DNA of 64,000 bases from a virus. The position numbers and the translations under genes are program-made. The stretch is taken from positions 86,763 to 150,762 of the IMG/VR virus record IMGVR_UViG_3300042453_005121; one strand, written 5' to 3'. How positions within the stretch are numbered: position 1 is the stretch's first letter; each line of letters begins with the position of its first letter. The notes beneath the pieces were generated by a model. It did no database searches and was not told the DNA's origin. It saw only the letters and a program-made list of their open reading frames with translations. Shown one piece after another: positions 1-64,000 of the stretch.

Positions 1-520
1 TGATCTGAAGGAATTCCTCTATGTCCGAGTGCTCTATGGGCATGTAGGCGGCGAAAGACCCTCTTCTTGCACTGCCCTGACTGATCACCTCGGCGACCTT
101 GTCGAATATCTCCATGAAGTGGACGGCGCCGCTGCTCTCCCCACCCACGCTGATCTTGGTGCCTCGAGGGCGGAGGTCTCCGAAGAAACCACTCGTGCCT
201 CCCCCCATCTTACTCATGATTCCTACCTCGGCAGACTTTGTCAGTATGGCCTCCATGTTGTCGGAAATGAAACTTCCGAAGCAACTGACGGGCAGGCCTC
301 GCTTGTTGCCGAAGTTGGTCCAAACCGGCGTTGCTAGGGAATAGAATCCCCTGCTCATGTAGTTTTCAAACTTGTCGGCAAAACCCTTGATCTTGAGTAT
401 CTTCTCGGCGTTTTCTGCTATCTGCCTGATTCTCTGCTCTGGCGTCGTGTCCGGCTCCAAATAGCCTCTCTCAAGAAAGAGACGGCTGTGGGAGTTTAGC
501 CAGTAATATTCTTTGGTCAT
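1..520 (-). CDS. nrdA: Ribonucleotide reductase class Ia alpha subunit, N-terminal part (runs off the window)
   Basis: Not in the ORF track. Manual translation from ATG at 520 gives MTKEYYWLNSHSRLFLERGYL...SLATPVWTNFG...GLPVSCFG...SKMGGGTSG...SQGSARRGSFAAY. Lies directly downstream of nrdB. Confidence 0.95.
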   Translation of the reverse strand, partial: MTKEYYWLNSHSRLFLERGYLEPDTTPEQRIRQIAENAEKILKIKGFADKFENYMSRGFYSLATPVWTNFGNKRGLPVSCFGSFISDNMEAILTKSAEVGIMSKMGGGTSGFFGDLRPRGTKISVGGESSGAVHFMEIFDKVAEVISQGSARRGSFAAYMPIEHSDIEEFLQI

Positions 521-562
521 TTTTGTCTTTCTGGGTTGGTTTTCTACTAGAGTACAGGCGGA

Positions 563-1534
563 TCAAAACAACTCTTCGGCGGCGAAACTTTTTGAACGCT
601 TTGAATACTCCACAGGTCTTGAATGAAAAAAATCTGATTGATTATTTCCCAAAACCTGCTCGTCAAACCACGTTGTTTTTGAGATTAATTCTTTGTTTAC
701 GTCAAATATTTTCTTGAATCCTATTTCTTTGAGAGACTCGTTCATTCTGTTTTTGACAAATTCCTTGAGAATTTCAGAATTAAGTTTCTCCTCGCCGTAC
801 CCATTGACAATCCACTCTATGATTTGGAGTTCATATTTGACTGCCTCGTTGGCCTCGTGAATGATCTTCTCCTTGAGTTCTTCATCAAAGAGTTCGGGGT
901 GCTCCTTCTTGATCACGTTGATTATTTTCATCCCGATCATCGCGTGGAGATTTTCTTCTCGGCTCGTGTATTCAACTTGCTTGTTCGTGTCTTTGAGAAC
1001 ATTCTTGTACCTTCCGAACCAGCTTATTGTATAGAACTGGGAGAAGAGGGCGATGTTTTCCACGAAAAGCGTGAAGAGTATCAGCGAGTAAATGAACTGT
1101 TTCTTGTTGTCCGCATGGAACTTGTGAAGATGCTTCCTGAGGTAGTTGACCCTACCCTTTATGATATCCAATTCTAGTATTTCGTCAAACGCATCATCTA
1201 TGCCGAGCACTTCAAGAAGACGTTCGTAGGCGTCGCCGTGGATGACCTCCGTGTTCGCCATGACGTATCCCATGTCGTTGATGCTCGGGTGGGGGAGGTT
1301 GTCGCCGAGTTTGGCCCAAAACTTCTTTACGCTGATCTCTAGTTGTCCGATCGTAGCGAGAGCACGGGTCATTATCTGCTGCTCCTGCTCTGTGAGAGAC
1401 ACCCTGAAGTCTTGAATGTCGCTTGAGAAACTGAATTCCTTGTCGGTCCAGAAACCATTGTGCATGGCCTCTATGAAATCTTGGGTCCACGGATATCGGT
1501 CAGGCTTCCTGCTAATCTGTTCTTCAAAAATCAT
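563..1534 (-). CDS. nrdB: Ribonucleotide reductase class Ia beta subunit
   Basis: Di-iron ligand motifs EVIH and EENLH, W-containing FWT motif, C-terminal DFF..RPVEY. Confidence 0.95.
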   Translation of the reverse strand: MIFEEQISRKPDRYPWTQDFIEAMHNGFWTDKEFSFSSDIQDFRVSLTEQEQQIMTRALATIGQLEISVKKFWAKLGDNLPHPSINDMGYVMANTEVIHGDAYERLLEVLGIDDAFDEILELDIIKGRVNYLRKHLHKFHADNKKQFIYSLILFTLFVENIALFSQFYTISWFGRYKNVLKDTNKQVEYTSREENLHAMIGMKIINVIKKEHPELFDEELKEKIIHEANEAVKYELQIIEWIVNGYGEEKLNSEILKEFVKNRMNESLKEIGFKKIFDVNKELISKTTWFDEQVLGNNQSDFFHSRPVEYSKRSKSFAAEELF

Positions 1535-1605
1535 TTTTTGTTTTCCTTATTGTAATAAACGACGAGGTATCTAAGATTGTTAATCAAAATTTTGCATCCG
1601 ATTGA

Positions 1606-2460
1606 TTAATAATAATTTTTTCTGCTACTTATGGCCGTGGAAACAAGTTCCCAAGCTCTTCTGCACGCATTTTCAAATGTGAATTTTTCAGAACAAAATT
1701 TCAAAAGTCTAGCGGCCATGTCGTTCAGCAATTCTTGATTGTTGTCCGCCCACTCGTATTTTTCAAATATATCGCCCATGTCGTGTCTCACCGGCACATG
1801 TAGATTTTGCTCCAAAATGAGCGTGTCGCTCCAGGCCAGAATTGGTCGTTCTGCTATAAACAGTGGCCTGTTGCAGAAAGGCAGCATTTTCAATCTCCCA
1901 CTACATCCTGTTCCAGAAAGGTCAATAAGATATTTGTAGCCGCAGAAGTCTTTCATGGGAGTGAATTTAGTGGGGGTTCTGCCGTGGTTCGTCCACCACA
2001 TTGAATCTCCAGCGAATTTGTCGGGATGAGTCTTGCAGAGTTCCACGTATTTGATTCTCTGGGGGACTCCTTGCAGGTTGCCCTTCCAGAACATTCTTTG
2101 ATCCTTGATGTTCTTCGGATCATTGTTTTCAACTATTTCGCGAATGAAACTATCAAAATTCACGAGGCCTATGTGCCACCAGTTTCCGAATATGTAATCA
2201 GGAAACAACTTTTGGTCTCTACCGAAAGAAGAAGTGTCAAACTCAATGAAATTAGACGCGTTCTCTTTTGGACTATCCTTAGTGGGTCCGTCGGCCGTAT
2301 TTATTCTTATGGTATAAGTCTGGTTCAATTCGCCCGACTCTTGGAGCATCTCAAAAACCCTGGTCATTATTTTGAGAAGACCTGCGTTTCTGCACTCCCA
2401 CATAGACTTGGTCATGAAGGAAAGGCTGTCGGGCGATATTGAAAATTCAACGTAGTTCAT
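1606..2460 (-). CDS. Glycosyltransferase family 90 (CAP10/POGLUT-like)
   Basis: Motifs FWKG, YKYLIDLSGTGCSGRLK and HVPVRHDMGD resemble Glyco_transf_90. Confidence 0.65.
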   Translation of the reverse strand: MNYVEFSISPDSLSFMTKSMWECRNAGLLKIMTRVFEMLQESGELNQTYTIRINTADGPTKDSPKENASNFIEFDTSSFGRDQKLFPDYIFGNWWHIGLVNFDSFIREIVENNDPKNIKDQRMFWKGNLQGVPQRIKYVELCKTHPDKFAGDSMWWTNHGRTPTKFTPMKDFCGYKYLIDLSGTGCSGRLKMLPFCNRPLFIAERPILAWSDTLILEQNLHVPVRHDMGDIFEKYEWADNNQELLNDMAARLLKFCSEKFTFENACRRAWELVSTAISSRKNYY

Positions 2461-4466
2461 TTCTTGTCCTTCATGGTTGTGAATCCTTTTCTCTTTTCAA
2501 GACTTATCAATTCACACCCATCCAGCATTTCAAGTAGATTTTGATCGTGCGTTGTTATGAACACTTGTCTATCTTTAGCAAGCTCCGAGATCATATTGTA
2601 TACCCCAACCACCCCAATTTGGTCAATGTTGGTTGTGACCTCGTCCAAGAAAACTAGACTTGGACACATGCCTGAATTCAACATCATGACGTGAGCGAAC
2701 GCTTGGGACACGGCCAAGTTCAATCTTCTTCTTTCTCCGCCGCTCATCGCATAATAAACGAATGGGTCGCCATCACTAGGGCTTCGTTGTATCTTCTCCT
2801 CCAGCTCATTGTCGAATTCCAATTTTATTTTACCATCTATCAAAAACTGAAGCCAGTAGGAGACCCTAGAATTTAATGCCGGTATGATTCCTTCTATCAC
2901 GAACTTTCTTATTCCTGTGTCGCCGAAAGCGGTTGTCCAGAACTCGTAATAGGGAAGTTCCTTTTCAAGCGAATCCAGCTCTAGTCCTTTGTTCTCAAAT
3001 TCCTCCAACTTGGATTTGATCTCCGAAGAAAGGGAATCAATCATTGGCCTGAAAGGGGTCTGACCCTCCAATTCTGATTTCTTTGACTCGGCCTGCTCCT
3101 TCAATCCATCAATCTGCTGTTCAAGGAGTTTGTTCTTAACATCATCAGATTGGGGCTTTTCAATCTTGTTGAGTTCCGAGAGTTCTTTTCTTTTTTCCGA
3201 AAGTTCTCTTGAAGTCTTGAGCATATTGTTCTTGGCAGAATCCAGGCCGACCGATATCTTGGACAGAGTCTCGTTCAAATCCTTAAGCCGGCTCTCTGAT
3301 TTTATTTTTTCGGCTCGCTCCGAATCGCACTTCTCCTTCGTCTCCTTCGTCTTGGCGAGCAGTTGTTTTGTGTATTTTCCGTAATTATCTTTTGAGACAG
3401 TGCCAAAGCATAGTTTGCATGTGGCGCCTTCGTTCTTTTCAAGTCTGGAGATTTCTTTTTCATCGTCAGAAATCTGGACTTCCAGGCCCTTTATCAAAGA
3501 CTCAGACTTAGATATCAATATTTGAAGTTCATTCTGCTTTTGTTTGTTTGAAGAAAACTTCTCTTGAGCCAGATCAAGAATCTCCTGTATCTTTATCTGT
3601 TTGCCTTCTGATTCTGGTATTTCGTTATTGAGTTCGGCTATTCTTTCTTGGGCTGATCTATATCTTGAGGACTCCGCTCCGTCCGAGGTAGATTCAAGTT
3701 GTGATTTTATTTCTTTAATTCTAGCGATTAGGTCCTTGAGTTCTCCCTTTCTCTGTTCTGTCCATTTTTCCTCTTGTTCAATCGCCATCTTGAGTCTTGA
3801 ACGCGAAACTTCCAACTCTTGTCTGGCGGTTTCGTGGGATTGTTGGGCGAGTTTTATGGCATCCTTTTTGTCTTTCCTGAGGTTTTTTGCCCTTTCGGCG
3901 AAGTTCTTGTATTTGTCCAAGGAAAGAAGATTTTCAACTATCTCTCGCTTGCTCGCCGCATCGCATTCAAGAAAGCTGCCAGTGTTGTTATCGGTGAATA
4001 CGACAACGTTCACGAAAGTTTCGTAGTTGAGGCCGAGTTTATCTTCGAGTAACTTTTGAGTCGCCGGCTGTCCTCCGAGGCTTATTTCAGTGCTGTCGTC
4101 CCACGTCCCTTCTGCGCTCTCCCATAATCTCAGGGAATCGGGCTTTCTGGTTCTTACCGCCCTGAAGTTCCCCCACCTTACCTCCGTCTTGAGACCCTTT
4201 CCGATTTGATTATTTATAACGTCCTTGTGATTGACTTTTTTGGGGTGTTTTATAGTCTTGCCGAAAAGGGTGTAGACTATGATTTCTGGGATGCTGCTTT
4301 TTCCAACTCCGTTGCTTGCGACCCTTGAGTCGCTGTCCACGACGTCAAAATTGCTTCCCCTGACGAGGACTATGTTCCCGTAATTGGAGAAATCCAACTC
4401 AAAGCCTTCGGGGCCGAAGCAAAGAAAATTCTGGGCTTGGACGTACTTGATGTCAAGACTTTTCAC
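2457..4466 (-). CDS. SbcC/Rad50-like recombination endonuclease ATPase subunit (T4 gp46-like)
   Basis: Walker A NGVGKSS, coiled coil with CKLC zinc hook, signature MSGGE, Walker B LDE. Confidence 0.92.
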   Translation of the reverse strand: MKSLDIKYVQAQNFLCFGPEGFELDFSNYGNIVLVRGSNFDVVDSDSRVASNGVGKSSIPEIIVYTLFGKTIKHPKKVNHKDVINNQIGKGLKTEVRWGNFRAVRTRKPDSLRLWESAEGTWDDSTEISLGGQPATQKLLEDKLGLNYETFVNVVVFTDNNTGSFLECDAASKREIVENLLSLDKYKNFAERAKNLRKDKKDAIKLAQQSHETARQELEVSRSRLKMAIEQEEKWTEQRKGELKDLIARIKEIKSQLESTSDGAESSRYRSAQERIAELNNEIPESEGKQIKIQEILDLAQEKFSSNKQKQNELQILISKSESLIKGLEVQISDDEKEISRLEKNEGATCKLCFGTVSKDNYGKYTKQLLAKTKETKEKCDSERAEKIKSESRLKDLNETLSKISVGLDSAKNNMLKTSRELSEKRKELSELNKIEKPQSDDVKNKLLEQQIDGLKEQAESKKSELEGQTPFRPMIDSLSSEIKSKLEEFENKGLELDSLEKELPYYEFWTTAFGDTGIRKFVIEGIIPALNSRVSYWLQFLIDGKIKLEFDNELEEKIQRSPSDGDPFVYYAMSGGERRRLNLAVSQAFAHVMMLNSGMCPSLVFLDEVTTNIDQIGVVGVYNMISELAKDRQVFITTHDQNLLEMLDGCELISLEKRKGFTTMKDKK

Positions 4467-5548
4467 GATTCAACTCTCTGGCATATTTCTGAGCCTATCT
4501 TGATGAGGAATTTTTTGTCTAAACCCTCTACGTTAGCCTGCTCCACATAACGCTCCAGCATCTCTTCCTCCTTGTAGAGTATGGCTTTTGCGTCCTTGAT
4601 CATATGATCTTCTTTTTTTTGCGATTGCTTGATTTCAAGCGTGGCGACCTTGGAACCTTCGGTGAGCCGTTGGCGGATGTCGGACATCTGCTTGTCTGCT
4701 AGGTCACTGACTTCAAGCCGAACGAACTGTCCTTCAAGTTCATGGTCGGAAATTTCATCCTCGTTCAAGATATAGTGCTTCGGACTAAAGGTGTTTTTGA
4801 CGTATTCTTTTTCGTCAGATTCCGTGTCATATATGATTAGATGCTTGTCTTGGAAGGCCTCTCCGAAGCTCAATTGCAGTGGCGATCCGACGTATTCCAC
4901 CTTCTCGTTCAATTTCTGGGCTGCGTGATAGTGACCCAGAAAAACTCTATCCCAAGAATCAAATATCTCGGGGCCGACCCTGACCATGTCTCCATCGTGC
5001 TCTATCGCCACATCACTGGTGGTGTTGTATCGCACGTTCCATATCGCGCCGTCAACGGACACATGGCCTCCGAGTATCTTTTGATTCTTTGGATTTTTGC
5101 TATTCCACTCTTGATCTATCTTTTTCAAATCCTCAATTGGATTATGTGTGTAAGGAAGCATTGCAAAAAAGAATTTTTCTTCCTTGTCAGATAGAACTTC
5201 TACGGAAGGCGAGTTCACAATTCTGACCCCCGGAAGATTTCTGAGCGGGTTGACGCTTGAGACATCCAATTTTTGGTAGTGCCACAGGTCGTGGTTTCCA
5301 AGCAAAAGAGTCAGATTTAATTCGTTTCCGCAGAGGTGTTCTTCAAATATTTCAAAAGTCTTTTGGTAGGTCAACACGTCTATTTTTTGGCGATCATGAA
5401 AGAGATCCCCCAAAAAGACTATATTTTTGATCTTTTTTTCCAATGCGGTCCTGAACGTCCAGTCAAGGGTTTGGATACAATGATCAAGCCGTTCGGCCGA
5501 TTTCTTGTGAGGGTGGATGTGAATGTCGCTGAAAATGATTATTTTCAT
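4463..5548 (-). CDS. SbcD/Mre11-like nuclease subunit (T4 gp47-like)
   Basis: Metallophosphoesterase motifs SDIH, GDLF, GNHD, GHYH, YVGS. Coupled to gp46. Start taken at MKIIIF. Confidence 0.92.
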   Translation of the reverse strand: MKIIIFSDIHIHPHKKSAERLDHCIQTLDWTFRTALEKKIKNIVFLGDLFHDRQKIDVLTYQKTFEIFEEHLCGNELNLTLLLGNHDLWHYQKLDVSSVNPLRNLPGVRIVNSPSVEVLSDKEEKFFFAMLPYTHNPIEDLKKIDQEWNSKNPKNQKILGGHVSVDGAIWNVRYNTTSDVAIEHDGDMVRVGPEIFDSWDRVFLGHYHAAQKLNEKVEYVGSPLQLSFGEAFQDKHLIIYDTESDEKEYVKNTFSPKHYILNEDEISDHELEGQFVRLEVSDLADKQMSDIRQRLTEGSKVATLEIKQSQKKEDHMIKDAKAILYKEEEMLERYVEQANVEGLDKKFLIKIGSEICQRVES

Positions 5549-5629
5549 GGATTTTAGCATGATCTTACCAAGACACGCCCAAGCAGTCCATAGATGTTCG
5601 TATCAATATTTTAGAATTGAACAATAAAT

Positions 5630-6388
5630 ATGAATATCATGAAACTAGTCATAAATTCAAATGTGAATTACGAAAAACCACTTCGCAAATTGTTTTTGTC
5701 CTTGCGTGGAGCGGGATTCAGGGATTACAAGAACATAATCGTTGTGAGGGGCCAATCAGAGTCTGACGAGGAGCCCAAAAAGGTCAAAATTTCCAAGGTT
5801 GTGAAATTGGGCATTCGTGATGAACTGACGTTAATCAACATGCGTTTGAATAACTTTGACTACACTGGGTATCATGCCCTGAATGTTTATAAAGAACACC
5901 CCCTCGTGAGTTCAGACTGGTATATGTACATTTTGGACACCGTTACGGTGAACAGCCTATTCGTGTCGTTCATCAATTCGGCATGCCCTGATCCGGATGA
6001 GTTGATGATCACCATGCGTCCTCATTCAAACATATGTGCATTTGGCAGTGAGGTGATAAAGAACTACGGAAACAATTTCGGCACGCCGTTGACAAAGGAC
6101 GAGGCAATAAGACTTGAGTTTGATTCGCCGATAGAAAAAAACGTAGCGAGCATATCAAGGTTCGGAAGAATAACTCAGATGAATACGAGATATTTGGTAG
6201 GAGAGGCCGACATATATGGAACGGGACATCCAAGAAAAAATCTTTATTACCCAGACTTCGGATTGAGCAAATGGATATTCTGGGGGAGGACTGGTGATAT
6301 CTTGGGAGACGTCCAAGAGAACAAAGTGTGGACGAGCGACGAGATCGCCAGATTCAAAAAAGAAAACAAGCCCGAATCATTTTTTTAA
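5630..6388 (+). CDS. Hypothetical protein, possibly glycosyltransferase-like
   Basis: 252-aa ORF with ATAAATA just upstream of the start. No firm motif. Confidence 0.55.
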   Translation: MNIMKLVINSNVNYEKPLRKLFLSLRGAGFRDYKNIIVVRGQSESDEEPKKVKISKVVKLGIRDELTLINMRLNNFDYTGYHALNVYKEHPLVSSDWYMYILDTVTVNSLFVSFINSACPDPDELMITMRPHSNICAFGSEVIKNYGNNFGTPLTKDEAIRLEFDSPIEKNVASISRFGRITQMNTRYLVGEADIYGTGHPRKNLYYPDFGLSKWIFWGRTGDILGDVQENKVWTSDEIARFKKENKPESFF

Positions 6389-6691
6389 CGATTTGCTCAA
6401 AGCGGTCCAGACGTCAGAACTTTTTATCTTTTGAACCGTCGTTCCGCCTGGTTGCGGCGAACTGGGATCGCCTGGGGCCGATGGCGCTCCTATGGAAGGT
6501 CCTCCCATGGGCGGTCCTCCCAAGCCCATAGGCGGACCACCGCCCCCTAAGCCTGGCGGAGGGCCGCTGCCAAATCCGGGGATGCTCGGCCCTCCCGGAG
6601 GTGGGCCTGGTGGGGGTGGTGGCTTTCCTCCACTTGGTGGAGGAGCCGGTGGAGTCGCTTCTAATATAAGGAATTGGTGAAAAGTAAGCAC
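6377..6691 (-). CDS. Pro/Gly-rich protein with N-terminal capsid-targeting-like tag
   Basis: MLTFHQFLILEA followed by low-complexity Pro/Gly. CTATATA lies 4 nt upstream of the GTG start. Confidence 0.65.
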   Translation of the reverse strand: MLTFHQFLILEATPPAPPPSGGKPPPPPGPPPGGPSIPGFGSGPPPGLGGGGPPMGLGGPPMGGPSIGAPSAPGDPSSPQPGGTTVQKIKSSDVWTALSKSLKK

Positions 6692-6744
6692 GAATTATAT
6701 AGCCCAGATAATAGATATATTTGTATGCAACAAGGAGTGTTTAA

Positions 6745-6915
6745 ATGGACGCAAAGGATTTGATGACCTTTATTGTTACCCTTTTCGTTCCGCCTCTCGG
6801 GGTGGCTCTGAAATCGGGATTCGGAACTCATTTTTGGGTGAATCTGGCTCTTACGGTGTTCGGTTTTTACATTGCGGGGATGGTTCACGGCGTTTACGTC
6901 GTGCTCAAGGACTAA
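6745..6915 (+). CDS. Pmp3/YqaE (UPF0057) small membrane protein
   Basis: Below the ORF-track cutoff. Translates as MDAKDLMTFIVTLFVPPLGVALKSGFGTHFWVNLALTVFGFYIAGMVHGVYVVLKD (56 aa), with PPLGV motif, two hydrophobic helices and an AAGGAG SD. Confidence 0.88.
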   Translation: MDAKDLMTFIVTLFVPPLGVALKSGFGTHFWVNLALTVFGFYIAGMVHGVYVVLKD

Positions 6916-7502
6916 AAATTAATTTGCGGAATCCTTGATATCACCAAATTCCAGTTCGTCGAAACCCATTTCTTGAATGTTTCTTCGGCCTTTTTGGGGC
7001 CGACCTCATCGGTTTTGCCTTTGGTCTGAAACTCTATCTCGTGGGTTGTTTCGTGTATTATGGTGCTAGCTATTTCCAGAACGGCTTCTTTTGTGTCGCC
7101 AAACTCCCTGACTATCTTTTGTACGTTCACGTGAATCACGTCACTAGGGGCGAGCTGTCTTTCATCTATATCTGGAATGTATTGTTTTATAACTGAATTT
7201 GGTATTCTTTGTAAGTTTTGCTGTTGTGCAGCGGAATGGCCGAATTTGAACCTTATTTTATTAGAAGCGGCAGGACCTATGATTTTTTTGTTTTCTGAAG
7301 AGTTGTATAGCCCATAAACTCCGGAATATAGGGGTGCAATGGTACTTATGTTGTTCAAAAGCTTCTGTCCTGTTGATTTGGAGTACAACTGGACCAGTTT
7401 TATTGCATACTTTGCCTTGTCGTACAACTGGTCTATTCTGCTTTCCACATTTTCTGTTCCGAGGGTGGAATTCTCCCCGAGCCATGATTTGAAATGTCCC
7501 AT
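6912..7502 (-). CDS. Putative zincin-like (HExxH) protein with capsid-targeting-like tag
   Basis: Start reassigned to MGHFKSWLGE. Contains IIHETTHE followed by a downstream E. Confidence 0.6.
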   Translation of the reverse strand: MGHFKSWLGENSTLGTENVESRIDQLYDKAKYAIKLVQLYSKSTGQKLLNNISTIAPLYSGVYGLYNSSENKKIIGPAASNKIRFKFGHSAAQQQNLQRIPNSVIKQYIPDIDERQLAPSDVIHVNVQKIVREFGDTKEAVLEIASTIIHETTHEIEFQTKGKTDEVGPKKAEETFKKWVSTNWNLVISRIPQINF

Positions 7503-7530
7503 TTGAATTATATATAATCGGGAGAAAAAA

Positions 7531-7737
7531 ATGGACATTTCGTATTTTTCAATGTGGCTTTTTCCTTTGTTGTTTATTTTTTCTTTGGTTGCTATTTTTT
7601 TGCACAACAAACGAAAATCCGAGACTTTGCAGTCTCAATTCGTAGTCACAGGTTGCCTTCTAATGATTTTTTATACCGTGTGTTTTCTTTCTGGAATATG
7701 CACGATTCTTAATTTCTTATGGCGATGGGTATTATGA
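7531..7737 (+). CDS. Small two-TM membrane protein
   Basis: 68 aa with two hydrophobic segments and a GGAG SD. Confidence 0.5.
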   Translation: MDISYFSMWLFPLLFIFSLVAIFLHNKRKSETLQSQFVVTGCLLMIFYTVCFLSGICTILNFLWRWVL

Positions 7738-8447
7738 AAAATTTGAATCTTCTCATACGCGGGCATATAAGAAATTCTTTTGATGATGACAAATTCATCA
7801 ATCTTATACGTGCGTTCTCAGAAAGCTACAAACTAGATATATTCATACACACTTGGAACATAGTCCAGAACAACATAAGTTGGCGTCACGTTCCCGAAAT
7901 AAAAAATGACGTCAGTGAGGAACATATTCGTTTGTACTTTAAGGAGTTTGAAAAAAACATAAAGTCAATCCAGATAGATGACGACAGCAAGATAGAACAT
8001 CGCGGAAATACTTCGGGAAACATAGGTTTTACTCCGTGTCCCGTTCTTGCGTGGAAAAATATGTATTATGGTAAAATGCGTCTAGTGGATAGAGTGGCAG
8101 AAAAAGTTAATGGAAACGAAGTGGCAGTACAGACTAGATTTGATCTCCTTTCAAATAGTTTCAGTCCAGAAGTGCATGATGTAATAAGATTTTTGAAGGA
8201 AAATTATGATTCAATAGCTGAAGGCGACAACCAAGAAAAATTAAGGTTCATATGGATGCATCCATTCATAGGTATTGACAACATATACATGGCTTCAATA
8301 AGAAACATGCAGAAATTCGTAAGATACATGTATTTTGACATGGACAGAATACTAGAATTTCACAAAGAAACACGTCATCAAGAACACATAAGCTTTCACG
8401 AAAGGTTTTCGCCGTTCATAAATACACATCATAGTCTAGGCGAATGA
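7734..8447 (+). CDS. Hypothetical glycan-related protein
   Basis: LLIRGHIR, DIFIHTW and TRFD motifs, a pattern common in viral GT-like proteins. Confidence 0.5.
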   Translation: MKNLNLLIRGHIRNSFDDDKFINLIRAFSESYKLDIFIHTWNIVQNNISWRHVPEIKNDVSEEHIRLYFKEFEKNIKSIQIDDDSKIEHRGNTSGNIGFTPCPVLAWKNMYYGKMRLVDRVAEKVNGNEVAVQTRFDLLSNSFSPEVHDVIRFLKENYDSIAEGDNQEKLRFIWMHPFIGIDNIYMASIRNMQKFVRYMYFDMDRILEFHKETRHQEHISFHERFSPFINTHHSLGE

Positions 8448-9342
8448 TCCTGTGGGTGGCTTTTGAACCGCCACCGAGGAATGGACCGGAATATTCGTTA
8501 TCGTTCTTTTTGTAAAGTACGCATGTTGGTTTGCCAACATCATCATAAAAAGTTATTGAATCTCCAGAGGCAGACCAGAACGTCTCGTTGTGATGATGGT
8601 ACATTCCGATCTTGCCGTCCTCTCTCAATTTTATGGTTCCATAGTGCCTATTGCCGTCGGAACCACCCCAGAAACTGTAACAGTTGTGGGGTCTTTTGGA
8701 TTCGGATTTGTCCATATTGAAGATGTAATACCATAGTCTTTCGCAATAGTGTCCGCACTCAGGATTGATTGTGGCAAGTTCTTTTTGTATGAGATTTATG
8801 TATCTTGAAATATTTGATTCAAGAATAAGTTTCACAGATACTCCGAAGCAGCCGTTCCAGAATATGGGCAAAGATGTTGACATTCCGGCCCTCACGTGTT
8901 TTTCGCACCATTCTTTGACGTTGCAATTTGCCGAACTTGTTTCTCCCGCCCAACTGGGACATCTTCCCGCATTCAAGAAGTCGTAGGGATTTGACATCCT
9001 GTAGTTGTACGTGTAGTCAAGATTTTCTTCGGCCACAGCATCAATCCACCTCATTATGTTTTCTGCGTCCATTCCGTGTGGACTTCCTTGTACAAAAAAA
9101 ATGAAATCCGAAGATTCTTTGGACTTCAACTCGTCCCAACGATTGACGCAGTGCCAGATGTACGTGTGAGATTCCCTTCCGACGTTCGTCAGATAAGAAT
9201 GACACGTTTTTTCCATTGAAGAGAGATCGGGCTCTTGTTCGCTTTTTGTGTAGACAAATACATTTCCCAAAAGATTGTGTTTCAATCTCCGGACCCAGTC
9301 AATATTTTCTTTGTAGTGGGCGACTACCACGTCAAATTTCAT
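8416..9342 (-). CDS. DUF3431-like protein (putative glycosyltransferase-related)
   Basis: VVAHYKENIDW, NVGRESHTY, FVQG, ERLWYYIF. Confidence 0.65.
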   Translation of the reverse strand: MKFDVVVAHYKENIDWVRRLKHNLLGNVFVYTKSEQEPDLSSMEKTCHSYLTNVGRESHTYIWHCVNRWDELKSKESSDFIFFVQGSPHGMDAENIMRWIDAVAEENLDYTYNYRMSNPYDFLNAGRCPSWAGETSSANCNVKEWCEKHVRAGMSTSLPIFWNGCFGVSVKLILESNISRYINLIQKELATINPECGHYCERLWYYIFNMDKSESKRPHNCYSFWGGSDGNRHYGTIKLREDGKIGMYHHHNETFWSASGDSITFYDDVGKPTCVLYKKNDNEYSGPFLGGGSKATHRIIRLDYDVYL

Positions 9343-9383
9343 GATGAAAACCCGCCTGATTTTGTTTGATGACTATAATATAG

Positions 9384-9412
9384 TTGAAAAAAGAGCCGTT
9401 TTTTGCTATGAT
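9384..9412 (+). promoter_or_regulatory. Sigma70-type promoter for the helicase, likely giving a leaderless mRNA
   Basis: TTGAAA-17 nt-TATGAT with an extended TG. ATG at 9419 falls at the expected +1. Confidence 0.65.
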
Positions 9413-9418
9413 GAAAGT

Positions 9419-11866
9419 ATGAAGGAAACCGTTCTCCGAATACAGAATTGCTATTCTTGGCTTTATTGCGATAAGTCAGATGTTTTGAGCGTACTTCACG
9501 AGAACATGCGGTTCAGAGAGAGGGGCTACTTCCACAGCCGTCTCTACAAACAGAAGCTCTGGGACGGGTACACCGAGTTCTTCAGCAAAAAGACGGGAAG
9601 GTTCCTCACCGGCCTGCTGCCTGAAGTGAAGGCAGCACTCACTCACATAGGCGAGGAGTACAGGATTCTTGATGAGCGGGGCGAATTTGATTTCAAATTC
9701 AATGAAATTGACGAGGATTTCCTCGGCAATGGCATAAAACTATACGATTACCAGGTTGACTTGACAAATGCGCTGATAAAGCACAAGAGGGGCGTCATAT
9801 GTGCGCCCACTGCGGCCGGTAAAGCACAGCCGCTTGATTCTCTGGTGGCGACTCCGGATGGATTTGTCCGTATGGGGGACATAAAAGCAGGCGACTTTGT
9901 ATTGACTCCCAAAGGCAAGAAGACCAAAGTTTTGGGAGTTTTTCCCCAAGGATTGAAGAAAGTTTACAAAATGCAATTCTCCAACGGAGACAGCGTGGAA
10001 TGCTGTGGTGAGCATCTCTGGAAGGTGAATGCCACATATGATCAGTGGATGGGCAAGGTATTAAATACCAACGAGATACGGAGAAGGGTCAAATGTCCGA
10101 ACGGAGCAAACAGATACAACATTGAGACGCCAAAAAACATCAGCTTCAGAAAAAGAAAAGTCACATTAGATCCTTATTTCATGGGTCTTCTCCTTGGAGA
10201 TGGTTCATTTAGGTGTCCGGGGGCGGTCACGATATCAAGTTCCGATGAAGAAATCATAGAATATGTGTCCTCATCTTTGTCGGACGGATACAGTCTGTTT
10301 TCGTGTGGCAAATTTGACTACAGAATTTCTTGTGGAAGAAGGGGCAAAGGAACTCCCAAGAACCCCTATGTGGAGTCCATAAAGAAAATGAGACTTTATG
10401 GACTCCACTCATGGAACAAATTCATACCCAAGGAGTACATGATCAATGATTTCAATACAAGACTTGCTGTGCTTCAAGGACTAATGGACACGGATGGTTA
10501 TATTGATAAAAAAGGCGGAATTTCATTTGTCAGTACTTCAAAGAAATTGACCGATGACTTGGCTTGGATTGTAAGAAGTCTTGGGGGAATTCCATATGTG
10601 TCAAAGACAATAAAGAGCTACACGTATAAGTCTGTGAAAAAACAAGGGAGGCTTGCGTTTTTGGTGAACTTCTCTTTGCCTGAGGGGATTTGTCCATTTA
10701 GACTTTCTCGCAAAAAAAACAGATTCAAGACAAAAAGAAGGCAACTCAAGAATAGAACCATCTGCGGCGTCAAATATGTCGGCAAGAAAGAATGCCAATG
10801 CATATTGGTAGAGGATGAGGATCACCTCTATATCACCGACAACTTTGTGGTTACCCACAACACCAACATAATGGTCTCCATTCTCAAGGCCTTGCCTAGC
10901 GGATGCCCAACGCTCGTGCTTGCCAACAAGAAGAGCCTTGTGGAGCAGAACTACGAGGAGATCGTCAAGTGGGGGTTTCAGAATGTAGGAAGGCTCTATG
11001 GCAAATATAAGGATCCCGGCGTCATAACCTGTGCCACTGTTCAGTCGCTACACAAGATGGAACCTCTCCTTGACAAGGTCAAGGTTCTGGTTGTCGATGA
11101 GATACACGAGAACATGAGCAAGGAGCCCAAGAAGTACTTCAACAAGATGAAGAGTTGCTCGGTCAGGGCAGCCGTGAGCGCTACTCCCTTCAAGTTCGGC
11201 GGAAAAGACCTATGCCAAAAGTGGCTCGTGAAGGGCTACTTCGGACCCTCCCTCAAGTCCAAGAGTGCCGGAGGGGTTCTCACGACAAGCCATCTGCAGG
11301 AACGGGGGATGCTCTCAAAGAGCAGGTGCATTTTCTACCCGGTGAGGGAGCCGGATCTCAAATATGAGATATACATGGATGCGGTGACGCGTGGAATAGC
11401 CGAGAACTGGCATTTCCACGAGATGATTAAGAACCTCGTCTCAAGGCTTGAGGGAAGGACGCTGATCCTTGTGGAGAGGATAGCCCAGGGGGACTCGCTT
11501 GCCTCTTTGATTCCGGGATCATTGTGGGTCCAAGGCAAAGACGACCTAGAGACAAGGAAAATGGTAATAGACAAGCTCAAGACCTCTAAAGAGCGGGTGG
11601 TTTCTATAGGAACACAGCAAATTTTCACGGCAGGAATCAATGTGATGACTCACAATGTCATAAACGCTGCTGGCGGTCAAGCCGACCACCACATCATACA
11701 GAGAGTGGGAAGAGGATTGAGAACGGCCGACGACAAGGACATCCTGAATTACTACGACTTCGTGTTTCATAATAACGACTATCTTCTGGAGCACAGCAAG
11801 AAAAGGATCAAAATACTAAAGAAAGAAGGGCATGAAATAATAATAAAAGACGATATTGACTTCTAG
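9419..11866 (+). CDS. SF2 DNA helicase (UvsW-like) containing an intein
   Basis: LYDYQ, PTAAGK|T Walker A split by the intein, DEIH, SAT, QRVGRGLR. Confidence 0.88.
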   Translation: MKETVLRIQNCYSWLYCDKSDVLSVLHENMRFRERGYFHSRLYKQKLWDGYTEFFSKKTGRFLTGLLPEVKAALTHIGEEYRILDERGEFDFKFNEIDEDFLGNGIKLYDYQVDLTNALIKHKRGVICAPTAAGKAQPLDSLVATPDGFVRMGDIKAGDFVLTPKGKKTKVLGVFPQGLKKVYKMQFSNGDSVECCGEHLWKVNATYDQWMGKVLNTNEIRRRVKCPNGANRYNIETPKNISFRKRKVTLDPYFMGLLLGDGSFRCPGAVTISSSDEEIIEYVSSSLSDGYSLFSCGKFDYRISCGRRGKGTPKNPYVESIKKMRLYGLHSWNKFIPKEYMINDFNTRLAVLQGLMDTDGYIDKKGGISFVSTSKKLTDDLAWIVRSLGGIPYVSKTIKSYTYKSVKKQGRLAFLVNFSLPEGICPFRLSRKKNRFKTKRRQLKNRTICGVKYVGKKECQCILVEDEDHLYITDNFVVTHNTNIMVSILKALPSGCPTLVLANKKSLVEQNYEEIVKWGFQNVGRLYGKYKDPGVITCATVQSLHKMEPLLDKVKVLVVDEIHENMSKEPKKYFNKMKSCSVRAAVSATPFKFGGKDLCQKWLVKGYFGPSLKSKSAGGVLTTSHLQERGMLSKSRCIFYPVREPDLKYEIYMDAVTRGIAENWHFHEMIKNLVSRLEGRTLILVERIAQGDSLASLIPGSLWVQGKDDLETRKMVIDKLKTSKERVVSIGTQQIFTAGINVMTHNVINAAGGQADHHIIQRVGRGLRTADDKDILNYYDFVFHNNDYLLEHSKKRIKILKKEGHEIIIKDDIDF
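9824..10861 (+). mobile_element. Intein (346 aa) with LAGLIDADG homing endonuclease, class-3 signature
   Basis: Starts AQPLDS and ends VVTHN|T. LAGLIDADG motifs MGLLLGDG and LQGLMDTDG. W in block B (HLW), C in block F (CQCI), T in block G. Confidence 0.9.
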
Positions 11867-12132
11867 TTGTCTCCTATATCTTTTATCAGTTCGGAAATCT
11901 TTATTCCGTCGCTTATTTTTTTGACTATTGATCCGTAACTTCCCATGCCGTCATTGGTTTTTTTCACCACGCCGAGGTTCTTCAGATTCTTGATTATATC
12001 CGGTCCGAAATCCTTTGTGTTTTTGCCGAGTAGGTAGTTTCTCTCATCAGACGTAAGTTCACCTCCGGAGTTCAGTACTCCTAGGATGGCGTCGGAAACC
12101 TCTTTTCTTTCCATCCATGTCAAAAAACGCAT
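11863..12132 (-). CDS. Hypothetical protein with capsid-targeting-like N-terminus
   Basis: Starts MRFLTWMERKE. GGAGG SD. Confidence 0.6.
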   Translation of the reverse strand: MRFLTWMERKEVSDAILGVLNSGGELTSDERNYLLGKNTKDFGPDIIKNLKNLGVVKKTNDGMGSYGSIVKKISDGIKISELIKDIGDN

Positions 12133-12149
12133 GAAACATGACCTCCAGA

Positions 12150-12160
12150 ACTATATATCC
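12150..12160. promoter_or_regulatory. Putative bidirectional late promoter (CTATATAT)
   Basis: TATATA core between two divergent genes that both carry the tag motif. Confidence 0.45.
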
Positions 12161-12163
12161 ATC

Positions 12164-12964
12164 ATGGGAACTTTCAAAGAATGGCTTATAAACGAGAAGT
12201 CCGACATCTTCGGATTTGAAAAACCTAGAGGGAAACAAACGCCCGAAGACTCGTATGACGGGCCAATAATACCCATAAAGCCAGAAATTTTGATAGAGAC
12301 CATGATGAAAGAGACCCTGCGGGGCCAAGAGCCGTTCTCGGCCTTTGCTGATCAAATTCAATGGGGAAGAACTACAGGAGCCATGAGGATGGTCATAAGT
12401 CCTCTTGGGTCGTTCAAGAGCATAATAAGAAAGATGCAACTTGATTTGGAAGGAAAAGAAACATGGGTTTGCAAGTCAATAATTCCCTACAAAGATTTGA
12501 TGCACGCCAACAAGAAGTTTGACGAGAACTTCGCCATGGACCTTTTTGAAAAGATTGAACAGATAGGATCACTTCAAATAGACACTCCCCAAGCCGAATA
12601 CAAGGGACTCAGGAATTTGACTGTATCTTTGGCCTCGCGCTGTAGGAGAAAAGACATCATGCCGGAGATATTCATATTCTCTGGAGTCAAGGAGATCAAA
12701 AAGGACGAGAATTATCTTATTGAGTTTGATTTGCGAGGACAGGGAGTTGAAGCCCCCGGATCGGCAAGAGTAGAGCGTTTCGTCATAGACATGAGCTACA
12801 ATCCCAAGACCGGAATGATCAAGAGTTTCGGACATGACATACAGTCCCCCACGAGGGGTCACGTTTGGTATCCTCAGCCTTCGGAGTGGGAAGAACTTTT
12901 CTCTAATGGACAAGATGCCAAGGAAATAGTAGAGACAATAGGAGCGGCATTGAGCACGTATTGA
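12164..12964 (+). CDS. Hypothetical protein with capsid-targeting-like N-terminus
   Basis: Start reassigned to MGTFKEWLINE, 6 nt after CTATATA. Confidence 0.7.
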   Translation: MGTFKEWLINEKSDIFGFEKPRGKQTPEDSYDGPIIPIKPEILIETMMKETLRGQEPFSAFADQIQWGRTTGAMRMVISPLGSFKSIIRKMQLDLEGKETWVCKSIIPYKDLMHANKKFDENFAMDLFEKIEQIGSLQIDTPQAEYKGLRNLTVSLASRCRRKDIMPEIFIFSGVKEIKKDENYLIEFDLRGQGVEAPGSARVERFVIDMSYNPKTGMIKSFGHDIQSPTRGHVWYPQPSEWEELFSNGQDAKEIVETIGAALSTY

Positions 12965-13076
12965 ATATGGGATTCAGACAATGGCTTGAAGTGATGGGAT
13001 CGGTCGGAGCAATAGTATCTTGCAAGGATTTGAAGAATCCTAATTTTCAAATACAAGGGGCACTTTCAAATCTTGG

Positions 13077-13649
13077 GTGCGTGAAGAAAGAAAAGACGGC
13101 GAAGATGCGATTCGGAGGAAAGAAGTGAAAAAAGACACGTCCAACCAAACGAACTTAAAAAATGCTATAGTGGACATAGCAAAAAGCCTAGAGTCTGTAT
13201 TCAAGAAGTACAGCAGACAAACTCGATCCAAGGCGTGGGAAAAAGTTACAGGAAAAGATGGAGAGAAGGAGATGAAGAAGATAATCAATGATCCATCAAG
13301 GCCGATAAATACATTCCAAAAATTGGCCACCCAAAAGGAGTCAAGCCAAATCGGAATCAAGGTGTGGTTGGACGACGTTCGTCCCGTTCCGGAAGGATTT
13401 GATTTGTGGGTTAAAAATTCCAAAGAGGCAATTGAAGCTTTGAAAAAAGGAGGAGTTTCTTTGATATCCTTGGATCACGATCTCGGAGAAGAGTCCGGTA
13501 CGGGCTATGACGTGGCCAAGTTCATAGAAGAGATGGCTTTCAGAGGCGATATGAGTCCTATGGAAATAAGGGTTCATTCTGCAAACCCGGTCGGAGCAAT
13601 GAATATGATGAGATGCGTGAAAAACGCCAGAAAGTTCTGGGCTGTTTAG
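13077..13649 (+). CDS. Protein with C-terminal cyclic-phosphate-processing receiver-like domain
   Basis: VWLDDVRP, ISLDHDLG, TGYDVAKF, VHSANPVG. The in-frame sequence upstream of the GTG reads (AGG)GTFKSWVREE. Confidence 0.7.
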   Translation: MREERKDGEDAIRRKEVKKDTSNQTNLKNAIVDIAKSLESVFKKYSRQTRSKAWEKVTGKDGEKEMKKIINDPSRPINTFQKLATQKESSQIGIKVWLDDVRPVPEGFDLWVKNSKEAIEALKKGGVSLISLDHDLGEESGTGYDVAKFIEEMAFRGDMSPMEIRVHSANPVGAMNMMRCVKNARKFWAV

Positions 13650-14905
13650 ATTTCAACCAGACCGGGAAATCTCTGGCCGTTTTCGTCCTTCAGCGCCACA
13701 AGGTAGGCATAGACGACTGGGATGTTATTGTCCTTCCACCATTTGCTCGGATATCCCGTCTCCAGCCTGTAGTTCTGGAATCTTGTCTTGGTGTTTCTGA
13801 TGTATCTCGCTTGATTGCGTCGGGTGTAGTACCAGAAACTGTTTTGGTTCCAGAATGAAACATGGGTGGGGTCTTGAAAAGCTCCCCTTCCGTCGGTGGA
13901 AGGAACTTCTATGAATGCCCATCCGCCATGAGCAAGAACCCTGTGGATTTCGCTCATGGTTCGAATTGGATCCTTGAGATGCTCTATTACGTGGCTGGCG
14001 TTGACCACATAGCAGGAATTGTCTTCCATGGGTATGCCCTCGTTAAGATCGCACTTTATTTCTCCGTCCTGTTGATCTATGGTCGTGTATCCAGGTCTTC
14101 CGTCTATGCCGCCCCCTATGTCTATCATTTTCAATCCTTTGATCTGGGCGTCTCTCTCGGCGAGTTTCTGTGCCCATTTGTTCCGCATCTGCAGGGTGTT
14201 TTTTTGTATTTCGGCGCTTCTTTCCAACCATGTATTTTTGCCGTATATCCTGTAGACGTACAGAGGCTCATTCACATGCAGAAATTTGGTTTCCAAGTAG
14301 GTTTTAATCATTAGGTCCTGATCATCTAGGACATGGAGATTTGGATCATGACCTCCTATTTTTTTGTAAATTGATTTTCTCCAAGACCTGACGTGGTCGG
14401 GAGAATACCATATGAATGACAATGAATGACTTGTGGGTTGAAACGATCTTGGCACCCACAATTCTTTTTCTCTGAACTTGAATTTATAATGTTTCCAACC
14501 ATTGTCTGAGGAATACGGGATGAATTTATCTTCGTGGTGAAATTTTGCATTGTCGGAGAATACGAATCCGACATCATTGTTCTTTTCATATTTCTCACTC
14601 AATACTTGGAGACAATTCTCCAGAAGTATGTCGTCATGGTCCACCTCAACAAGCACGTCCCCGACGCCTAATGAAAATGCCTTGTTCTTGTGGTAGCCCA
14701 CATTTTCATTTTTTGAATTGTCGGTGTATATTTTTACTCTTTCGTCATACTTTAAAAAAGAAAGGTGGTCCAACGAAGCAGACCCATTGATCCATATAAC
14801 CCACTCCCAATTGCTATAAGTTTGATTTTTTATTGAATCATACAATTCAATTATATAGTCGGTGTTCTTGTGTGTGGGGGTTATTAGTGAAAATTTTATA
14901 CTCAC
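13646..14905 (-). CDS. GT2 glycosyltransferase fused to a SAM-methyltransferase domain
   Basis: SLITPT...VDHDD in the GT2 part. DIGGG, ASHVIEH, EIHRVL..GG and DPTH in the MTase part. Confidence 0.85.
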   Translation of the reverse strand: MSIKFSLITPTHKNTDYIIELYDSIKNQTYSNWEWVIWINGSASLDHLSFLKYDERVKIYTDNSKNENVGYHKNKAFSLGVGDVLVEVDHDDILLENCLQVLSEKYEKNNDVGFVFSDNAKFHHEDKFIPYSSDNGWKHYKFKFREKELWVPRSFQPTSHSLSFIWYSPDHVRSWRKSIYKKIGGHDPNLHVLDDQDLMIKTYLETKFLHVNEPLYVYRIYGKNTWLERSAEIQKNTLQMRNKWAQKLAERDAQIKGLKMIDIGGGIDGRPGYTTIDQQDGEIKCDLNEGIPMEDNSCYVVNASHVIEHLKDPIRTMSEIHRVLAHGGWAFIEVPSTDGRGAFQDPTHVSFWNQNSFWYYTRRNQARYIRNTKTRFQNYRLETGYPSKWWKDNNIPVVYAYLVALKDENGQRFPGLVEI

Positions 14906-14958
14906 ATAAACATTATAGCATAGACAAAATCATTTGTGAACCATGTATTCAAAGTACT

Positions 14959-16998
14959 TCAATCGGATATTACGGTTATGGTTTCGTAAGTCACCATTAA
15001 TTGTCCACCTTGACAAGAAACATCGGTAACCACCTGTATTGTTGTGGTGTTTCCAGGTGGTCCTTGATCACCTTGTATGCCCTGTGCTCCATCGCCCTGA
15101 TGGCCTTGGTCGCCCTGATGGCCTTGGTCGCCCTGATGGCCTTGGTCGCCCTGATGGCCTTGGTCGCCTTGATCGCCTTGATGGCCTTGATCGCCTTGGT
15201 CGCCTTGATGTCCTTGGTCTCCACTTGAACCTTGGTCTCCACTTGAACCTTGGTCGCCTTGATGGCCTTGGTCGCCTTGATGGCCTTGGTCGCCTTGATG
15301 TCCTTGGTCGCCTTGATGTCCTTGGTCGCCTTGATGGCCTTGGTCGCCTTGATGGCCTTGGTCGCCTTGATGTCCTTGGTCGCCTTGATGTCCTTGGTCG
15401 CCTTGATGTCCTTGGTCGCCTTGATGGCCTTGGTCGCCTTGATGGCCTTGGTCGCCTTGATGGCCTTGGTCGCCCTGATATCCTGTTCCTTGGTCTCCCT
15501 GTGGACCCTCCGATCCTTGTGGGCCTAATTGGCCTTCAATCCCAGGAATGCCTTGATGCCCTTGTTCACCCTTATATCCTTGGTCACCTTGTGATCCTTG
15601 ATCACCTTGTGAGCCTTGATCACCCTGTGAACCTTGGTCTCCACTTGAACCTTGTTCGCCTTGTGAACCTTGTTCGCCTTGTGGACCTTGCTCGCCTTGT
15701 GAACCTTGAGCTCCGTCTGGTGGTCCTTGGGGACCTATATCGCCTTGGTCACCTTGATGTCCTTGGTCACCTTGATGGCCTTGATCTCCCTGATAGCCTT
15801 GATCTCCCTGATAGCCTTGATCTCCCTGATGGCCTTGATCGCCTTGGTCACCTTGTGAGCCTTGGTCACCTTGTGAGCCTTGGTCACCTTGTGAGCCTTG
15901 GTCACCTTGTGAACCTTGGTCACCTTGCGAACCTTGAGCTCCGTCTGGTGGTCCTTGGGGACCTATATCACCTTGATGTCCTTGGTCACCCTGTGAACCT
16001 TGGTCACCCTGTGAACCTTGGTCACCCTGTGAACCTTGGTCACCCTGTGAACCTTGGTCACCCTGTGAACCTTGGTCACCTTGTGAACCTTGGTCACCTT
16101 GTGAACCTTGGTCACCTTGTGAACCTTGGTCACCTTGTGAACCTTGGTCACCTTGTGAACCTTGGTCACCTTGTGAACCTTGGTCACCTTGTGAACCTTG
16201 GTCACCCTGATGTCCTTGGTCACCCTGATGTCCTTGATCGCCCTGATGTCCTTGATCGCCCTGATGTCCTTGGTCACCCTGTGAACCTTGGTCACCCTGT
16301 GAACCTTGGTCACCCTGTGAACCTTGGTCACCCTGTGAACCTTGGTCACCCTGATGTCCTTGGTCACCCTGATGTCCTTGGTCACCCTGATGTCCTTGAT
16401 CGCCCTGATGTCCTTGATCGCCCTGATGTCCTTGGTCGCCCTGATGTCCTTGATCGCCCTGATGTCCTTGGTCACCTTGATGTCCTTGATCGCCCTGATA
16501 TCCTTGATCGCCCTGATATCCTTGATCGCCCTGATATCCTTGGTCACCCTGATGTCCTTGATCGCCCTGATGTCCTTGATCGCCCTGATGTCCTTGATCG
16601 CCCTGATATCCTTGATCGCCCTGATATCCTTGGTCACCTTGATATCCTTGATCGCCCTGATATCCTTGGTCACCTTGATGTCCTTGGTCGCCTTGATGGC
16701 CTGCTCCCTGATATCCTTGGTCACCTTGATGTCCTTGGTCACCTTGATGTCCTTGGTCACCTTGATGTCCTTGGTCACCTTGATGTCCTTGGTCACCCTG
16801 TGAACCTTGGTCACCCTGTGAACCTTGGTCACCCTGTGAACCTTGGTCGCCCTGATGTCCTTGGTCGCCCTGATGTCCTTGGTCGCCCTGATGTCCTTGG
16901 TCGCCCTGATGTCCTTGATGGCCCTGATGGCCCTGATGTCCTTGAGGGGCTGGGGGTAATAATTCAATTATTTCGGTTACCGTAACGCAGTTAGCCAT
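14959..16998 (-). CDS. Collagen-like (Gly-X-Gln) protein, probable fibre/virion component
   Basis: About 200 Gly-X-Y triplets ([12 protein letters not shown]) with short non-repetitive ends. CTAGATA and AAGGA upstream. Confidence 0.85.
15060..16945 (-). repeat. Degenerate 18-bp/9-bp tandem repeat array encoding collagen triplets
   Basis: Units such as CCTTGGTCACCTTGATGT and CCTTGGTCACCCTGTGAA are repeated throughout. Confidence 0.95.
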
Positions 16999-17015
16999 AT
17001 GATTCCTTATCTAGT

Positions 17016-22048
<5,033 letters not shown>

Positions 22049-22052
<4 letters not shown>

Positions 22053-23257
22053 TTTTCAACTACGAATCTGAATTTGAAAGGAAATTTTCTGTCAAGGAAT
22101 TGCTTGTCCACATCCCTTAGGGGCGAATAAGAAACAATTTCTACAAATTCGGCTGAACACCTGACCTGCTTTATGTTGCTGATTCTCAGGTGGTCTAAAG
22201 CCTCCTTGACGTCCAGTATCGATCTTCCTTTCAAGGAAAAAGGCCTGTTCTCAAGAAATTCAAATTCTCTGTACAATCGTCCGCATTCGCACCTCTGATA
22301 TGTATCTGTAATTCGGCAAAAATCTCCATTCCAGTATCTGACAAATGGGCTGGGAAGATTGAAATAATCGGTGGAAACTAATTTTTCCTCCACATCCTCG
22401 CACCACGACAAGTTGTCCATGAGATGGTAGTTTCTGTGTCTGCAGGTGAAGAAAGAAGCCCCACCATCCCAGCAGCGCATGTGATCGCAGATGTCATCTA
22501 CATGACCTTCAAAAAGGAAGGCGGCATCTTCCGACATTATTTTTTCATTGCTATTACTTAGAAGATGACAAACTTTTGATTTGAATTTTTGCTCTCTAAT
22601 GTAATGACACATTGAATTTATTGAAGGACCAGGAGAAAATATCACGTCAATTTCATTTTTTAATACGTGATCAAAAAATCCATTGAAAAATTCCTTTTTT
22701 TGATCTTGGAACATTTTGAAATTCACATAATGGGTTGTTGCCTTTCTTTTAATTCCATGGTGTTCCATGAAGTTATCTGAATCAGACCTGACAGTTATGG
22801 CTTTGTCTTTTTCATATCTTGATGTGTTGAAAAAATACAAAACATTGGGATTTTCTTTTATTTCAAACTCATCCATTATGAGATCGTAATGGTTGGTGGC
22901 CTCTATAAAATAAAGAAGAGGATCCCATCTGAGGTACGAGAATGGAAGGCCAGTTGTACTTCCACTTGTCGCCATGGACTGGGATTCGCTCAATACGGAA
23001 TTAACGTACCACGATGATTTGTCTGTAAGGTCTGACTTAGACTTGATCTCAGAAAAATTCTTGTAGATGGGACTGTTCTGCATTGCCCATAGTTGTATGT
23101 TTTTTCTGAGTATTGAAGTTACTTCTCTGACGATCTCTTCGTCCTCATAGAGAAGTCCTAAGCAAAATGGCTTGTATTCGTGTATAACCTGTTTGTTCGG
23201 GACGTCCGAAGACCTCCACTTTAGCACAAAATTCTTCAGGTCCTGTGTATTCCGCAT
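22049..23257 (-). CDS. Adenylate-forming enzyme, phenylacetate-CoA ligase/CapK-like
   Basis: TSGSTTG P-loop, LVSTDYFN, PFVRYWNGD, CECGR. Confidence 0.7.
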
Positions 23258-23919
23258 CCTTCTCTTATGTAGAAATTAAGCGTCACCTTTTTGGTGTGGG
23301 CCCATTCCACATAATCCCATCTGGAAACCAGGTCCCAGTCATTGCATTTGGTGACTTTTCTCCAACCGCCATACTTGTTGATTAGGTGCCTCTTGTGAAG
23401 TATTTCACTGGTGTCTATGTGGCCTGGTTTTGGAGCATGGGGGTGCATTCTTATTCCGACTATGTTCATTTCGCTGTCGTACAATCTTGTTCCCGTATAC
23501 GCCATGTCGGCGTCGTTTTCCCTAAGAGCTTTGTACAGAGATTCAAGATGATCTGGCTCAAACCAATTGTCGTCGTCCAGATATGCTATAAGATTATGAC
23601 TACTGTTCATTATCGCAAAGTTTCTCGGACCCCATCCCGCCGCTCCGCAGTTGACCGGAAGGTTATGAAAATTAAACCTCTTGTCTTCTATTTCCACTTC
23701 CTTGCAATACTTTATAGTCTCCGTACATGAGTAACACTCCTTGCACGTGTTTTTGTCAAATGCGTGGCGACAACCATCCTTGACTACCATACACTCAAAA
23801 TTTTCATAGGTTTGATTTCTGAGTGATTCTACGGCTCTTTCCACCCATTTTATTTTGGAGTGATATGTCGGAAGACAAACCAGTATTTTCTCGTTAGACA
23901 CTCCTTGTCCTATTTTCAT
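23236..23919 (-). CDS. GT2 glycosyltransferase
   Basis: VCLPTY, RAVESLRNQTY, PRNFA, YLDDD. AAGGAGG SD. Confidence 0.88.
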   Translation of the reverse strand: MKIGQGVSNEKILVCLPTYHSKIKWVERAVESLRNQTYENFECMVVKDGCRHAFDKNTCKECYSCTETIKYCKEVEIEDKRFNFHNLPVNCGAAGWGPRNFAIMNSSHNLIAYLDDDNWFEPDHLESLYKALRENDADMAYTGTRLYDSEMNIVGIRMHPHAPKPGHIDTSEILHKRHLINKYGGWRKVTKCNDWDLVSRWDYVEWAHTKKVTLNFYIREGCGIHRT

Positions 23920-24030
23920 CTGCCTCCTTGCGGGTCGCCGTGCGGCGGAACGCGCATTATTATTTATTCACCGAATCGGATAGGAACAAAGTTCCGGGAA
24001 AAAAATAAAACCAAAATCATATATAAATGA

Positions 24031-24795
24031 ATGCGAGCGACATTGATGGCTCTATTTTCAATGTTGATTTTCACATCCTCTTATGCCGGGACAATAGACC
24101 CTTCTACCCCGGATGAAAAGTACAGGATTTACGGAGAAGAGCACGGATGCGTTGTGAGATTGAAGGGCAGATGCTTTTGCAAGAAAGAAAAGGGCAAAGA
24201 GCATGATTTTGTGGCTTCTGCGGTTGTTATCAAGCCGCACTGGGTAATAACGGCGGCTCACGTTGTCAAAGAGACAAAAAATGTTGTCGTTAACGTCGGC
24301 AAAAAGAACTACGAAATAAAGAAAATCATAGTGAAAGATGGGTACGACGAAGATATCATAGGCCTAAATGACATAGCCGTCGCGTATTCGGAAGAAGATT
24401 TCGGATTGGACTTTTATCCCGAACTTTACAGCGAAAAGGATGAAGTCGGCAAGGTTGCGAGTATTTGCGGATATGGTTTGACGGGTACCTTTTCCAGCGG
24501 TGCCGTTAGGTCCGATGACAACAAAAGGGCAGGATCTAACATCGTGGACAGAATAGACAGGAACTGTCTTGTCTGCACTAATATGGGCGGAAAGAAAACT
24601 AAATTGGAATTTCTGATAGCCAGCGGAGATTCGGGCGGAGGTCTGTTTATTGACCAGAAGCTTGCGGGAATAAATTCATTCGTCATGTCTGATGATGAAG
24701 GCCCCAACTCCGACTATGGTGACGAATGCGCTCACACAAGGATATCTCAGTATTTAGATTGGATTCTGGAACAGACCGGCTCAGCAGAAAGATAG
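24031..24795 (+). CDS. Secreted trypsin-like (S1) serine protease
   Basis: Signal-peptide-like N-terminus. Catalytic triad motifs TAAH, NDIA and GDSGG. Confidence 0.88.
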   Translation: MRATLMALFSMLIFTSSYAGTIDPSTPDEKYRIYGEEHGCVVRLKGRCFCKKEKGKEHDFVASAVVIKPHWVITAAHVVKETKNVVVNVGKKNYEIKKIIVKDGYDEDIIGLNDIAVAYSEEDFGLDFYPELYSEKDEVGKVASICGYGLTGTFSSGAVRSDDNKRAGSNIVDRIDRNCLVCTNMGGKKTKLEFLIASGDSGGGLFIDQKLAGINSFVMSDDEGPNSDYGDECAHTRISQYLDWILEQTGSAER

Positions 24796-25175
24796 ATTGA
24801 TTTGGGATTTGATCCAAGTACCATTTTTAAATAAGGACAGGCCCAAACGAGCATTTTTTCAAATTTCAAACCCTCTCCAAATATCTCATAAATCCAACCA
24901 TCCATAAATACTTTAAGCAATTCGGCCCGAGCATCACAACCACGATACCATTCGTATTCGGTCCTTAATTCAAAATCTCCAACAATGCCCTTGGCTTCGG
25001 AACCACGAAGCAGTATTTCATCCACACCAGAAACATCCGGAGGCAAATTCATCCTTGTGATCGGAGATGGAGATAGATCGTAAGTCCATCCATTATAATT
25101 TACATAAAGACGAGAGTCTTTTCTTGTTATTTTTGTGTACTCTGGCCTTGATTTATCTGGATTGAATATACTCAA
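24747..25175 (-). CDS. Hypothetical protein
   Basis: 142-aa ORF translationally coupled to the epimerase. WACP..P..IY tail. Confidence 0.6.
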   Translation of the reverse strand: MSIFNPDKSRPEYTKITRKDSRLYVNYNGWTYDLSPSPITRMNLPPDVSGVDEILLRGSEAKGIVGDFELRTEYEWYRGCDARAELLKVFMDGWIYEIFGEGLKFEKMLVWACPYLKMVLGSNPKSIYLSAEPVCSRIQSKY

Positions 25176-26071
25176 GACAAACTCTTCAAATAATCATCCA
25201 GATTCACCTTGGGTTCCCACCCCAAAATCCTTCTGGATTTGGATATGTCGGCGAGGGTTTCTCTCATTTCGCCGGGTCTTTGTGGTATGAATTCAATGTT
25301 GTCGGACATGGTTTTGGCTATTTCCAAAACCGAGTTATTCTTTCCAGTTCCGACATTGAAGACGGTGCCGAAATACTCATCGTCAATATCCTTTGTGGAC
25401 GCCAACACATTTGCCTCCACAACATCGGAAACATTCGTGAAATCACGACGCTGCAGTCCGTCTCCCACAACTGTCAGTGGTTGTCCATTTGCCCTTTGTC
25501 TCTTGAAAATGCCGATGACGGGAGCGTATTGTCCCTTGGTTGGTTCTCCATTTCCGTAAATGTTGAAGTATCTGAAAATGATAGTTTTCAGACCAAACAA
25601 GGAAGTGTACATTGAGCACAATTTTTCCCCCGAAACCTTGGATACGGAATAGGGATTGAGAGGATCGTCCGGCTGAGATTCTTTATTGGGAACAGGGTTG
25701 TTTCCGTAAGCGGAAGAGGTCGATGAATACATCAATCTTTTTATGCCGTTGATTCTGCTGCATTGGAGGATGTTCGCCGTACCGAGAGAATTTGTCCTAA
25801 CGGCCTTAACTGGATTCTCTATGGTCGGTCCAATTCTAGATTCTGCCGCCAAATGAAAGACATAGTCCACTCCTTTGAACAAAGGCGAAATTGAATTCAT
25901 TTCTGCTATGTCAATTTTATGATTTGAGCAGGACGGATTCCAGTTGAATGTGTCCGTGGAGTTGGAGGATTCGTCGTCAATGCAAATCACTTCATGCCCC
26001 GTAAGCAACAATCTGTCTATAAGATTTGACCCTATGAAACCCGCCCCGCCCGTAACCAGACTCTTTGTCAT
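25172..26071 (-). CDS. NAD-dependent nucleotide-sugar epimerase/dehydratase (extended SDR)
   Basis: TGGAGFIG, SSTSSAYG, YSVSK, RYFNIYG. Confidence 0.92.
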   Translation of the reverse strand: MTKSLVTGGAGFIGSNLIDRLLLTGHEVICIDDESSNSTDTFNWNPSCSNHKIDIAEMNSISPLFKGVDYVFHLAAESRIGPTIENPVKAVRTNSLGTANILQCSRINGIKRLMYSSTSSAYGNNPVPNKESQPDDPLNPYSVSKVSGEKLCSMYTSLFGLKTIIFRYFNIYGNGEPTKGQYAPVIGIFKRQRANGQPLTVVGDGLQRRDFTNVSDVVEANVLASTKDIDDEYFGTVFNVGTGKNNSVLEIAKTMSDNIEFIPQRPGEMRETLADISKSRRILGWEPKVNLDDYLKSLS

Positions 26072-26072
26072 G

Positions 26073-26753
26073 TTAAATTCTTTCGTTTGAAAATTCCTGA
26101 GTGAAAAATTGCTCCACGAATGGAGTTATCGCAGACCTGTAATATATCTTGTCGAAATCAAATGGAATGTCGTCTCCGTAAATTTTTTTGACCCAAGGAG
26201 AAAGAAGCAGGTAGAAATATGATATTTCTCCGTTCGCACTCCACCTCTCAAGATTTTTTTTGTTCGCCGAGAAGGAATCGTAGTCCAATAAATTTTTGGA
26301 TTCCATGAAAAATCGTGTATTTTTGAGTTCAGTTATGACCTTTGATTCTTTGGTTGAAACTCCGATCTGATCAGATGTGAGAGCCTTGTTCAATTTCTTT
26401 CGGTACATTTTCTGCCATATTTTCCATCTCTTCCATGCCTTTTCGCCGACCAAGCAGTGGGGTTCTATCAACGCATGAATGTCTCCCTCTTTTATTGATT
26501 TCAATATTTGAATTTGCGACCGCACATATGTTCTGAGGTCCTTGTCTTCCAGAACTCCCTTCATTTCCCGGGCGAGTTTGTAGCAATATTTGAAAAGAGT
26601 TGATTTTCTAGGGTCGGTGTTTTTCTTGAGTTTCGCGAAAGATTCCTTTGGAATCTCTCTCCGACATTCTTCCTCCCAGATTATGGCGATCTTGAAGGCT
26701 TTCGCCTCCATATCGTTCATCTTGTATTTGATGATCGGTTCAAGTTCGCTCAT
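26073..26753 (-). CDS. Hypothetical protein; weak resemblance to T4 gp59 helicase loader
   Basis: 226 aa from MSELEP, basic and helical-looking. The gp59 resemblance is by eye only. Confidence 0.45.
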   Translation of the reverse strand: MSELEPIIKYKMNDMEAKAFKIAIIWEEECRREIPKESFAKLKKNTDPRKSTLFKYCYKLAREMKGVLEDKDLRTYVRSQIQILKSIKEGDIHALIEPHCLVGEKAWKRWKIWQKMYRKKLNKALTSDQIGVSTKESKVITELKNTRFFMESKNLLDYDSFSANKKNLERWSANGEISYFYLLLSPWVKKIYGDDIPFDFDKIYYRSAITPFVEQFFTQEFSNERI

Positions 26754-26762
26754 TTTCCCGTA

Positions 26763-26790
26763 TTGCAAAATGCTCATGTGTAGGTATGAT
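26763..26790 (+). promoter_or_regulatory. Sigma70-type promoter firing into the structured non-coding element
   Basis: TTGCAA-16 nt-TATGAT. Confidence 0.5.
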
Positions 26791-26864
26791 CTGTTTCCGG
26801 AAACTTGAACTAATATAACCTGAAACCTGAAAACGAACAACTGTAGAACATTTGCGGTGAGATG

Positions 26865-27180
26865 CTGCTTGATTTTTCGGGGGGACCCGAACCATGCCAG
26901 TTAGAAACTCCTGGTAGTCGTCCTAAGCGTTGTGTCGAGAGGCACATGAGGTAAACCAATAACAAAGGGCTGTATCAGTCTCGCGAAAGACTTTTTGGCT
27001 AGGCGAAAGCCGTGCGTTTTTCCCGTGAAACCCGACAGTAGTTTGATCTGTCAAGGGGCCTGGGTCACGGTCCATAATGGACAAAAAATCAATAAAGTCG
27101 TATAAGCGGATATGAAGGACGGGAAGTAGGCGGTCAAGCAGAAAAGACGGAATGTCCGAACTGAGGACTGAACTCGTCTG
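26865..27180 (+). ncRNA. Putative large structured non-coding RNA, family not recognised
   Basis: No ORF of 60 aa or more. Closing stem CTGCTTGA/TCAAGCAG. GNRA-capped hairpins TTCGGG-GGGA-CCCGAA, TGTGTC-GAGA-GGCACA and GGC-GAAA-GCC. Additional stems AGTCT/AGACT, CCGTGA/TCACGG, GACAG/CTGTC and GTCCA/TGGAC. Confidence 0.65.
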
Positions 27181-27189
27181 AGATTTTCG

Positions 27190-27254
27190 GTTATCTAGAG
27201 TATATTCTAGATAACTATAATCTTAAGATTAGTAGGGTCCAAAGGGAAGGACCC
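27190..27254. repeat. Cluster of inverted repeats/palindromes
   Basis: GTTATCTAGA-N6-TCTAGATAAC (27190-27215), TAATCTTAAGATTA (27218-27231), GGGTCC-N8-GGACCC (27235-27254). Confidence 0.85.
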
Positions 27255-27283
27255 CCTTCTATAAACACATAATTGGATAATGC

Positions 27284-27487
27284 ATGAACACAGATCATTT
27301 GGTCCCAAAAAGTCCTAGTAAAAGCAATAAAGATGGTAGAACTACCGACAAGAAACTCAAACGGTATCTCAGGAGGATATCCGATAGAAAAGGAATATCT
27401 TACAAGGAGGCAATTTTAAAGTTTTATGGGGTTGAATCATTGAAAAAACTAGATGAACGACTGGTTCATTCTCTTTTCAAAGATTGA
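27284..27487 (+). CDS. Small basic hypothetical protein
   Basis: 67 aa. The NTDHLVPKS start resembles an HNH fragment. Confidence 0.4.
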   Translation: MNTDHLVPKSPSKSNKDGRTTDKKLKRYLRRISDRKGISYKEAILKFYGVESLKKLDERLVHSLFKD

Positions 27488-27525
27488 GATGGATTGTTCT
27501 AGAAAAACATGTAGAATGATTTTCA

Positions 27526-28836
27526 ATGACCGATTTTGTTGAATTCCTGCCGCGTCTCAAGGGCAAGGACGTATACTTCAGCCTGAACAAGGAAAATCCG
27601 GACTGGAACGAGTCGGTTGGCGTTGAGCTTTCCTTTCGTCACGGCGGAGAGTCGCTGACGTTGTCCTTGGATGACGTGGATCAGTCTTCTTACCTCGCCT
27701 CTTCTCTTCATCATGTTCTGGACGGCGGAAACGCGCTGATCTCTTGGTGCGCCAAGGATGTTTTTTCTTTTTTGAAGGGCCGCACCGGAATCGGATTGGA
27801 GCTGAAAGGGAAAATTTATGATCTTTCCGTCATATCTTCGTATCTCGGAATGGAGGCGGACAAGCCAAAGACGTTCAGGGAGGCTGTTGCTCTCCTGAAG
27901 TCCTGTTTGTCCGATCCCGGCTGGGAGCAATTCAAGTCTTTTTATTTCGGAGTATATGAACCACTTTTTTCTGAGGTTCTTCCCGAAATAGAGACGTGCT
28001 GTCTCGTGGACAACAAGAGAAGGAGTTGCGTCTACGCCACCTACGTGATTGAAGGTCAGGTGAACGGAAGACTCAGGACCGTCAAGACAGGGCGGAATTC
28101 TTACAATCCTCATTCAATGGGTCCTGACGACAAGCGTGATATCAGGCCACAGGACTACGACGACGTTTTTTTGTATTTTGACTACCGAAACATGGAGGTC
28201 AACGTCCTTCAATGGCTGTCGGGAGACGGGGATTTGGCAAGAGTGCTGGAGTCCGGTTCTGATCCATACAAGGAGATATGGCGGATCATCACCCGGCAGG
28301 AGCCCACAGAAGGCCACAGAAAGATATGTAAGGACATATTCCTGCCCGTGGTATTCGGTCAAGGCAAATCTTCCTTGGCGGCCAAATTGAAAATTTCGGA
28401 AGAAATTGCTTCCAGACTCATACATAGCCTTGGTAAGACATTTCCCGTTGCCTTTGACTGGGTCAACTCCCAGTCAACCAATGGCAACAACACGGCGACT
28501 GACGCCTTCGGCCGCAAAAGGACTTTTGACGGCCGGGAGCAGTACAAAGTTAAAAACTTTTGTATCCAGTCCCCAGCGAGCATGATCTGTTTGAGAAAAC
28601 TTGTGCGTCTTCACGAGGCTCTGGCCTCTAGGGCGAGCATATGTTTTCACGTACATGATGGATATTACGTCCTTTGCAAGAAAAGCGAAATCAATTCAAT
28701 TGCGGAACTCGGAATCAGAACTCTCGAGGAGGACGATTCCATGTTTCCGGGTCTCGCAATGCGTGTCTCCTGCAGGGCGGGAGACAGGTTGGATGACATG
28801 CGTTCTATAACACTAACAAAAAGGGTTTCAATATGA
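27526..28836 (+). CDS. Minimal/degenerate family A DNA polymerase
   Basis: VNGRL, motif A FDYRNMEV, motif B RKICKDIFLPVVFG, NFCIQSPAS, motif C VHDG. Only 436 aa. Confidence 0.8.
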   Translation: MTDFVEFLPRLKGKDVYFSLNKENPDWNESVGVELSFRHGGESLTLSLDDVDQSSYLASSLHHVLDGGNALISWCAKDVFSFLKGRTGIGLELKGKIYDLSVISSYLGMEADKPKTFREAVALLKSCLSDPGWEQFKSFYFGVYEPLFSEVLPEIETCCLVDNKRRSCVYATYVIEGQVNGRLRTVKTGRNSYNPHSMGPDDKRDIRPQDYDDVFLYFDYRNMEVNVLQWLSGDGDLARVLESGSDPYKEIWRIITRQEPTEGHRKICKDIFLPVVFGQGKSSLAAKLKISEEIASRLIHSLGKTFPVAFDWVNSQSTNGNNTATDAFGRKRTFDGREQYKVKNFCIQSPASMICLRKLVRLHEALASRASICFHVHDGYYVLCKKSEINSIAELGIRTLEEDDSMFPGLAMRVSCRAGDRLDDMRSITLTKRVSI

Positions 28837-29387
28837 AGATACACGATTCTTTCCCCGTGACAGAGGAGGAGTACCTCCTTCTAGACAGCAAGTTCGGCGA
28901 ACTTTGCGAGTATCAGGCTTGGCAACTCATAAAGAAGAACACGAGAAACAACCACACCGACAATCAAGAGGACATAGCCCAGGACATGCGGATAGCTTTG
29001 TTGCGGGCGGCGTCCTACTACAAGCGGCAGTGCTACATAGAAGCCTGCATTGATTTGTGCAAGAAGCATGCGAAAGACCCAGTCATAAAGTCTGTTGTGA
29101 AGCAACTCGCCAACCTGTGGAAGAACAAGACCAGACACGGAGCCAATAAGCAGAAATTTGGACCTCACCAAGAAAAGATGCTTGACAAGATCGTGAGGGT
29201 TCTGCTTCCCATCAAGGAACGGCCCGACAAGAAGGCCTCGCTCAGGATAGACACCAAGTTCACGACTTATTGCAAGGCCATAACATGGAATGCGCAGAAG
29301 TCGCTCGGCAAGAGGATAACGAGGGAGAAGGGCATACGGACCGGAATGGTTTCTTTGTCCGAATATGATTATCTGGGCGGTAATTGA
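28833..29387 (+). CDS. Putative phage sigma-factor-like protein
   Basis: EDIAQDMRIALLRAA and KFTTYCKAITWNA resemble sigma70 regions 2.2 and 2.3. 184 aa. Confidence 0.45.
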   Translation: MKIHDSFPVTEEEYLLLDSKFGELCEYQAWQLIKKNTRNNHTDNQEDIAQDMRIALLRAASYYKRQCYIEACIDLCKKHAKDPVIKSVVKQLANLWKNKTRHGANKQKFGPHQEKMLDKIVRVLLPIKERPDKKASLRIDTKFTTYCKAITWNAQKSLGKRITREKGIRTGMVSLSEYDYLGGN

Positions 29388-29423
29388 TATATAACTGATG
29401 GCTTTTGACCAAGGAGGTCAACC

Positions 29424-29816
29424 ATGCAGAGACGGATTTTTTTGGTGGTCGGCGGAGTTTTGGCCGCCGAGTGCATTGCCGGTGAACCGACGAAGGCCAT
29501 TGCTTTGGATATTAATTCCTACGAGAGCGCAGTTAGATTTGCCAAGGATTCTGGCGGCCGGGCATATGTGCTCTTCGTCGGAAGCCGGTGCGATTGGTGC
29601 GAACGTCAGAAAGAGATTATGGAGGATAGTAGGGTCATAGACGCATTGAAGCCTTTCTTTGTCGCTTATGTGAATGTTTCGGAGAACAAGGATGTTTCAA
29701 GGTTTCATAAGGTGAGGGTGGTTCCCACGCATATGATTTTGGATCAGGAGGGCGAGGTCGTGAAAAGATTTCAAGGTTATCAGGACGCGAAAGAATTTTT
29801 GGAGTGGATCGGCTAA
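29424..29816 (+). CDS. Exported thioredoxin-fold protein
   Basis: CDWC active site, VVPT cis-Pro loop, RRIFL plus hydrophobic signal. AAGGAGG SD. Confidence 0.8.
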   Translation: MQRRIFLVVGGVLAAECIAGEPTKAIALDINSYESAVRFAKDSGGRAYVLFVGSRCDWCERQKEIMEDSRVIDALKPFFVAYVNVSENKDVSRFHKVRVVPTHMILDQEGEVVKRFQGYQDAKEFLEWIG

Positions 29817-30091
29817 TCCCAGTGTTCGTTTCCGTTTTCGTCAAAGTAATGCAGAATCCATCCGGAAGTTGAATAGTATTTTCTGTCAACCTTGATTTTG
29901 CCGCTGTGTATTTTTCTATGGCAACTTGAGCAAGCCACGACCGTGTTGAGTTCAACGTACTCGCCGCCTTGTTCTCCGGGGACGATCCGATGCACGTCCA
30001 GAGTGCAGTATTCATCCGTGCCGCAGAATTTGCACCTCTTGTCGGTCTTCTTCTTGTTTGCCTTGTTGATCAACTTTTTCTTTCTCGGCAT
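29813..30091 (-). CDS. HNH endonuclease-family protein
   Basis: CKFC...DVHRI.PG..GG...N...CSSCHRKIH. Confidence 0.75.
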   Translation of the reverse strand: MPRKKKLINKANKKKTDKRCKFCGTDEYCTLDVHRIVPGEQGGEYVELNTVVACSSCHRKIHSGKIKVDRKYYSTSGWILHYFDENGNEHWD

Positions 30092-30151
30092 CCAATAAAC
30101 TAGCGTTGTCTTCATAATAAGAATATTGTATATTGAACCGGGAGCCATAAC

Positions 30152-31186
30152 ATGAGAATTGAAAACGACATAAAACTTGACTATTCCGACGTGCTCATAT
30201 GTCCCAAGCGATCCGAGTCGCCAAGTCGCAGGAATGTGGTTCTAGAGCGAAGGTTCAAATTTTTGAATTCGCGTGCGGAGTGGGAGGGGGTTCCCATTGT
30301 CGCGGCCAATATGGCGAACGTGGGCACATTTGGAATGGCCAAGGCCCTCGCGGGATTCAATATGCCGGCTTGTCTTCACAAGCATTATGAAATTGATCGT
30401 TTGGTTAAATTTTTTTCCGAAAACACTGCCTTTTATGCGATGGGCATCAAGGATGAAGATTTGACAAAGTTTCATGAATTTGTCAGATCGTTCGGACGTA
30501 ATCCGGATATGATATGTCTTGATGTGGCAAACGGATACACGAGGCATTTCGTGGATCACTGCAAGAAAATCAGAGACAAATGTCCCGGATCAATATTGAT
30601 GGCCGGGAATGTCTGTACCCCCGAGATGGTCCAAGAACTTCTTCTTGCTGGCGGCGTGGATATTGTGAAGATAGGCATAGGTCCGGGATCGGCGTGTACG
30701 ACAAGAGTTGTCACGGGCGTAGGATTCCCGCAATTTTCTAGCACGATAGAGTGTTCGGATGCCGCCCACGGTCTCAAGGGTCATATAGTAGCCGACGGTG
30801 GCTGCACGACTCCTGGAGACGTCGCCAAGGCCTTCGGTGCGGGGGCTGATTTTGTTATGCTCGGAGGCATGTTTGCCGGTCACGATGAATGTGAGGCGGA
30901 TTGGGAGTATGATTCTGCCGGAGAAAAAACATTCATGCGGTTCTACGGAATGAGCAGCAGGGAAGCCATGGAGAAATTCAATGGGGGCGTTGCCGGATAC
31001 CGGGCTGCCGAAGGCAGGTCTGCCAAGGTTCCGTATCGCGGACCTGTGGAGTCTACGGTTCAAGAAATACTCGGAGGTCTGAGGAGTGCCTGTACTTACG
31101 TGGGTACTGAAAGCCTCAAGGACTTCAGCAAGTGCTGCAAATTCGTCAGGGTCAACAACACTCACAACAGAATATTTGAGAACTGA
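30152..31186 (+). CDS. guaC: GMP reductase
   Basis: MRIENDIKLDYSDVL, DVANGY, GIGPGSACTTR, ADGG, FYGMSS. No CBS domains. Confidence 0.93.
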   Translation: MRIENDIKLDYSDVLICPKRSESPSRRNVVLERRFKFLNSRAEWEGVPIVAANMANVGTFGMAKALAGFNMPACLHKHYEIDRLVKFFSENTAFYAMGIKDEDLTKFHEFVRSFGRNPDMICLDVANGYTRHFVDHCKKIRDKCPGSILMAGNVCTPEMVQELLLAGGVDIVKIGIGPGSACTTRVVTGVGFPQFSSTIECSDAAHGLKGHIVADGGCTTPGDVAKAFGAGADFVMLGGMFAGHDECEADWEYDSAGEKTFMRFYGMSSREAMEKFNGGVAGYRAAEGRSAKVPYRGPVESTVQEILGGLRSACTYVGTESLKDFSKCCKFVRVNNTHNRIFEN

Positions 31187-31213
31187 TCGCCGCTCCCTCA
31201 ATTAGGATCGTAC

Positions 31214-32821
31214 ATGGAAGAAATTGAAATTGAAGAGGGCGATCTTACTCCCGAAGAGCGGTCTGAACTGGACAGGCTCACCAAGGAGGCCGAGTCCTCC
31301 GAGAAGTACAAGTGGGATGAGGAGTTCCAGCGCACCATAGTTGGACTTCTGCTGAATGACAGGTGGTTTGCGACCCAGTGCAGGGACCTCATCCTGCCTT
31401 CTTATTTTCTTGATGAGCGACACCAGATCGTGTGCAAGGTTCTGTTTGACCACATGGAGTCCTACAACACGATCCCGACCCGCGTGCAGGTGATGCAGGG
31501 CGTTAAGGACAGGGTGTCCCACAAGAGCGACAATGTAATTTTGGAGTACGTGGCCGAGGCCGAACTGATATATAAGAAATTTGTGCCGGGCCTCGACAGT
31601 CGAGAGTATTTTCTGGACAAGATCGTCAACTTCGCAAAGTTGATGGGACTCAAGACCGCGTTTGATCAGTCGCTCGGCCTCATAAAGCGCGATCCCGAGA
31701 GCGAGTCGACCTGGACCAAGATACAAGACATCCTGAAGACGGCCTTGCTAGTTGATCGCAATTTTGAGGAGGGGTTGAATTACTTTGACACCTTTGAAGA
31801 GCGGTATGCGAGGATGCAGCAGGAGGAGCAGGCGAGGGAGAGGTTCACCAGTGGATTTGAGGCCATAGACGACGCTCTCCTCGGGGGAGGATGCCACAGG
31901 GGCGAGATATATTCATGGATAGGACTCAGTGGCAGCGGCAAGTCGCTTGCTCTCGTGGGGGCCGCCCTCAAGAACGTGACTCAACTCGGAAAGAAGGTTC
32001 TTTATATATCCTTGGAGATGGGTGAGGATTCCATAGCCGAGAGATTTGACGCTCAGATCGCGGGTGTGGACATCAATAAACTTCAGGAGATGAAGGATAG
32101 GGTCAAGGCGGCATTTGATGATTTTACCCATGACAAAGACGACCGCAGGATGCTCGTCATCAAGCAGTTCCCTGCGGGAAGCATGACTGTGGCCACCCTC
32201 AAAGCCTACATGCAGCAACTTCAGATGATGGGCTTCACGCCCGACTTGCTCGTCATAGACTACATCGGTGAAATGAAAGATTATCCGGGCATCCCCACGT
32301 ACGAGTCCAGATATAGGATTGTGCGAGATTTAAGAGGCTTGGCGACCGAAGACAATATCTGCATATTCACGGCCATGCAGCCCAACAAGGACGCGAGAGA
32401 GGCGCAGAAGAAGGACGGCTTGGGTGACGGCGTCATAGACGACACAAATCTCGCCGACTCCTACGGCCAGATCAGGCCCTTGGACGGGTGTTGGAGCATC
32501 AACCAGATGCAGGCCGAGAAGGAGGCCGGCATCGCGAGAATATTCGTGATCAAGCACCGTCACGGAAAGAGCAGGTTTACCTGTTGGGCGAGGTTCAACA
32601 AAGAAACCCTGCAGATGAAGCAGATCAGCGAGTTGGAATACAACAAAATATGGCGTGAATACTCTTTCAAGAAGACCGACAGGGCTGCCGACGTAGACGC
32701 CCAAGCGGACATGCTCGCTGCCAAATTGAAGAAGAGCAAGAAAAAATTCAGCGATGACATGGGATACGACGATCCCGATTCGCCCGACGTACAACCAACC
32801 TTGGAGAATAATGATGAATGA
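31214..32821 (+). CDS. Replicative DnaB-like helicase (T4 gp41-like)
   Basis: GLSGSGKS, YISLEM, IDY, TAMQ, KHRHG. Confidence 0.9.
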   Translation: MEEIEIEEGDLTPEERSELDRLTKEAESSEKYKWDEEFQRTIVGLLLNDRWFATQCRDLILPSYFLDERHQIVCKVLFDHMESYNTIPTRVQVMQGVKDRVSHKSDNVILEYVAEAELIYKKFVPGLDSREYFLDKIVNFAKLMGLKTAFDQSLGLIKRDPESESTWTKIQDILKTALLVDRNFEEGLNYFDTFEERYARMQQEEQARERFTSGFEAIDDALLGGGCHRGEIYSWIGLSGSGKSLALVGAALKNVTQLGKKVLYISLEMGEDSIAERFDAQIAGVDINKLQEMKDRVKAAFDDFTHDKDDRRMLVIKQFPAGSMTVATLKAYMQQLQMMGFTPDLLVIDYIGEMKDYPGIPTYESRYRIVRDLRGLATEDNICIFTAMQPNKDAREAQKKDGLGDGVIDDTNLADSYGQIRPLDGCWSINQMQAEKEAGIARIFVIKHRHGKSRFTCWARFNKETLQMKQISELEYNKIWREYSFKKTDRAADVDAQADMLAAKLKKSKKKFSDDMGYDDPDSPDVQPTLENNDE

Positions 32822-33338
32822 ATTGAACAAACTGATTCCTCAGTCCGACATTGACGCGATGAACCCCCACGCCCAGACCACCATCAAGATCGGTGGTCAG
32901 GAGGTGGTGTTGGACAACTCGAGACTGGCCTTCAACGAGGTCAGCCTCAATAATTTCATGGAGAATCTCGCACTTTGGTACGACTACTTCAGCCAGAAAC
33001 TCGCCGAGGCCGAGGCCATACTCTCCTACAAGGAGTACGAGTACGACGTTCTCTTCTCGGCTGCGTACGAGAGGAGCAAGGAAGGAGGCTGCACCGACAA
33101 GCTCGCCGAGGCCAACGCCAAGAAGGAGCCCAACGTGTGCGATGCAAAGAAGGAGATCATTGGTGCCAAGCACAAGGTCACCCTGCTCAAGCAGCACCTG
33201 AAGTCATGGGACAAGGCCCACGAGAACGCGATGAGCCGGGGGCACATGATCAGGAAAGAGATGGACAAGCTCAACACGGACATAGTGTTCAAGAGCAGGG
33301 ACGATCAGGTTTCCGGCATAGTCGGCCGGCACGGCTGA
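32811..33338 (+). CDS. Putative recombination mediator (UvsY-like)
   Basis: Helical protein of about 175 aa in the replication cluster. Similarity judged by eye. Confidence 0.45.
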   Translation: MMNELNKLIPQSDIDAMNPHAQTTIKIGGQEVVLDNSRLAFNEVSLNNFMENLALWYDYFSQKLAEAEAILSYKEYEYDVLFSAAYERSKEGGCTDKLAEANAKKEPNVCDAKKEIIGAKHKVTLLKQHLKSWDKAHENAMSRGHMIRKEMDKLNTDIVFKSRDDQVSGIVGRHG

Positions 33339-33922
33339 TGAACTACTTAGTAGACCCCCAGAACATAACGAAGTTTGACTGCGACGAGCAGGAACTTCAG
33401 TTGTTGATTCTTTTCTGGATATGTGCGGCGGGCAAGAAGGCGACCACTGCGGCCGCGAACCTTTGTCGAATTCTTGAGCGTGGCCGTTCCTTGTTCGGGG
33501 TTGAAGAACCGTTTGAGATCATAAGCAGATTCGGTCCGGACTTGGCGGAGACCATGAGGACCCACGGCATCGGATGCTACAACAACAAAAGTAGGTCCAT
33601 GCTGGACCTCGTAGACAAGGGGCTTGATCTTTCCTCCTGTTCTGTGGCTGATCTGGAGCACGTCGTCGGCATCGGTCCAAAGACGGCCAGGTGCTTCGTC
33701 ATGCACAGCAGGAGGAACGTGAGGCACGCCGGTCTGGACACGCACGTCTTGAAGTACATGAGAGAAAGGGGCCTTGAGGTACCCAAGTCAACACCCACGG
33801 GACGTAAGTATCTGGAGATAGAGAAAAAATTCATTGAGATGGCGGATTCGTCCGGGAAAACTATTGCTGAATTTGACCTAGAGATATGGAGGAGATACAG
33901 CTCAAAATCAAGGAGTGAATAG
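33338..33922 (+). CDS. HhH DNA glycosylase/lyase (Ogg2-like 8-oxoguanine glycosylase)
   Basis: GIGPKTA HhH with catalytic K, LDTH, KYLEIE, FDLEIW. Start at the ATG overlapping the upstream TGA. Confidence 0.75.
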   Translation: MNYLVDPQNITKFDCDEQELQLLILFWICAAGKKATTAAANLCRILERGRSLFGVEEPFEIISRFGPDLAETMRTHGIGCYNNKSRSMLDLVDKGLDLSSCSVADLEHVVGIGPKTARCFVMHSRRNVRHAGLDTHVLKYMRERGLEVPKSTPTGRKYLEIEKKFIEMADSSGKTIAEFDLEIWRRYSSKSRSE

Positions 33923-33949
33923 TATCTCATCCGGTCACTAGATTATTTT

Positions 33950-34570
33950 ATGTTGGAAGAGATCGCCGACAACATACGGCAGAAACTTAAAAACCAGCAC
34001 GTTCCTCCAAGGATACTCTTGGACAGGTTCAGGCTGATAGACGAAAACTCGCGCAGGAGCGGACAATATCTTGATCCGAACTACCTGCCGTTTTATTACC
34101 ATCTATCCAAATTCGTCCATCCCAAAGAAATCCTGCACGTCGGCTTGGACCTCGGACTTCCGAGTTGCTGTTTCCTTCTCGGATCAAAGTCCGTCACGGG
34201 GGTTCTTGGTTTTCAAAGAAAATCTAAATTTTTCTATTCTCCGAGGATCGCCGTCTCCAACATGAGGGACGTTAAGGGGAAGAGATTGAACGTGGGATTC
34301 CATTACGGATCAATTTTAGACGACGACATGCAGAAAAAAATGTCCGGAGGCGTGGACCTCGTTCTTATAACGGAAAGGTGCTCGCACGATCAAATTTCCG
34401 AGACTCTTGAAGTTTGTTGGGAAAGAACGAGACTGGACGGGTTCTTGGTGGTAGATCACATATCGGGCAAGGACGGCTTCGGAGACGTGTGTAGAAACTT
34501 TTGCAAATCAAAAAACGCACCCTTTATAGATTTGGCCACTAGATACGGCACTATGATCATACGAAAGTGA
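33950..34570 (+). CDS. Class I methyltransferase-like protein (degenerate)
   Basis: ILHVGLDLG, VDLVLI, DGFLVVDH. Confidence 0.45.
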   Translation: MLEEIADNIRQKLKNQHVPPRILLDRFRLIDENSRRSGQYLDPNYLPFYYHLSKFVHPKEILHVGLDLGLPSCCFLLGSKSVTGVLGFQRKSKFFYSPRIAVSNMRDVKGKRLNVGFHYGSILDDDMQKKMSGGVDLVLITERCSHDQISETLEVCWERTRLDGFLVVDHISGKDGFGDVCRNFCKSKNAPFIDLATRYGTMIIRK

Positions 34571-34682
34571 GGGGGCGAACGAGTTCCATCACATGATCAC
34601 TCCTAATGTGGTGACGAAACAGGTTGAAGCCGCTCTCAATGCTTGATGTCAAGAAAGATCAATCCTCTTACTATTTTATTTC

Positions 34683-35396
34683 ATGGGATATGAAATAGTG
34701 TTTCATTACAAGGAGGCTTCTTCTCCCGGTGTCTACGGGGACGAATTGAAGACCAAGAATTGCAAGATAGGGAAGGTCACCGAGGACGTGGGTTTGGAGG
34801 TTCTCGCGGCCAAGATCATGAGCCAGTTGGCCAGAAGGAATATACTTATCACCGACGTTGAAATATATGAATTCGCCAAGAAGAAGTTGAACTACAGGGA
34901 GACTTCCGACGGCATAGTTCTGAAAAACAAAAAATTCAGTTTTGACTCGGGCACGGTCCTCACGACCGATGAATTTTCCGAGGACGAAGATTTCAAGCCG
35001 ATTCCGTCTCCATCCAGGGACTTGGCCGACCAATCGTGCCCGGTGACGAGGACTCAATCGCCGCGACCGCACAAGAGGGCCATTCGTCACGAGTTGTTTG
35101 AACCCGAGCCGCTCGCCCTCCACAAGGCCCAGCAGAAGGGGCTCAAGTTCACGGTCGGCAAGAAATATCCCATTTATTCCGAATCGTCCATGGGCACCTC
35201 GGTGATCTACAAGACCACTGACGACAAGGGGCGGGACGTGGACGTCAGTTCCGAATATTTCATGGCTATGGGGGCCGGACTCCTGCAGCAGGACGATGGC
35301 CCGAAGTACGTGGGGGCGGAGAATCAGAAGGAAGAGATAAATCTTTGGCGGAACTACGAACAGACCGACATGCCCGATATAAGAGGAAGGAATTAA
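34683..35396 (+). CDS. Hypothetical protein
   Basis: 237-aa ORF in the operon. Confidence 0.7.
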   Translation: MGYEIVFHYKEASSPGVYGDELKTKNCKIGKVTEDVGLEVLAAKIMSQLARRNILITDVEIYEFAKKKLNYRETSDGIVLKNKKFSFDSGTVLTTDEFSEDEDFKPIPSPSRDLADQSCPVTRTQSPRPHKRAIRHELFEPEPLALHKAQQKGLKFTVGKKYPIYSESSMGTSVIYKTTDDKGRDVDVSSEYFMAMGAGLLQQDDGPKYVGAENQKEEINLWRNYEQTDMPDIRGRN

Positions 35397-35397
35397 A

Positions 35398-35823
35398 ATG
35401 GCTACAAAAAGACAGCAGGAGAGAAAGAAGAAGGCAAGGGAGCAGAAGGCCAAGGCGAGGGTTGAGGCTAGGAGGCACAAGTTGGCCTTGGTGAGGAAGG
35501 ACGAGCGCAGATCGGTCGTTTTGAATCACAAGTTCAGAGACAAGATCAAGCCGATCGTCAATGATCCGGAGGCCAAGAAGAGACTTGAGGAGGCTGAGAA
35601 TCGCCGTAATATAAAGAAGCTTGAAAACAACGCCGAGATATTAAAAGCTCTTGAAGAGGAGTACATGAGGGAAATGGAGCGGAAAAAGACCCTGAATCAG
35701 AACCTAGAGGCTGAAGGACATCTGACACTGGAAGACAAACTCGGGGCCTTGGAGGGTAAGGCGAGGGCCTCCATGGAAGGCGAGGAGCGGGAGACCGGCC
35801 GCATTGATCTGACCCAAAGTTGA
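35398..35823 (+). CDS. Hypothetical charged coiled-coil protein
   Basis: 141-aa ORF with AAGGA SD. Confidence 0.7.
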   Translation: MATKRQQERKKKAREQKAKARVEARRHKLALVRKDERRSVVLNHKFRDKIKPIVNDPEAKKRLEEAENRRNIKKLENNAEILKALEEEYMREMERKKTLNQNLEAEGHLTLEDKLGALEGKARASMEGEERETGRIDLTQS

Positions 35824-35852
35824 TTTGTTCTAAAAAAATCTGCTAAAGCCTA

Positions 35853-35881
35853 TTGACTTCTTATACGATATAACCTATAAC
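35853..35881 (+). promoter_or_regulatory. Sigma70-type promoter of the SSB gene
   Basis: TTGACT-17 nt-TATAAC with an A-rich upstream element. Confidence 0.7.
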
Positions 35882-35944
35882 ATGAACATGCGACGCAGAT
35901 GCGACGCTTGAACTTGAGATAACCTTTAACAACGGAGAACTAAC

Positions 35945-36874
35945 ATGGGACTTGATCTTGGCTCGCTTCAGAATGACTATAAGACGCTCAAATCCACAGA
36001 GGGATCGGGCGGTTCCTTCCTTGAGAATTTTGTCAGAATGCCCGAGGGCAAGGGAAGCGTCGTGATGCGTCTTCTTCCCCCCGCTCCCAAGGGCTCCTTC
36101 GGCCGCGACGACAACCCCTTCTACCTCGTCACCGCCCTTCACAGGGTGAACGGCAAGAGCCTCCACGACATCCGCGACTATGTGGGTGGCAAGTGGGTCG
36201 GCAAGAACCCGATCGTGGAGTACATGAGGCTCCTTTGGAAGGAGAGCGAGCAGTCCGCTCCCGCCGAGGCCGAGCAGAAGCGGAACCTCTACAGGCAGAT
36301 CAAGCCGATTGAGAGGTATTACTACAACGTGATCGTCCGCGAGGAGAGGTCCGAGGACGGCACCGTCAAGAAGAACGTTGGTCCCAAGATTCTTTCAGTC
36401 GGCAAGACCGTCCATGAGATCATTCTTCGTGGCATTCTTGGCGACAAGGAGATGAACCAGCCCCAGTTGGGCGACGTTACGGAATTCAAGACAGGTTACG
36501 ACTTCAAGCTCGTGAAAACGATCCGCAAGTCGGGAGAGCAGAGTTTCCCCAATTACGAGGGTTCGCACTTCCTCGAGCAGTCGCCCGCCGGTGATCCCGA
36601 CGAGTGCAAGCGCTGGATGACGAGCCTCCACGACCTCAAGGCCCTCAGGGTCCTTAAGACCTACGAGGAACTTGAGCACGAGTTGCTTGTCCATCTGGGA
36701 CTCAAGCAGGACGCGGGCGGTTTTGATCCGTCTAAGTACTCGTCCAAGCCCGCCGTTGCTGAACAGGCTCCCGCCAAGCCCGCAGTGGCCGCCGTCAAGG
36801 TTGAGTCCGATGATTCGGACGACGACGAGATCGCCGACAAAGATTTTCTGGAAGAGTTGAGAAAGCTCGGTTGA
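35945..36874 (+). CDS. Single-stranded DNA-binding protein (T4 gp32-like)
   Basis: RLLP, RYYYNVIVR, GYDFKL, PNYEGS, acidic C-terminal tail. Confidence 0.85.
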   Translation: MGLDLGSLQNDYKTLKSTEGSGGSFLENFVRMPEGKGSVVMRLLPPAPKGSFGRDDNPFYLVTALHRVNGKSLHDIRDYVGGKWVGKNPIVEYMRLLWKESEQSAPAEAEQKRNLYRQIKPIERYYYNVIVREERSEDGTVKKNVGPKILSVGKTVHEIILRGILGDKEMNQPQLGDVTEFKTGYDFKLVKTIRKSGEQSFPNYEGSHFLEQSPAGDPDECKRWMTSLHDLKALRVLKTYEELEHELLVHLGLKQDAGGFDPSKYSSKPAVAEQAPAKPAVAAVKVESDDSDDDEIADKDFLEELRKLG

Positions 36875-36886
36875 TTTGATAAGAGC

Positions 36887-36922
36887 GACCTCTCCCGGGG
36901 CAATCGGGCCCCGGGAGAGGTC
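36887..36922 (+). terminator. Strong 15-bp GC hairpin after the SSB gene (terminator or mRNA-stabilising stem)
   Basis: GACCTCTCCCGGGGC-N6-GCCCCGGGAGAGGTC with only a weak T tail. Confidence 0.65.
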
Positions 36923-36959
36923 TAATTTAATCGTCGCACATCAAAAAAAGGAACAAATA

Positions 36960-38153
36960 ATGGCCAAGGCGAAATCAAAGAATGAGGATTCGGTCCTGGA
37001 TGAAATCCTCAATTCCACCGGAGGCGAGACACTCCGCCATGCCGGTCAAGTACCGTATTATGTGGACACCGGCAATCTAGCGATCAACTTCGCCTGTAGC
37101 GGAAAGTTTATGAAGGGCGGATTCCCCGGCGGCAGGATCATAGAGGCCTTTGGCCCCGAGGCGTCCGGAAAGTCGCTTCTTGGTTATTGTTTCCTGGGAG
37201 CGATACAAAAGCAGGGTGGAATCGCCGTGCTCCTTGATTGCGAGAGGTCAAGCGGCAGCGATTTCGCGGAGCGGTGTGGTCACGTTGATCCCGACAAGCT
37301 ACTTGTTTTTGACCCCGTGACGCTCCAGCAGGTGGAGAAGAAGATTCTTGCCGTCGTCAAGGCGATCCGGGCCAAGTTCCCCAAGAAGCCCATCGGGATC
37401 GTCTGGGACAGCATCGGCGTCAACCCGACCGACAGGGAATGGAGCGAGGTGGAACTCCCTGAGAATGCCACCAAGGCCCAGATTGACGCCGTGGGTAATG
37501 AGCGCCCCGGCGAGAGGGCCAAGTTCGCCAATAAGATTCTCCGCAGCCTCAATCCTTTTCTCAACGACAACGACGCCACCCTGTATGTGATCAATCAGGT
37601 TAGGAAGAAGATCGGCGTAATTTACGGCAACGACGAGACCACCAGCGGTGGCGGCGAGGCCCTTAAGTTCTACGCCTCGCTCAGGTTCAGGACAGGAGCT
37701 CCCAAGGCCTTCCAAGACAAGAACACCAAGCTCTCCCTCGGGGTCAACATGACCATCGTCAATAAGAAAAACAGGCACTTCACGCCCGGCGTGAAGATTG
37801 AGAATGTGCCTCTTTTCTTTGAATCGGGCATTAATCCGCTCGGGGGTCTTATGGATGCCCTTTTGATGGCCAAGAGGGTGGAGCCCGCCAAGGGGGCCGG
37901 AAAATACACGGTGCTTTCCCCGTGGAACGGGGGCGACGAAGAAGCGGTTTTCCAGCAGTCCAAGTCCTCTCCTTTTGACGCGGACATTCTCATGAAATAT
38001 CCGCTTCTGGTGGACGCCGAAAGTTCCGACGAGGTGAAGGAATACATCAAGGAGTGGTCGGACGCCATAGCACTGACCACCAGCGACAGCGTCGAGCAGA
38101 TCGCGACCGAACAGGACGTCGGTCACCTCCTCGGGAGCAAGGGAGATGATTAA
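36960..38153 (+). CDS. uvsX: RecA-like recombinase (UvsX)
   Basis: GPEASGKS, WDSI, INQVR, GGEALKFYAS, KNR. Confidence 0.9.
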   Translation: MAKAKSKNEDSVLDEILNSTGGETLRHAGQVPYYVDTGNLAINFACSGKFMKGGFPGGRIIEAFGPEASGKSLLGYCFLGAIQKQGGIAVLLDCERSSGSDFAERCGHVDPDKLLVFDPVTLQQVEKKILAVVKAIRAKFPKKPIGIVWDSIGVNPTDREWSEVELPENATKAQIDAVGNERPGERAKFANKILRSLNPFLNDNDATLYVINQVRKKIGVIYGNDETTSGGGEALKFYASLRFRTGAPKAFQDKNTKLSLGVNMTIVNKKNRHFTPGVKIENVPLFFESGINPLGGLMDALLMAKRVEPAKGAGKYTVLSPWNGGDEEAVFQQSKSSPFDADILMKYPLLVDAESSDEVKEYIKEWSDAIALTTSDSVEQIATEQDVGHLLGSKGDD

Positions 38154-38361
38154 GATCAAGATTGATTTGAGCGACGACCAGGTTGATCAGATAGTGTTGG
38201 AAGAGATCAGAAGGCACTCCGAACTTCTGAAATCCAATATTGCTTCTCTCAAAAGAAAGAGAAGGCGCGAGAAGTACGAGCAGGAAGATTTGGACAGGTT
38301 CATTGAAGTGCATGCCGCGATGAAGGTTATCATCGGCTACTACGGCAGCCACATCAGTTGA
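38146..38361 (+). CDS. Hypothetical protein
   Basis: 71 aa, overlapping the uvsX stop. Confidence 0.55.
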   Translation: MIKIKIDLSDDQVDQIVLEEIRRHSELLKSNIASLKRKRRREKYEQEDLDRFIEVHAAMKVIIGYYGSHIS

Positions 38362-38590
38362 TCTTCTTGGCTTCTAAAATTTTGAACTCAACCCTGCGAC
38401 CTTTGTAGTTCTTGTCGCAGAGGGCCGGAACGAGTTTGGCAAGGTCAAGGACCTCGGTTTTATTTATGTCGGCCTTGACCACGAACATTTTCGCGCTGAA
38501 CGCCCGGCAGTATTCCTTCAACTGTTTGTGATTGCTCACGAGCGTGAAGAATCTTTTTTTGTCGCTCGTCTCCAGCAGCAGACATTTCAT
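38354..38590 (-). CDS. Hypothetical protein
   Basis: 78 aa with GGAG SD. Confidence 0.6.
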   Translation of the reverse strand: MKCLLLETSDKKRFFTLVSNHKQLKEYCRAFSAKMFVVKADINKTEVLDLAKLVPALCDKNYKGRRVEFKILEAKKIN

Positions 38591-38736
38591 TTGTTTTCTC
38601 CTATTTTGTTGATCATATCATTTTTTGATGTGATCGTCAAGGAATTTTTCCAAATTACATTCATGTTTTTGGATTTTGGACAAAGCATCTCATTTATTGT
38701 CGTTGTCAAGGATAAATAAAGGTCAGAGGGAATGGC

Positions 38737-39186
38737 ATGTCAAAATTTGATCGTAAGGTTGAAATCATGCGGAATATGGCCATTGATCTCGTGCCTTACA
38801 ATTTTCCCATGGGCCCGGTTGAGCTTGAATACCACATTTCGCCGTTGAAAAAAACCGAGGTGGAGGTTGACGGCTACACGGTCGTTTTTCATCTGAACAG
38901 GGCTTCCTACAAGGACCATTATTTAGAGACTTTTCAAGTCTACAACAAATATGCACCCTTTCTGCCTTTTTGTCTCGTGACCAAACTCGCCAAAAAGGTA
39001 CTGGGAGGACATTTTCTTTCGCTTGTGGAATTCTATCAGGATGACCACAAAATTTATTGCTGGAGCGTGTGTCTTGATGACCGCGGCAGGCCGATTTCTT
39101 CTCCCATAAAAGAACAATCCAAGCCTAGGGTGTTTGAAGGATTTGAATACATGTACATGACCCCGGAGCAACTAAATTTGTATTGA
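38737..39186 (+). CDS. Hypothetical protein
   Basis: 149 aa with ATAAATA upstream. Confidence 0.65.
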   Translation: MSKFDRKVEIMRNMAIDLVPYNFPMGPVELEYHISPLKKTEVEVDGYTVVFHLNRASYKDHYLETFQVYNKYAPFLPFCLVTKLAKKVLGGHFLSLVEFYQDDHKIYCWSVCLDDRGRPISSPIKEQSKPRVFEGFEYMYMTPEQLNLY

Positions 39187-39226
39187 TTTGATTGGAATCT
39201 TTTCTTGATGATACGGAGGGCAACCT

Positions 39227-39532
39227 ATGAAGATCGCGAGCAAGAGCAAGGTTCAACAAATTTTCATGGAGCATCTCATGAGGGATGGGGCCGTGGAACT
39301 GGCCCTTCCTAATGGAATGGTTCTTGAGGTGGGCGTCACTCAAGAAAACAGATACGGGGATCTGGAGATAATGCCGGACTACTGCTGGGTCATAGCATCC
39401 CAGAAGAACAGATCGGTCAGCATAGATCGCTACAATCTCGGCCTTCGTTATTCCGGAGACAGGGAGATTGTTTGCGAGCACTCCACCATGTCTCCGGACG
39501 GAACGAACATAAAGATATTGGACGTCATCTGA
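39227..39532 (+). CDS. Hypothetical protein
   Basis: 101 aa with GGAGG SD. Confidence 0.65.
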   Translation: MKIASKSKVQQIFMEHLMRDGAVELALPNGMVLEVGVTQENRYGDLEIMPDYCWVIASQKNRSVSIDRYNLGLRYSGDREIVCEHSTMSPDGTNIKILDVI

Positions 39533-39626
39533 AACTGATATTGACCAGTCTCAATTTGTCTAATAAAATATACCCAGTTCTACGGACTGTTGTTGTCCGT
39601 GATTTCGTTGATTCATGGAGTTTTTT

Positions 39627-39899
39627 ATGGCAAAGGCCGTTAAGTTGGGAAAGTCCGAAGCAGGTTTGATAAAGCAGTATTGTTCTCGTGTTTCCGACGA
39701 GGATTTGATGAATCTCGCTCAACTCCTCCCACAGACCATCGCGTTTGACAGGTCCGTGGCGTGTGCCATCGTCCAGAAGGACAAGGAAGTTGACAGGTGG
39801 CTGTCGCAGGCGTCTGGTTCCGAGGATTTTTTCGCGAAGATTGACGGAATAGGCGAGCACGCCGTTGCCGAATTGGAAGTCAGGGCGAAGAAGAAATAG
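39627..39899 (+). CDS. Hypothetical protein
   Basis: 90 aa with GGAG SD. Confidence 0.6.
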   Translation: MAKAVKLGKSEAGLIKQYCSRVSDEDLMNLAQLLPQTIAFDRSVACAIVQKDKEVDRWLSQASGSEDFFAKIDGIGEHAVAELEVRAKKK

Positions 39900-39916
39900 G
39901 TTCGGGGGGGAAGGGA

Positions 39917-39955
39917 GACCCGCCGCCGGTTTTTGCCGGCGGCGGGTCGTTTTTT
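39917..39955 (+). terminator. Rho-independent terminator-like hairpin abutting the next start codon
   Basis: GACCCGCCGCCGG-N6-CCGGCGGCGGGTC-GTTTTTT. Confidence 0.75.
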
Positions 39956-41977
39956 ATGTCAATAATACATCTGAAAGATCAGCCGGAACTCGTGTCCACG
40001 TCCTCTTTTGAGTACGGGCAGTATCCGTTTGAGCAATTCAACCAGGTGCAGAGCAGGGTCTTTGAGGTCCATGGCAACAATTGCAATTGCGTGATCGCGG
40101 CTCCTACGGGCGTGGGCAAGACTATATGTGCCGAGATGTTCATGGCCCACGAGGTCAAATCCAGAGGCGGAAAAGCCATATATCTCGCTCCGCTAAGGGC
40201 TTTGGCCAAGGAGAAGATTGACGATTGGACGTCTGATAATTCAATCTTTGCTGGCTGCAAGATTTCCATCTGCACGGGCGACTACAGGCTCACCGAGGCC
40301 CGTCACAAGGAGATGGAAGAGGCCGACATCATCATCATGACATCGGAGATGCTCAACTCCAGATGCAGGAACATGCAGTCCGAGAAGAATGATTTTCTTA
40401 AGGATTGCGGAACCATCGTCGTGGACGAGTCCCATTTGCTGACTGTTCCCGGACGTGGAGATCACCTTGAGGTGGGGCTGATGAAGTTCTCTAGGATTGC
40501 ACGCGACCCCCGGATCGTATTTCTTTCGGCGACGATGCCCAACGTGGATCAAATTGCAAGTTGGGTCGGATGCAGCATTGTCCGCAAGGACACTTATCTG
40601 ATCACGTCCGACTACAGGCCGTGTCCTCTGGATATACATTACGAAGAATACGAGTCTTCCGGAACCTACGACATGACCGAGGAGTACAAGGTCTCCAAGG
40701 TCGTTGACCTCGTCAAAGAGTACAAGGGGGACAAATTTCTGGTTTTCGTGCACGCCAAGGCCACCGGCGAGAGGGTGCGAAAGGCCTTGGAGGAAAGAAA
40801 TGTCAAGTGCGAATTCCACAGCGCCGATTTGGAAAAGGAAAAAAGGCACGATGTGGAAAAAAGGTTCAAGCATGGCGATCTGAGAGTCTTGATCGCTACG
40901 AGCACGGTTGCTTGGGGGTGTAATTTACCCGCTCGCCGAGTTGTAATAGCGGGCGTACACCGGGGCATGACGGAAGTAGAGACCTACGACATATTCCAGA
41001 TGGCGGGCCGCGCGGGTCGGCCGGGTTTTGATCCGAGGGGCGACGTGCACATCCTCCTTCCGGAAGGCAATTCCGATCATCACATTGATCGTCTCTCGCG
41101 TCCAAAGAACATTGAATCTCAATTGTTGAGCCACGCCGGCAGGATAGACGATCCGCACTATAAGACTTTGGCCTTTCACATCGTCAGCGAGATTCACCAC
41201 GGCGAAATATCAACAAAGGACGACGTACACCATTGGTATGAAAAATCTCTGGCTCACTTCCAATACAAGGATTTGGACGAAACCATCGTTGATAAGACCA
41301 TAGATCTTCTCATGAGGGTCGGAGCCATAAAGGAATTGGATGGCAAGTACGAGGTGACCTCCGTCGGCAAGGTCTCCAGCATGCTCTACTACAGTCCCTT
41401 TGACGTTGCCGACCTCAGGAGGAATTTTAAGTTTCTTTTCTCCAACAATCTTCAGGGCAATGACATGGCCTTGTCTCTCGCCCTTGGCAATGTTGATTCA
41501 ATAAGAAACGGTTTTGTGACGAGGGCAGAGAAGGACGAGATGGAAGACTTTGCCGCACGCGTCCAGCGAGCCTACGGCGGCAATTATATGGAATCTTCTA
41601 TCAAGGGCGCTTACGTCTACAACTGTCTTTTGAATGGACTTAATTTGGGTCCATTCGCAGCCATGGCCAGGGGGCTTCAGTTGGATTACGAAAGGCTTTC
41701 CACGGTGTTGAACATGCTTGATTCCATGGCCGCCAAATGGAACAAGAGGGATTACTTCAGAGATGTTGAGTTGAGGGTCGCATACGGCGTGAGGCCCGAA
41801 CTCGTGGAGTTGTGTCGGCTTCCTGGAATTGGCCGGGTCAGGGCAGAACGTTTGAATGCGGCTGGTTTCAAGAGACCAGGAGACCTTTTGAAGAATCCGG
41901 TCTTGGTGAAGAAAATACTCAACATGAAGGAAGAGAAGGTGTTGGAGATATTAAAATCCATCAGGAGCGTTTCTTAG
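39956..41977 (+). CDS. Ski2/Hel308-like SF2 helicase
   Basis: FNQVQ, APTGVGKT, PLRALA, DESH, LSAT, GCNLPAR, QMAGRAGRPG, C-terminal HhH LPGIGRVRA. Confidence 0.88.
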   Translation: MSIIHLKDQPELVSTSSFEYGQYPFEQFNQVQSRVFEVHGNNCNCVIAAPTGVGKTICAEMFMAHEVKSRGGKAIYLAPLRALAKEKIDDWTSDNSIFAGCKISICTGDYRLTEARHKEMEEADIIIMTSEMLNSRCRNMQSEKNDFLKDCGTIVVDESHLLTVPGRGDHLEVGLMKFSRIARDPRIVFLSATMPNVDQIASWVGCSIVRKDTYLITSDYRPCPLDIHYEEYESSGTYDMTEEYKVSKVVDLVKEYKGDKFLVFVHAKATGERVRKALEERNVKCEFHSADLEKEKRHDVEKRFKHGDLRVLIATSTVAWGCNLPARRVVIAGVHRGMTEVETYDIFQMAGRAGRPGFDPRGDVHILLPEGNSDHHIDRLSRPKNIESQLLSHAGRIDDPHYKTLAFHIVSEIHHGEISTKDDVHHWYEKSLAHFQYKDLDETIVDKTIDLLMRVGAIKELDGKYEVTSVGKVSSMLYYSPFDVADLRRNFKFLFSNNLQGNDMALSLALGNVDSIRNGFVTRAEKDEMEDFAARVQRAYGGNYMESSIKGAYVYNCLLNGLNLGPFAAMARGLQLDYERLSTVLNMLDSMAAKWNKRDYFRDVELRVAYGVRPELVELCRLPGIGRVRAERLNAAGFKRPGDLLKNPVLVKKILNMKEEKVLEILKSIRSVS

Positions 41978-42737
41978 TTCTTTTTCCTCTCACTCTTTCG
42001 GCTGCGAATTTTACCTTCCTCAGTAGCGCCTCCTTATTCAGTGTTATGGTCTTTCTGTCTTTATTGCTTTTTTGAATCCATATGGCTGGGGCTTGATAAT
42101 TGCAGTCTCTTTGTGTTTCGCAACACTTGAAGTTTCCTAGTAGTGATATCACTTCTACTTCTATTAAATCTCCATCTTCTACATCCGTTGCGTCCATAGA
42201 GCCATTTAGAAGCGTCGTCACTTGGCACAATCCAATGGCATCTGGATCAATGCAATTCTGAAATATGCTCCCGTCAACAGGCAAGCCGGGATATGTGGCT
42301 TTTACTGTTCCTTTTCCGACCGATTCTATGCCGCCCGAAGCCAAGTACAAGCAACACCCGTCTGTTGTCAAGTCAACTTTTACTTGTGCACATTCACAAG
42401 AGGATGAACTTGAAGAACTGCTGCTTGGGATTGACGGTATCAGGCCGCTTTCCGCGAACGTGAATCCGTTTGCCGAAAGAGTGTTCTTGGAGAAGGACGG
42501 TATTTCGAGGGGATATTTCTTTTTATTTTTCTTCTTTTTCTTGAATTTTAGTCCATTGAAGTTATAACCGTTGAACTCGCAGTCACAATTACATCCGCAA
42601 TCAAAATACAAACTGATGCTTTCGCAGCAATTGTCCGGGGGACAAAGATTGCCGCAGCAGTCCACGAAACATTGTTGTTTGGGATTGGTGGCCTTGGCCG
42701 GTTGCCCTCTCTTGAACGGTCCGCAGCAGTTTCCCAT
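41961..42737 (-). CDS. Cys-rich, poly-Ser hypothetical protein (possible virion decoration)
   Basis: About 20 Cys, a poly-Ser tract and a Lys run. Composition resembles the flanks of the LamG protein. Confidence 0.6.
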   Translation of the reverse strand: MGNCCGPFKRGQPAKATNPKQQCFVDCCGNLCPPDNCCESISLYFDCGCNCDCEFNGYNFNGLKFKKKKKNKKKYPLEIPSFSKNTLSANGFTFAESGLIPSIPSSSSSSSSSCECAQVKVDLTTDGCCLYLASGGIESVGKGTVKATYPGLPVDGSIFQNCIDPDAIGLCQVTTLLNGSMDATDVEDGDLIEVEVISLLGNFKCCETQRDCNYQAPAIWIQKSNKDRKTITLNKEALLRKVKFAAERVRGKRTKKRS

Positions 42738-42989
42738 CTACCTCCCAAAGAACCCCTCGGGGTACTCTATTTTCACTATGCCGTCCTTGTCGGTTTTTTC
42801 TCCTGTATTCGGGTCTTCCACCCACCATCTCACCTGTTGGACGGGTATTCCGAGTTCATCCATGTGGCAACTGTCGTCAGGGTCTACCGGCATATGGTGT
42901 TTCTGCCCGTCTACGAGTATTACCACTCCGCAGGTCTGGCTGGACCTGTCATAAAGCAGACAATTTCCACACTTGGCTTCCTTGGACAT
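42738..42989 (-). CDS. Small Cys-containing hypothetical protein
   Basis: CGNC motif. CTAGATA upstream at 43001-43007. Confidence 0.6.
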   Translation of the reverse strand: MSKEAKCGNCLLYDRSSQTCGVVILVDGQKHHMPVDPDDSCHMDELGIPVQQVRWWVEDPNTGEKTDKDGIVKIEYPEGFFGR

Positions 42990-43009
42990 TTTTTCACTTG
43001 TATCTAGGA

Positions 43010-43037
43010 TTGAAAAATCAAACTAAAGTAGTATAAT
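43010..43037 (+). promoter_or_regulatory. Sigma70-type promoter
   Basis: TTGAAA-16 nt-TATAAT. Confidence 0.65.
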
Positions 43038-43059
43038 AACGATTCAAAAGGGTTAAAAA

Positions 43060-43659
43060 ATGAAACTTATAGGCTGTGCGGGTCAGGCGAGGAATGGCAA
43101 GGATGTCACGGCGGACCACCTCGCTCGCAAACTGGGGTGGAATAGGGGTGCTTTTGCCTCAAATGTAAAGCGCATATTCTGTGACGCATTCGGGGTGGAT
43201 TATGAGTTTATAGAGCACTGGAAGACCGTTCCCAACGCCCCCGAAGACTTCCAGATGGCAGTGAGGAACGCCCTTCAATTTATAGGGGATGGATTCCGCC
43301 AGATCAAGGGCGAGGTGTGGATTGACATGCTTTTGCGGGATGAGCCTGATTCGCTAATAATATCGGACATCAGATATGTCAATGAATTGAGGGCGGTCAG
43401 AAAGAGGGGTGGCGTGAATGTATTGATTTACCGGCCCGGCTTCATGAACGACGACCCGAATGATTCGGAAGCGGTCATGCGCAGGTTTGCGACTCATTTT
43501 TTGAAGATGGGACGCGAGGGGTCGGTGAGCTCCAGCGGGGACTACGGCCTTGTGGATTTCTTTATTGTGAACGACGGTTCCGTTGACGACCTTTTCGCGA
43601 AGATAGACGATCTGGTTGTCCCTCACCTGTCGCTATTGTCTCAGGCCACGCTCGTCTGA
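43060..43659 (+). CDS. Deoxynucleoside monophosphate kinase (T4 gp1-like)
   Basis: GQARNGKD, RNALQFIGD, ISDIRYVNE, NDG. Confidence 0.85.
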   Translation: MKLIGCAGQARNGKDVTADHLARKLGWNRGAFASNVKRIFCDAFGVDYEFIEHWKTVPNAPEDFQMAVRNALQFIGDGFRQIKGEVWIDMLLRDEPDSLIISDIRYVNELRAVRKRGGVNVLIYRPGFMNDDPNDSEAVMRRFATHFLKMGREGSVSSSGDYGLVDFFIVNDGSVDDLFAKIDDLVVPHLSLLSQATLV

Positions 43660-44449
43660 TCATCTCTTCCTTGAGCCACGACTTGAAATCAAGTCCTTCG
43701 CTGGTCTGCACTAGGCTTCTGGTTCTTGCGTCCACGGCCTTGGGTTGCAATCTTGACTTGTCTGTCGGGATGAGGATCGGCTTGTTGTAGGTGGTGCTCG
43801 GTAATTGCTGCGGCCTGAACCCGCCCGACCCCTTTAGATCGGCCAGCCTAACTTCCGAACTTCTTCCTGTTTTATGATCGTAAAGGTTGAATTCTATTTC
43901 TTCGTCTGAATCTTCCACGCCTTCTTGGTCCAATATGTCTTCCAGGCCGCCTACGAGGTTTCTTCTTTTTGTTTCGTCAAAGCCGAACAACTCAATGTTG
44001 TCGTTCCTCACTGCTATCCAGCCTTCTTTTTTCATGACGTACAATCTTGGATCAATGTTTGATTGCGGTCTTGAATGACGATGGAGACTATAATTTCCTG
44101 ACATAATTACATGAAGGGCTTCTTTGTCCATGCCGCAGTTTTTTTCTATTTCATTCCATATTTCAACGTCACTCTTGTATAGTGGCATTTTTGGATTGGA
44201 TGGGTCCGCTTTCGTGAACAAATTTTTCAATATGAGTTCCAACAACCATTGAGCTGATTCTGTGGGTTCGTCTTGCAATGAGGACAACGAATTGGCGCTG
44301 ATTCCCAATTCCTTCGCATAGTTATGGATTGCCTCCAAATGCTCGGAGCAGACGTGTTCAATCGCGATCATCTCGTGATTTTTGTCGCCCGTGTCCCCGT
44401 CGGCGAAATCCACCTGTCCGTCCTGTATCCAGTATTCTCCCCGTATCAA
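43562..44449 (-). CDS. Hypothetical protein
   Basis: 295-aa acidic ORF with LDFKSWLKEE near the C-terminus. Confidence 0.65.
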   Translation of the reverse strand: MIRGEYWIQDGQVDFADGDTGDKNHEMIAIEHVCSEHLEAIHNYAKELGISANSLSSLQDEPTESAQWLLELILKNLFTKADPSNPKMPLYKSDVEIWNEIEKNCGMDKEALHVIMSGNYSLHRHSRPQSNIDPRLYVMKKEGWIAVRNDNIELFGFDETKRRNLVGGLEDILDQEGVEDSDEEIEFNLYDHKTGRSSEVRLADLKGSGGFRPQQLPSTTYNKPILIPTDKSRLQPKAVDARTRSLVQTSEGLDFKSWLKEEMIRRAWPETIATGEGQPDRLSSRKGRQRNRRSQ

Positions 44450-44832
44450 GCCATGCCTCCCGGCTGCGGCTGGAAGTCTTGAGACAATAGTTTATCTAAG
44501 TCTTCCACTGGAACTATGAAGTTTTTCTCCTCTTCTTCTTTTTCCACCCTCACCGTTTCCCCGTCCTTGTCCTTGTATATTCTTTTCTTTATGACGGGGT
44601 CGGTGATTTTTCTCACTATCGCGTGAGTTATCTTTCCTTCGTCGTTTCTCTTGAATTTGACGATTTTGTAGGAACTTACGTTGTTGGTCACTCCTCCCAT
44701 GGAGAAGAAACTGGCTATCTGCGGCTCCTTCTCAAGTTCGCTGGGGTCCAATCCGAGTTCGTCTTGGAGCGCTGAAAGATAAGGGCTTTTTTCTTCTTCT
44801 TCTAAGAACTTTCTGAACGATTTTTCGGCCAT
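44446..44832 (-). CDS. Hypothetical protein with capsid-targeting-like N-terminus
   Basis: Starts MAEKSFRKFLEEE. CTATATA lies 8 nt upstream. Confidence 0.7.
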   Translation of the reverse strand: MAEKSFRKFLEEEEKSPYLSALQDELGLDPSELEKEPQIASFFSMGGVTNNVSSYKIVKFKRNDEGKITHAIVRKITDPVIKKRIYKDKDGETVRVEKEEEEKNFIVPVEDLDKLLSQDFQPQPGGMA

Positions 44833-44864
44833 ACACGAGATATATAGCATCACGGAGGACGAAT

Positions 44865-45254
44865 ATGAGCAGCCCGGGATTCTCGGATTTTAGGGAGTTG
44901 ATGGACAAGTGGGACAATACCTCGCGGCTATTCACGGAGAGTGATTTGTGTCTCTTCTTCCGCAAGGACGATACTCTATACGGAGCGACCGAGACAGGCA
45001 GAATAACCTACGCACGAATGAAGAACCCCGAATCCAAGGAGGACGAAAACTGGAGCAAGGAGGCGACTTTCTCGGCTTATGATCTGGAAAAGTCTGCTGA
45101 CGGCAAGAACACGATGTCCGTGTTCGGCAAATCTGATCTCAAGAAGATTGAGGCCATTTCTCAAGAAGATGCCGAAAAGGAGCTGGAGAAAAAAGGCAAG
45201 AAAATGCCCGCCATATCGGAAGAAGATCAGGAGCGGACCTACGGGGAGGAATGA
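44865..45254 (+). CDS. Hypothetical acidic protein
   Basis: GGAGG SD. Shares the TATATA element at 44840-44847 with the divergent gene. Confidence 0.7.
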   Translation: MSSPGFSDFRELMDKWDNTSRLFTESDLCLFFRKDDTLYGATETGRITYARMKNPESKEDENWSKEATFSAYDLEKSADGKNTMSVFGKSDLKKIEAISQEDAEKELEKKGKKMPAISEEDQERTYGEE

Positions 45255-45442
45255 TGGACAAGTTCCGAACTATAGAGAGTTGGGCAAGCAACATCGGCTA
45301 TGTCGTGGAAAGGGATGAAAAGATTGGAAGGTATGTCTGGCACGAGGAGAATTCCACGGGCTTCAGTACATGCCACACCGTTTCCGAGGTCATAGAGGCG
45401 ATACTGGATGAGATCAGGCGGGGATACGAGGGGGAAAAATGA
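45251..45442 (+). CDS. Hypothetical protein
   Basis: 63 aa, translationally coupled on both sides. Confidence 0.55.
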   Translation: MMDKFRTIESWASNIGYVVERDEKIGRYVWHEENSTGFSTCHTVSEVIEAILDEIRRGYEGEK

Positions 45443-46101
45443 CCCTTCAATTCGGCGATTCGGGGCACAAGTACGTCTGCTTCTGTTGTGGGGTCCAGTT
45501 CTCCGAGTACGACGAGTTTAAATCTCATATCGTTGACAATCACCAAGAGGGCAGGGAATACGTGATTTGTCCTTTGTCTCACTGTCGTGCTCCGGTGAGG
45601 GACGTGAAGTTGCATCTCAAGGTCAAACACCCCGGGTTCGACCACAAAAATTTCATGGGTCAGGCTAGGGCCATAGTGTGGAACGATTTCTCCTCCAAGG
45701 GAGTAAAAAAGACCAGAAAGCCCAGGTTCAAGCAGGGCAAGTACGAGTCCACCAAAACCGGAAAGATCCTCGGATACAGATCGGGACTCGAGGAGAAACT
45801 TTACAAGATACTTGATCAACACGACGAGGTGGTTTCCTTTTATTCCGAGCCCCTTCACATAGACTACATCCATCAAGGACAAGCCCATAAGTATATCCCT
45901 GATCTTTTTGTGGTTTTCATGGACGGTCACAAGGAAATATGGGAGGTCAAGCCCACCAATCAGACTGATTTGGATATAAACAAGGACAAATGGAGGGCTG
46001 CCGAAGAGGCTTGCAAGGTAAGAGGCTGGAACTTCAGGGTTTTCACGGAACAGGGCATAGAGAAGCTTGGTCAGGAAGTACGCAGACAAAACATAGAATG
46101 A
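45439..46101 (+). CDS. Zn-finger plus TnsA-like PD-(D/E)xK nuclease (T4 gp4 head-completion family)
   Basis: Two C2H2-like fingers, YRSGLE, SEP, YIPD, EVKP, KWRAA, FTE. Confidence 0.75.
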   Translation: MTLQFGDSGHKYVCFCCGVQFSEYDEFKSHIVDNHQEGREYVICPLSHCRAPVRDVKLHLKVKHPGFDHKNFMGQARAIVWNDFSSKGVKKTRKPRFKQGKYESTKTGKILGYRSGLEEKLYKILDQHDEVVSFYSEPLHIDYIHQGQAHKYIPDLFVVFMDGHKEIWEVKPTNQTDLDINKDKWRAAEEACKVRGWNFRVFTEQGIEKLGQEVRRQNIE

Positions 46102-46112
46102 CGGGGGTTGTT

Positions 46113-46925
46113 ATGGAATTTAGGAACTGGTTGTTGGGAGAGGGCGTGCGCGAACTGGTCAAGGCCTATTCGGATTCGTTGAGGAACGTCCCCCAGAATT
46201 TTGATCATCATCCCGAGGGATCGGTGCTCAACCACGTCAAGTTGGTGAGGAAGTCGGTACTCTCGGCGGCCAAAGAACTCCAGAATCTCAAGGATGATTC
46301 TGTTCTGGGCGATGTCCTTCACGATCTTGATTTCAATCTTGATGAGGAGGAAGTCAAGATTTTAAATCTTGCCGCTTGGCTTCATGACATAGGCAAGTCC
46401 ACCGCTACGACCGTGGACGGAACACACTACAGTAAGGCCCAAGGTTTGGACGGCAAAGTTCAGGCGATAGGCCACGAGTCTCCCGAGCATTATGCTCCTC
46501 AAGTAGACAAGATGATTTCTTTGGCTCCTGATTCGCTCGTCAATTTCTATGAAACCCATAGGAATTTGGTCAATTTCCTTATTGAGCGACATATGGATTT
46601 TGCCCATGGAGGATTCGGCAAAAAAATTCTTTCTTCATATTTTGTAAATGGCAGAATCAAGAACGATCGCAACATGAAATTGTTATTGGTTTTGATGTGG
46701 GCGGACAAGATGGGGAGGGGCAAGGCTCCGGAACTCGCTGGAAATATCAATAAATTAAGAACAGCCGCAGAAAAAAGTCGCGAGATGGCTGCCAAAGCCG
46801 AAAGACAGTCAAGGCCGTTTTCCGGCGGCGAGACAGAGTTCAGGAACATGCTCCGCTCAAGAGGCTTGGATCAGGCCGCAATTGACGCCGCCGTGAGTTC
46901 AAAGTTCACACCGGTTCAAGATTGA
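46113..46925 (+). CDS. HD-domain phosphohydrolase with capsid-targeting-like N-terminus
   Basis: MEFRNWLLGE, HHPEGSVLNH, LHDIGK, GHE, HM, AD..GR. Confidence 0.78.
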   Translation: MEFRNWLLGEGVRELVKAYSDSLRNVPQNFDHHPEGSVLNHVKLVRKSVLSAAKELQNLKDDSVLGDVLHDLDFNLDEEEVKILNLAAWLHDIGKSTATTVDGTHYSKAQGLDGKVQAIGHESPEHYAPQVDKMISLAPDSLVNFYETHRNLVNFLIERHMDFAHGGFGKKILSSYFVNGRIKNDRNMKLLLVLMWADKMGRGKAPELAGNINKLRTAAEKSREMAAKAERQSRPFSGGETEFRNMLRSRGLDQAAIDAAVSSKFTPVQD

Positions 46926-46950
46926 CATTGAAAATGGGTTTTTGTAGACT
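46922..46950 (+). promoter_or_regulatory. Sigma70-type promoter
   Basis: TTGACA-17 nt-TAGACT. Confidence 0.6.
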
Positions 46951-46960
46951 CTCTGAAGTC

Positions 46961-48001
46961 ATGAAAACCGATCTTTATGTTTTTCAATGGATATCTGATC
47001 TCGGGGGAGCCGACACCCGACTCAAAGAACTTCTCATACTTCTCAAGGACGACTTCAATATAACCTGCATTCCGAACGACGAGTTCAGGCTTTCGGAGAA
47101 GCACAATACTGATTTCCTTGATTCGCTTGGCGTGAAGTACTGCATGCCAAAAGTTCTTCCCAAGAATCCCAAGGGTTTTGCTTACGCGAATTGCAACTTC
47201 AGGCTCTTTCAAGAGCGAGAAAGAATAAATTTCATAAATGACAAGGGCCTGAAATTCTTGTGGTCCAACGACATGATGTGGACCACTCCTGAAGAGATAG
47301 AGGCCATAAAAAAAGGAAAGGTTGATTGCTGTCTTTTTACATCAACCTTTCATCAAGGAATTTTGGGCGAAAAGATATTCGCCGCCAAGAAGGATCAGAA
47401 GGCCGCCATACTTGACAATTATTTTGATGCCTCCACGTGGGAGTACGCAGAAAGACCCGACAGGGAAACGATGGTGTGCGGGAAAGTCAGTCGGGATGAT
47501 CAAATGAAATTTTCCGAAGACTTTCCCATGTTTTATCAAAGAGCCACCGCTGGCCTGCCCGTTTCCTACAGAATCATGGGTTGGAACAAGGAACTTTCCG
47601 AAAAGTACGACTGGTTCAAGTTTGGCGAGAATTGGGAATTCCTCTCCACGAACAAGGAGCCCACGAGGAGTTTTTATTCTTCGTTGGATGTTTTTCTCTA
47701 TAACTGCAACCACAGGTTCATAGAAAACCAGAGCCGTGCTATTGTAGAGGCCCAACTGACAGGCCTTCCTGTGGTCGCCCCCAACAAATGGAATTTTCCG
47801 AATATGATTTGGGACCAGAGAACTGGATTTTTATGGAACAACCTCTTGGAAATGAAGGAGGCCCTGTCTGACCTTGTTCACCCGGACTTCAGGAAGAAAA
47901 TGGGGCGGATGGCAAGCGAATGCGCCAGACAGATATGGTGCGATTCTGAAGTCGCCAAGAGAAAGTGGAATTCGCTTTTGAATTATGTGGAGGGAAACTG
48001 A
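46961..48001 (+). CDS. GT4 (GT-B) glycosyltransferase
   Basis: GGAD, ENQSRAIVEAQLTGLPVV (E-x7-E), TGFL. Confidence 0.82.
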   Translation: MKTDLYVFQWISDLGGADTRLKELLILLKDDFNITCIPNDEFRLSEKHNTDFLDSLGVKYCMPKVLPKNPKGFAYANCNFRLFQERERINFINDKGLKFLWSNDMMWTTPEEIEAIKKGKVDCCLFTSTFHQGILGEKIFAAKKDQKAAILDNYFDASTWEYAERPDRETMVCGKVSRDDQMKFSEDFPMFYQRATAGLPVSYRIMGWNKELSEKYDWFKFGENWEFLSTNKEPTRSFYSSLDVFLYNCNHRFIENQSRAIVEAQLTGLPVVAPNKWNFPNMIWDQRTGFLWNNLLEMKEALSDLVHPDFRKKMGRMASECARQIWCDSEVAKRKWNSLLNYVEGN

Positions 48002-48867
48002 TGAAGACACTAATCTGGTCGGTTGCTTGGGGCGAATACAGGTATATGCTTCAGACTCTGATGGATTCAATCCGTTCGTGCGGTTTGCAGCACGACATAC
48101 TTACGTTCTCGGACGAGCCCCTGGCGAACGTGACTTCCTGCGAGGTTGACAAATCCATACAAATGGACTTCAAGCAGTATTGGAAGTTCCATTATCTGAA
48201 TAAAATCCGCGAATTGGACTATGATCTTTTTGTTTTCATAGACAGCGATCATTATTTTGTTAGAAAACCACCAAAGGAATTTCATGAAATAATAGGACCG
48301 GACCCTTGGCATTCGTTCCTTGAGTCGCCCATCAATTCCGAACTCACCAAGAGGCCCGATTGGTGGGGCGTCACCAACTCCAGTATGACCAAGATTTACA
48401 GGGACTTCGGCGTGACGCAAGACACGGTCTACAGCACGAACGGAGGGTTCTGGATGTGTCGCAAGGAATTCATGAAACAGGCGGCGAATGTCGGCTTCTT
48501 GTTCAGGGACTACCAAAAGGGCCTCGGGCTTGACCTGCCTGAGGAAGTTGCCATAGCCGTGATTTCCCACATGTTCAGTGCGGATTACTCCCAAAGATTT
48601 CACAAGAGATATATGGACATATGGGCCAGCGAGTGGACGGGAGTACTGCAGGACCGTCTTCCCGACGGATCACAATGGGAGTTTCAGGAATATATGACGG
48701 GAACAAAATCTCTTTTGAATCCGGCGATAGTACACGCGATGAGAAGCAAGAATGCTCTCGTCGGAGCGGGGAAGAGTACTTTTGAAAAGACCAAGTCAAC
48801 TAGGAAGTTCATTTCGTGGGATAAAGTAAGGTCCGGAGCCCGCTGGAGTGTCTTTGATGAAGGCTGA
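48001..48867 (+). CDS. GT-A fold glycosyltransferase-like protein
   Basis: FIDSD DxD motif, NGGF. Confidence 0.6.
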   Translation: MKTLIWSVAWGEYRYMLQTLMDSIRSCGLQHDILTFSDEPLANVTSCEVDKSIQMDFKQYWKFHYLNKIRELDYDLFVFIDSDHYFVRKPPKEFHEIIGPDPWHSFLESPINSELTKRPDWWGVTNSSMTKIYRDFGVTQDTVYSTNGGFWMCRKEFMKQAANVGFLFRDYQKGLGLDLPEEVAIAVISHMFSADYSQRFHKRYMDIWASEWTGVLQDRLPDGSQWEFQEYMTGTKSLLNPAIVHAMRSKNALVGAGKSTFEKTKSTRKFISWDKVRSGARWSVFDEG

Positions 48868-49501
48868 AATTCTAGGTCATTTTGGCGACGACCTTATGGT
48901 GGTCAACGCAGCCAGAGTTAGTTACGGAAAGAACAAGGAGAATTTTGATGAGAAGGACGCAAAACTCATCAGGTTTCTCGTGGAGCACGGACACACCTCG
49001 CCTTTCCGTCATCCGCAATTGCAGTTCAGGATTGAGTGTCCCATATTTGTGGAGCGACAACTCTTCAAGCATCAGGTGGGCCTCACCGCAAACAGCATAA
49101 GCGGAAGATACGTTGATTTCTCGGACGAGTACTGGTTGCCCGACCAACTCAGGCTGCAGTCAAAGGACAGCAAGCAGGGAAGCAGTGGCGACCTTGATTC
49201 GGTCGCCAATGAAAATTTTAAGGACCAGATGCAGATGCTACTCAAGCACGCCAAGTCCTTGTACGACCAGATGGAGGCTGCAGGCGTCGCCAAGGAGCAG
49301 TGCAGGATCATATTGCCGCTTTGTCTTGAGACTCAATTTGTTTGGACTGGTTCCTTGGCGGCCTTTATTCATTTGTGGAAACTTAGGTTGAAGCCCGACA
49401 CCCAACAGGAAACTAGAGAATTGGCTCTAATGATGTTGGGCGCAGTTAAGTCGCTGCCGGGCTGCCCTTTCCTGCGTACGCTGGAGGCGTTCGGTCTTTG
49501 A
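48857..49501 (+). CDS. thyX: Flavin-dependent thymidylate synthase
   Basis: AARVS, HTSPF, RQLFKH, SGRY, EQCRIILP. Confidence 0.92.
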   Translation: MKAEILGHFGDDLMVVNAARVSYGKNKENFDEKDAKLIRFLVEHGHTSPFRHPQLQFRIECPIFVERQLFKHQVGLTANSISGRYVDFSDEYWLPDQLRLQSKDSKQGSSGDLDSVANENFKDQMQMLLKHAKSLYDQMEAAGVAKEQCRIILPLCLETQFVWTGSLAAFIHLWKLRLKPDTQQETRELALMMLGAVKSLPGCPFLRTLEAFGL

Positions 49502-50856
49502 ACGAACTTTTGCAGCGGCTGTACGACCACAAGCCCAGAGTCGCCGTTTACGGCGATGCGATGATTGATGAGTATTACGAGGTGGATTCCGACAAGTTGA
49601 GTCCGGAATTTCCCATCCCGGTATTGCGGTCCTGTTTTTCCCAACCGCATGCCGTCGCTCTTGGAGGGGCCGCAAACGTTTGTGCACAATTTAGAAACTT
49701 TAATTTTGACGTAAGTTTGTTTGCTCTGACGAACGATAGGATCAAACGGATGGGTTCGGGCGTCAATATGGACGGATGTATCTTTTCAAGGTCGGTGCCG
49801 GTCAAAAGGAGATACTACAGCGGTGATTTCCCGCTCTGTCGCATTGACTCCGAGGTGCGTGATTACAACTACGAACAAGAGGTCTTGAAAGACCTGCAGC
49901 AAAAGATACTAGACAATCTTAGTTCCTCTGGCCCCTACGACGTGGTTGTTTTTTCAAACTATGAAAAAGGAATGTTTTCCGGGCTTGATAATTTTGCGTC
50001 TTTCGCGGGAGACGCGATAACGATCGTTGATCCCAAGTCCGGTCCCCCCGAGCGATGGAGGGGTTGCACGATAATCAAACCCAATGCCAAGGAGGCCAAG
50101 GAGATAACCGGGCTTTCTGACTGGAAGGACCAATGCGCCCTTCTCATGAAGGCCACGGGATGTCAGGCTGTGGTTATCACGCGTGGCGGCGAAGACGTCG
50201 TGGGGAACGTGCAAGGTTTGTGGTTTGAATACAAGCCCGAGAGTCCCGTCCGAGCCAACTCCGTCGTGGGCGCGGGCGATTGTTTCGTTGCCTTTCTCGC
50301 CATGTGCATGTGCCATTCAATAGACATCAGAAGGTCGGTGGAGATAGCGTTTGAGGCCTGTTCTCTTTATGTCCGCGAATCCCACAATAGGCCGATTTAC
50401 CCTTATCAGATTGAGCCCACAAAATTCGTGGATTCTAGGAATCTGATTAATCGCGATTTTAAACTGGCATTCACTAATGGCTTTTTTGATATTTTGCATC
50501 CCGGTCACGTGGAACTTCTCAAACACGCCAAATCAAAGGCCGATTCGCTCGTTGTCGCCCTGAACACGGACGACAGTGCCATCAGGCAAAATAAATCCCA
50601 CAGACTGGTGAATGGTTTGGACTATCGCAAGTCCATGATTGCGGCCTTGGAGTGCGTTGACTTCGTTTTAGACTTCGGCGAGGACACCCCCTACGAATTG
50701 ATTAAAAGAGTCAGGCCGGATGTCCTTGTCAAAGGCTCCGACTGGCCCAATCCTGTGGGATCGGACCTTGTGGGCGAGGTGTGTTCTTTCGGTTTGGTGG
50801 GAAATCATTCCACTACGGGTATAATTGAAAAAATATGGTCAATTGCCCCTAGATAA
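49498..50856 (+). CDS. hldE: Bifunctional heptose-7-P kinase / heptose-1-P adenylyltransferase
   Basis: GDAMID, LGGAANV, VDPK, PN..EA, GAGD, FTNGFFDILHPGH, KGSDW, STT. Confidence 0.85.
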   Translation: MNELLQRLYDHKPRVAVYGDAMIDEYYEVDSDKLSPEFPIPVLRSCFSQPHAVALGGAANVCAQFRNFNFDVSLFALTNDRIKRMGSGVNMDGCIFSRSVPVKRRYYSGDFPLCRIDSEVRDYNYEQEVLKDLQQKILDNLSSSGPYDVVVFSNYEKGMFSGLDNFASFAGDAITIVDPKSGPPERWRGCTIIKPNAKEAKEITGLSDWKDQCALLMKATGCQAVVITRGGEDVVGNVQGLWFEYKPESPVRANSVVGAGDCFVAFLAMCMCHSIDIRRSVEIAFEACSLYVRESHNRPIYPYQIEPTKFVDSRNLINRDFKLAFTNGFFDILHPGHVELLKHAKSKADSLVVALNTDDSAIRQNKSHRLVNGLDYRKSMIAALECVDFVLDFGEDTPYELIKRVRPDVLVKGSDWPNPVGSDLVGEVCSFGLVGNHSTTGIIEKIWSIAPR

Positions 50857-50859
50857 GGC

Positions 50860-51135
50860 ATGAATAAATTTAAAGACTGGCTTTGTATGAGGGAGCAGAT
50901 GACACCCGCCAAACCGGGCCAGCTCCTTAAACCAACTAATTCTGCGGCCCTCAAAGACGATGGGGCCAAGATTGACACTATGATCAAAAAGACAATAGCG
51001 GCGAACATGAAGAAGCCCAAGCAGATGCAGAAGGCCGCTCTTGAGACGCTCGGCAAGCAGGTTGCGAGCAATCCAGGAACCACGCCCAAAGACCTAAAGA
51101 AGATAGCCGACGTGATTTCCGACGAGGGAATGTGA
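50860..51135 (+). CDS. Hypothetical protein with capsid-targeting-like N-terminus
   Basis: Starts MNKFKDWLCMRE. CTAGATA lies 4 nt upstream. Confidence 0.7.
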   Translation: MNKFKDWLCMREQMTPAKPGQLLKPTNSAALKDDGAKIDTMIKKTIAANMKKPKQMQKAALETLGKQVASNPGTTPKDLKKIADVISDEGM

Positions 51136-51311
51136 CTTTTCGTGAATGGCTCTTGGAAGAAGGCGGCAAGGGTTCTGGACCCAAGTTAACCGCCACGGGC
51201 CTTAACGCCGGGGGAATGACCCAGCACGGGATGCGATACCGGATGTCGGCCAAGCCTGCCAAGCCAGCAAGGCCATTCGCTCCCATTTCTCCTTTTAAAA
51301 ATCGCACCTGA
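51132..51311 (+). CDS. Small basic protein with capsid-targeting-like N-terminus
   Basis: Not in the ORF track. GTG start overlaps the upstream stop: MTFREWLLEEGGKGSGPK...FKNRT (59 aa). Confidence 0.65.
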   Translation: MTFREWLLEEGGKGSGPKLTATGLNAGGMTQHGMRYRMSAKPAKPARPFAPISPFKNRT

Positions 51312-51322
51312 ACTCTATTAGT

Positions 51323-51793
51323 TTGATGGTTCATGCGATTCCAAACTCAATAGCGATAACTTGCAGCTGCGTCCCGTGTCACGACTGGATGTCGTTCGCT
51401 TCTTGGTATTCCATCAGGAAATGGCTTCCTGATTGCGATGTTTCTCTGGAAATGAACTTGGACAAACCCCTTTTTAAATGGGCCCCTCGCGTGGGAGTCC
51501 GTATATCAAGGAATGTCAAGGCAGAAGTGAAGATCAGACCCACCGTCATGATCTTGCGGGAATTCAATGGCTCTTGTGACCCAGTCTCTTCCAAGAGCAA
51601 CAATCAGGCCTCGTTCATAGATTATTCCGACGGCTGTGGTAATTTTGTTGTTGACAAATGGATAAATAATCAAGAGGTTCCTTTTTACCGTGCGATGAGA
51701 AGATTTAGAACTCACGACCTTACCGTCAACGAGGTCGCTATATTAAATTTCTGGGAGCGATGTGGTTTCGTCTACAAGTCGGTTGGAGGATGA
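51323..51793 (+). CDS. Hypothetical protein
   Basis: 156-aa ORF. Confidence 0.55.
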   Translation: MMVHAIPNSIAITCSCVPCHDWMSFASWYSIRKWLPDCDVSLEMNLDKPLFKWAPRVGVRISRNVKAEVKIRPTVMILREFNGSCDPVSSKSNNQASFIDYSDGCGNFVVDKWINNQEVPFYRAMRRFRTHDLTVNEVAILNFWERCGFVYKSVGG

Positions 51794-52047
51794 TGAGACG
51801 ATTTTATTTCGATGAAGAGGGTCGTGGTGATGACGAGGAGGATGCGGAGGACATGGAGGGCATGGGTTTCATGCCTGAAGAATTTATAACCATGACCCCT
51901 ATGTCCAATCCGGAGCATCATCTGCTGGATTGCGCCATTAAATTCTGCGAGAAGTCAATACTTTGGAGATTCATGGGAAACTCCTCCCGTCTCAAAATGC
52001 TGGAAGACGTATATGTTAGAATCAGAAACATGATGGAAGGTGCTTGA
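51790..52047 (+). CDS. Hypothetical acidic protein
   Basis: Starts MMRRFYFDEE. GGAGG SD. Confidence 0.6.
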   Translation: MMRRFYFDEEGRGDDEEDAEDMEGMGFMPEEFITMTPMSNPEHHLLDCAIKFCEKSILWRFMGNSSRLKMLEDVYVRIRNMMEGA

Positions 52048-52048
52048 T

Positions 52049-52399
52049 ATGCCAAGATATGAAATGAAATGTGAAAAGTGCGAAGAAGTTTACGACGTTT
52101 GGTCAAACATGTCCGAAAAGACTGAAAACGTCGCCAATGCCGAATGTCCGTCCTGCGGCTCTCGAGAAAAAACGGAGATAATGGGTTGTCCTTCCGTAAA
52201 ATTCGCCAACCCAGTCGGAACAGACAGATGGAACAGCGAGAGCAAGGGACACGACTACAGGTTCAAACACAATATGGATAAGCCCGGAGGAACAAGGGAT
52301 CAGCGTGCCGCTGCGGCGAAGGCGTCCAGAGTCGGGGCCGAACCGTACAGGAAGATAGACGACATATCAAGCGGCAAGCACTTCGGCGATGTCAAGTGA
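52049..52399 (+). CDS. FmdB-family zinc-ribbon protein
   Basis: MPRYEMKCEKC...CPSCGS. Confidence 0.75.
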   Translation: MPRYEMKCEKCEEVYDVWSNMSEKTENVANAECPSCGSREKTEIMGCPSVKFANPVGTDRWNSESKGHDYRFKHNMDKPGGTRDQRAAAAKASRVGAEPYRKIDDISSGKHFGDVK

Positions 52400-52464
52400 T
52401 CGGGATTGATTAATTATTTATACACACTAGAATAAATTGTTCTGAAAACTGAAAGGAACAATAA

Positions 52465-54543
52465 ATGAGCGACAAGCTCCAGAAACTCTCCTCAAGGTTT
52501 GATAAAGAAAAATTCAAGAAGTTGAACGAGGAGATGTCGTTCTCCGAGTATGTTGATCTTCTGTATGAACGCCCGCGTCTCGCAAGGACGGCCTACCAGT
52601 ATCTGTACGACATGATACTGAGCAAGGGCACCAGCAAGGTTGACAGGTACAGGAAGACCTACATCAAGTACAAGTTTTTTGAGGAGTCCGACACGCCGAT
52701 ATTCGGATTGGACGAGACTCTCCATCAACTGGTTCAGTTCTTCAAGGGAGCAGCCGGAGGATACGGACCGGACCGCAGAGTTTTGCTCCTGCACGGACCT
52801 GTGGGGAGTTCCAAGTCAACGATACTGCGTTGCATCAAGAAGGGCTTGGAGAAGTACTCCCTCACCGAGGAAGGCGCTTGGTACACGTTCAAGTGGGTCA
52901 ATCTGCCAACCGGCAAGGATGACGGAATCTACACGCAGGCCGAGGACGAGTCGCCCATGCATGAGGACCCTCTTAAGTTGCTGCCGAGCGACATGAGGAA
53001 GGAGGTCATCGCGGACCTCAACAAGATTCTGGAGGAAGGCACTCCCGACAAGGAAAGGACTTCGTTGTACAGGATAACCATGGAAGGTGATCTGGATCCC
53101 CGTTCAAAGAAGTTCATGCAGGAATTGCTCCTCAGAAACGATGGTGATTGGGGCAAGGTCGTGGAAAATCACATTCGCGTTGTTCGCAAGACCCACAGTG
53201 AGTCTGACCGATGTGGCATTGCGACATTCCAGCCCAAGGATGAGAAGAACCAAGACAGCACCGAACTCACCGGCGATATCAACTGGGGAAAACTGCCCCA
53301 TTTTGGTACGGACTCCGATCCAAGGGCCTTTAACTTTGACGGCGAGTTCTGCATAGGCAACAGGGGACTGGTTGAATTCATAGAGATGCTGAAGCTCGCC
53401 AAGGAGTTCCTCTACGACCTTCTCGGTGCGTCTCAGGAGAAGCAGATCAAGCCCAAAAAGTTTCCTCAGGTCGCCGTGGATACAGTCCTCATTGGGCATA
53501 CGAATTCACCTGAATTCCTCAGGCTCAAGGGCGACCAGACCATGGAAGCTCTCAGGGACAGGACTGTGAAGATAGACGTGCCGTATCTCCTGAGGTGGAG
53601 CGAGGAACTCAAGGTCCTAGAGCATCAGTACAACAATGAAAGGATAAAGCAACATATCGCCCCGCACACCCTGGAGATCGCCGCCCTCTGGTCGGTTCTC
53701 ACGAGGCTGCAGGACGACAAGGACGGAAAAATGACCCTCGTGGAGAAGGCCAAGCTCTACGACGGCAGAAGCCTTCCCGGCTGGACGGAGGACAGCGTCA
53801 AGGAACTAAGGGACAAGTATCCCGATGAGGGGATGATAGGCATCAGCTGCCGCTACACCCAAGACAAGATAAGCAATTGTCTCAGTTCGCACTATGACTA
53901 CATAAATTTCTTCATGGTACTCAATGAACTCAAGGCCGGGATAGACCACCAGTCGCTTCTCAACAATGAGGAGGACAAGGCGAAGTACGTGGCGTGCATA
54001 GACCTTGCCAAGAAGGAGCTTGATGAAATCCTCAAGACCGAGGTTCAGAAGGCTCTTGTCGGTGACGAGCATGCCATAGAGAGGCTATGCGGCAATTACA
54101 TAGACAATGTAATGGCCTACATCAACGGGACCAAGATCAGAAACCCATTCACCGAGCAGGATCAGGAGCCCGACGAGAGACTCATGCGCTCCATAGAGGA
54201 AAAGATAGACATTCCCGAGGTCGGAGCAGACGACTTCAGGAGGATGCTCGCGGGATTCATCGGACATCTGGCTCACGGCGGCAAGCAGTTCAAGTGGGAC
54301 TCAAATCCCCAGTTGAAGAAGGCCCTTGAGGCGAAGTTGTTCGAGGACACCAAGGATCACATCAAGTTGTCGGCCCTTAATATCAAGGGAGCCACCGTCG
54401 TGGACAAGGAGGTTCAGGAGAAGATTGATGCGGTGAAGCAGAGGCTCATAAAGAATTACGGATACAACGAGCAGAGCGCCACTGACGTGCTTGATTACTG
54501 CGGTTCTATATTCGCCCGAGGGGATGTGGCTGAAGAGGACTGA
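52465..54543 (+). CDS. prkA: PrkA/YeaG-family AAA+ protein
   Basis: LHGPVGSSKS, SPMHEDPL, PKDEKNQD, DPRAFNFDG, NRGLVEFIEMLK, APHTLE. Confidence 0.93.
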   Translation: MSDKLQKLSSRFDKEKFKKLNEEMSFSEYVDLLYERPRLARTAYQYLYDMILSKGTSKVDRYRKTYIKYKFFEESDTPIFGLDETLHQLVQFFKGAAGGYGPDRRVLLLHGPVGSSKSTILRCIKKGLEKYSLTEEGAWYTFKWVNLPTGKDDGIYTQAEDESPMHEDPLKLLPSDMRKEVIADLNKILEEGTPDKERTSLYRITMEGDLDPRSKKFMQELLLRNDGDWGKVVENHIRVVRKTHSESDRCGIATFQPKDEKNQDSTELTGDINWGKLPHFGTDSDPRAFNFDGEFCIGNRGLVEFIEMLKLAKEFLYDLLGASQEKQIKPKKFPQVAVDTVLIGHTNSPEFLRLKGDQTMEALRDRTVKIDVPYLLRWSEELKVLEHQYNNERIKQHIAPHTLEIAALWSVLTRLQDDKDGKMTLVEKAKLYDGRSLPGWTEDSVKELRDKYPDEGMIGISCRYTQDKISNCLSSHYDYINFFMVLNELKAGIDHQSLLNNEEDKAKYVACIDLAKKELDEILKTEVQKALVGDEHAIERLCGNYIDNVMAYINGTKIRNPFTEQDQEPDERLMRSIEEKIDIPEVGADDFRRMLAGFIGHLAHGGKQFKWDSNPQLKKALEAKLFEDTKDHIKLSALNIKGATVVDKEVQEKIDAVKQRLIKNYGYNEQSATDVLDYCGSIFARGDVAEED

Positions 54544-54551
54544 GGTGAATC

Positions 54552-55748
54552 ATGCCAAGACGGATCGATCAAGACCACAAGGACTTCCAGGACGTCTATG
54601 GCGGCATAAGGCGCAGGGAACTCAGGAAGTACATCAAGAACGGAAGCATCTTCAGGAACAGGGGCAAGAACGGCAAGGTAGTCGTGACGATCCCCAAGAT
54701 AGACATCCCCCACATAGTCTACGGGGAGAACGACGAGGGGATCGGCAGGGGAAAGGGCGACAAGGGTGATGTAATAGGCCGAGATCCTCAAAAGGGGAAT
54801 GGAAAAGGCAATAAGGCAGGTCAGGACGAGGGCGACGGCATAGAAATCGCCGTGGACATGGAGGACGTCCTCAAGTTCATGCAGGAGGAGTTGGAACTCC
54901 CTGAGATGAAGCCGAAGCCGGGCGACACCTACGAGCAGGTCATAAAGAAATACAACAACATATCGCTCGTGGGTCCCGAGAGCCTTCGTCACAACGCGAG
55001 GACGCTCAAGCAGGCCCTCAAGAGACAGTGCGCAGACGGATCAATAAACAAACTTCATCAGATACCCGGCTTCGCGAACCCGGTCAGACTCATCACCCCC
55101 ATAAACAGCGACAAGAGGTATCGTCAGTTCAACGAGATAAAGATACCCTCGAGCAACGCCGTCATATTCTTCGCCCGAGACGGCTCCGCCAGCATGGATC
55201 AGTACAAGTGCGACGTGGTCAGTGACATGAGTTGGTGGATAGATGCATGGATCAGGAAGTTCTACGACAAGGTGGAAAGGGTCTACGTCTGGCACGACAC
55301 CGTGGCCAAGGAGGTGGACGAGAAGAAGTTTTACAAGTACAGGTATGGGGGCGGCACAACCTGTTCCACGGCCCTCAAACTCATATCAAAGATGTTTGAG
55401 AACAGGTATGATCCTGTCAAATGGAACATATATCTCTTCTACTTCACCGACGGCGAGAACTGGGACGATGACAATTCTGTCTTCGCCAGAACCCTCAAGG
55501 AGGAATTCTCCGCCAAGACAGTAAACATGGTTGGGATAACGCAAATACTCTCGTGGAATTATGAAAACAGCCTGAAGCAGTACGTTGACCAGAACTGCAA
55601 GGCCCCAAACATACGGACCGCCCAGGTCGGAACCATGCCAAATCCTATGACGGATGAGGAGAGGGACAAGCAAATCAAGAACGCGATCATGGACTTGCTC
55701 GGCAAGGGAAGATCAAGGGAAAACAACTACTGGCAGGTGATGGGATGA
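54552..55748 (+). CDS. yeaH: YeaH/YhbH (DUF444) vWA-domain protein
   Basis: MIDAS DGSASM, GGTTCS, WNIY.F..TDGEN. Confidence 0.88.
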   Translation: MPRRIDQDHKDFQDVYGGIRRRELRKYIKNGSIFRNRGKNGKVVVTIPKIDIPHIVYGENDEGIGRGKGDKGDVIGRDPQKGNGKGNKAGQDEGDGIEIAVDMEDVLKFMQEELELPEMKPKPGDTYEQVIKKYNNISLVGPESLRHNARTLKQALKRQCADGSINKLHQIPGFANPVRLITPINSDKRYRQFNEIKIPSSNAVIFFARDGSASMDQYKCDVVSDMSWWIDAWIRKFYDKVERVYVWHDTVAKEVDEKKFYKYRYGGGTTCSTALKLISKMFENRYDPVKWNIYLFYFTDGENWDDDNSVFARTLKEEFSAKTVNMVGITQILSWNYENSLKQYVDQNCKAPNIRTAQVGTMPNPMTDEERDKQIKNAIMDLLGKGRSRENNYWQVMG

Positions 55749-58570
55749 ACCAGAACAAATTCATGCTCGGATCGCCCGTACTCATGGGCAACAATACTAT
55801 CCCCGGCGTTCCGATGCCAGAGGAGTTGAAGAGGCTTCTGCCCGAGATATTCAGGAGGGTGAGCGAATTCGGCTGCGACTTTCCACCCACCGTAGTTGAG
55901 ATGCTCACCTACGACGAGATCAGCGAAATCGCTGCGTATGGAGGATTCCCGGTTAGGTATCCGCACTGGAAATGGGGGATGGAGTACGAAGAACTTCAGC
56001 GCGGATATATGCACGGCATGCATAGGATATACGAGATGGTGGTCAACACAGACCCCTGTTACCTCTATTGCCTAGATTCAAACACGCTCCTTGACAACGT
56101 GACGGTGGTGGCCCACGCCCTAGGCCACGCCGATTTCTTCAAGAACAATATTTACTTCGCTAAGACGAGCCAGAACATGATGAACGAACTGGCCAACCAC
56201 GGCACGAGGATAAGGAAGTACATGAGCCGTTGGGGCAAGGAAAGGGTCACGGAGTTCATAGACTATGTGCTCCGCATAGAGACCCTGATAGATCCCTCCA
56301 AGGCTTGGCAACCCAAGCGGTACAAGGACAACATTCACCGGGACAGTAGGAAGTACCGCCATCCCAACCGTCTCAAGGTTGAGGATGGCCACGATTACAT
56401 GGAGGAGTACGTCAACACTGACGAGTGGATCAAGAAGCAGCACGAGCAGATAGAAAAGATAGAGGCGGCCGAGTACCTTGATATGTTCGTTGGTTCCACC
56501 AAGGACATAATGGGCTTCATAAGGGACAACGCTCCGCTCAAGCCATGGGAGAGCGACATCGTCTCCATGCTCTACGAGGAAAGCATGTATTTCGCGCCGC
56601 AGAGGATGACTAAGACAATTAATGAGGGCCATGCATGTGTAGGTCCCGAAACGCTTATAGCCACTGATGGCGGGCTTTTGACGGCACGAGAGTTGGTGGA
56701 GAATAAAATATCGTGCAATGTATCAGACGGCGAAACCAATAGAAAAGTCAGCAACTGGTTTATTTTTAAGGACAGGGATACCGTAGAAATAGAAACCAAA
56801 AGAGGCTACAGGATATTGGGTTCCGACAACCATAGAATTATGGATTCCAATGGCCAGTGGGTTTATCTTAAAGACATCAGAAAAAAACACGAAGTAAAGA
56901 TCGGCGTTTCTGATGTGTGGCCCCCAAAGATGGTCAGAATAAACTACAAAGAAGAAGAAAGGCTTACTACCTCCAAGATAAAGAAAATTCTTGGTTCAAG
57001 ATATTGGAAGTACAACTACTACCGAATGGGAATGCAGACCGACGAGCAGGCGGGATCAAAAGTTGTTGAGTTGAGCAAGTTGTTTGATGAGCAGTTCTCA
57101 AGAATGGGACAAACCCAACTGATTAGAAGAAAAAAAATTTCAATACCTTCATCGGTCACAGAAAGCCTCGCAAGTTTTCTTGGTTACATGATAGGAGACG
57201 GACACATTTCAGAATTGGGCAGGTCTCTAGGACTCACATCGGGAGACCTTGATCAAATTCAGGAATATGAACGCCTATTGAATTCTCTATTTGGATTGAC
57301 TAGCAAGAGAAAATGGGACGGCAGTTCAAAAAATGGAAGGTGGAGAATTTCGTGCTCTTCAAAAAGTCTTCAGGAATTCTTGAAAAGCCTTGGTTTTTTG
57401 ACCGGAAGGTGCGCAAGACAGAAGACAATACCCGAGTGCATTTTAAGGTCTCCAAAAAATGTGATGTCGGCATTCTTGCGTTCTTATTTTGACTGTGATG
57501 GCTATGCCGGCAAGGCAGGCGTCATATTGTCAACCTCTAGCGAAAAGATGGGAGAACAAGTTCAGACTATTCTTTTAAATTACGGCATATTGTGTAGCAG
57601 AAAGAGAGCGAAGTCTTGCGACAAGACCAAGATTCATATATGGCATGTTAGAATGGGCAGTTCGCAAGCCAAAAAATTCATGGAGCAAATTGGTTTCGGA
57701 TTGAAGAGAAAGCAAGACTCACTTTCAAAATATGTCAACGAAAGAAGATGGTTCGTAAAGGAAAAATGGTCCGACGAGGTTGTCTCAATCCGAAAAGGCA
57801 AGGAGACCGTATATGACATGACCGTGGACGAAACTCATCGCTATTCTGCCCACGGATTTATCAACCACAACAGCTGGGTTGACTACCACATAATAGCAAA
57901 ACAGGGGCTGAGCGGACTCGGACAGGAGCATGACAGTGCGGGCATCATAGAGTACGCCAAGCACAAGATGGGTGTTCTCGGGGGCAAGTACAGCATGAAC
58001 CCATACAAGCTCGGATTTAATCTTCTTTGCGACATAGAGGAACGTTGGGACAAGGGCAGGTTCGGTCGCGAGTGGGAGGAGTGCTCGGATGCGAGCAAGA
58101 AGCAGGATTGGGATTTGAAGCTCGGGCTCGGCAGAGAAAAGGTCTTCGAGGTCAGGAAACTATACAACGACCTAACGCTGATTATGGAATTTTTTACCCC
58201 CGAGTTCTGCGAGAAGTACGAGTTCTTCGAGTGGAAGAAGTATCCAAATGGGGAATATAAGATAGAGAGCAAGGACCCGCACAAGATCAAGGCCAAGCTT
58301 GTCTCTAGGCACATGAACGGTGGTCTTCCCGAGATCAGGCTCATGGATCCGAATCACAGGGGCAAGGGCATAATGCTGCTCCAGCACAAGTGGACCGGAC
58401 GCCCACTTCACGAGTCCTATGTGGGTCCAGTCCTTGAATCGTTGCGTCGTTTGTGGAAGAACGACGTTCATCTCGTCACTGGGGACAGGTCGGGTCGTGA
58501 GACGGTCTACAGGTGCCGTGGGGATTCCTGCGAGGTGGATATGGTCCCGAGGGAGGAATACGGCTCCTGA
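55745..58570 (+). CDS. spoVR: SpoVR/YcgB-family protein containing an intein
   Basis: GFPVRYPHW, IYEMVVN, HALGHADFFKNN, YFAPQ..TK.INEG, NPYKLG. Confidence 0.92.
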   Translation: MNQNKFMLGSPVLMGNNTIPGVPMPEELKRLLPEIFRRVSEFGCDFPPTVVEMLTYDEISEIAAYGGFPVRYPHWKWGMEYEELQRGYMHGMHRIYEMVVNTDPCYLYCLDSNTLLDNVTVVAHALGHADFFKNNIYFAKTSQNMMNELANHGTRIRKYMSRWGKERVTEFIDYVLRIETLIDPSKAWQPKRYKDNIHRDSRKYRHPNRLKVEDGHDYMEEYVNTDEWIKKQHEQIEKIEAAEYLDMFVGSTKDIMGFIRDNAPLKPWESDIVSMLYEESMYFAPQRMTKTINEGHACVGPETLIATDGGLLTARELVENKISCNVSDGETNRKVSNWFIFKDRDTVEIETKRGYRILGSDNHRIMDSNGQWVYLKDIRKKHEVKIGVSDVWPPKMVRINYKEEERLTTSKIKKILGSRYWKYNYYRMGMQTDEQAGSKVVELSKLFDEQFSRMGQTQLIRRKKISIPSSVTESLASFLGYMIGDGHISELGRSLGLTSGDLDQIQEYERLLNSLFGLTSKRKWDGSSKNGRWRISCSSKSLQEFLKSLGFLTGRCARQKTIPECILRSPKNVMSAFLRSYFDCDGYAGKAGVILSTSSEKMGEQVQTILLNYGILCSRKRAKSCDKTKIHIWHVRMGSSQAKKFMEQIGFGLKRKQDSLSKYVNERRWFVKEKWSDEVVSIRKGKETVYDMTVDETHRYSAHGFINHNSWVDYHIIAKQGLSGLGQEHDSAGIIEYAKHKMGVLGGKYSMNPYKLGFNLLCDIEERWDKGRFGREWEECSDASKKQDWDLKLGLGREKVFEVRKLYNDLTLIMEFFTPEFCEKYEFFEWKKYPNGEYKIESKDPHKIKAKLVSRHMNGGLPEIRLMDPNHRGKGIMLLQHKWTGRPLHESYVGPVLESLRRLWKNDVHLVTGDRSGRETVYRCRGDSCEVDMVPREEYGS
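56636..57871 (+). mobile_element. Intein (412 aa) with LAGLIDADG homing endonuclease
   Basis: A|CVGPET...FINHN|S. LAGLIDADG motifs LGYMIGDG and LRSYFDCDG. The insert is more AT-rich than its flanks. Confidence 0.92.
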
Positions 58571-58577
58571 AATTGCG

Positions 58578-58602
58578 AAAAACCCTTATTTTAAGGGCTT
58601 TT
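58578..58602. terminator. Possible bidirectional terminator after spoVR
   Basis: AAAAA-CCCTTA-TTT-TAAGGG-CTTTTT. Confidence 0.45.
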
Positions 58603-58673
58603 TGGGTTGGTTTTTTGCCTGTCGGCGGGGCTAAATATGGTGTCATTTCCACTAGACTAATACGTGGTGCACC

Positions 58674-59360
58674 ATGAATTCAATCACGAAGAGAAGTGTA
58701 TCAGTAGAACAGCTGATAAGCGAGATACACAACCACCACATCAACAATCTTAATCGTGAGATATACCTCCACGGGTACGTGGACGCCGAGGAGGAACCGG
58801 GCGTGGAGTACAGGATGGCCACGTCCTTCGTGAAGAACCTGCACATATTGGAGTGCCAGAACAGTCAGAACATACTTGTTCACATGCATACGATCGGCGG
58901 AAACTGGAGCGACGGCATGGCCATATTCAACGCCATAAGGTTGTCTAAGGCTCCTATGACGATACTCGGATACGCCCAGGCGAGCAGCATGAGTGGCATA
59001 GTGTTTCAGGCAGCCGACAAGAGGGTTCTGATGCCGGACTGCGAGATGATGATTCACCACGGTTCCATATCTCTTGAGGACAACACCATGGCCGCCAAGA
59101 GTGCGATAGACCAGAACGAGAGGAACTGCAAGAGGATGCTTGAGGTTTTCGCTGAGCGGGCCGTCCATGGCAAGTATTTCAAGGACAGGAAGTTCAGTTT
59201 GAGGAAGGTCAACAACTTTATAGACCAGAAGATAAAGCAGGTCGGCGACTGGTATCTCATGCCGGACGAGGCTGTGTACTATGGCTTGGCAGACGGGATT
59301 CTCGGCGAGAAGGGTTTTGAGAACATGTCAAAAATCAGGGGTGGAAGGAAGAGTAAATGA
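58674..59360 (+). CDS. clpP: ClpP-like protease subunit
   Basis: TIGG, ASSMS (catalytic Ser), MMIHHG (His), DWYL..EA..YGLAD (Asp). Confidence 0.82.
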   Translation: MNSITKRSVSVEQLISEIHNHHINNLNREIYLHGYVDAEEEPGVEYRMATSFVKNLHILECQNSQNILVHMHTIGGNWSDGMAIFNAIRLSKAPMTILGYAQASSMSGIVFQAADKRVLMPDCEMMIHHGSISLEDNTMAAKSAIDQNERNCKRMLEVFAERAVHGKYFKDRKFSLRKVNNFIDQKIKQVGDWYLMPDEAVYYGLADGILGEKGFENMSKIRGGRKSK

Positions 59361-59430
59361 TGTTGAATGTTCTCTTTTAATTTATTCGGTTTTTTGTTAA
59401 ATTGAATCAAACAAACAGAAAGGTGTAGAA

Positions 59431-59646
59431 ATGAACGAGCATGAGTTGTTGCTTTCCGAGGAATTCGCCGCATTTTCCCAAGCGGTCGCCGCCGTCCACG
59501 AGGAGAAGAAGGTCTTGGAGGAGGATTTCAAGAAGCACTTTGAGGAATACAAATCTAGGAAGAAGGAACTTGAGTCCAAGGTGGCTCAGGCTAGTTCCAA
59601 GTGGGAAGAATGGAAATCGTCCCAAATCTCTAAGAAAGACAAGTGA
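59431..59646 (+). CDS. Hypothetical coiled-coil protein
   Basis: 71 aa. Confidence 0.6.
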   Translation: MNEHELLLSEEFAAFSQAVAAVHEEKKVLEEDFKKHFEEYKSRKKELESKVAQASSKWEEWKSSQISKKDK

Positions 59647-59652
59647 CGACCG

Positions 59653-61221
59653 ATGAGGGCGATTGATCTTTATTCCGGCGTTGGAGGATGGTCTCTCGGT
59701 CTTTCCATGGCCGGAGTCTCTGTGGAATCATCCTATGAATGGTGGGGTAAGGCCAATCTCACAAATGAGAGGAACAACGGCCACAAGATCGTGATGGCCG
59801 ACGTGAGGGGACTTCCTTTGTCTGGATTTCCTCAGGCGGACATTGTCGTCGGCAGCCCGCCCTGCACTCAGTTTTCTCTCGCCAACAGGGGAGGCAAGGG
59901 AAACATACTAGAAGGCCTCAAGGACGTGGAGAAGTTTCTGGAGGTCGTGGAAGCCGTCGGGCCTAGGTTTTGGGCCATGGAGAACATTCCCCGCCTCGCC
60001 GCCATCATGAGAAGCGAACTCAATCAGGGCGGCGTCCTGCACAGGTTCTGCGGTTTGAATCCGACCATACTTGTCTTGGATGCCAGTGAGTGGGGCGTAC
60101 CCCAACGAAGGCAGCGGTGCATAATAGGGAATTTTAATTCCGATCTGCTCCTAGCCTACAGGGATAAATCAATTTCTAGGACCTTAGGATGCGTTCTAAG
60201 GGCCCTTTCTTCGCCGTTGGCCCACGACCCCGTTTACGGCACAGAAATCCCTCAGGAAGCCCTTGTTGACCACGAGAAAGAGTTGTCTCTCTCTTGGGAG
60301 GAGGAAAGGATCAACAGGGAGACCAAGACCCACCATCCCGTCTACAACAATATGTCTTTTCCCGACCGTCTGGACAGGCCTTCTAGGACCGTCACGGCCA
60401 CCTGCACGAGGGTGTCAAGGGAGAGCATAGTCGTTCCTGAGGGGGACGGCTTCAGGCGTCTTAGCCTACGCGAACGTGCGTGCCTTCAGTCTTTTCCTGT
60501 GGCCTATCAGTTCTACGGCGACACTCACCCGCAGAAGCAGAAGATGATAGGCAACGCCATTCCGCCGCTTCTTTCCTATCACATAGCCCACGCCATGCTC
60601 GGGACCCTGACGGACGATCTTCCTTCTCCGTCCGAGTCAATCAAAAATTTTGTTCCGCCTTCCGCTCCCAAGGCCACCCGTCCCGACAAGCCCGGCTATT
60701 CATTCGCCATCGATAGAAAATTCAGGGCGGCTATACCGGGGTTGAGGTTCAAGAGCGGTGTCCGTTTTGAACTTTCCAATTCTTTTCCCGGTCCCGAATG
60801 GTCCATCAAATTCTTTTATGGAAATTCCAAGAATATAAAAGAAATCATTCTGGGCTCTGGTCTATTGGGGGAGATCAAGAGCGTGGAAGGAACGGGAGTG
60901 TGTGTTTCCAAGGCCACCAACGCCCTTTTTGAAATTGGTGGAATTATGGATTCTTTGGACCCGGTTGGACTCCAAGGAGCATGGAGCCACACCCGTGAAT
61001 ACAAGCATCCTTATGAATTGGTGGACTCCTTGGGTCGTGCGGTGGAACTTTTCATGAGCGAGGACGAGGGAATCGCCGAATCGGTCGTTTCCGGAATCAT
61101 GGCATCAAGGAACAATCCTCAGGGATGCAAGAAGGTAATAAGGCACGCCAAGGCCGTTTTCTCTGGGCTTTTGATTGGTTCAATTTTCAACGATACTATA
61201 AGTCAATTACCCACCCCCTAA
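59653..61221 (+). CDS. C5-cytosine DNA methyltransferase with C-terminal extension
   Basis: DLYSGVGG, GSPPC, MENI, QRRQR, ERACLQSFP, IGNA. Confidence 0.9.
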   Translation: MRAIDLYSGVGGWSLGLSMAGVSVESSYEWWGKANLTNERNNGHKIVMADVRGLPLSGFPQADIVVGSPPCTQFSLANRGGKGNILEGLKDVEKFLEVVEAVGPRFWAMENIPRLAAIMRSELNQGGVLHRFCGLNPTILVLDASEWGVPQRRQRCIIGNFNSDLLLAYRDKSISRTLGCVLRALSSPLAHDPVYGTEIPQEALVDHEKELSLSWEEERINRETKTHHPVYNNMSFPDRLDRPSRTVTATCTRVSRESIVVPEGDGFRRLSLRERACLQSFPVAYQFYGDTHPQKQKMIGNAIPPLLSYHIAHAMLGTLTDDLPSPSESIKNFVPPSAPKATRPDKPGYSFAIDRKFRAAIPGLRFKSGVRFELSNSFPGPEWSIKFFYGNSKNIKEIILGSGLLGEIKSVEGTGVCVSKATNALFEIGGIMDSLDPVGLQGAWSHTREYKHPYELVDSLGRAVELFMSEDEGIAESVVSGIMASRNNPQGCKKVIRHAKAVFSGLLIGSIFNDTISQLPTP

Positions 61222-61249
61222 AGGGACTGGGTTTCCTTGCCGGATTCAG

Positions 61250-62803
61250 ATGAAGACAATAAGCGGAAATCACACATCAATTCTTCAACTTGACGACTTT
61301 TCTTCCGTCGTCGCGTTCATGCTTCTGGAGCATTTGGATGAGGAGGCGAGGTCCGGCGAGTTGTTCGTCGTCGGACGCCACTCGAGGCGTAATCCCGAAT
61401 CAATAAGACAGTTGTTTCCGGACAAGAAGATCATTGCCTACCAATCAAAACAGATGATGGGGCTGGGCGACTGGAGAAATGTGAAGTTGACCATTGAAAA
61501 TCTTCGTGGTTACGACGAAGTTTGGGACTGCGATCCGATCAATGCTCATTTCCTAGCCCAACGGGGCATTGTGGTTCACAATGTATTTCCTTTTGTTCAC
61601 GCGTCTTGTCTTGAGAAGATAGAATCAAAAGATCATCCGAGCATAGATGTCCTTTTCTATGGAGAAATGACCGACAGAAGAAGCGAGGCTATAGCAAGAC
61701 TCCAGAAAAATTGCCCTAATCTTCGTATGGTTTGGGTCCGGGGCGATCCGGACTTGGACAGGTACATATCGGATTCCAAGGTCGTTCTGAACATACACGC
61801 TTTTGAGCCTTGGAACAGGCAGGAGCAGGCGAGAATTTTTTATCCTTTGATAAACGGGAAGACCGTCGTTTCGGAACCCAGTCAACACGAGCACTTTTCC
61901 GATCTGATCATCCGGTCTGATTTGGAGAGCATGCCTTCGGTCTTGAATTCCGTGTGTTCTTCTGACCTTTGGAGATCGTTCGGAAAATTGGCTTCGGTCA
62001 ATTTCAAGAAAAAGAACGTGCGGGAGGCTCCGGCCGCGTCTCCTTTGAAGACTCCATGCAGTCCCGATTTGGGAGACAGAAATGTATTTATTTATTGGGT
62101 TGGATATGAATATAAACTCATATCAATCTTGAGGAATCTAATTTATCTTCATTCAAATAACGGCGTAGGTTATAAAGTACACTTTATAAACGACAAAAAT
62201 GTATCAAACTACACATCAACACCGCACTATTTTCACAAATTGAATCCGGCTCATCAGGCTGATTTTGTAAGGGTAAATGTGATTTGCGATTATGGTGGAA
62301 TATGGCTTGATAGCGACGCCGTGGTGATGTCTTCTATTGATCCCCTATTTGATATGATTGATGAAAAAAATGGATTTTTTGTCGTTGAAAATAATTTGAA
62401 CTTATGTAACGGCATATTCGGCAGTAAGAAAAATACCGAATGCATGAAGAGATGGCGATCGGAAATGATAAAAATTACAGATCGCAAGATGCAAAATCTC
62501 AATTGGACAGAAATAGACAACCAATTATTGGATAGGATGTATTATACCGAACCCAAGTTGTATGACGACTACAATATAATGAAAGGATTGGACTCAATAT
62601 ATCCAGTTAATTGGGACAAGTGTGTTGATGAATTCATAAGATCACCATATTCAAATTACACAAAAATATTACGCGACTTCCAGCCTGTCATAATGCTGGT
62701 AAATAGTGTTTACAAGGAATTAGAGTCATTTGAAATCAATGATATATATGAAAAAACTCCTTTGGGTTACTTTTTGAAAAAGTCATACAAGAGCATTACA
62801 TGA
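61250..62803 (+). CDS. Two-domain glycosyltransferase (GT-B-like plus GT32/capsule-synthesis DxD domain)
   Basis: DVLFYG...SKVVLNIH...VVSE, then ADFVR...YGGIWLDSD. Confidence 0.75.
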   Translation: MKTISGNHTSILQLDDFSSVVAFMLLEHLDEEARSGELFVVGRHSRRNPESIRQLFPDKKIIAYQSKQMMGLGDWRNVKLTIENLRGYDEVWDCDPINAHFLAQRGIVVHNVFPFVHASCLEKIESKDHPSIDVLFYGEMTDRRSEAIARLQKNCPNLRMVWVRGDPDLDRYISDSKVVLNIHAFEPWNRQEQARIFYPLINGKTVVSEPSQHEHFSDLIIRSDLESMPSVLNSVCSSDLWRSFGKLASVNFKKKNVREAPAASPLKTPCSPDLGDRNVFIYWVGYEYKLISILRNLIYLHSNNGVGYKVHFINDKNVSNYTSTPHYFHKLNPAHQADFVRVNVICDYGGIWLDSDAVVMSSIDPLFDMIDEKNGFFVVENNLNLCNGIFGSKKNTECMKRWRSEMIKITDRKMQNLNWTEIDNQLLDRMYYTEPKLYDDYNIMKGLDSIYPVNWDKCVDEFIRSPYSNYTKILRDFQPVIMLVNSVYKELESFEINDIYEKTPLGYFLKKSYKSIT

Positions 62804-63519
62804 AGATACATCTTTACGCTGTTGCTTGGAATGAAGAGTTCATGATGCCGTTTTTTATGAGGCATTATGCAAAATTTTGTGAAAAAATAATTATTTACGA
62901 CAACGAATCTACTGACGGGACTGCAGAAATAGTGGAAAAAATGGGCGGAGAAATACGAACGTGGTCTAGCAACAATAAACTTGATGATTCAATGTACTTG
63001 GAGATAAAAAACAATGCATATAAAAAATCCAGAGGGTCGGCGGATTGGGTGATTGTGTGCGACAGTGACGAATTTATATATCATCCAAATTTAGTGAATC
63101 TGCTTAGTGAGTACAAGTCTATGGGAATAAATTTCCCCAAGACGGAGGGCTATGAGATGATTCCGAATTGCTTCATAGAAAAGGATTGTGATTTGGTTGA
63201 TAATTACAAATATGGATCAAGATATGTCAATCTTGATAAACGTGCTATATTCAATCCCAATCTGGAAATCAAATATGGTCCCGGATGTCATTCTTCAAAC
63301 ACTCCTGAATTGGCCGTCCAAAGCGAGAATGCCGACATCAAGATTTTGCATTACAAATACCTGAACCCGAATTACTTAATACTCAGACACAAATTGTTGG
63401 GCTCAAGACTGAGCGATAGTAATATTCAGCATAATTGGGGCGTGCAATACACGTGGAACGAAGAAATAATGAAAAAAAGATACAATGAAATATTGTCCAT
63501 TAGGTCAAAAGTCATATGA
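62800..63519 (+). CDS. GT2-like glycosyltransferase
   Basis: WNEE, YDNESTDGT, CDSDEF, LHYK. Confidence 0.8.
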   Translation: MKIHLYAVAWNEEFMMPFFMRHYAKFCEKIIIYDNESTDGTAEIVEKMGGEIRTWSSNNKLDDSMYLEIKNNAYKKSRGSADWVIVCDSDEFIYHPNLVNLLSEYKSMGINFPKTEGYEMIPNCFIEKDCDLVDNYKYGSRYVNLDKRAIFNPNLEIKYGPGCHSSNTPELAVQSENADIKILHYKYLNPNYLILRHKLLGSRLSDSNIQHNWGVQYTWNEEIMKKRYNEILSIRSKVI

Positions 63520-63575
63520 ATCTCTGCGGTCTTGATGACATTGCAATTTATATTTTTTTTCATACAATTTAGATT

Positions 63576-64000
63576 ATGAATAAGGCTTTAATCACCGGAA
63601 TTACTGGGCAGGACGGATCTTATCTTGCTGAATTTCTTCTTGCCAAGGGATACGAAGTTCACGGCATCATCCGCAGATCAAGCATGTTCAATACTCTTCG
63701 CATTGACCATGAGTTTGATCATTTGCACCTTCACCATGGAGATGTGTGCGATGGGACTGCTATGGCCCGTATTGTTAGAAACGTACAGCCGGACGAAGTC
63801 TATAATCTCGCTGCTCAGAGTCATGTCCGCGTTTCTTTTGAACAGCCTGCCTACACTGCTGATTCCACGGGTTTGGGAACTTTGCGCGTTCTGGACGCCA
63901 TCAGAGACCACGCTCCTCAGGCGAGATTTTATCAGGCTTCTTCAAGTGAGATGTTTGGTGGATTGTTGCGGCCCGGCGACGCCTTTTTGTGTGAATCCTC
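63576..64000 (+). CDS. gmd: GDP-mannose 4,6-dehydratase (truncated by window end)
   Basis: Not in the ORF track. [36 protein letters not shown]...YNLAAQSHV...[11 protein letters not shown]. Promoter TTGCAA-16 nt-TACAAT lies upstream. Confidence 0.95.

Follow-up and report, generated by a model that had tools for sequence, protein, structure and literature searches.

[quoted passage not shown] The internal proteins IPII and IPIII bear the CTS, IPI bears a similar sequence, and T4 genetics places the targeting function at residues 4 and 7 and that of processing at residues 8 and 10, the protease motif being L/I-x-E (PMC9026906, PMC3012670, PMC8442874). T4 also packages and injects Alt, an ADP-ribosyltransferase from which gp21 removes terminal propeptides (PMC9026906). 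The giant phages phiKZ, 201phi2-1, and SPN3US package many proteins, including transcription machinery, and a gp21-related protease cleaves their propeptides after Glu; most of these propeptides exceed 100 residues, no short tag is common to them, and their cleavage motif is S/A/G-x-E, and the capsid and scaffold genes of these phages are far from those of T4 (PMC5694885, PMC9026906).

We analyzed a 64,000-nucleotide window that forms the end of a 150.8-kb contig (IMG/VR IMGVR_UViG_3300042453_005121, positions 86,763 to 150,762). The contig covers approximately 28% of the genome of a huge uncultured lake phage, whose full size, given relatives of 532-595 kb, is probably about 0.5 Mb. As in T4, there is a head gene set of portal (gp20), S77 prohead protease (gp21), scaffold (gp22-like), and gp23 capsid protein. 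The Peptidase_S77 profile matched at 95.9 bits against a cut-off of 27, Portal_T4 and Gp23 also matched, and an adjoining coiled-coil protein was assigned as the scaffold. The phage encodes both a T4-type protease and a scaffolding core, as expected for a capsid-targeting sequence of the T4 type.

At least 24 otherwise unrelated proteins of the contig, 10 of them within the window, open with M-x(1-2)-F-x-x-W-[L/M]-x(0-3)-E, a tag of 8-12 residues carried by about one in seven of this phage's proteins. The earlier note had listed about ten such sites; the shared N terminus it described is real and more extensive than first thought. A six-frame translation of the contig contains F-x-x-W-[LMIVF] 77 times, and Met stands two or three residues ahead of the Phe in 21 of these occurrences against 2.6 expected (p=5e-14), with no Met enrichment at any other offset from Phe. 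We also scored residue triplets at i, i+3, and i+4 within residues 2-13 of 173 genes that had been called independently of the tag. By a wide margin, F..WL was the triplet most enriched at N termini among 1179 patterns tested (9 N-terminal versus 6 internal; p=1.5e-12). A tag matrix trained on relatives only gave 25 start-anchored matches at a threshold of 8 bits, versus 5.6 expected. A few strong tag-like motifs lie internally or at C termini (contig 37474; window 43687-), which the simple model does not predict, and tags are sparser per kb in those huge relatives whose genomes are complete, which counts against a targeting role.

Once the first 15 residues were removed, BLASTP among the tagged proteins found no similarity at E<1e-3, and we therefore regard them as unrelated, in agreement with the initial description. 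Different Pfam domains occur in different cargo proteins, and the tag is portable in the same sense as the T4 CTS, another N-terminal address of about 10 residues on unrelated proteins.

All ten sites first listed in the window were recovered where they had been placed, on the strands reported, and nine have a usable start codon, seven ATG and two GTG (Table 1). The exception is the gene at 13059+, which has no ATG, GTG, or TTG: AGG precedes Gly where the start codon is expected, a stop lies five codons upstream, and the next possible start is a GTG at 13077, inside the tag. Contigs from four lake-water runs, of which two belong to other studies, carry identical letters here, and orthologues in relatives have both a proper start and the tag. 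The gene has lost its start codon, and the protein may therefore now be made without its tag. The least secure gene call of the set is 6377..6691, because it has no detected orthologue and its opposite strand is likewise open. The assignment of 44865+ as a tagged gene is doubtful; matrix scans did not pick it up, and its orthologue in the relative L198 begins M-F-S-E-F-R-D-L-M-E.

Table 1. Tagged genes and an associated promoter-like element in the window (window positions; nt, nucleotides)
Position	Strand	Feature	Length (aa)	Start	Tag (nt)	Remarks
6377..6691	-	Tagged gene, Pro/Gly-rich	104	GTG	6659-6691	F..F variant ending hydrophobic-x-Glu then Ala; TATATA hexamer 6696-6701, 4 nt ahead of start
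6912..7502	-	Tagged gene, HExxH at residue 150	196	ATG	7473-7502	Tag kept in orthologues in five relatives; hexamers at 7509-7516
11863..12132	-	Tagged gene	89	ATG	12109-12132	Shares hexamer 12152-12157 with 12164+; GGAGG ribosome-binding site
12152..12157	.	Palindromic TATATA hexamer, candidate late-type promoter element				Between divergent tagged genes 12132- and 12164+
12164..12964	+	Tagged gene	266	ATG	12164-12196	Best-scoring tag on contig; L190 orthologue tagged
12967..13128	+	Tagged small basic gene	53		12967-12990	Not in earlier list; starts 3 nt past stop of 12164 gene; tagged orthologues in L117 and L149
13059..13649	+	Cyclic-phosphate receiver (cREC_REC) protein		none	13059-13085	Tag in frame
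44446..44832	-	Tagged gene	128	ATG	44800-44832	F..F variant with four-residue lead; hexamer 44841-44846; L198 orthologue keeps tag
44865..45254	+	Doubtful weak tag-like N terminus	129	ATG		F..F-R, Asp in place of Glu
46113..46925	+	Tagged HD-superfamily protein (plausible)	270	ATG	46113-46142	
50860..51135	+	Tagged small basic protein, T4 internal protein-like	91	ATG	50860-50895	TAGATA at 50850-50855; L198 orthologue tagged
51132..51311	+	Tagged small basic protein	59	GTG	51132-51158	Start overlaps stop of 50860..51135; L198 orthologue opens with ATG and tag

The tag closely follows the T4 CTS, which we also read directly from T4 ipII and ipIII. Its consensus in relatives is M-K-T-F-x-E-W-L-E, giving a skeleton shared with T4 of M-K-T-[Y/F]-x-E-[F/W]-[I/L]-x-E, and the two agree at the functionally mapped sites, with aromatics at 4 and 7, an aliphatic residue at 8, and Glu near 10. 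A CTS is expected at the extreme N terminus, spanning about 10-20 residues directly after the initiator Met, and the tags are found there. They differ from the T4 sequence in having Trp for Phe at position 7 and in a variable distance to the Glu (0-3 extra residues). An ending of hydrophobic-x-Glu within residues 7-14 is present in 23 of 24 tags versus 30 of 153 other genes (p=3e-13), and so at the sequence level the tag ends, like the T4 CTS, in the L/I-x-Glu motif of the S77 prohead protease gp21. Ala, Asn, Gly, or Ser usually follows the first Glu. An early Glu is absent from the tag of the gene at contig 61973-63133 and from that of the L198 orthologue of 51132, and these exceptions count against the T4-type reading.

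Long propeptides of the phiKZ/SPN3US type do not describe these N termini, which are brief, have a common motif, and place a hydrophobic residue at P3. Being short and uniform, the tag can be recognized in the sequence itself, unlike those propeptides. Encapsulin cargo-loading peptides offer a further likeness, in that a short shared peptide sends unrelated enzymes into the interior of an HK97-fold shell. Those peptides are usually C-terminal, bind the shell directly, and stay uncleaved, with no DNA or ejection involved, whereas the tag here is N-terminal and predicted to be cleaved.

The tagged genes are also tied to virion genes by their upstream sequences and their location. The arrangement TA[TAG]ATA-N4-6-start occurs at 10 of 24 tagged starts versus 6 of 151 others (p=1.7e-6), and the same hexamer precedes genes for a head protein, sheath stabilizer, tail tube, head-tail adaptor, and tail fiber; tagged genes thus share a TATATA-type candidate promoter with virion genes. 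The head module itself includes one tagged gene, at a conserved position between portal and protease. In relatives, tagged genes cluster beside the capsid gene, at 0.15-0.39 per kb in the 2-10 kb after it. On this contig they form several scattered islands rather than the one internal-protein locus of T4.

We hypothesize, with a probability of about 0.7, that the tag is a T4-type capsid-targeting propeptide, greatly expanded and composed of two functional halves. Residues of about 3-8 would form a short amphipathic helix with Phe, Trp, and Leu/Met (i, i+3, i+4) on one face, and late in infection this helix, by analogy with T4, would attach the protein to the scaffolding core while the prohead is being assembled. 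The helix is followed by 1-4 residues that end in hydrophobic-x-Glu, and the S77 protease would cut after the Glu and free the mature protein inside the head. The freed proteins would then remain alongside the packaged DNA and be carried into the next host, as T4 internal proteins and Alt are. Natural fusions suggest that the two halves can be parted. The contig genes 59152-60126 and 60123-61004 carry one tag each, and in four distinct clusters of relatives their counterparts are fused. At the junction, the Phe and Trp of the second tag are gone, hydrophobic-x-Glu followed by Ala is kept, and E11 is invariant; these fused forms separate the predicted targeting half from the predicted cleavage half. 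The T4-type mechanism first proposed is therefore supported in every sequence-level prediction examined, namely, machinery, tag residues, cleavage motif, promoter, position, and fusions.

If the tag is a two-half capsid-targeting propeptide, it points to no fewer than 24 proteins, encoded on a 150-kb fragment, that are predicted to be packaged, compared with three found by the equivalent pattern in the whole T4 genome. The candidate cargo enzymes and regulators comprise SNF2 helicase, sigma-like, DnaJ-domain, HD hydrolase, cyclic-phosphate receiver, GNAT-like, and PARP/Tpt1-like proteins, together with small basic proteins resembling T4 internal proteins. The enzymes named in the earlier note mostly hold up. 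The receiver domain of 13059..13649 is solid (Pfam E=4e-28), and an HD hydrolase is plausible for 46113..46925, which has H..HD motifs and weak HD-superfamily fold matches; the HExxH motif is present in 6912..7502. Contig 60123-61004 gave weak PARP/Tpt1/DarT-like signals, all below curated thresholds, and we treat this identity as a lead only. Were it correct, the protein would resemble Alt as an enzyme delivered with DNA after propeptide removal. Alt has a fold of the R-S-E class, whereas this protein would be of the H-Y-E type, and a search for sequence homology to Alt found none.

Because the same tag loads and injects T4 proteins, the injected toolkit of this phage can probably be read from its genome. 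Unlike in T4, the predicted cargo includes large putative enzymes of up to 947 aa; ejection of proteins of that size would need unfolding or a wide channel, which counts against injection. More speculatively, and at odds we would place well short of even, T4 and a clade of uncultured lake phages with genomes of roughly 0.5 Mb would have conserved a two-part address code, which the lake phages would have expanded into a sequence-readable "injectome." The cargo would then be a pre-made host-takeover kit (sigma-like factor, SNF2 ATPase, PARP-like and GNAT-like modifiers, HD hydrolase, and DnaJ-domain protein), some of it made as fused polyproteins parted by the prohead protease in the capsid, and the same rule would flag overlooked cargo of model phages, such as T4 gp61.1.

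We considered whether loading into the prohead is real but most cargo proteins have their function within the head itself, as core, inner-body, or DNA-condensing proteins, or are degraded there, rather than serving as injected effectors. A genome of probably about 0.5 Mb is compatible with such a role, as giant phages have bulky internal bodies with cleaved propeptides, and several of the cargo proteins are small, basic, or of low complexity. However, SNF2 helicase, DnaJ, HD hydrolase, cREC, and PARP-like proteins have no obvious function in a capsid, and the T4 proteins with this tag are ejected. It thus appears unlikely that an in-head role accounts for most of the set.

Another possibility is that the tag docks proteins onto some other hub, such as a chaperone, an unfoldase/protease (as a degron), RNA polymerase, or the replication clamp, and would in this way jointly control the stability or location of about 25 proteins. 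The tag does behave as a linear motif, strongly conserved although separate from the folded domain. It is kept in orthologues of nearly every tagged protein, and an alignment of 50 HD-protein orthologues (37-79% identity) shows F3 without exception, with W6 and E10 each at 90% or more. In an AF2 model of 46113..46925, mean pLDDT is 91.5 overall but 58 over the first 10 residues, and the tag forms a helix at residues 3-8, apart from the first domain helix at 13-23; as modeled, the tag is not part of the fold. The contig also encodes a DnaJ-domain protein. Nevertheless, a degron or clamp motif leaves the hydrophobic-x-Glu ending unexplained, and agreement with the T4 capsid tag extends to each of the four sites of mapped function. 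The S77 protease accompanies the tag, being encoded in four of five independent large tag-bearing records, and the tag is linked to the head module and to virion-type promoters. Retention of the cleavage half alone in fused forms likewise argues against such a hub, and we regard this alternative as improbable.

It is very improbable that the conserved element is DNA or RNA, acting as a translation-initiation/leaderless-mRNA signal or a recombination site at gene starts, with the peptide as a by-product. The short spacing in 10 of the 24 cases leaves no room for a ribosome-binding site between hexamer and start, and the DNA encoding the tag in T-even phages has been suggested to serve as a point of recombination. 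Yet synonymous codons vary freely at Phe (TTC 14, TTT 10) and at the Leu position, where all six Leu codons are used, and the peptide is conserved in orthologues at 37% identity, so selection acts at the protein level. Moreover, some tagged genes have long leaders and Shine-Dalgarno sites, and some sit inside operons. Finally, amphipathic N-terminal helices are common, but nothing further favors a chance pattern or an unrecognized paralogous family sharing an N-terminal domain, both of which we reject given the two enrichment tests (p=5e-14 and 1.5e-12), the lack of similarity past residue 15, the differing Pfam domains, and the detached, low-confidence tag helix in the AF2 model.

Phage-injected proteins are normally learned only through virion mass spectrometry of cultured phages. 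If the tag is a capsid-targeting propeptide that functions as it does in T4, sequence alone would suffice to list the proteins injected by an entire clade of uncultured huge phages, represented by hundreds of contigs in IMG/VR, and tagged proteins of unassigned function would become candidate first-minute host-takeover or anti-defense factors. The tag also corrects gene starts, and its natural Trp-type variant and natural fusions may be usable for engineering protein packaging in T4-type capsids. These observations suggest a far greater age and a far wider use of the T4 targeting mechanism than the three internal proteins of T4 would lead one to expect.

All ten tag sites that an earlier note listed for the window are present as described. 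Nine begin with ATG or GTG; the tenth, the cREC_REC gene at 13059+, has AGG at the start position. The list had overlooked one tagged gene, 12967-13128 (+), whose tag is conserved in relatives, and one of its entries, 44865+, is doubtful. Of ~175 genes on the whole contig, 24 have a strong tag at their start and about 7 a weaker one. Behind the initial M and a spacer of one or two variable positions, the tag has a Phe; Trp follows after two more residues, the second of them often Glu, and next comes Leu or Met. A Glu closes the tag, either directly or after up to three residues. Its consensus in relatives is M-K-T-F-x-E-W-L-E. The motif proved strongly start-anchored, the comparison of N-terminal with internal positions having been one of two on which the earlier note staked the tag. 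Among 77 six-frame occurrences of F-x-x-W-[LMIVF], a Met stands 2-3 residues upstream in 21, versus 2.6 expected (p = 5e-14), and Met is enriched at no other offset. When genes were called blind to the tag and all (i, i+3, i+4) triplets in their residues 2-13 were counted, F..WL led the ranking by six orders of magnitude (p = 1.5e-12). A matrix trained on relatives only gave 25 start-anchored matches versus 5.6 expected, and motif sites at N termini have flanks like those of relatives' tags, a resemblance missing at internal sites (p = 2e-5). The Met-offset and triplet statistics make chance very unlikely. Paralogy is rejected because the tagged proteins, trimmed of 15 residues, show no mutual similarity, in keeping with the claim that the sequences after the tag are unrelated. 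A DNA-level signal is likewise rejected: the conserved Phe and Leu are encoded by freely varying synonymous codons, and therefore the peptide is the conserved entity.

Further occurrences of the motif were observed. Two strong tag-like motifs lie off the N terminus, one ~41 residues before the C terminus of a 295-aa protein and the other at 13 residues from the stop codon of a 140-aa protein. C-terminal propeptides of the kind known from T4 Alt are one possible reading of these motifs, fusion relics another. In a 68-aa ORF divergent from the 7502 gene, F-x-x-W-L near the start is probably not a tag, since it continues directly into a hydrophobic, membrane-like stretch.

Coordinates of tagged genes, tag-like motifs and neighboring features (L001, L003 and L004 are pieces of the contig; L208 is a piece of the T4 genome)
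Feature	Position	Strand	Remark
Palindromic TATATA hexamer, single	window 7509-7516		in gap between divergent genes (28-32 nt across the three sites)
Palindromic TATATA hexamer, single	window 12152-12157		as above
Palindromic TATATA hexamer, single	window 44841-44846		as above
68-aa ORF with F-x-x-W-L	window 7531-7737	+
cREC_REC gene	window 13059-13649	+	in-frame tag and AGG within window 13041-13085
1678-aa ORF	window 17016-22052	-
Run of ~11 Lys codons (A-tract)	window 21680-21760	+	opposite 5' part of 1678-aa ORF
Gene with tag-like motif off N terminus	window 43562-44449	-	motif near 43687
Tag-like motif off N terminus	L003:1474-1506 (contig 37474)
HD protein gene	window 46113-46925	+
Portal gene	L001:39-2432		truncated by contig start
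Tagged gene between portal and protease	contig 3662-4474
Acidic 598-aa protein	L001:5789-7585		directly upstream of protease
GNAT-like gene	contig 59152-60126 (in L004:5152-7004)		one tag
Gene of PARP-like cargo	contig 60123-61004 (in L004:5152-7004)		one tag
T4 gp61.1 (gene 61.1)	L208:467-631; NC_000866 18966-19130		54 aa

In the HD protein, selection on the tag can be read from 50 orthologues (37-79% identity): all have Phe3, and at least 90% retain Trp6 and Glu10, versus a mean column identity of 50%. Orthologues of the remaining tagged proteins nearly all start with the tag as well. AF2 models the HD protein with pLDDT 91.5 overall but only 58 across residues 1-10. Residues 3-8 of the tag are a short helix there, a break sets this helix apart from the first domain helix (13-23), and the tag is thus modeled outside the protein fold. 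Such strong conservation of a segment that is not integrated into the structure is what one typically sees in docking peptides. The tag also carries what resembles a processing site: of 24 tags, 23 have a hydrophobic-x-Glu that ends between residues 7 and 14, versus 30 of 153 other genes (p = 3e-13), and in tags with a wider Trp-Glu spacing another hydrophobic residue stands two positions ahead of the Glu. The residue after the Glu is mostly Ala, Asn, Gly or Ser, and a conserved L-[I/M]-N-E site directly precedes the mature domain of the capsid protein.

This architecture parallels that of T4, whose tag M-K-T-Y-Q-E-F-I-A-E is cut once, after Glu (PMC8442874), and which we confirmed by translating ipII and ipIII. 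Suppressor genetics in T4 assigned targeting to residues 4 and 7 and processing to residues 8 and 10, and the gp21 cleavage motif is L/I-x-E (PMC9026906); the positions mapped in T4 are those conserved in the lake-phage tag. A T4-style pattern matched only three genes in T4 (ipII, ipIII and, unexpectedly, hypothetical gp61.1) and had no match in a reversed T4 control. T4 gp61.1 starts M-K-T-F-K-E-F-I-K-E, a near-perfect capsid-targeting tag, and on that ground may be an overlooked packaged protein.

The contig begins with a T4-type head module encoding Portal_T4, a gp21-type Peptidase_S77 (contig 7596-8309), a candidate scaffold that is acidic and coiled-coil (contig 8314-9228), and a capsid protein of the Gp23 type; T4-type tail sheath, tube, sheath stabilizer and head-tail adaptor are likewise encoded. 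In the portal gene, an intein splicing domain (Pfam E = 8.7e-11) precedes the portal domain. One tagged gene, with tagged orthologues at three relatives' loci (L007, L009 and L011), sits between portal and protease, the position that prohead-core genes 67 and 68 occupy in T4. The conserved acidic 598-aa protein has an N-terminal L-I-E motif and an internal tag-like F-x-x-W-L at residue 113, and is a candidate prohead-core protein. In relatives' loci, tags peak ~6 kb upstream of the capsid gene, and the density of tagged genes reaches 0.15-0.39 per kb at 2-10 kb after it.

A TA[T/A/G]ATA hexamer, which resembles the T4 late promoter TATAAATA, lies 4-6 nt before the start codon in 10 of 24 tagged genes versus 6 of 151 others (p = 1.7e-6). 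The same hexamer, farther upstream and with a ribosome-binding site, precedes head protein, sheath stabilizer, tube, adaptor and tail-fiber genes. Because tagged and virion genes have the hexamer in common, they appear to be co-expressed, and its closeness to the start codon would imply leaderless mRNAs at several tagged genes. Where a single palindromic hexamer lies in the gap between divergent genes, one element may serve both directions.

The enzymes reported among the tagged proteins mostly held up. Within the predicted cargo, the assignment of the cREC_REC protein is solid, as are those of an SNF2/DEAD helicase (947 aa) and a DnaJ-domain protein. The HD hydrolase is plausible (Foldseek with its model returned weak HD-superfamily rows only, best E = 0.016), and a GNAT is also plausible. 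The HExxH protein, with a sub-threshold VLTF3 match, is a lead only; so is the PARP/Tpt1/DarT-like fold of the PARP-like cargo, which draws on weak Atlas and Pfam leads; the AF2 model of this cargo was poor (mean pLDDT 64.5). In the window, three proteins (53-91 aa) are basic, a character shared with T4 internal proteins.

For the cREC_REC gene, independent assemblies from four runs agree on AGG, so assembly error is rejected. The gene overlaps the conserved tagged 53-aa gene 12967-13128 by 70 nt. A programmed frameshift from that gene into the 13059 frame is rejected as unsupported, its GGGG run coming without a slippery heptamer. Either the tag is a relic, with translation from GTG 13077, or initiation is unusual. 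Elsewhere in the window we noted the run of Lys codons; long homopolymer tracts of this kind can give slippage or assembly error.

The GNAT-like and PARP/Tpt1-like proteins, encoded separately on the contig, are fused in relatives. In four distinct clusters (proteins P0102, P0106, P0107 and P0111), a tagged GNAT domain runs straight into the second protein. The junction has lost the Phe and Trp that the second tag would supply but keeps hydrophobic-x-Glu and then Ala, the Glu being invariant in the alignment. Likewise, those orthologues of the PGDYG protein that follow a longer N-terminal region in a fused chain have a junction lacking the tag. The fused forms match what a two-part signal would predict: each polypeptide would need a single targeting element, and a cleavage site would stand at every point where a mature protein has to be set free. 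Together, the GNAT-like and PARP/Tpt1-like proteins could act as a modifier module of two enzymes.

All readings of tag function are drawn from sequence, and at that level the tag positions, hydrophobic-x-Glu ending, S77 protease and context support a T4-type capsid-targeting signal. That the proteins, if packaged, act inside the head instead of being ejected is rather unlikely. Some other docking role, as a degron, chaperone motif or polymerase motif, is improbable, as it leaves the cleavage motif, protease co-occurrence, head-module position and fused forms unexplained.

The window is the final 64 kb of the 150,762-bp contig. CheckV puts the contig's completeness at 28%, so the complete genome is probably near 0.5 Mb. 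No tRNA genes were found in the window. Lake-water metagenomes of several studies contain the same DNA. The closest GenBank record is LR756511, an unannotated 595-kb "uncultured phage" (78.6% capsid-protein identity), and cultured phages in GenBank all fall at or below about 40%. Against GenBank phages, neither blastn with 7.9 kb of the window nor tblastn with the HD cargo protein gave a match. A literature search returned no paper mentioning LR756511 and none tying "capsid targeting" to uncultured T4-like phages. In IMG/VR, 401 contigs share the capsid type, and ~970 kb of loci from them hold 85 tags; 114 IMG/VR stretches contain the exact M-K-T-F-x-E-W-L coding pattern, versus roughly a dozen estimated by chance. 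Of five large independent records that carry the tag, four encode S77.

In T4, two cyanophages, Flavobacterium phage immuto and the 484-kb LR756508, the Trp-type tag was no commoner than in controls; the same held for a broader K/E-anchored pattern (Phe, Tyr or Trp allowed at position 7) in a Listeria phage, the same two cyanophages and immuto. Given these counts and the three T4 genes matched by the T4-style pattern, the mechanism would be common to T4 and the lake phage, and its scale specific to the lake-phage lineage. The kind of system is known from the T4 capsid-targeting sequence; what we describe would be a greatly expanded variant, with two-part logic, in uncultured huge phages.

Follow-up and report, generated by a model that had tools for sequence, protein, structure and literature searches.

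To our knowledge, very few natural RNA classes exceed 400 nt and adopt complex pseudoknotted folds. Those that have been characterised, i.e. ribosomal RNA, RNase P and the group I and II introns, perform sophisticated biochemistry, and OLE, ROOL and GOLLD are large RNAs that are still unexplained. The nut and put RNAs of the phages lambda and HK022 measure 50–70 nt. The operators of T4 genes 43 and 32, structured leaders in front of replication genes, overlap the ribosome-binding site and are shorter than 100 nt; that of gene 32 has a pseudoknot. Promoter-driven RNAs are likewise a feature of the ColE1 RNA II/Pol I system and of T4 oriF and oriG.

Here we report on a 64,000-nt stretch of DNA (the window; positions 86,763 to 150,762 of IMG/VR record IMGVR_UViG_3300042453_005121) from a huge freshwater phage, in which an RNA-bearing gap fronts the DNA-polymerase operon. 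From comparative sequence analysis we show that this gap encodes a large structured RNA of ~465 nt (26797–27260, plus strand) that represents a new family. Like ROOL (RF03087) and GOLLD (RF01998), it is phage-borne, was found by comparative analysis and comprises several hundred nucleotides with many helices, junctions and pseudoknots. Unlike these, it precedes one particular operon in every case, immediately and in the same orientation, and it matches neither of them in sequence or structure. By an analogy from general knowledge, the locus may also be likened to lambda nutL-N and HK022 put, as it combines an early sigma70 promoter, a structured RNA with GNRA-type hairpins, a small arginine-rich gene and a long operon; however, the present RNA is much longer, contains a pseudoknot and has no recognised boxA or boxB. 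With the T4 operators it shares the position of a structured leader before replication genes, which makes autoregulation a plausible logic, but here the first ORF codes for a protein of 67 aa, and we saw no conserved overlap between the RNA and the ribosome-binding site of this ORF.

The gap and its predicted promoters

Since the homologues of the left gene have about 226 aa, its start was placed at the ATG at 26753, and the intergenic region therefore spans 26754–27283. The earlier note had singled out this region as the largest ORF-free gap of the window, which holds true over the whole 150.8-kb contig. The sigma70-type promoter that it had placed here was recovered in a consensus scan (TTGCAA-16-TATGAT, 26763–26790, plus strand), with a predicted RNA start near 26797. 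Most relatives in the main clade carry TTGC[AC]N-16/17-TATG[AT]T at 248–275 nt before the CCGTG core motif, and the promoter of the distant clade reads TTGACT-16-TA[GC]AAT.

According to the alignment, the RNA begins with an A/C-rich, G-poor 5′ leader that is predicted to be unstructured (26797–26864; A 41%, C 22% and G 14.5%, compared with 28% G in the core). Its conserved motifs ATAACCT, GAAAC and CAAC coincide with a minus-strand promoter-like element, TTGTTC-17-TATATT (26812–26840), a candidate promoter of the divergent left gene that would face the promoter of the RNA. The scan detected TTGAAA-17-TATGAT at the same place in the loci L001, L014, L018 and L021, TTGAAG-17-TATAGT in L009 and TTGAAA-17-TAGGTT in L012. 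In L010, TTGAAG-17-TATAGT was read by eye at this place, the top minus-strand match of the scan lying elsewhere. Pairings of the leader with the loops of P3 or P9c were considered and rejected, as inspection by eye revealed no covariation.

Fold, covariation and pseudoknot

The fold comprises at least 12 helices arranged around two four-way junctions and one three-way junction. The long-range closing helix proposed in the earlier note, CTGCTTGA (26865–72) with TCAAGCAG (27134–41), was found again as part of P1 (26865–74/27132–41), which delimits the RNA core (26865–27141) in the minimum free energy (MFE) fold. The three GNRA loops lie where they had been assigned (GGGA 26882–85, GAGA 26937–40 and GAAA 27005–08), as do the stems CGTCCT/AGGACG, CCGTG/CACGG, GACAG/CTGTC and GTCCA/TGGAC. 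All stems listed there are conserved with compensatory changes, except the alternative TTCCCGT/ACGGGAA; this pairing and another alternative one, TTGATTTTT/AAAAATCAA, are not conserved in the alignments that we read and were dropped. Within P1, the MFE fold contains P2, capped by the GGGA loop at 26882, and P3 (26895–900/26911–16), P4 (26918–24/27116–22), P5 (26926–28/26969–71) and P5a with its GAGA loop at 26937, the last four of which show compensatory changes. Variants of P1 and P4 are complementary within each lineage, and the core architecture recurs in independent folds of 17 homologues.

A central domain (26978–27111) is supported by the covariance model R1 and by covariation. It consists of P6 (26978–84/27106–11), P7 (26989–97/27090–99), the GAAA-capped P8 (26998–27004/27009–15), P9a (27023–27/27066–70), P9b (27030–33/27062–65), P9c (27034–38/27048–52) and P10 (27071–74/27078–81), and contains the invariant sequence CCGTGxAACCCGA...TAGT...GGGCCTGGGTCACGGTCC. 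In this domain, 96.8% of the cells pair, and compensatory changes occur in 22 of 35 pairs (113 cells) of an alignment that was fitted by the model itself; unfitted MAFFT alignments gave compensatory changes in 22/57 and 10/21 pairs. The covariation score amounts to 0.537 versus 0.189 for shuffled alignments (none of 500 reached the observed value) and at most 0.133 for slid ones.

The RNA occurs exactly once, on the strand of the polymerase gene (polA), in all 17 related loci that were fetched, with PolA identities of 43–79% and R1 scores of 54–149 bits. A search for covariation upstream of PolA homologues, suggested earlier as a check, thus revealed strong conservation and covariation at every homologue examined. 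The more distant locus L003 (PolA 34% identical) gave no match to the R1 model and a gap folding z-score of −0.9; its 700-nt gap contains UUCG hairpins. The comparative evidence carries the case, because, for one sequence taken alone, the folding energy is no more than marginal: z = −2.0 for the plus strand, with 4 of 100 shuffles equally good, −1.8 for the core alone and −1.2 for the minus strand. The plus strand folds better than the minus strand in 15 of 16 homologues, and the GNRA loops and G-U pairs fit the plus strand only. Taken across the whole element, these patterns point to selection at the RNA rather than the DNA level.

The core is joined to a downstream element by a covarying pseudoknot, PK1, in which the invariant internal loop of P9 (GGGGCCT, 27055–27061) pairs with a strand 150–185 nt further on (about 190 nt in the present sequence). 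Covariation extends through five variants (GGGGCCU/AGGCCCC, GGGCCU/AGGCCC, GGGCCGUA/UACGGCCC, GGGGCGUA/UACGCCCC and AGGGUAUA/UAUACCCU). In a cross-pairing matrix the cognate pairs score best, with a mean of −14.1 kcal/mol versus −5.8 ± 2.5 kcal/mol for shuffled tails. The linker (27142–27235) bears the long hairpin P11 (arms 27190–99/27206–15), which comprises 11–15 bp including G-U pairs and keeps its place in 13 of 13 main-clade members, with a different sequence in every lineage. It is followed by the 3′ element (27243–27255), i.e. AGGGA (27243–47), present in 16 of 16 full-length homologues, and the PK1 3′ strand AGG-A-CCCC (27248–55), whose end lies 20–45 nt ahead of the small-ORF start in each of the loci. 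Because the pseudoknot ties this element to the core, we take the RNA to run from the conserved promoter to about 25 nt ahead of the small basic ORF. When scanned automatically for additional long-range helices, the RNA yielded mostly U-run/G-run noise.

The PK1 3′ strand is shared with a local hairpin, GGGTCC/GGACCC (27235–40/27249–54). We rejected this GGGTCC-N8-GGACCC hairpin as a terminator, since conservation does not extend to its U-tract and covariation links its 3′ arm to the distant core.

Searches of Rfam 15, which covers RNase P, tmRNA, group I/II introns, 6S, SRP, riboswitches, ROOL, GOLLD and HEARO, returned no match at the gathering threshold in the whole window and none at E ≤ 10 for 26650–27600. 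ARAGORN predicted neither tRNA nor tmRNA. Together with the strong covariation, these results support the earlier proposal of a new noncoding RNA distinct from tmRNA, RNase P and introns. The RNA had no blastn match among 50,697 phage GenBank records, a scan of 185,579 prokaryote genomes for the core motif found nothing, and a full-text literature search retrieved no published description; the RNA was found only in a single lineage of huge phages from freshwater. A core that is invariant, lies at a four-way junction and is held by a pseudoknot would befit a ribozyme that, for instance, processes its own transcript. Yet there is no match to self-cleaving or intron families in Rfam and no conserved site resembling a cleavage junction, and we regard catalysis as very improbable.

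The neighbouring genes and the question of an origin

Downstream of the RNA, the operon encodes a small basic protein, a compact PolA, a 184-aa protein, a thioredoxin-like protein, GMP reductase and DnaB. The 67-aa basic protein (27284–27487, plus strand) is present in nine other aligned loci from all clades and shares the motif K-LRRN[LI][RK]R[LI][AS]ERKGI[ST]Y-EAI-KFY. Sequence searches of Pfam and PDB gave no match and no recognised RNA-binding family; no relation to lambda N was detectable in these searches. A likeness to ribbon-helix-helix repressors or arginine-rich RNA-binding peptides was considered, and the same searches support neither.

PolA (436 aa, 27526–28836, plus strand) belongs to the family-A DNA polymerases according to Pfam (DNA_pol_A, 7.7e-22, residues 206–421). 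It has the palm and fingers with the catalytic aspartates and aligns to residues 606–808 of Taq, including the DYxxxE and HD motifs; the aspartates of motifs A and C (D219 and D378) are invariant among 41 homologues. The whole AF2 model (pLDDT 92.6) superposes on the KlenTaq and Bst large fragments with TM-scores of 0.75–0.80 by query length. As for a proofreading 3′–5′ exonuclease domain (DEDD), the model shows an exonuclease-like N-terminal fold, but among the first 110 positions D99 is the sole acidic residue that is invariant. In the model, PolA is a compact Klenow-like enzyme that carries no extra domain. By analogy with reverse transcriptases and their noncoding RNAs, the present RNA might act as a cofactor of this polymerase, as template, protein-free primer or scaffold. 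The linkage of the RNA to the PolA lineage in 17 of 17 loci examined and the short AACCT-type repeats in the leader could be cited in favour. The ordinary compact Klenow-like fold of PolA speaks against it, and the leader repeats overlap the candidate minus-strand promoter, are missing from the distant clade and show no enrichment across the contig (20 ATAACCT copies versus an estimated ~18 expected). We consider such a role highly unlikely.

The 184-aa protein (28833–29387, plus strand) is 80–93% identical across the family in the alignment. Four of ten members show a Sigma70_r2 similarity that stays below threshold (E = 0.1; 12.8 bits versus a cut-off of 24). No match to sigma region 4 was obtained at Pfam thresholds, and the nearest named atlas cluster, Sigma70_r2 at 0.94, is a lead only. 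It is conceivable, albeit improbable, that the RNA serves the replication machinery as a dedicated part of it, in an RNP with PolA, the 184-aa protein or the small basic protein. Instead of merely adjusting expression, such an RNP would initiate or license DNA synthesis, through priming or through recruitment of polymerase and helicase.

On the left side, the divergent gene (26073–26753, minus strand) encodes an all-helical protein of 226 aa with 158 homologues, none of which has a Pfam domain. The protein itself matches no Pfam, PHROG or NCBIfam entry. Its AF2 model (pLDDT 87.5) found no significant fold match in Foldseek (best E ~1), and VIA-align scores to AAA+ lid domains reached Z ≤ 6, no more than the noise expected of helical proteins. 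The earlier, tentative assignment as a gp59-like loader finds no support in the sequence families, Foldseek or VIA-align.

The earlier note had further proposed a candidate RNA-primed replication origin at this site. In the manner of ColE1 RNA II or the T4 R-loop origins, the transcript would form a persistent hybrid and prime leading-strand synthesis by the compact PolA. Indeed, a promoter-driven folded RNA heads a replication module with PolA and DnaB at a divergent gene junction, and the stretch downstream of the core is AT-rich (GC 0.23–0.46). However, the cumulative GC skew, computed on a contig that represents an estimated 28% of the genome, rises from a minimum at 11 kb to a maximum at 149 kb without a turn at the locus (113.6 kb), and the local skew tracks gene strand. 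The strand switch noted earlier is real locally, but the contig consists of about 60 strand blocks. Iterons are absent, the only repeats being two-copy ones of 10–13 nt at chance level, and the AT-rich palindromes behave as plus-strand RNA hairpins, the last of them being the PK1 strand. Nor was a conserved antisense regulator recognised, in contrast to ColE1: two minus-strand promoter-like sites within the RNA (27241>27214 and 27226>27199) lack conservation and fall into the variable region of P11, and the conserved candidate promoter on the minus strand (26840>26812) is directed away from the RNA body. As far as we know, R-loop origins do not require a conserved multi-junction fold, which also argues against an origin. 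The idea of an RNA-primed origin is thus left without support, and we give it little credence.

A proposed structured leader for the replication operon

Most likely, the RNA is the structured 5′ leader of the replication-gene transcript. We favour this interpretation because no conserved terminator or second promoter was found between the RNA and the operon; in the consensus scan, no promoter within this interval exceeded the 9-of-12 cut-off. Likewise in favour are the steady distance of the conserved promoter, the short spacing between PK1 and the small ORF, the lack of a conserved U-tract past the 3′ element, and the gene order RNA, small ORF, polA, 184-aa gene, which is maintained in all loci. 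As synteny holds on both flanks in all relatives, the fixed position upstream of polA alone cannot separate cis from trans action.

Comparison of the tails past the 3′ element (among them CGGUUUAC, GGUACGUA and AGGAUCCG) by reading disclosed no conserved expression platform, i.e. neither a conserved intrinsic terminator, as in a terminator-type riboswitch or attenuator, nor a sequestered ribosome-binding site with a pairing common to the lineages. A pairing that could mask the ribosome-binding site of the small ORF, CCUUUU/GAAAGG, is confined to the L014 clade and was discarded. With 465 nt, the RNA is far larger than any riboswitch or protein-binding leader we know of.

Alternatively, the RNA could share the operon promoter, be freed by processing and act in trans as a stable large RNA or RNP in the manner of ROOL, GOLLD, OLE or raiA. 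Its size, junction count and closing pseudoknot fit the ‘ornate’ large RNAs rather than leaders, it is present in a single copy per genome, and the strongly conserved 184-aa protein nearby could be a fixed partner. On the other hand, we recognise neither a terminator nor a processing signal that is conserved at its 3′ end, Rfam revealed no relation to ROOL or GOLLD, and these two are not bound to one downstream gene as the present RNA invariably is. We consider a trans-acting role the less likely of the two.

For the RNA as 5′ leader of the replication operon, and as a sensor or binding platform therein, we estimate a probability of roughly 45%. About 45 nt of the core are invariant while PolA identity falls to 43%; such invariance in a structured RNA core is typical for a binding pocket, which these nucleotides likely form. 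The host RNA polymerase would transcribe the RNA from the conserved sigma70-type promoter, and the pseudoknotted core would bind an operon product, with the 67-aa arginine-rich protein as first candidate, or a small metabolite. The state of the RNA would then set the amount of polymerase read-through or the lifetime of the message. Such control would be a greatly enlarged counterpart of lambda nutL-N, HK022 put and the operators of T4 genes 32 and 43.

With a defined promoter, a 3′ boundary set by PK1, ~45 invariant nucleotides and fixed gene neighbours as candidate partners, the RNA is unusually tractable. Should it prove to control the replication operon, no larger cis-acting control RNA would be known in phage; should it act in trans instead, the large ornate RNAs would gain one that is linked to replication.

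Distribution and gene neighbourhood of the RNA

CheckV puts the 150,762-bp IMG/VR virus record, of which the window is the final 64 kb, at 28% completeness, so that the phage genome would be roughly half a megabase. Contigs with relatives of the flanking proteins reach 363 kb (PolA search) and 634 kb (left protein search); those from IMG/VR and JGI appear to be from lakes. PolA homologues at E <= 0.001 number at least 176. Ten distinct copies of the RNA came from searching with the polymerase protein and from scanning IMG/VR and JGI metagenomes for DNA patterns; eight further PolA homologues (43-79% identity) have it on every one of their contigs. R1, a covariance model of the central domain of the RNA, matches exactly once per locus in 17 of 17 loci (54-149 bits), on the PolA strand each time, and the copy number on the 150-kb contig is one. 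R1 found no match in loci L003-L005, whose polymerases are at most 34% identical. At L003 (343-kb contig, PolA 34% identity) a ~700-nt gap before PolA (3190-3930), likewise lacking an R1 match, carries several UUCG-capped hairpins, and its fold is no more stable than those of shuffled sequences (z = -0.9).

All loci share one gene order: a left gene of 216-235 aa on the minus strand, the RNA, a small ORF, PolA and a gene of 184-188 aa. GMP reductase and DnaB come next in most loci, with thioredoxin-like and HNH genes sometimes intervening. In the window, the GMP reductase gene (30152-31186; NF003470, 9.6e-148) directly precedes that of the DnaB-type helicase (31214-32821) in the same operon, and the HNH gene (29813-30148) is on the opposite strand. 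Two genes past the polymerase, a thioredoxin-like gene (29424-29816) scores 2.9e-05 with TIGR01068, under the cut-off of that model; T7 DNA polymerase employs host thioredoxin as processivity factor. One relative has an IS605 OrfB/TnpB (Cas12f-like) gene two genes left of the RNA (L024, 1-472). The 67-aa product of the small ORF is conserved and basic and has no known family. The 184-aa protein (28833-29387) is the most conserved of the locus, being 80-93% identical across phages whose PolA sequences share 43-79%; its weak likeness to sigma region 2 is sub-threshold (E = 0.1). The left protein had been called gp59-like, which is unsupported because this helical protein gives no significant fold match.

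PolA is a genuine, compact family-A enzyme (Pfam 7.7e-22) with invariant catalytic aspartates. Its high-confidence predicted model (pLDDT 92.6) superposes full-length on the KlenTaq and Bst large fragments and has no extra domain. That the RNA serves this polymerase as a cofactor, one of the two proposals of the earlier note, appears very improbable.

Fold, covariation and extent of the RNA

The left ORF should start at ATG 26753, as 158 homologues of ~226 aa start there, and the intergenic region accordingly spans 26754-27283. This gap is the longest ORF-free stretch even of the whole contig. The helix of 26865-72 with 27134-41, the GNRA loops at 26882, 26937 and 27005, the named stems and the promoter TTGCAA-16-TATGAT (26763-90) are all located where the earlier note had placed them. 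Single-sequence folding gave z = -2.0 for the plus strand, -1.8 for the core alone and -1.2 for the minus strand, and is not decisive by itself.

Independent minimum-energy folds of 17 sequences, on the other hand, have one architecture in common. In the first, four-way junction, closed by helix P1, hairpins P2 and P3 meet helix P4. P4 leads to a three-way junction whose other arms are P5 (bearing hairpin P5a) and P6. P6 is stacked on P7 over a conserved internal loop, and another four-way junction, closed by P7, brings together P8 (in most cases capped by a GNRA loop), P9 (a, b, c) and P10. On a model-fitted alignment of the central domain, 96.8% of cells hold standard pairs (78.6% shuffled) and the covariation score is 0.537, compared with 0.189 for shuffled and at most 0.133 for slid controls. 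Compensatory changes occur in 22 of 35 central pairs, a count reached in 0 of 500 shuffles (mean 15.1). Conservation and covariation upstream of PolA, a check proposed in the earlier note, are thus both borne out in the 17 loci. Alignments made without model fitting also show compensatory changes, in 22/57 and 10/21 pairs, including P3, P4, P5 and P5a. P4 comes in six or more complementary forms (CGUCC/GGACG, GUUCC/GGAAC, CCCU/AGGG, AGUCC/GGACU, GACAC/GUGUC and GUUUCU/AGAAAC), and P1 varies among lineages in the same way. P9a does not vary within the main clade; in the distant one it is CCAUG/CAUGG.

All members of the main clade place a long hairpin, P11, between core and pseudoknot; its sequences are unrelated, and it includes G-U pairs. 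At full length the plus strand folds better than the minus strand in 15 of 16 homologues (mean difference 12.5 kcal/mol). For these two reasons, the palindromes seen at the first stage are features of RNA.

The pseudoknot PK1 pairs the P9 internal loop GGGGCCU (27055-61) with 27248-55, 150-185 nt downstream. Directly before the 3' strand, AGGGA (27243-47) is present in 16 of 16 full-length homologues. The pairing covaries across lineages: core and 3' strand read GGGGCCU/AGGCCCC in most of the main clade, GGGCCU/AGGCCC in L002, L012 and L029, GGGCCGUA/UACGGCCC in L025, GGGGCGUA/UACGCCCC in L026 and AGGGUAUA/UAUACCCU in L027. In a cross-pairing matrix the best partners are the cognates (mean -14.1 kcal/mol versus -5.8 +/- 2.5 for shuffled tails). 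The RNA therefore reaches ~27260 and totals ~465 nt.

Against Rfam 15, the window has no match at the gathering threshold and 26650-27600 has none even at E <= 10, and tRNA/tmRNA searches were empty, which upholds the view that this is no tmRNA, RNase P or intron. blastn against 50,697 phage records found no match, the core motif was not found in 185,579 prokaryote species (one genome each), and the RNA is not described in the literature reached by full-text searches. An IMG/VR survey covering over 10,000 candidate structured RNAs names no polymerase-linked one in its main text. The RNA is almost certainly new, under selection and pseudoknotted.

Transcription signals and possible roles

As to the other proposal, an RNA-primed origin, nothing tested favours an origin here, in the ~28% of the genome that the contig covers. 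Across the contig, cumulative GC skew climbs almost monotonically and does not turn at the locus, and no iterons were found. Local skew follows gene strand, and the contig comprises ~60 strand blocks. A primer or origin seems improbable, and a ribozyme still more so.

The plus-strand promoter is kept at a fixed distance from the RNA core. Conserved A/C-rich leader motifs (ATAACC..., ...CAAC), read as their reverse complement, form a candidate sigma70-type promoter of the minus strand (26812-26840). Its sequence is TTGTTC-17-TATATT in this phage and, in four relatives, TTGAAA-17-TATGAT, and this overlap would account for the conservation of the motifs. Judged by sequence, the minus-strand promoter would serve the divergent left 226-aa gene, and it would face the plus-strand one of the RNA and replication operon (26763-26790) with predicted starts ~9 nt apart. 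Such a layout suggests mutual interference, i.e. a switch. A second strong promoter, TTGACT-17-TATAAC, lies at 35853-81; downstream of it, just before a gene start, CTTGAACTTGAGATAACCT (35907-25) closely resembles CTTGAACTAATATAACCT of the RNA leader.

A U-tract after the 3' element is not conserved among homologues, nor is there a conserved promoter before the small ORF, which starts 20-45 nt past that element. The simplest reading is therefore that the RNA forms the 5' portion of the operon transcript. Its size and the lack of a recognisable expression platform count against a leader, and a free large RNA or ribonucleoprotein is conceivable, if rather unlikely. Its position and orientation, the fact that neither a terminator nor a second promoter intervenes before the genes, and the invariant, pocket-like core lead us to favour tentatively, at a probability of about 0.45, that the RNA would act in cis as the leader of the replication operon transcript of these phages.
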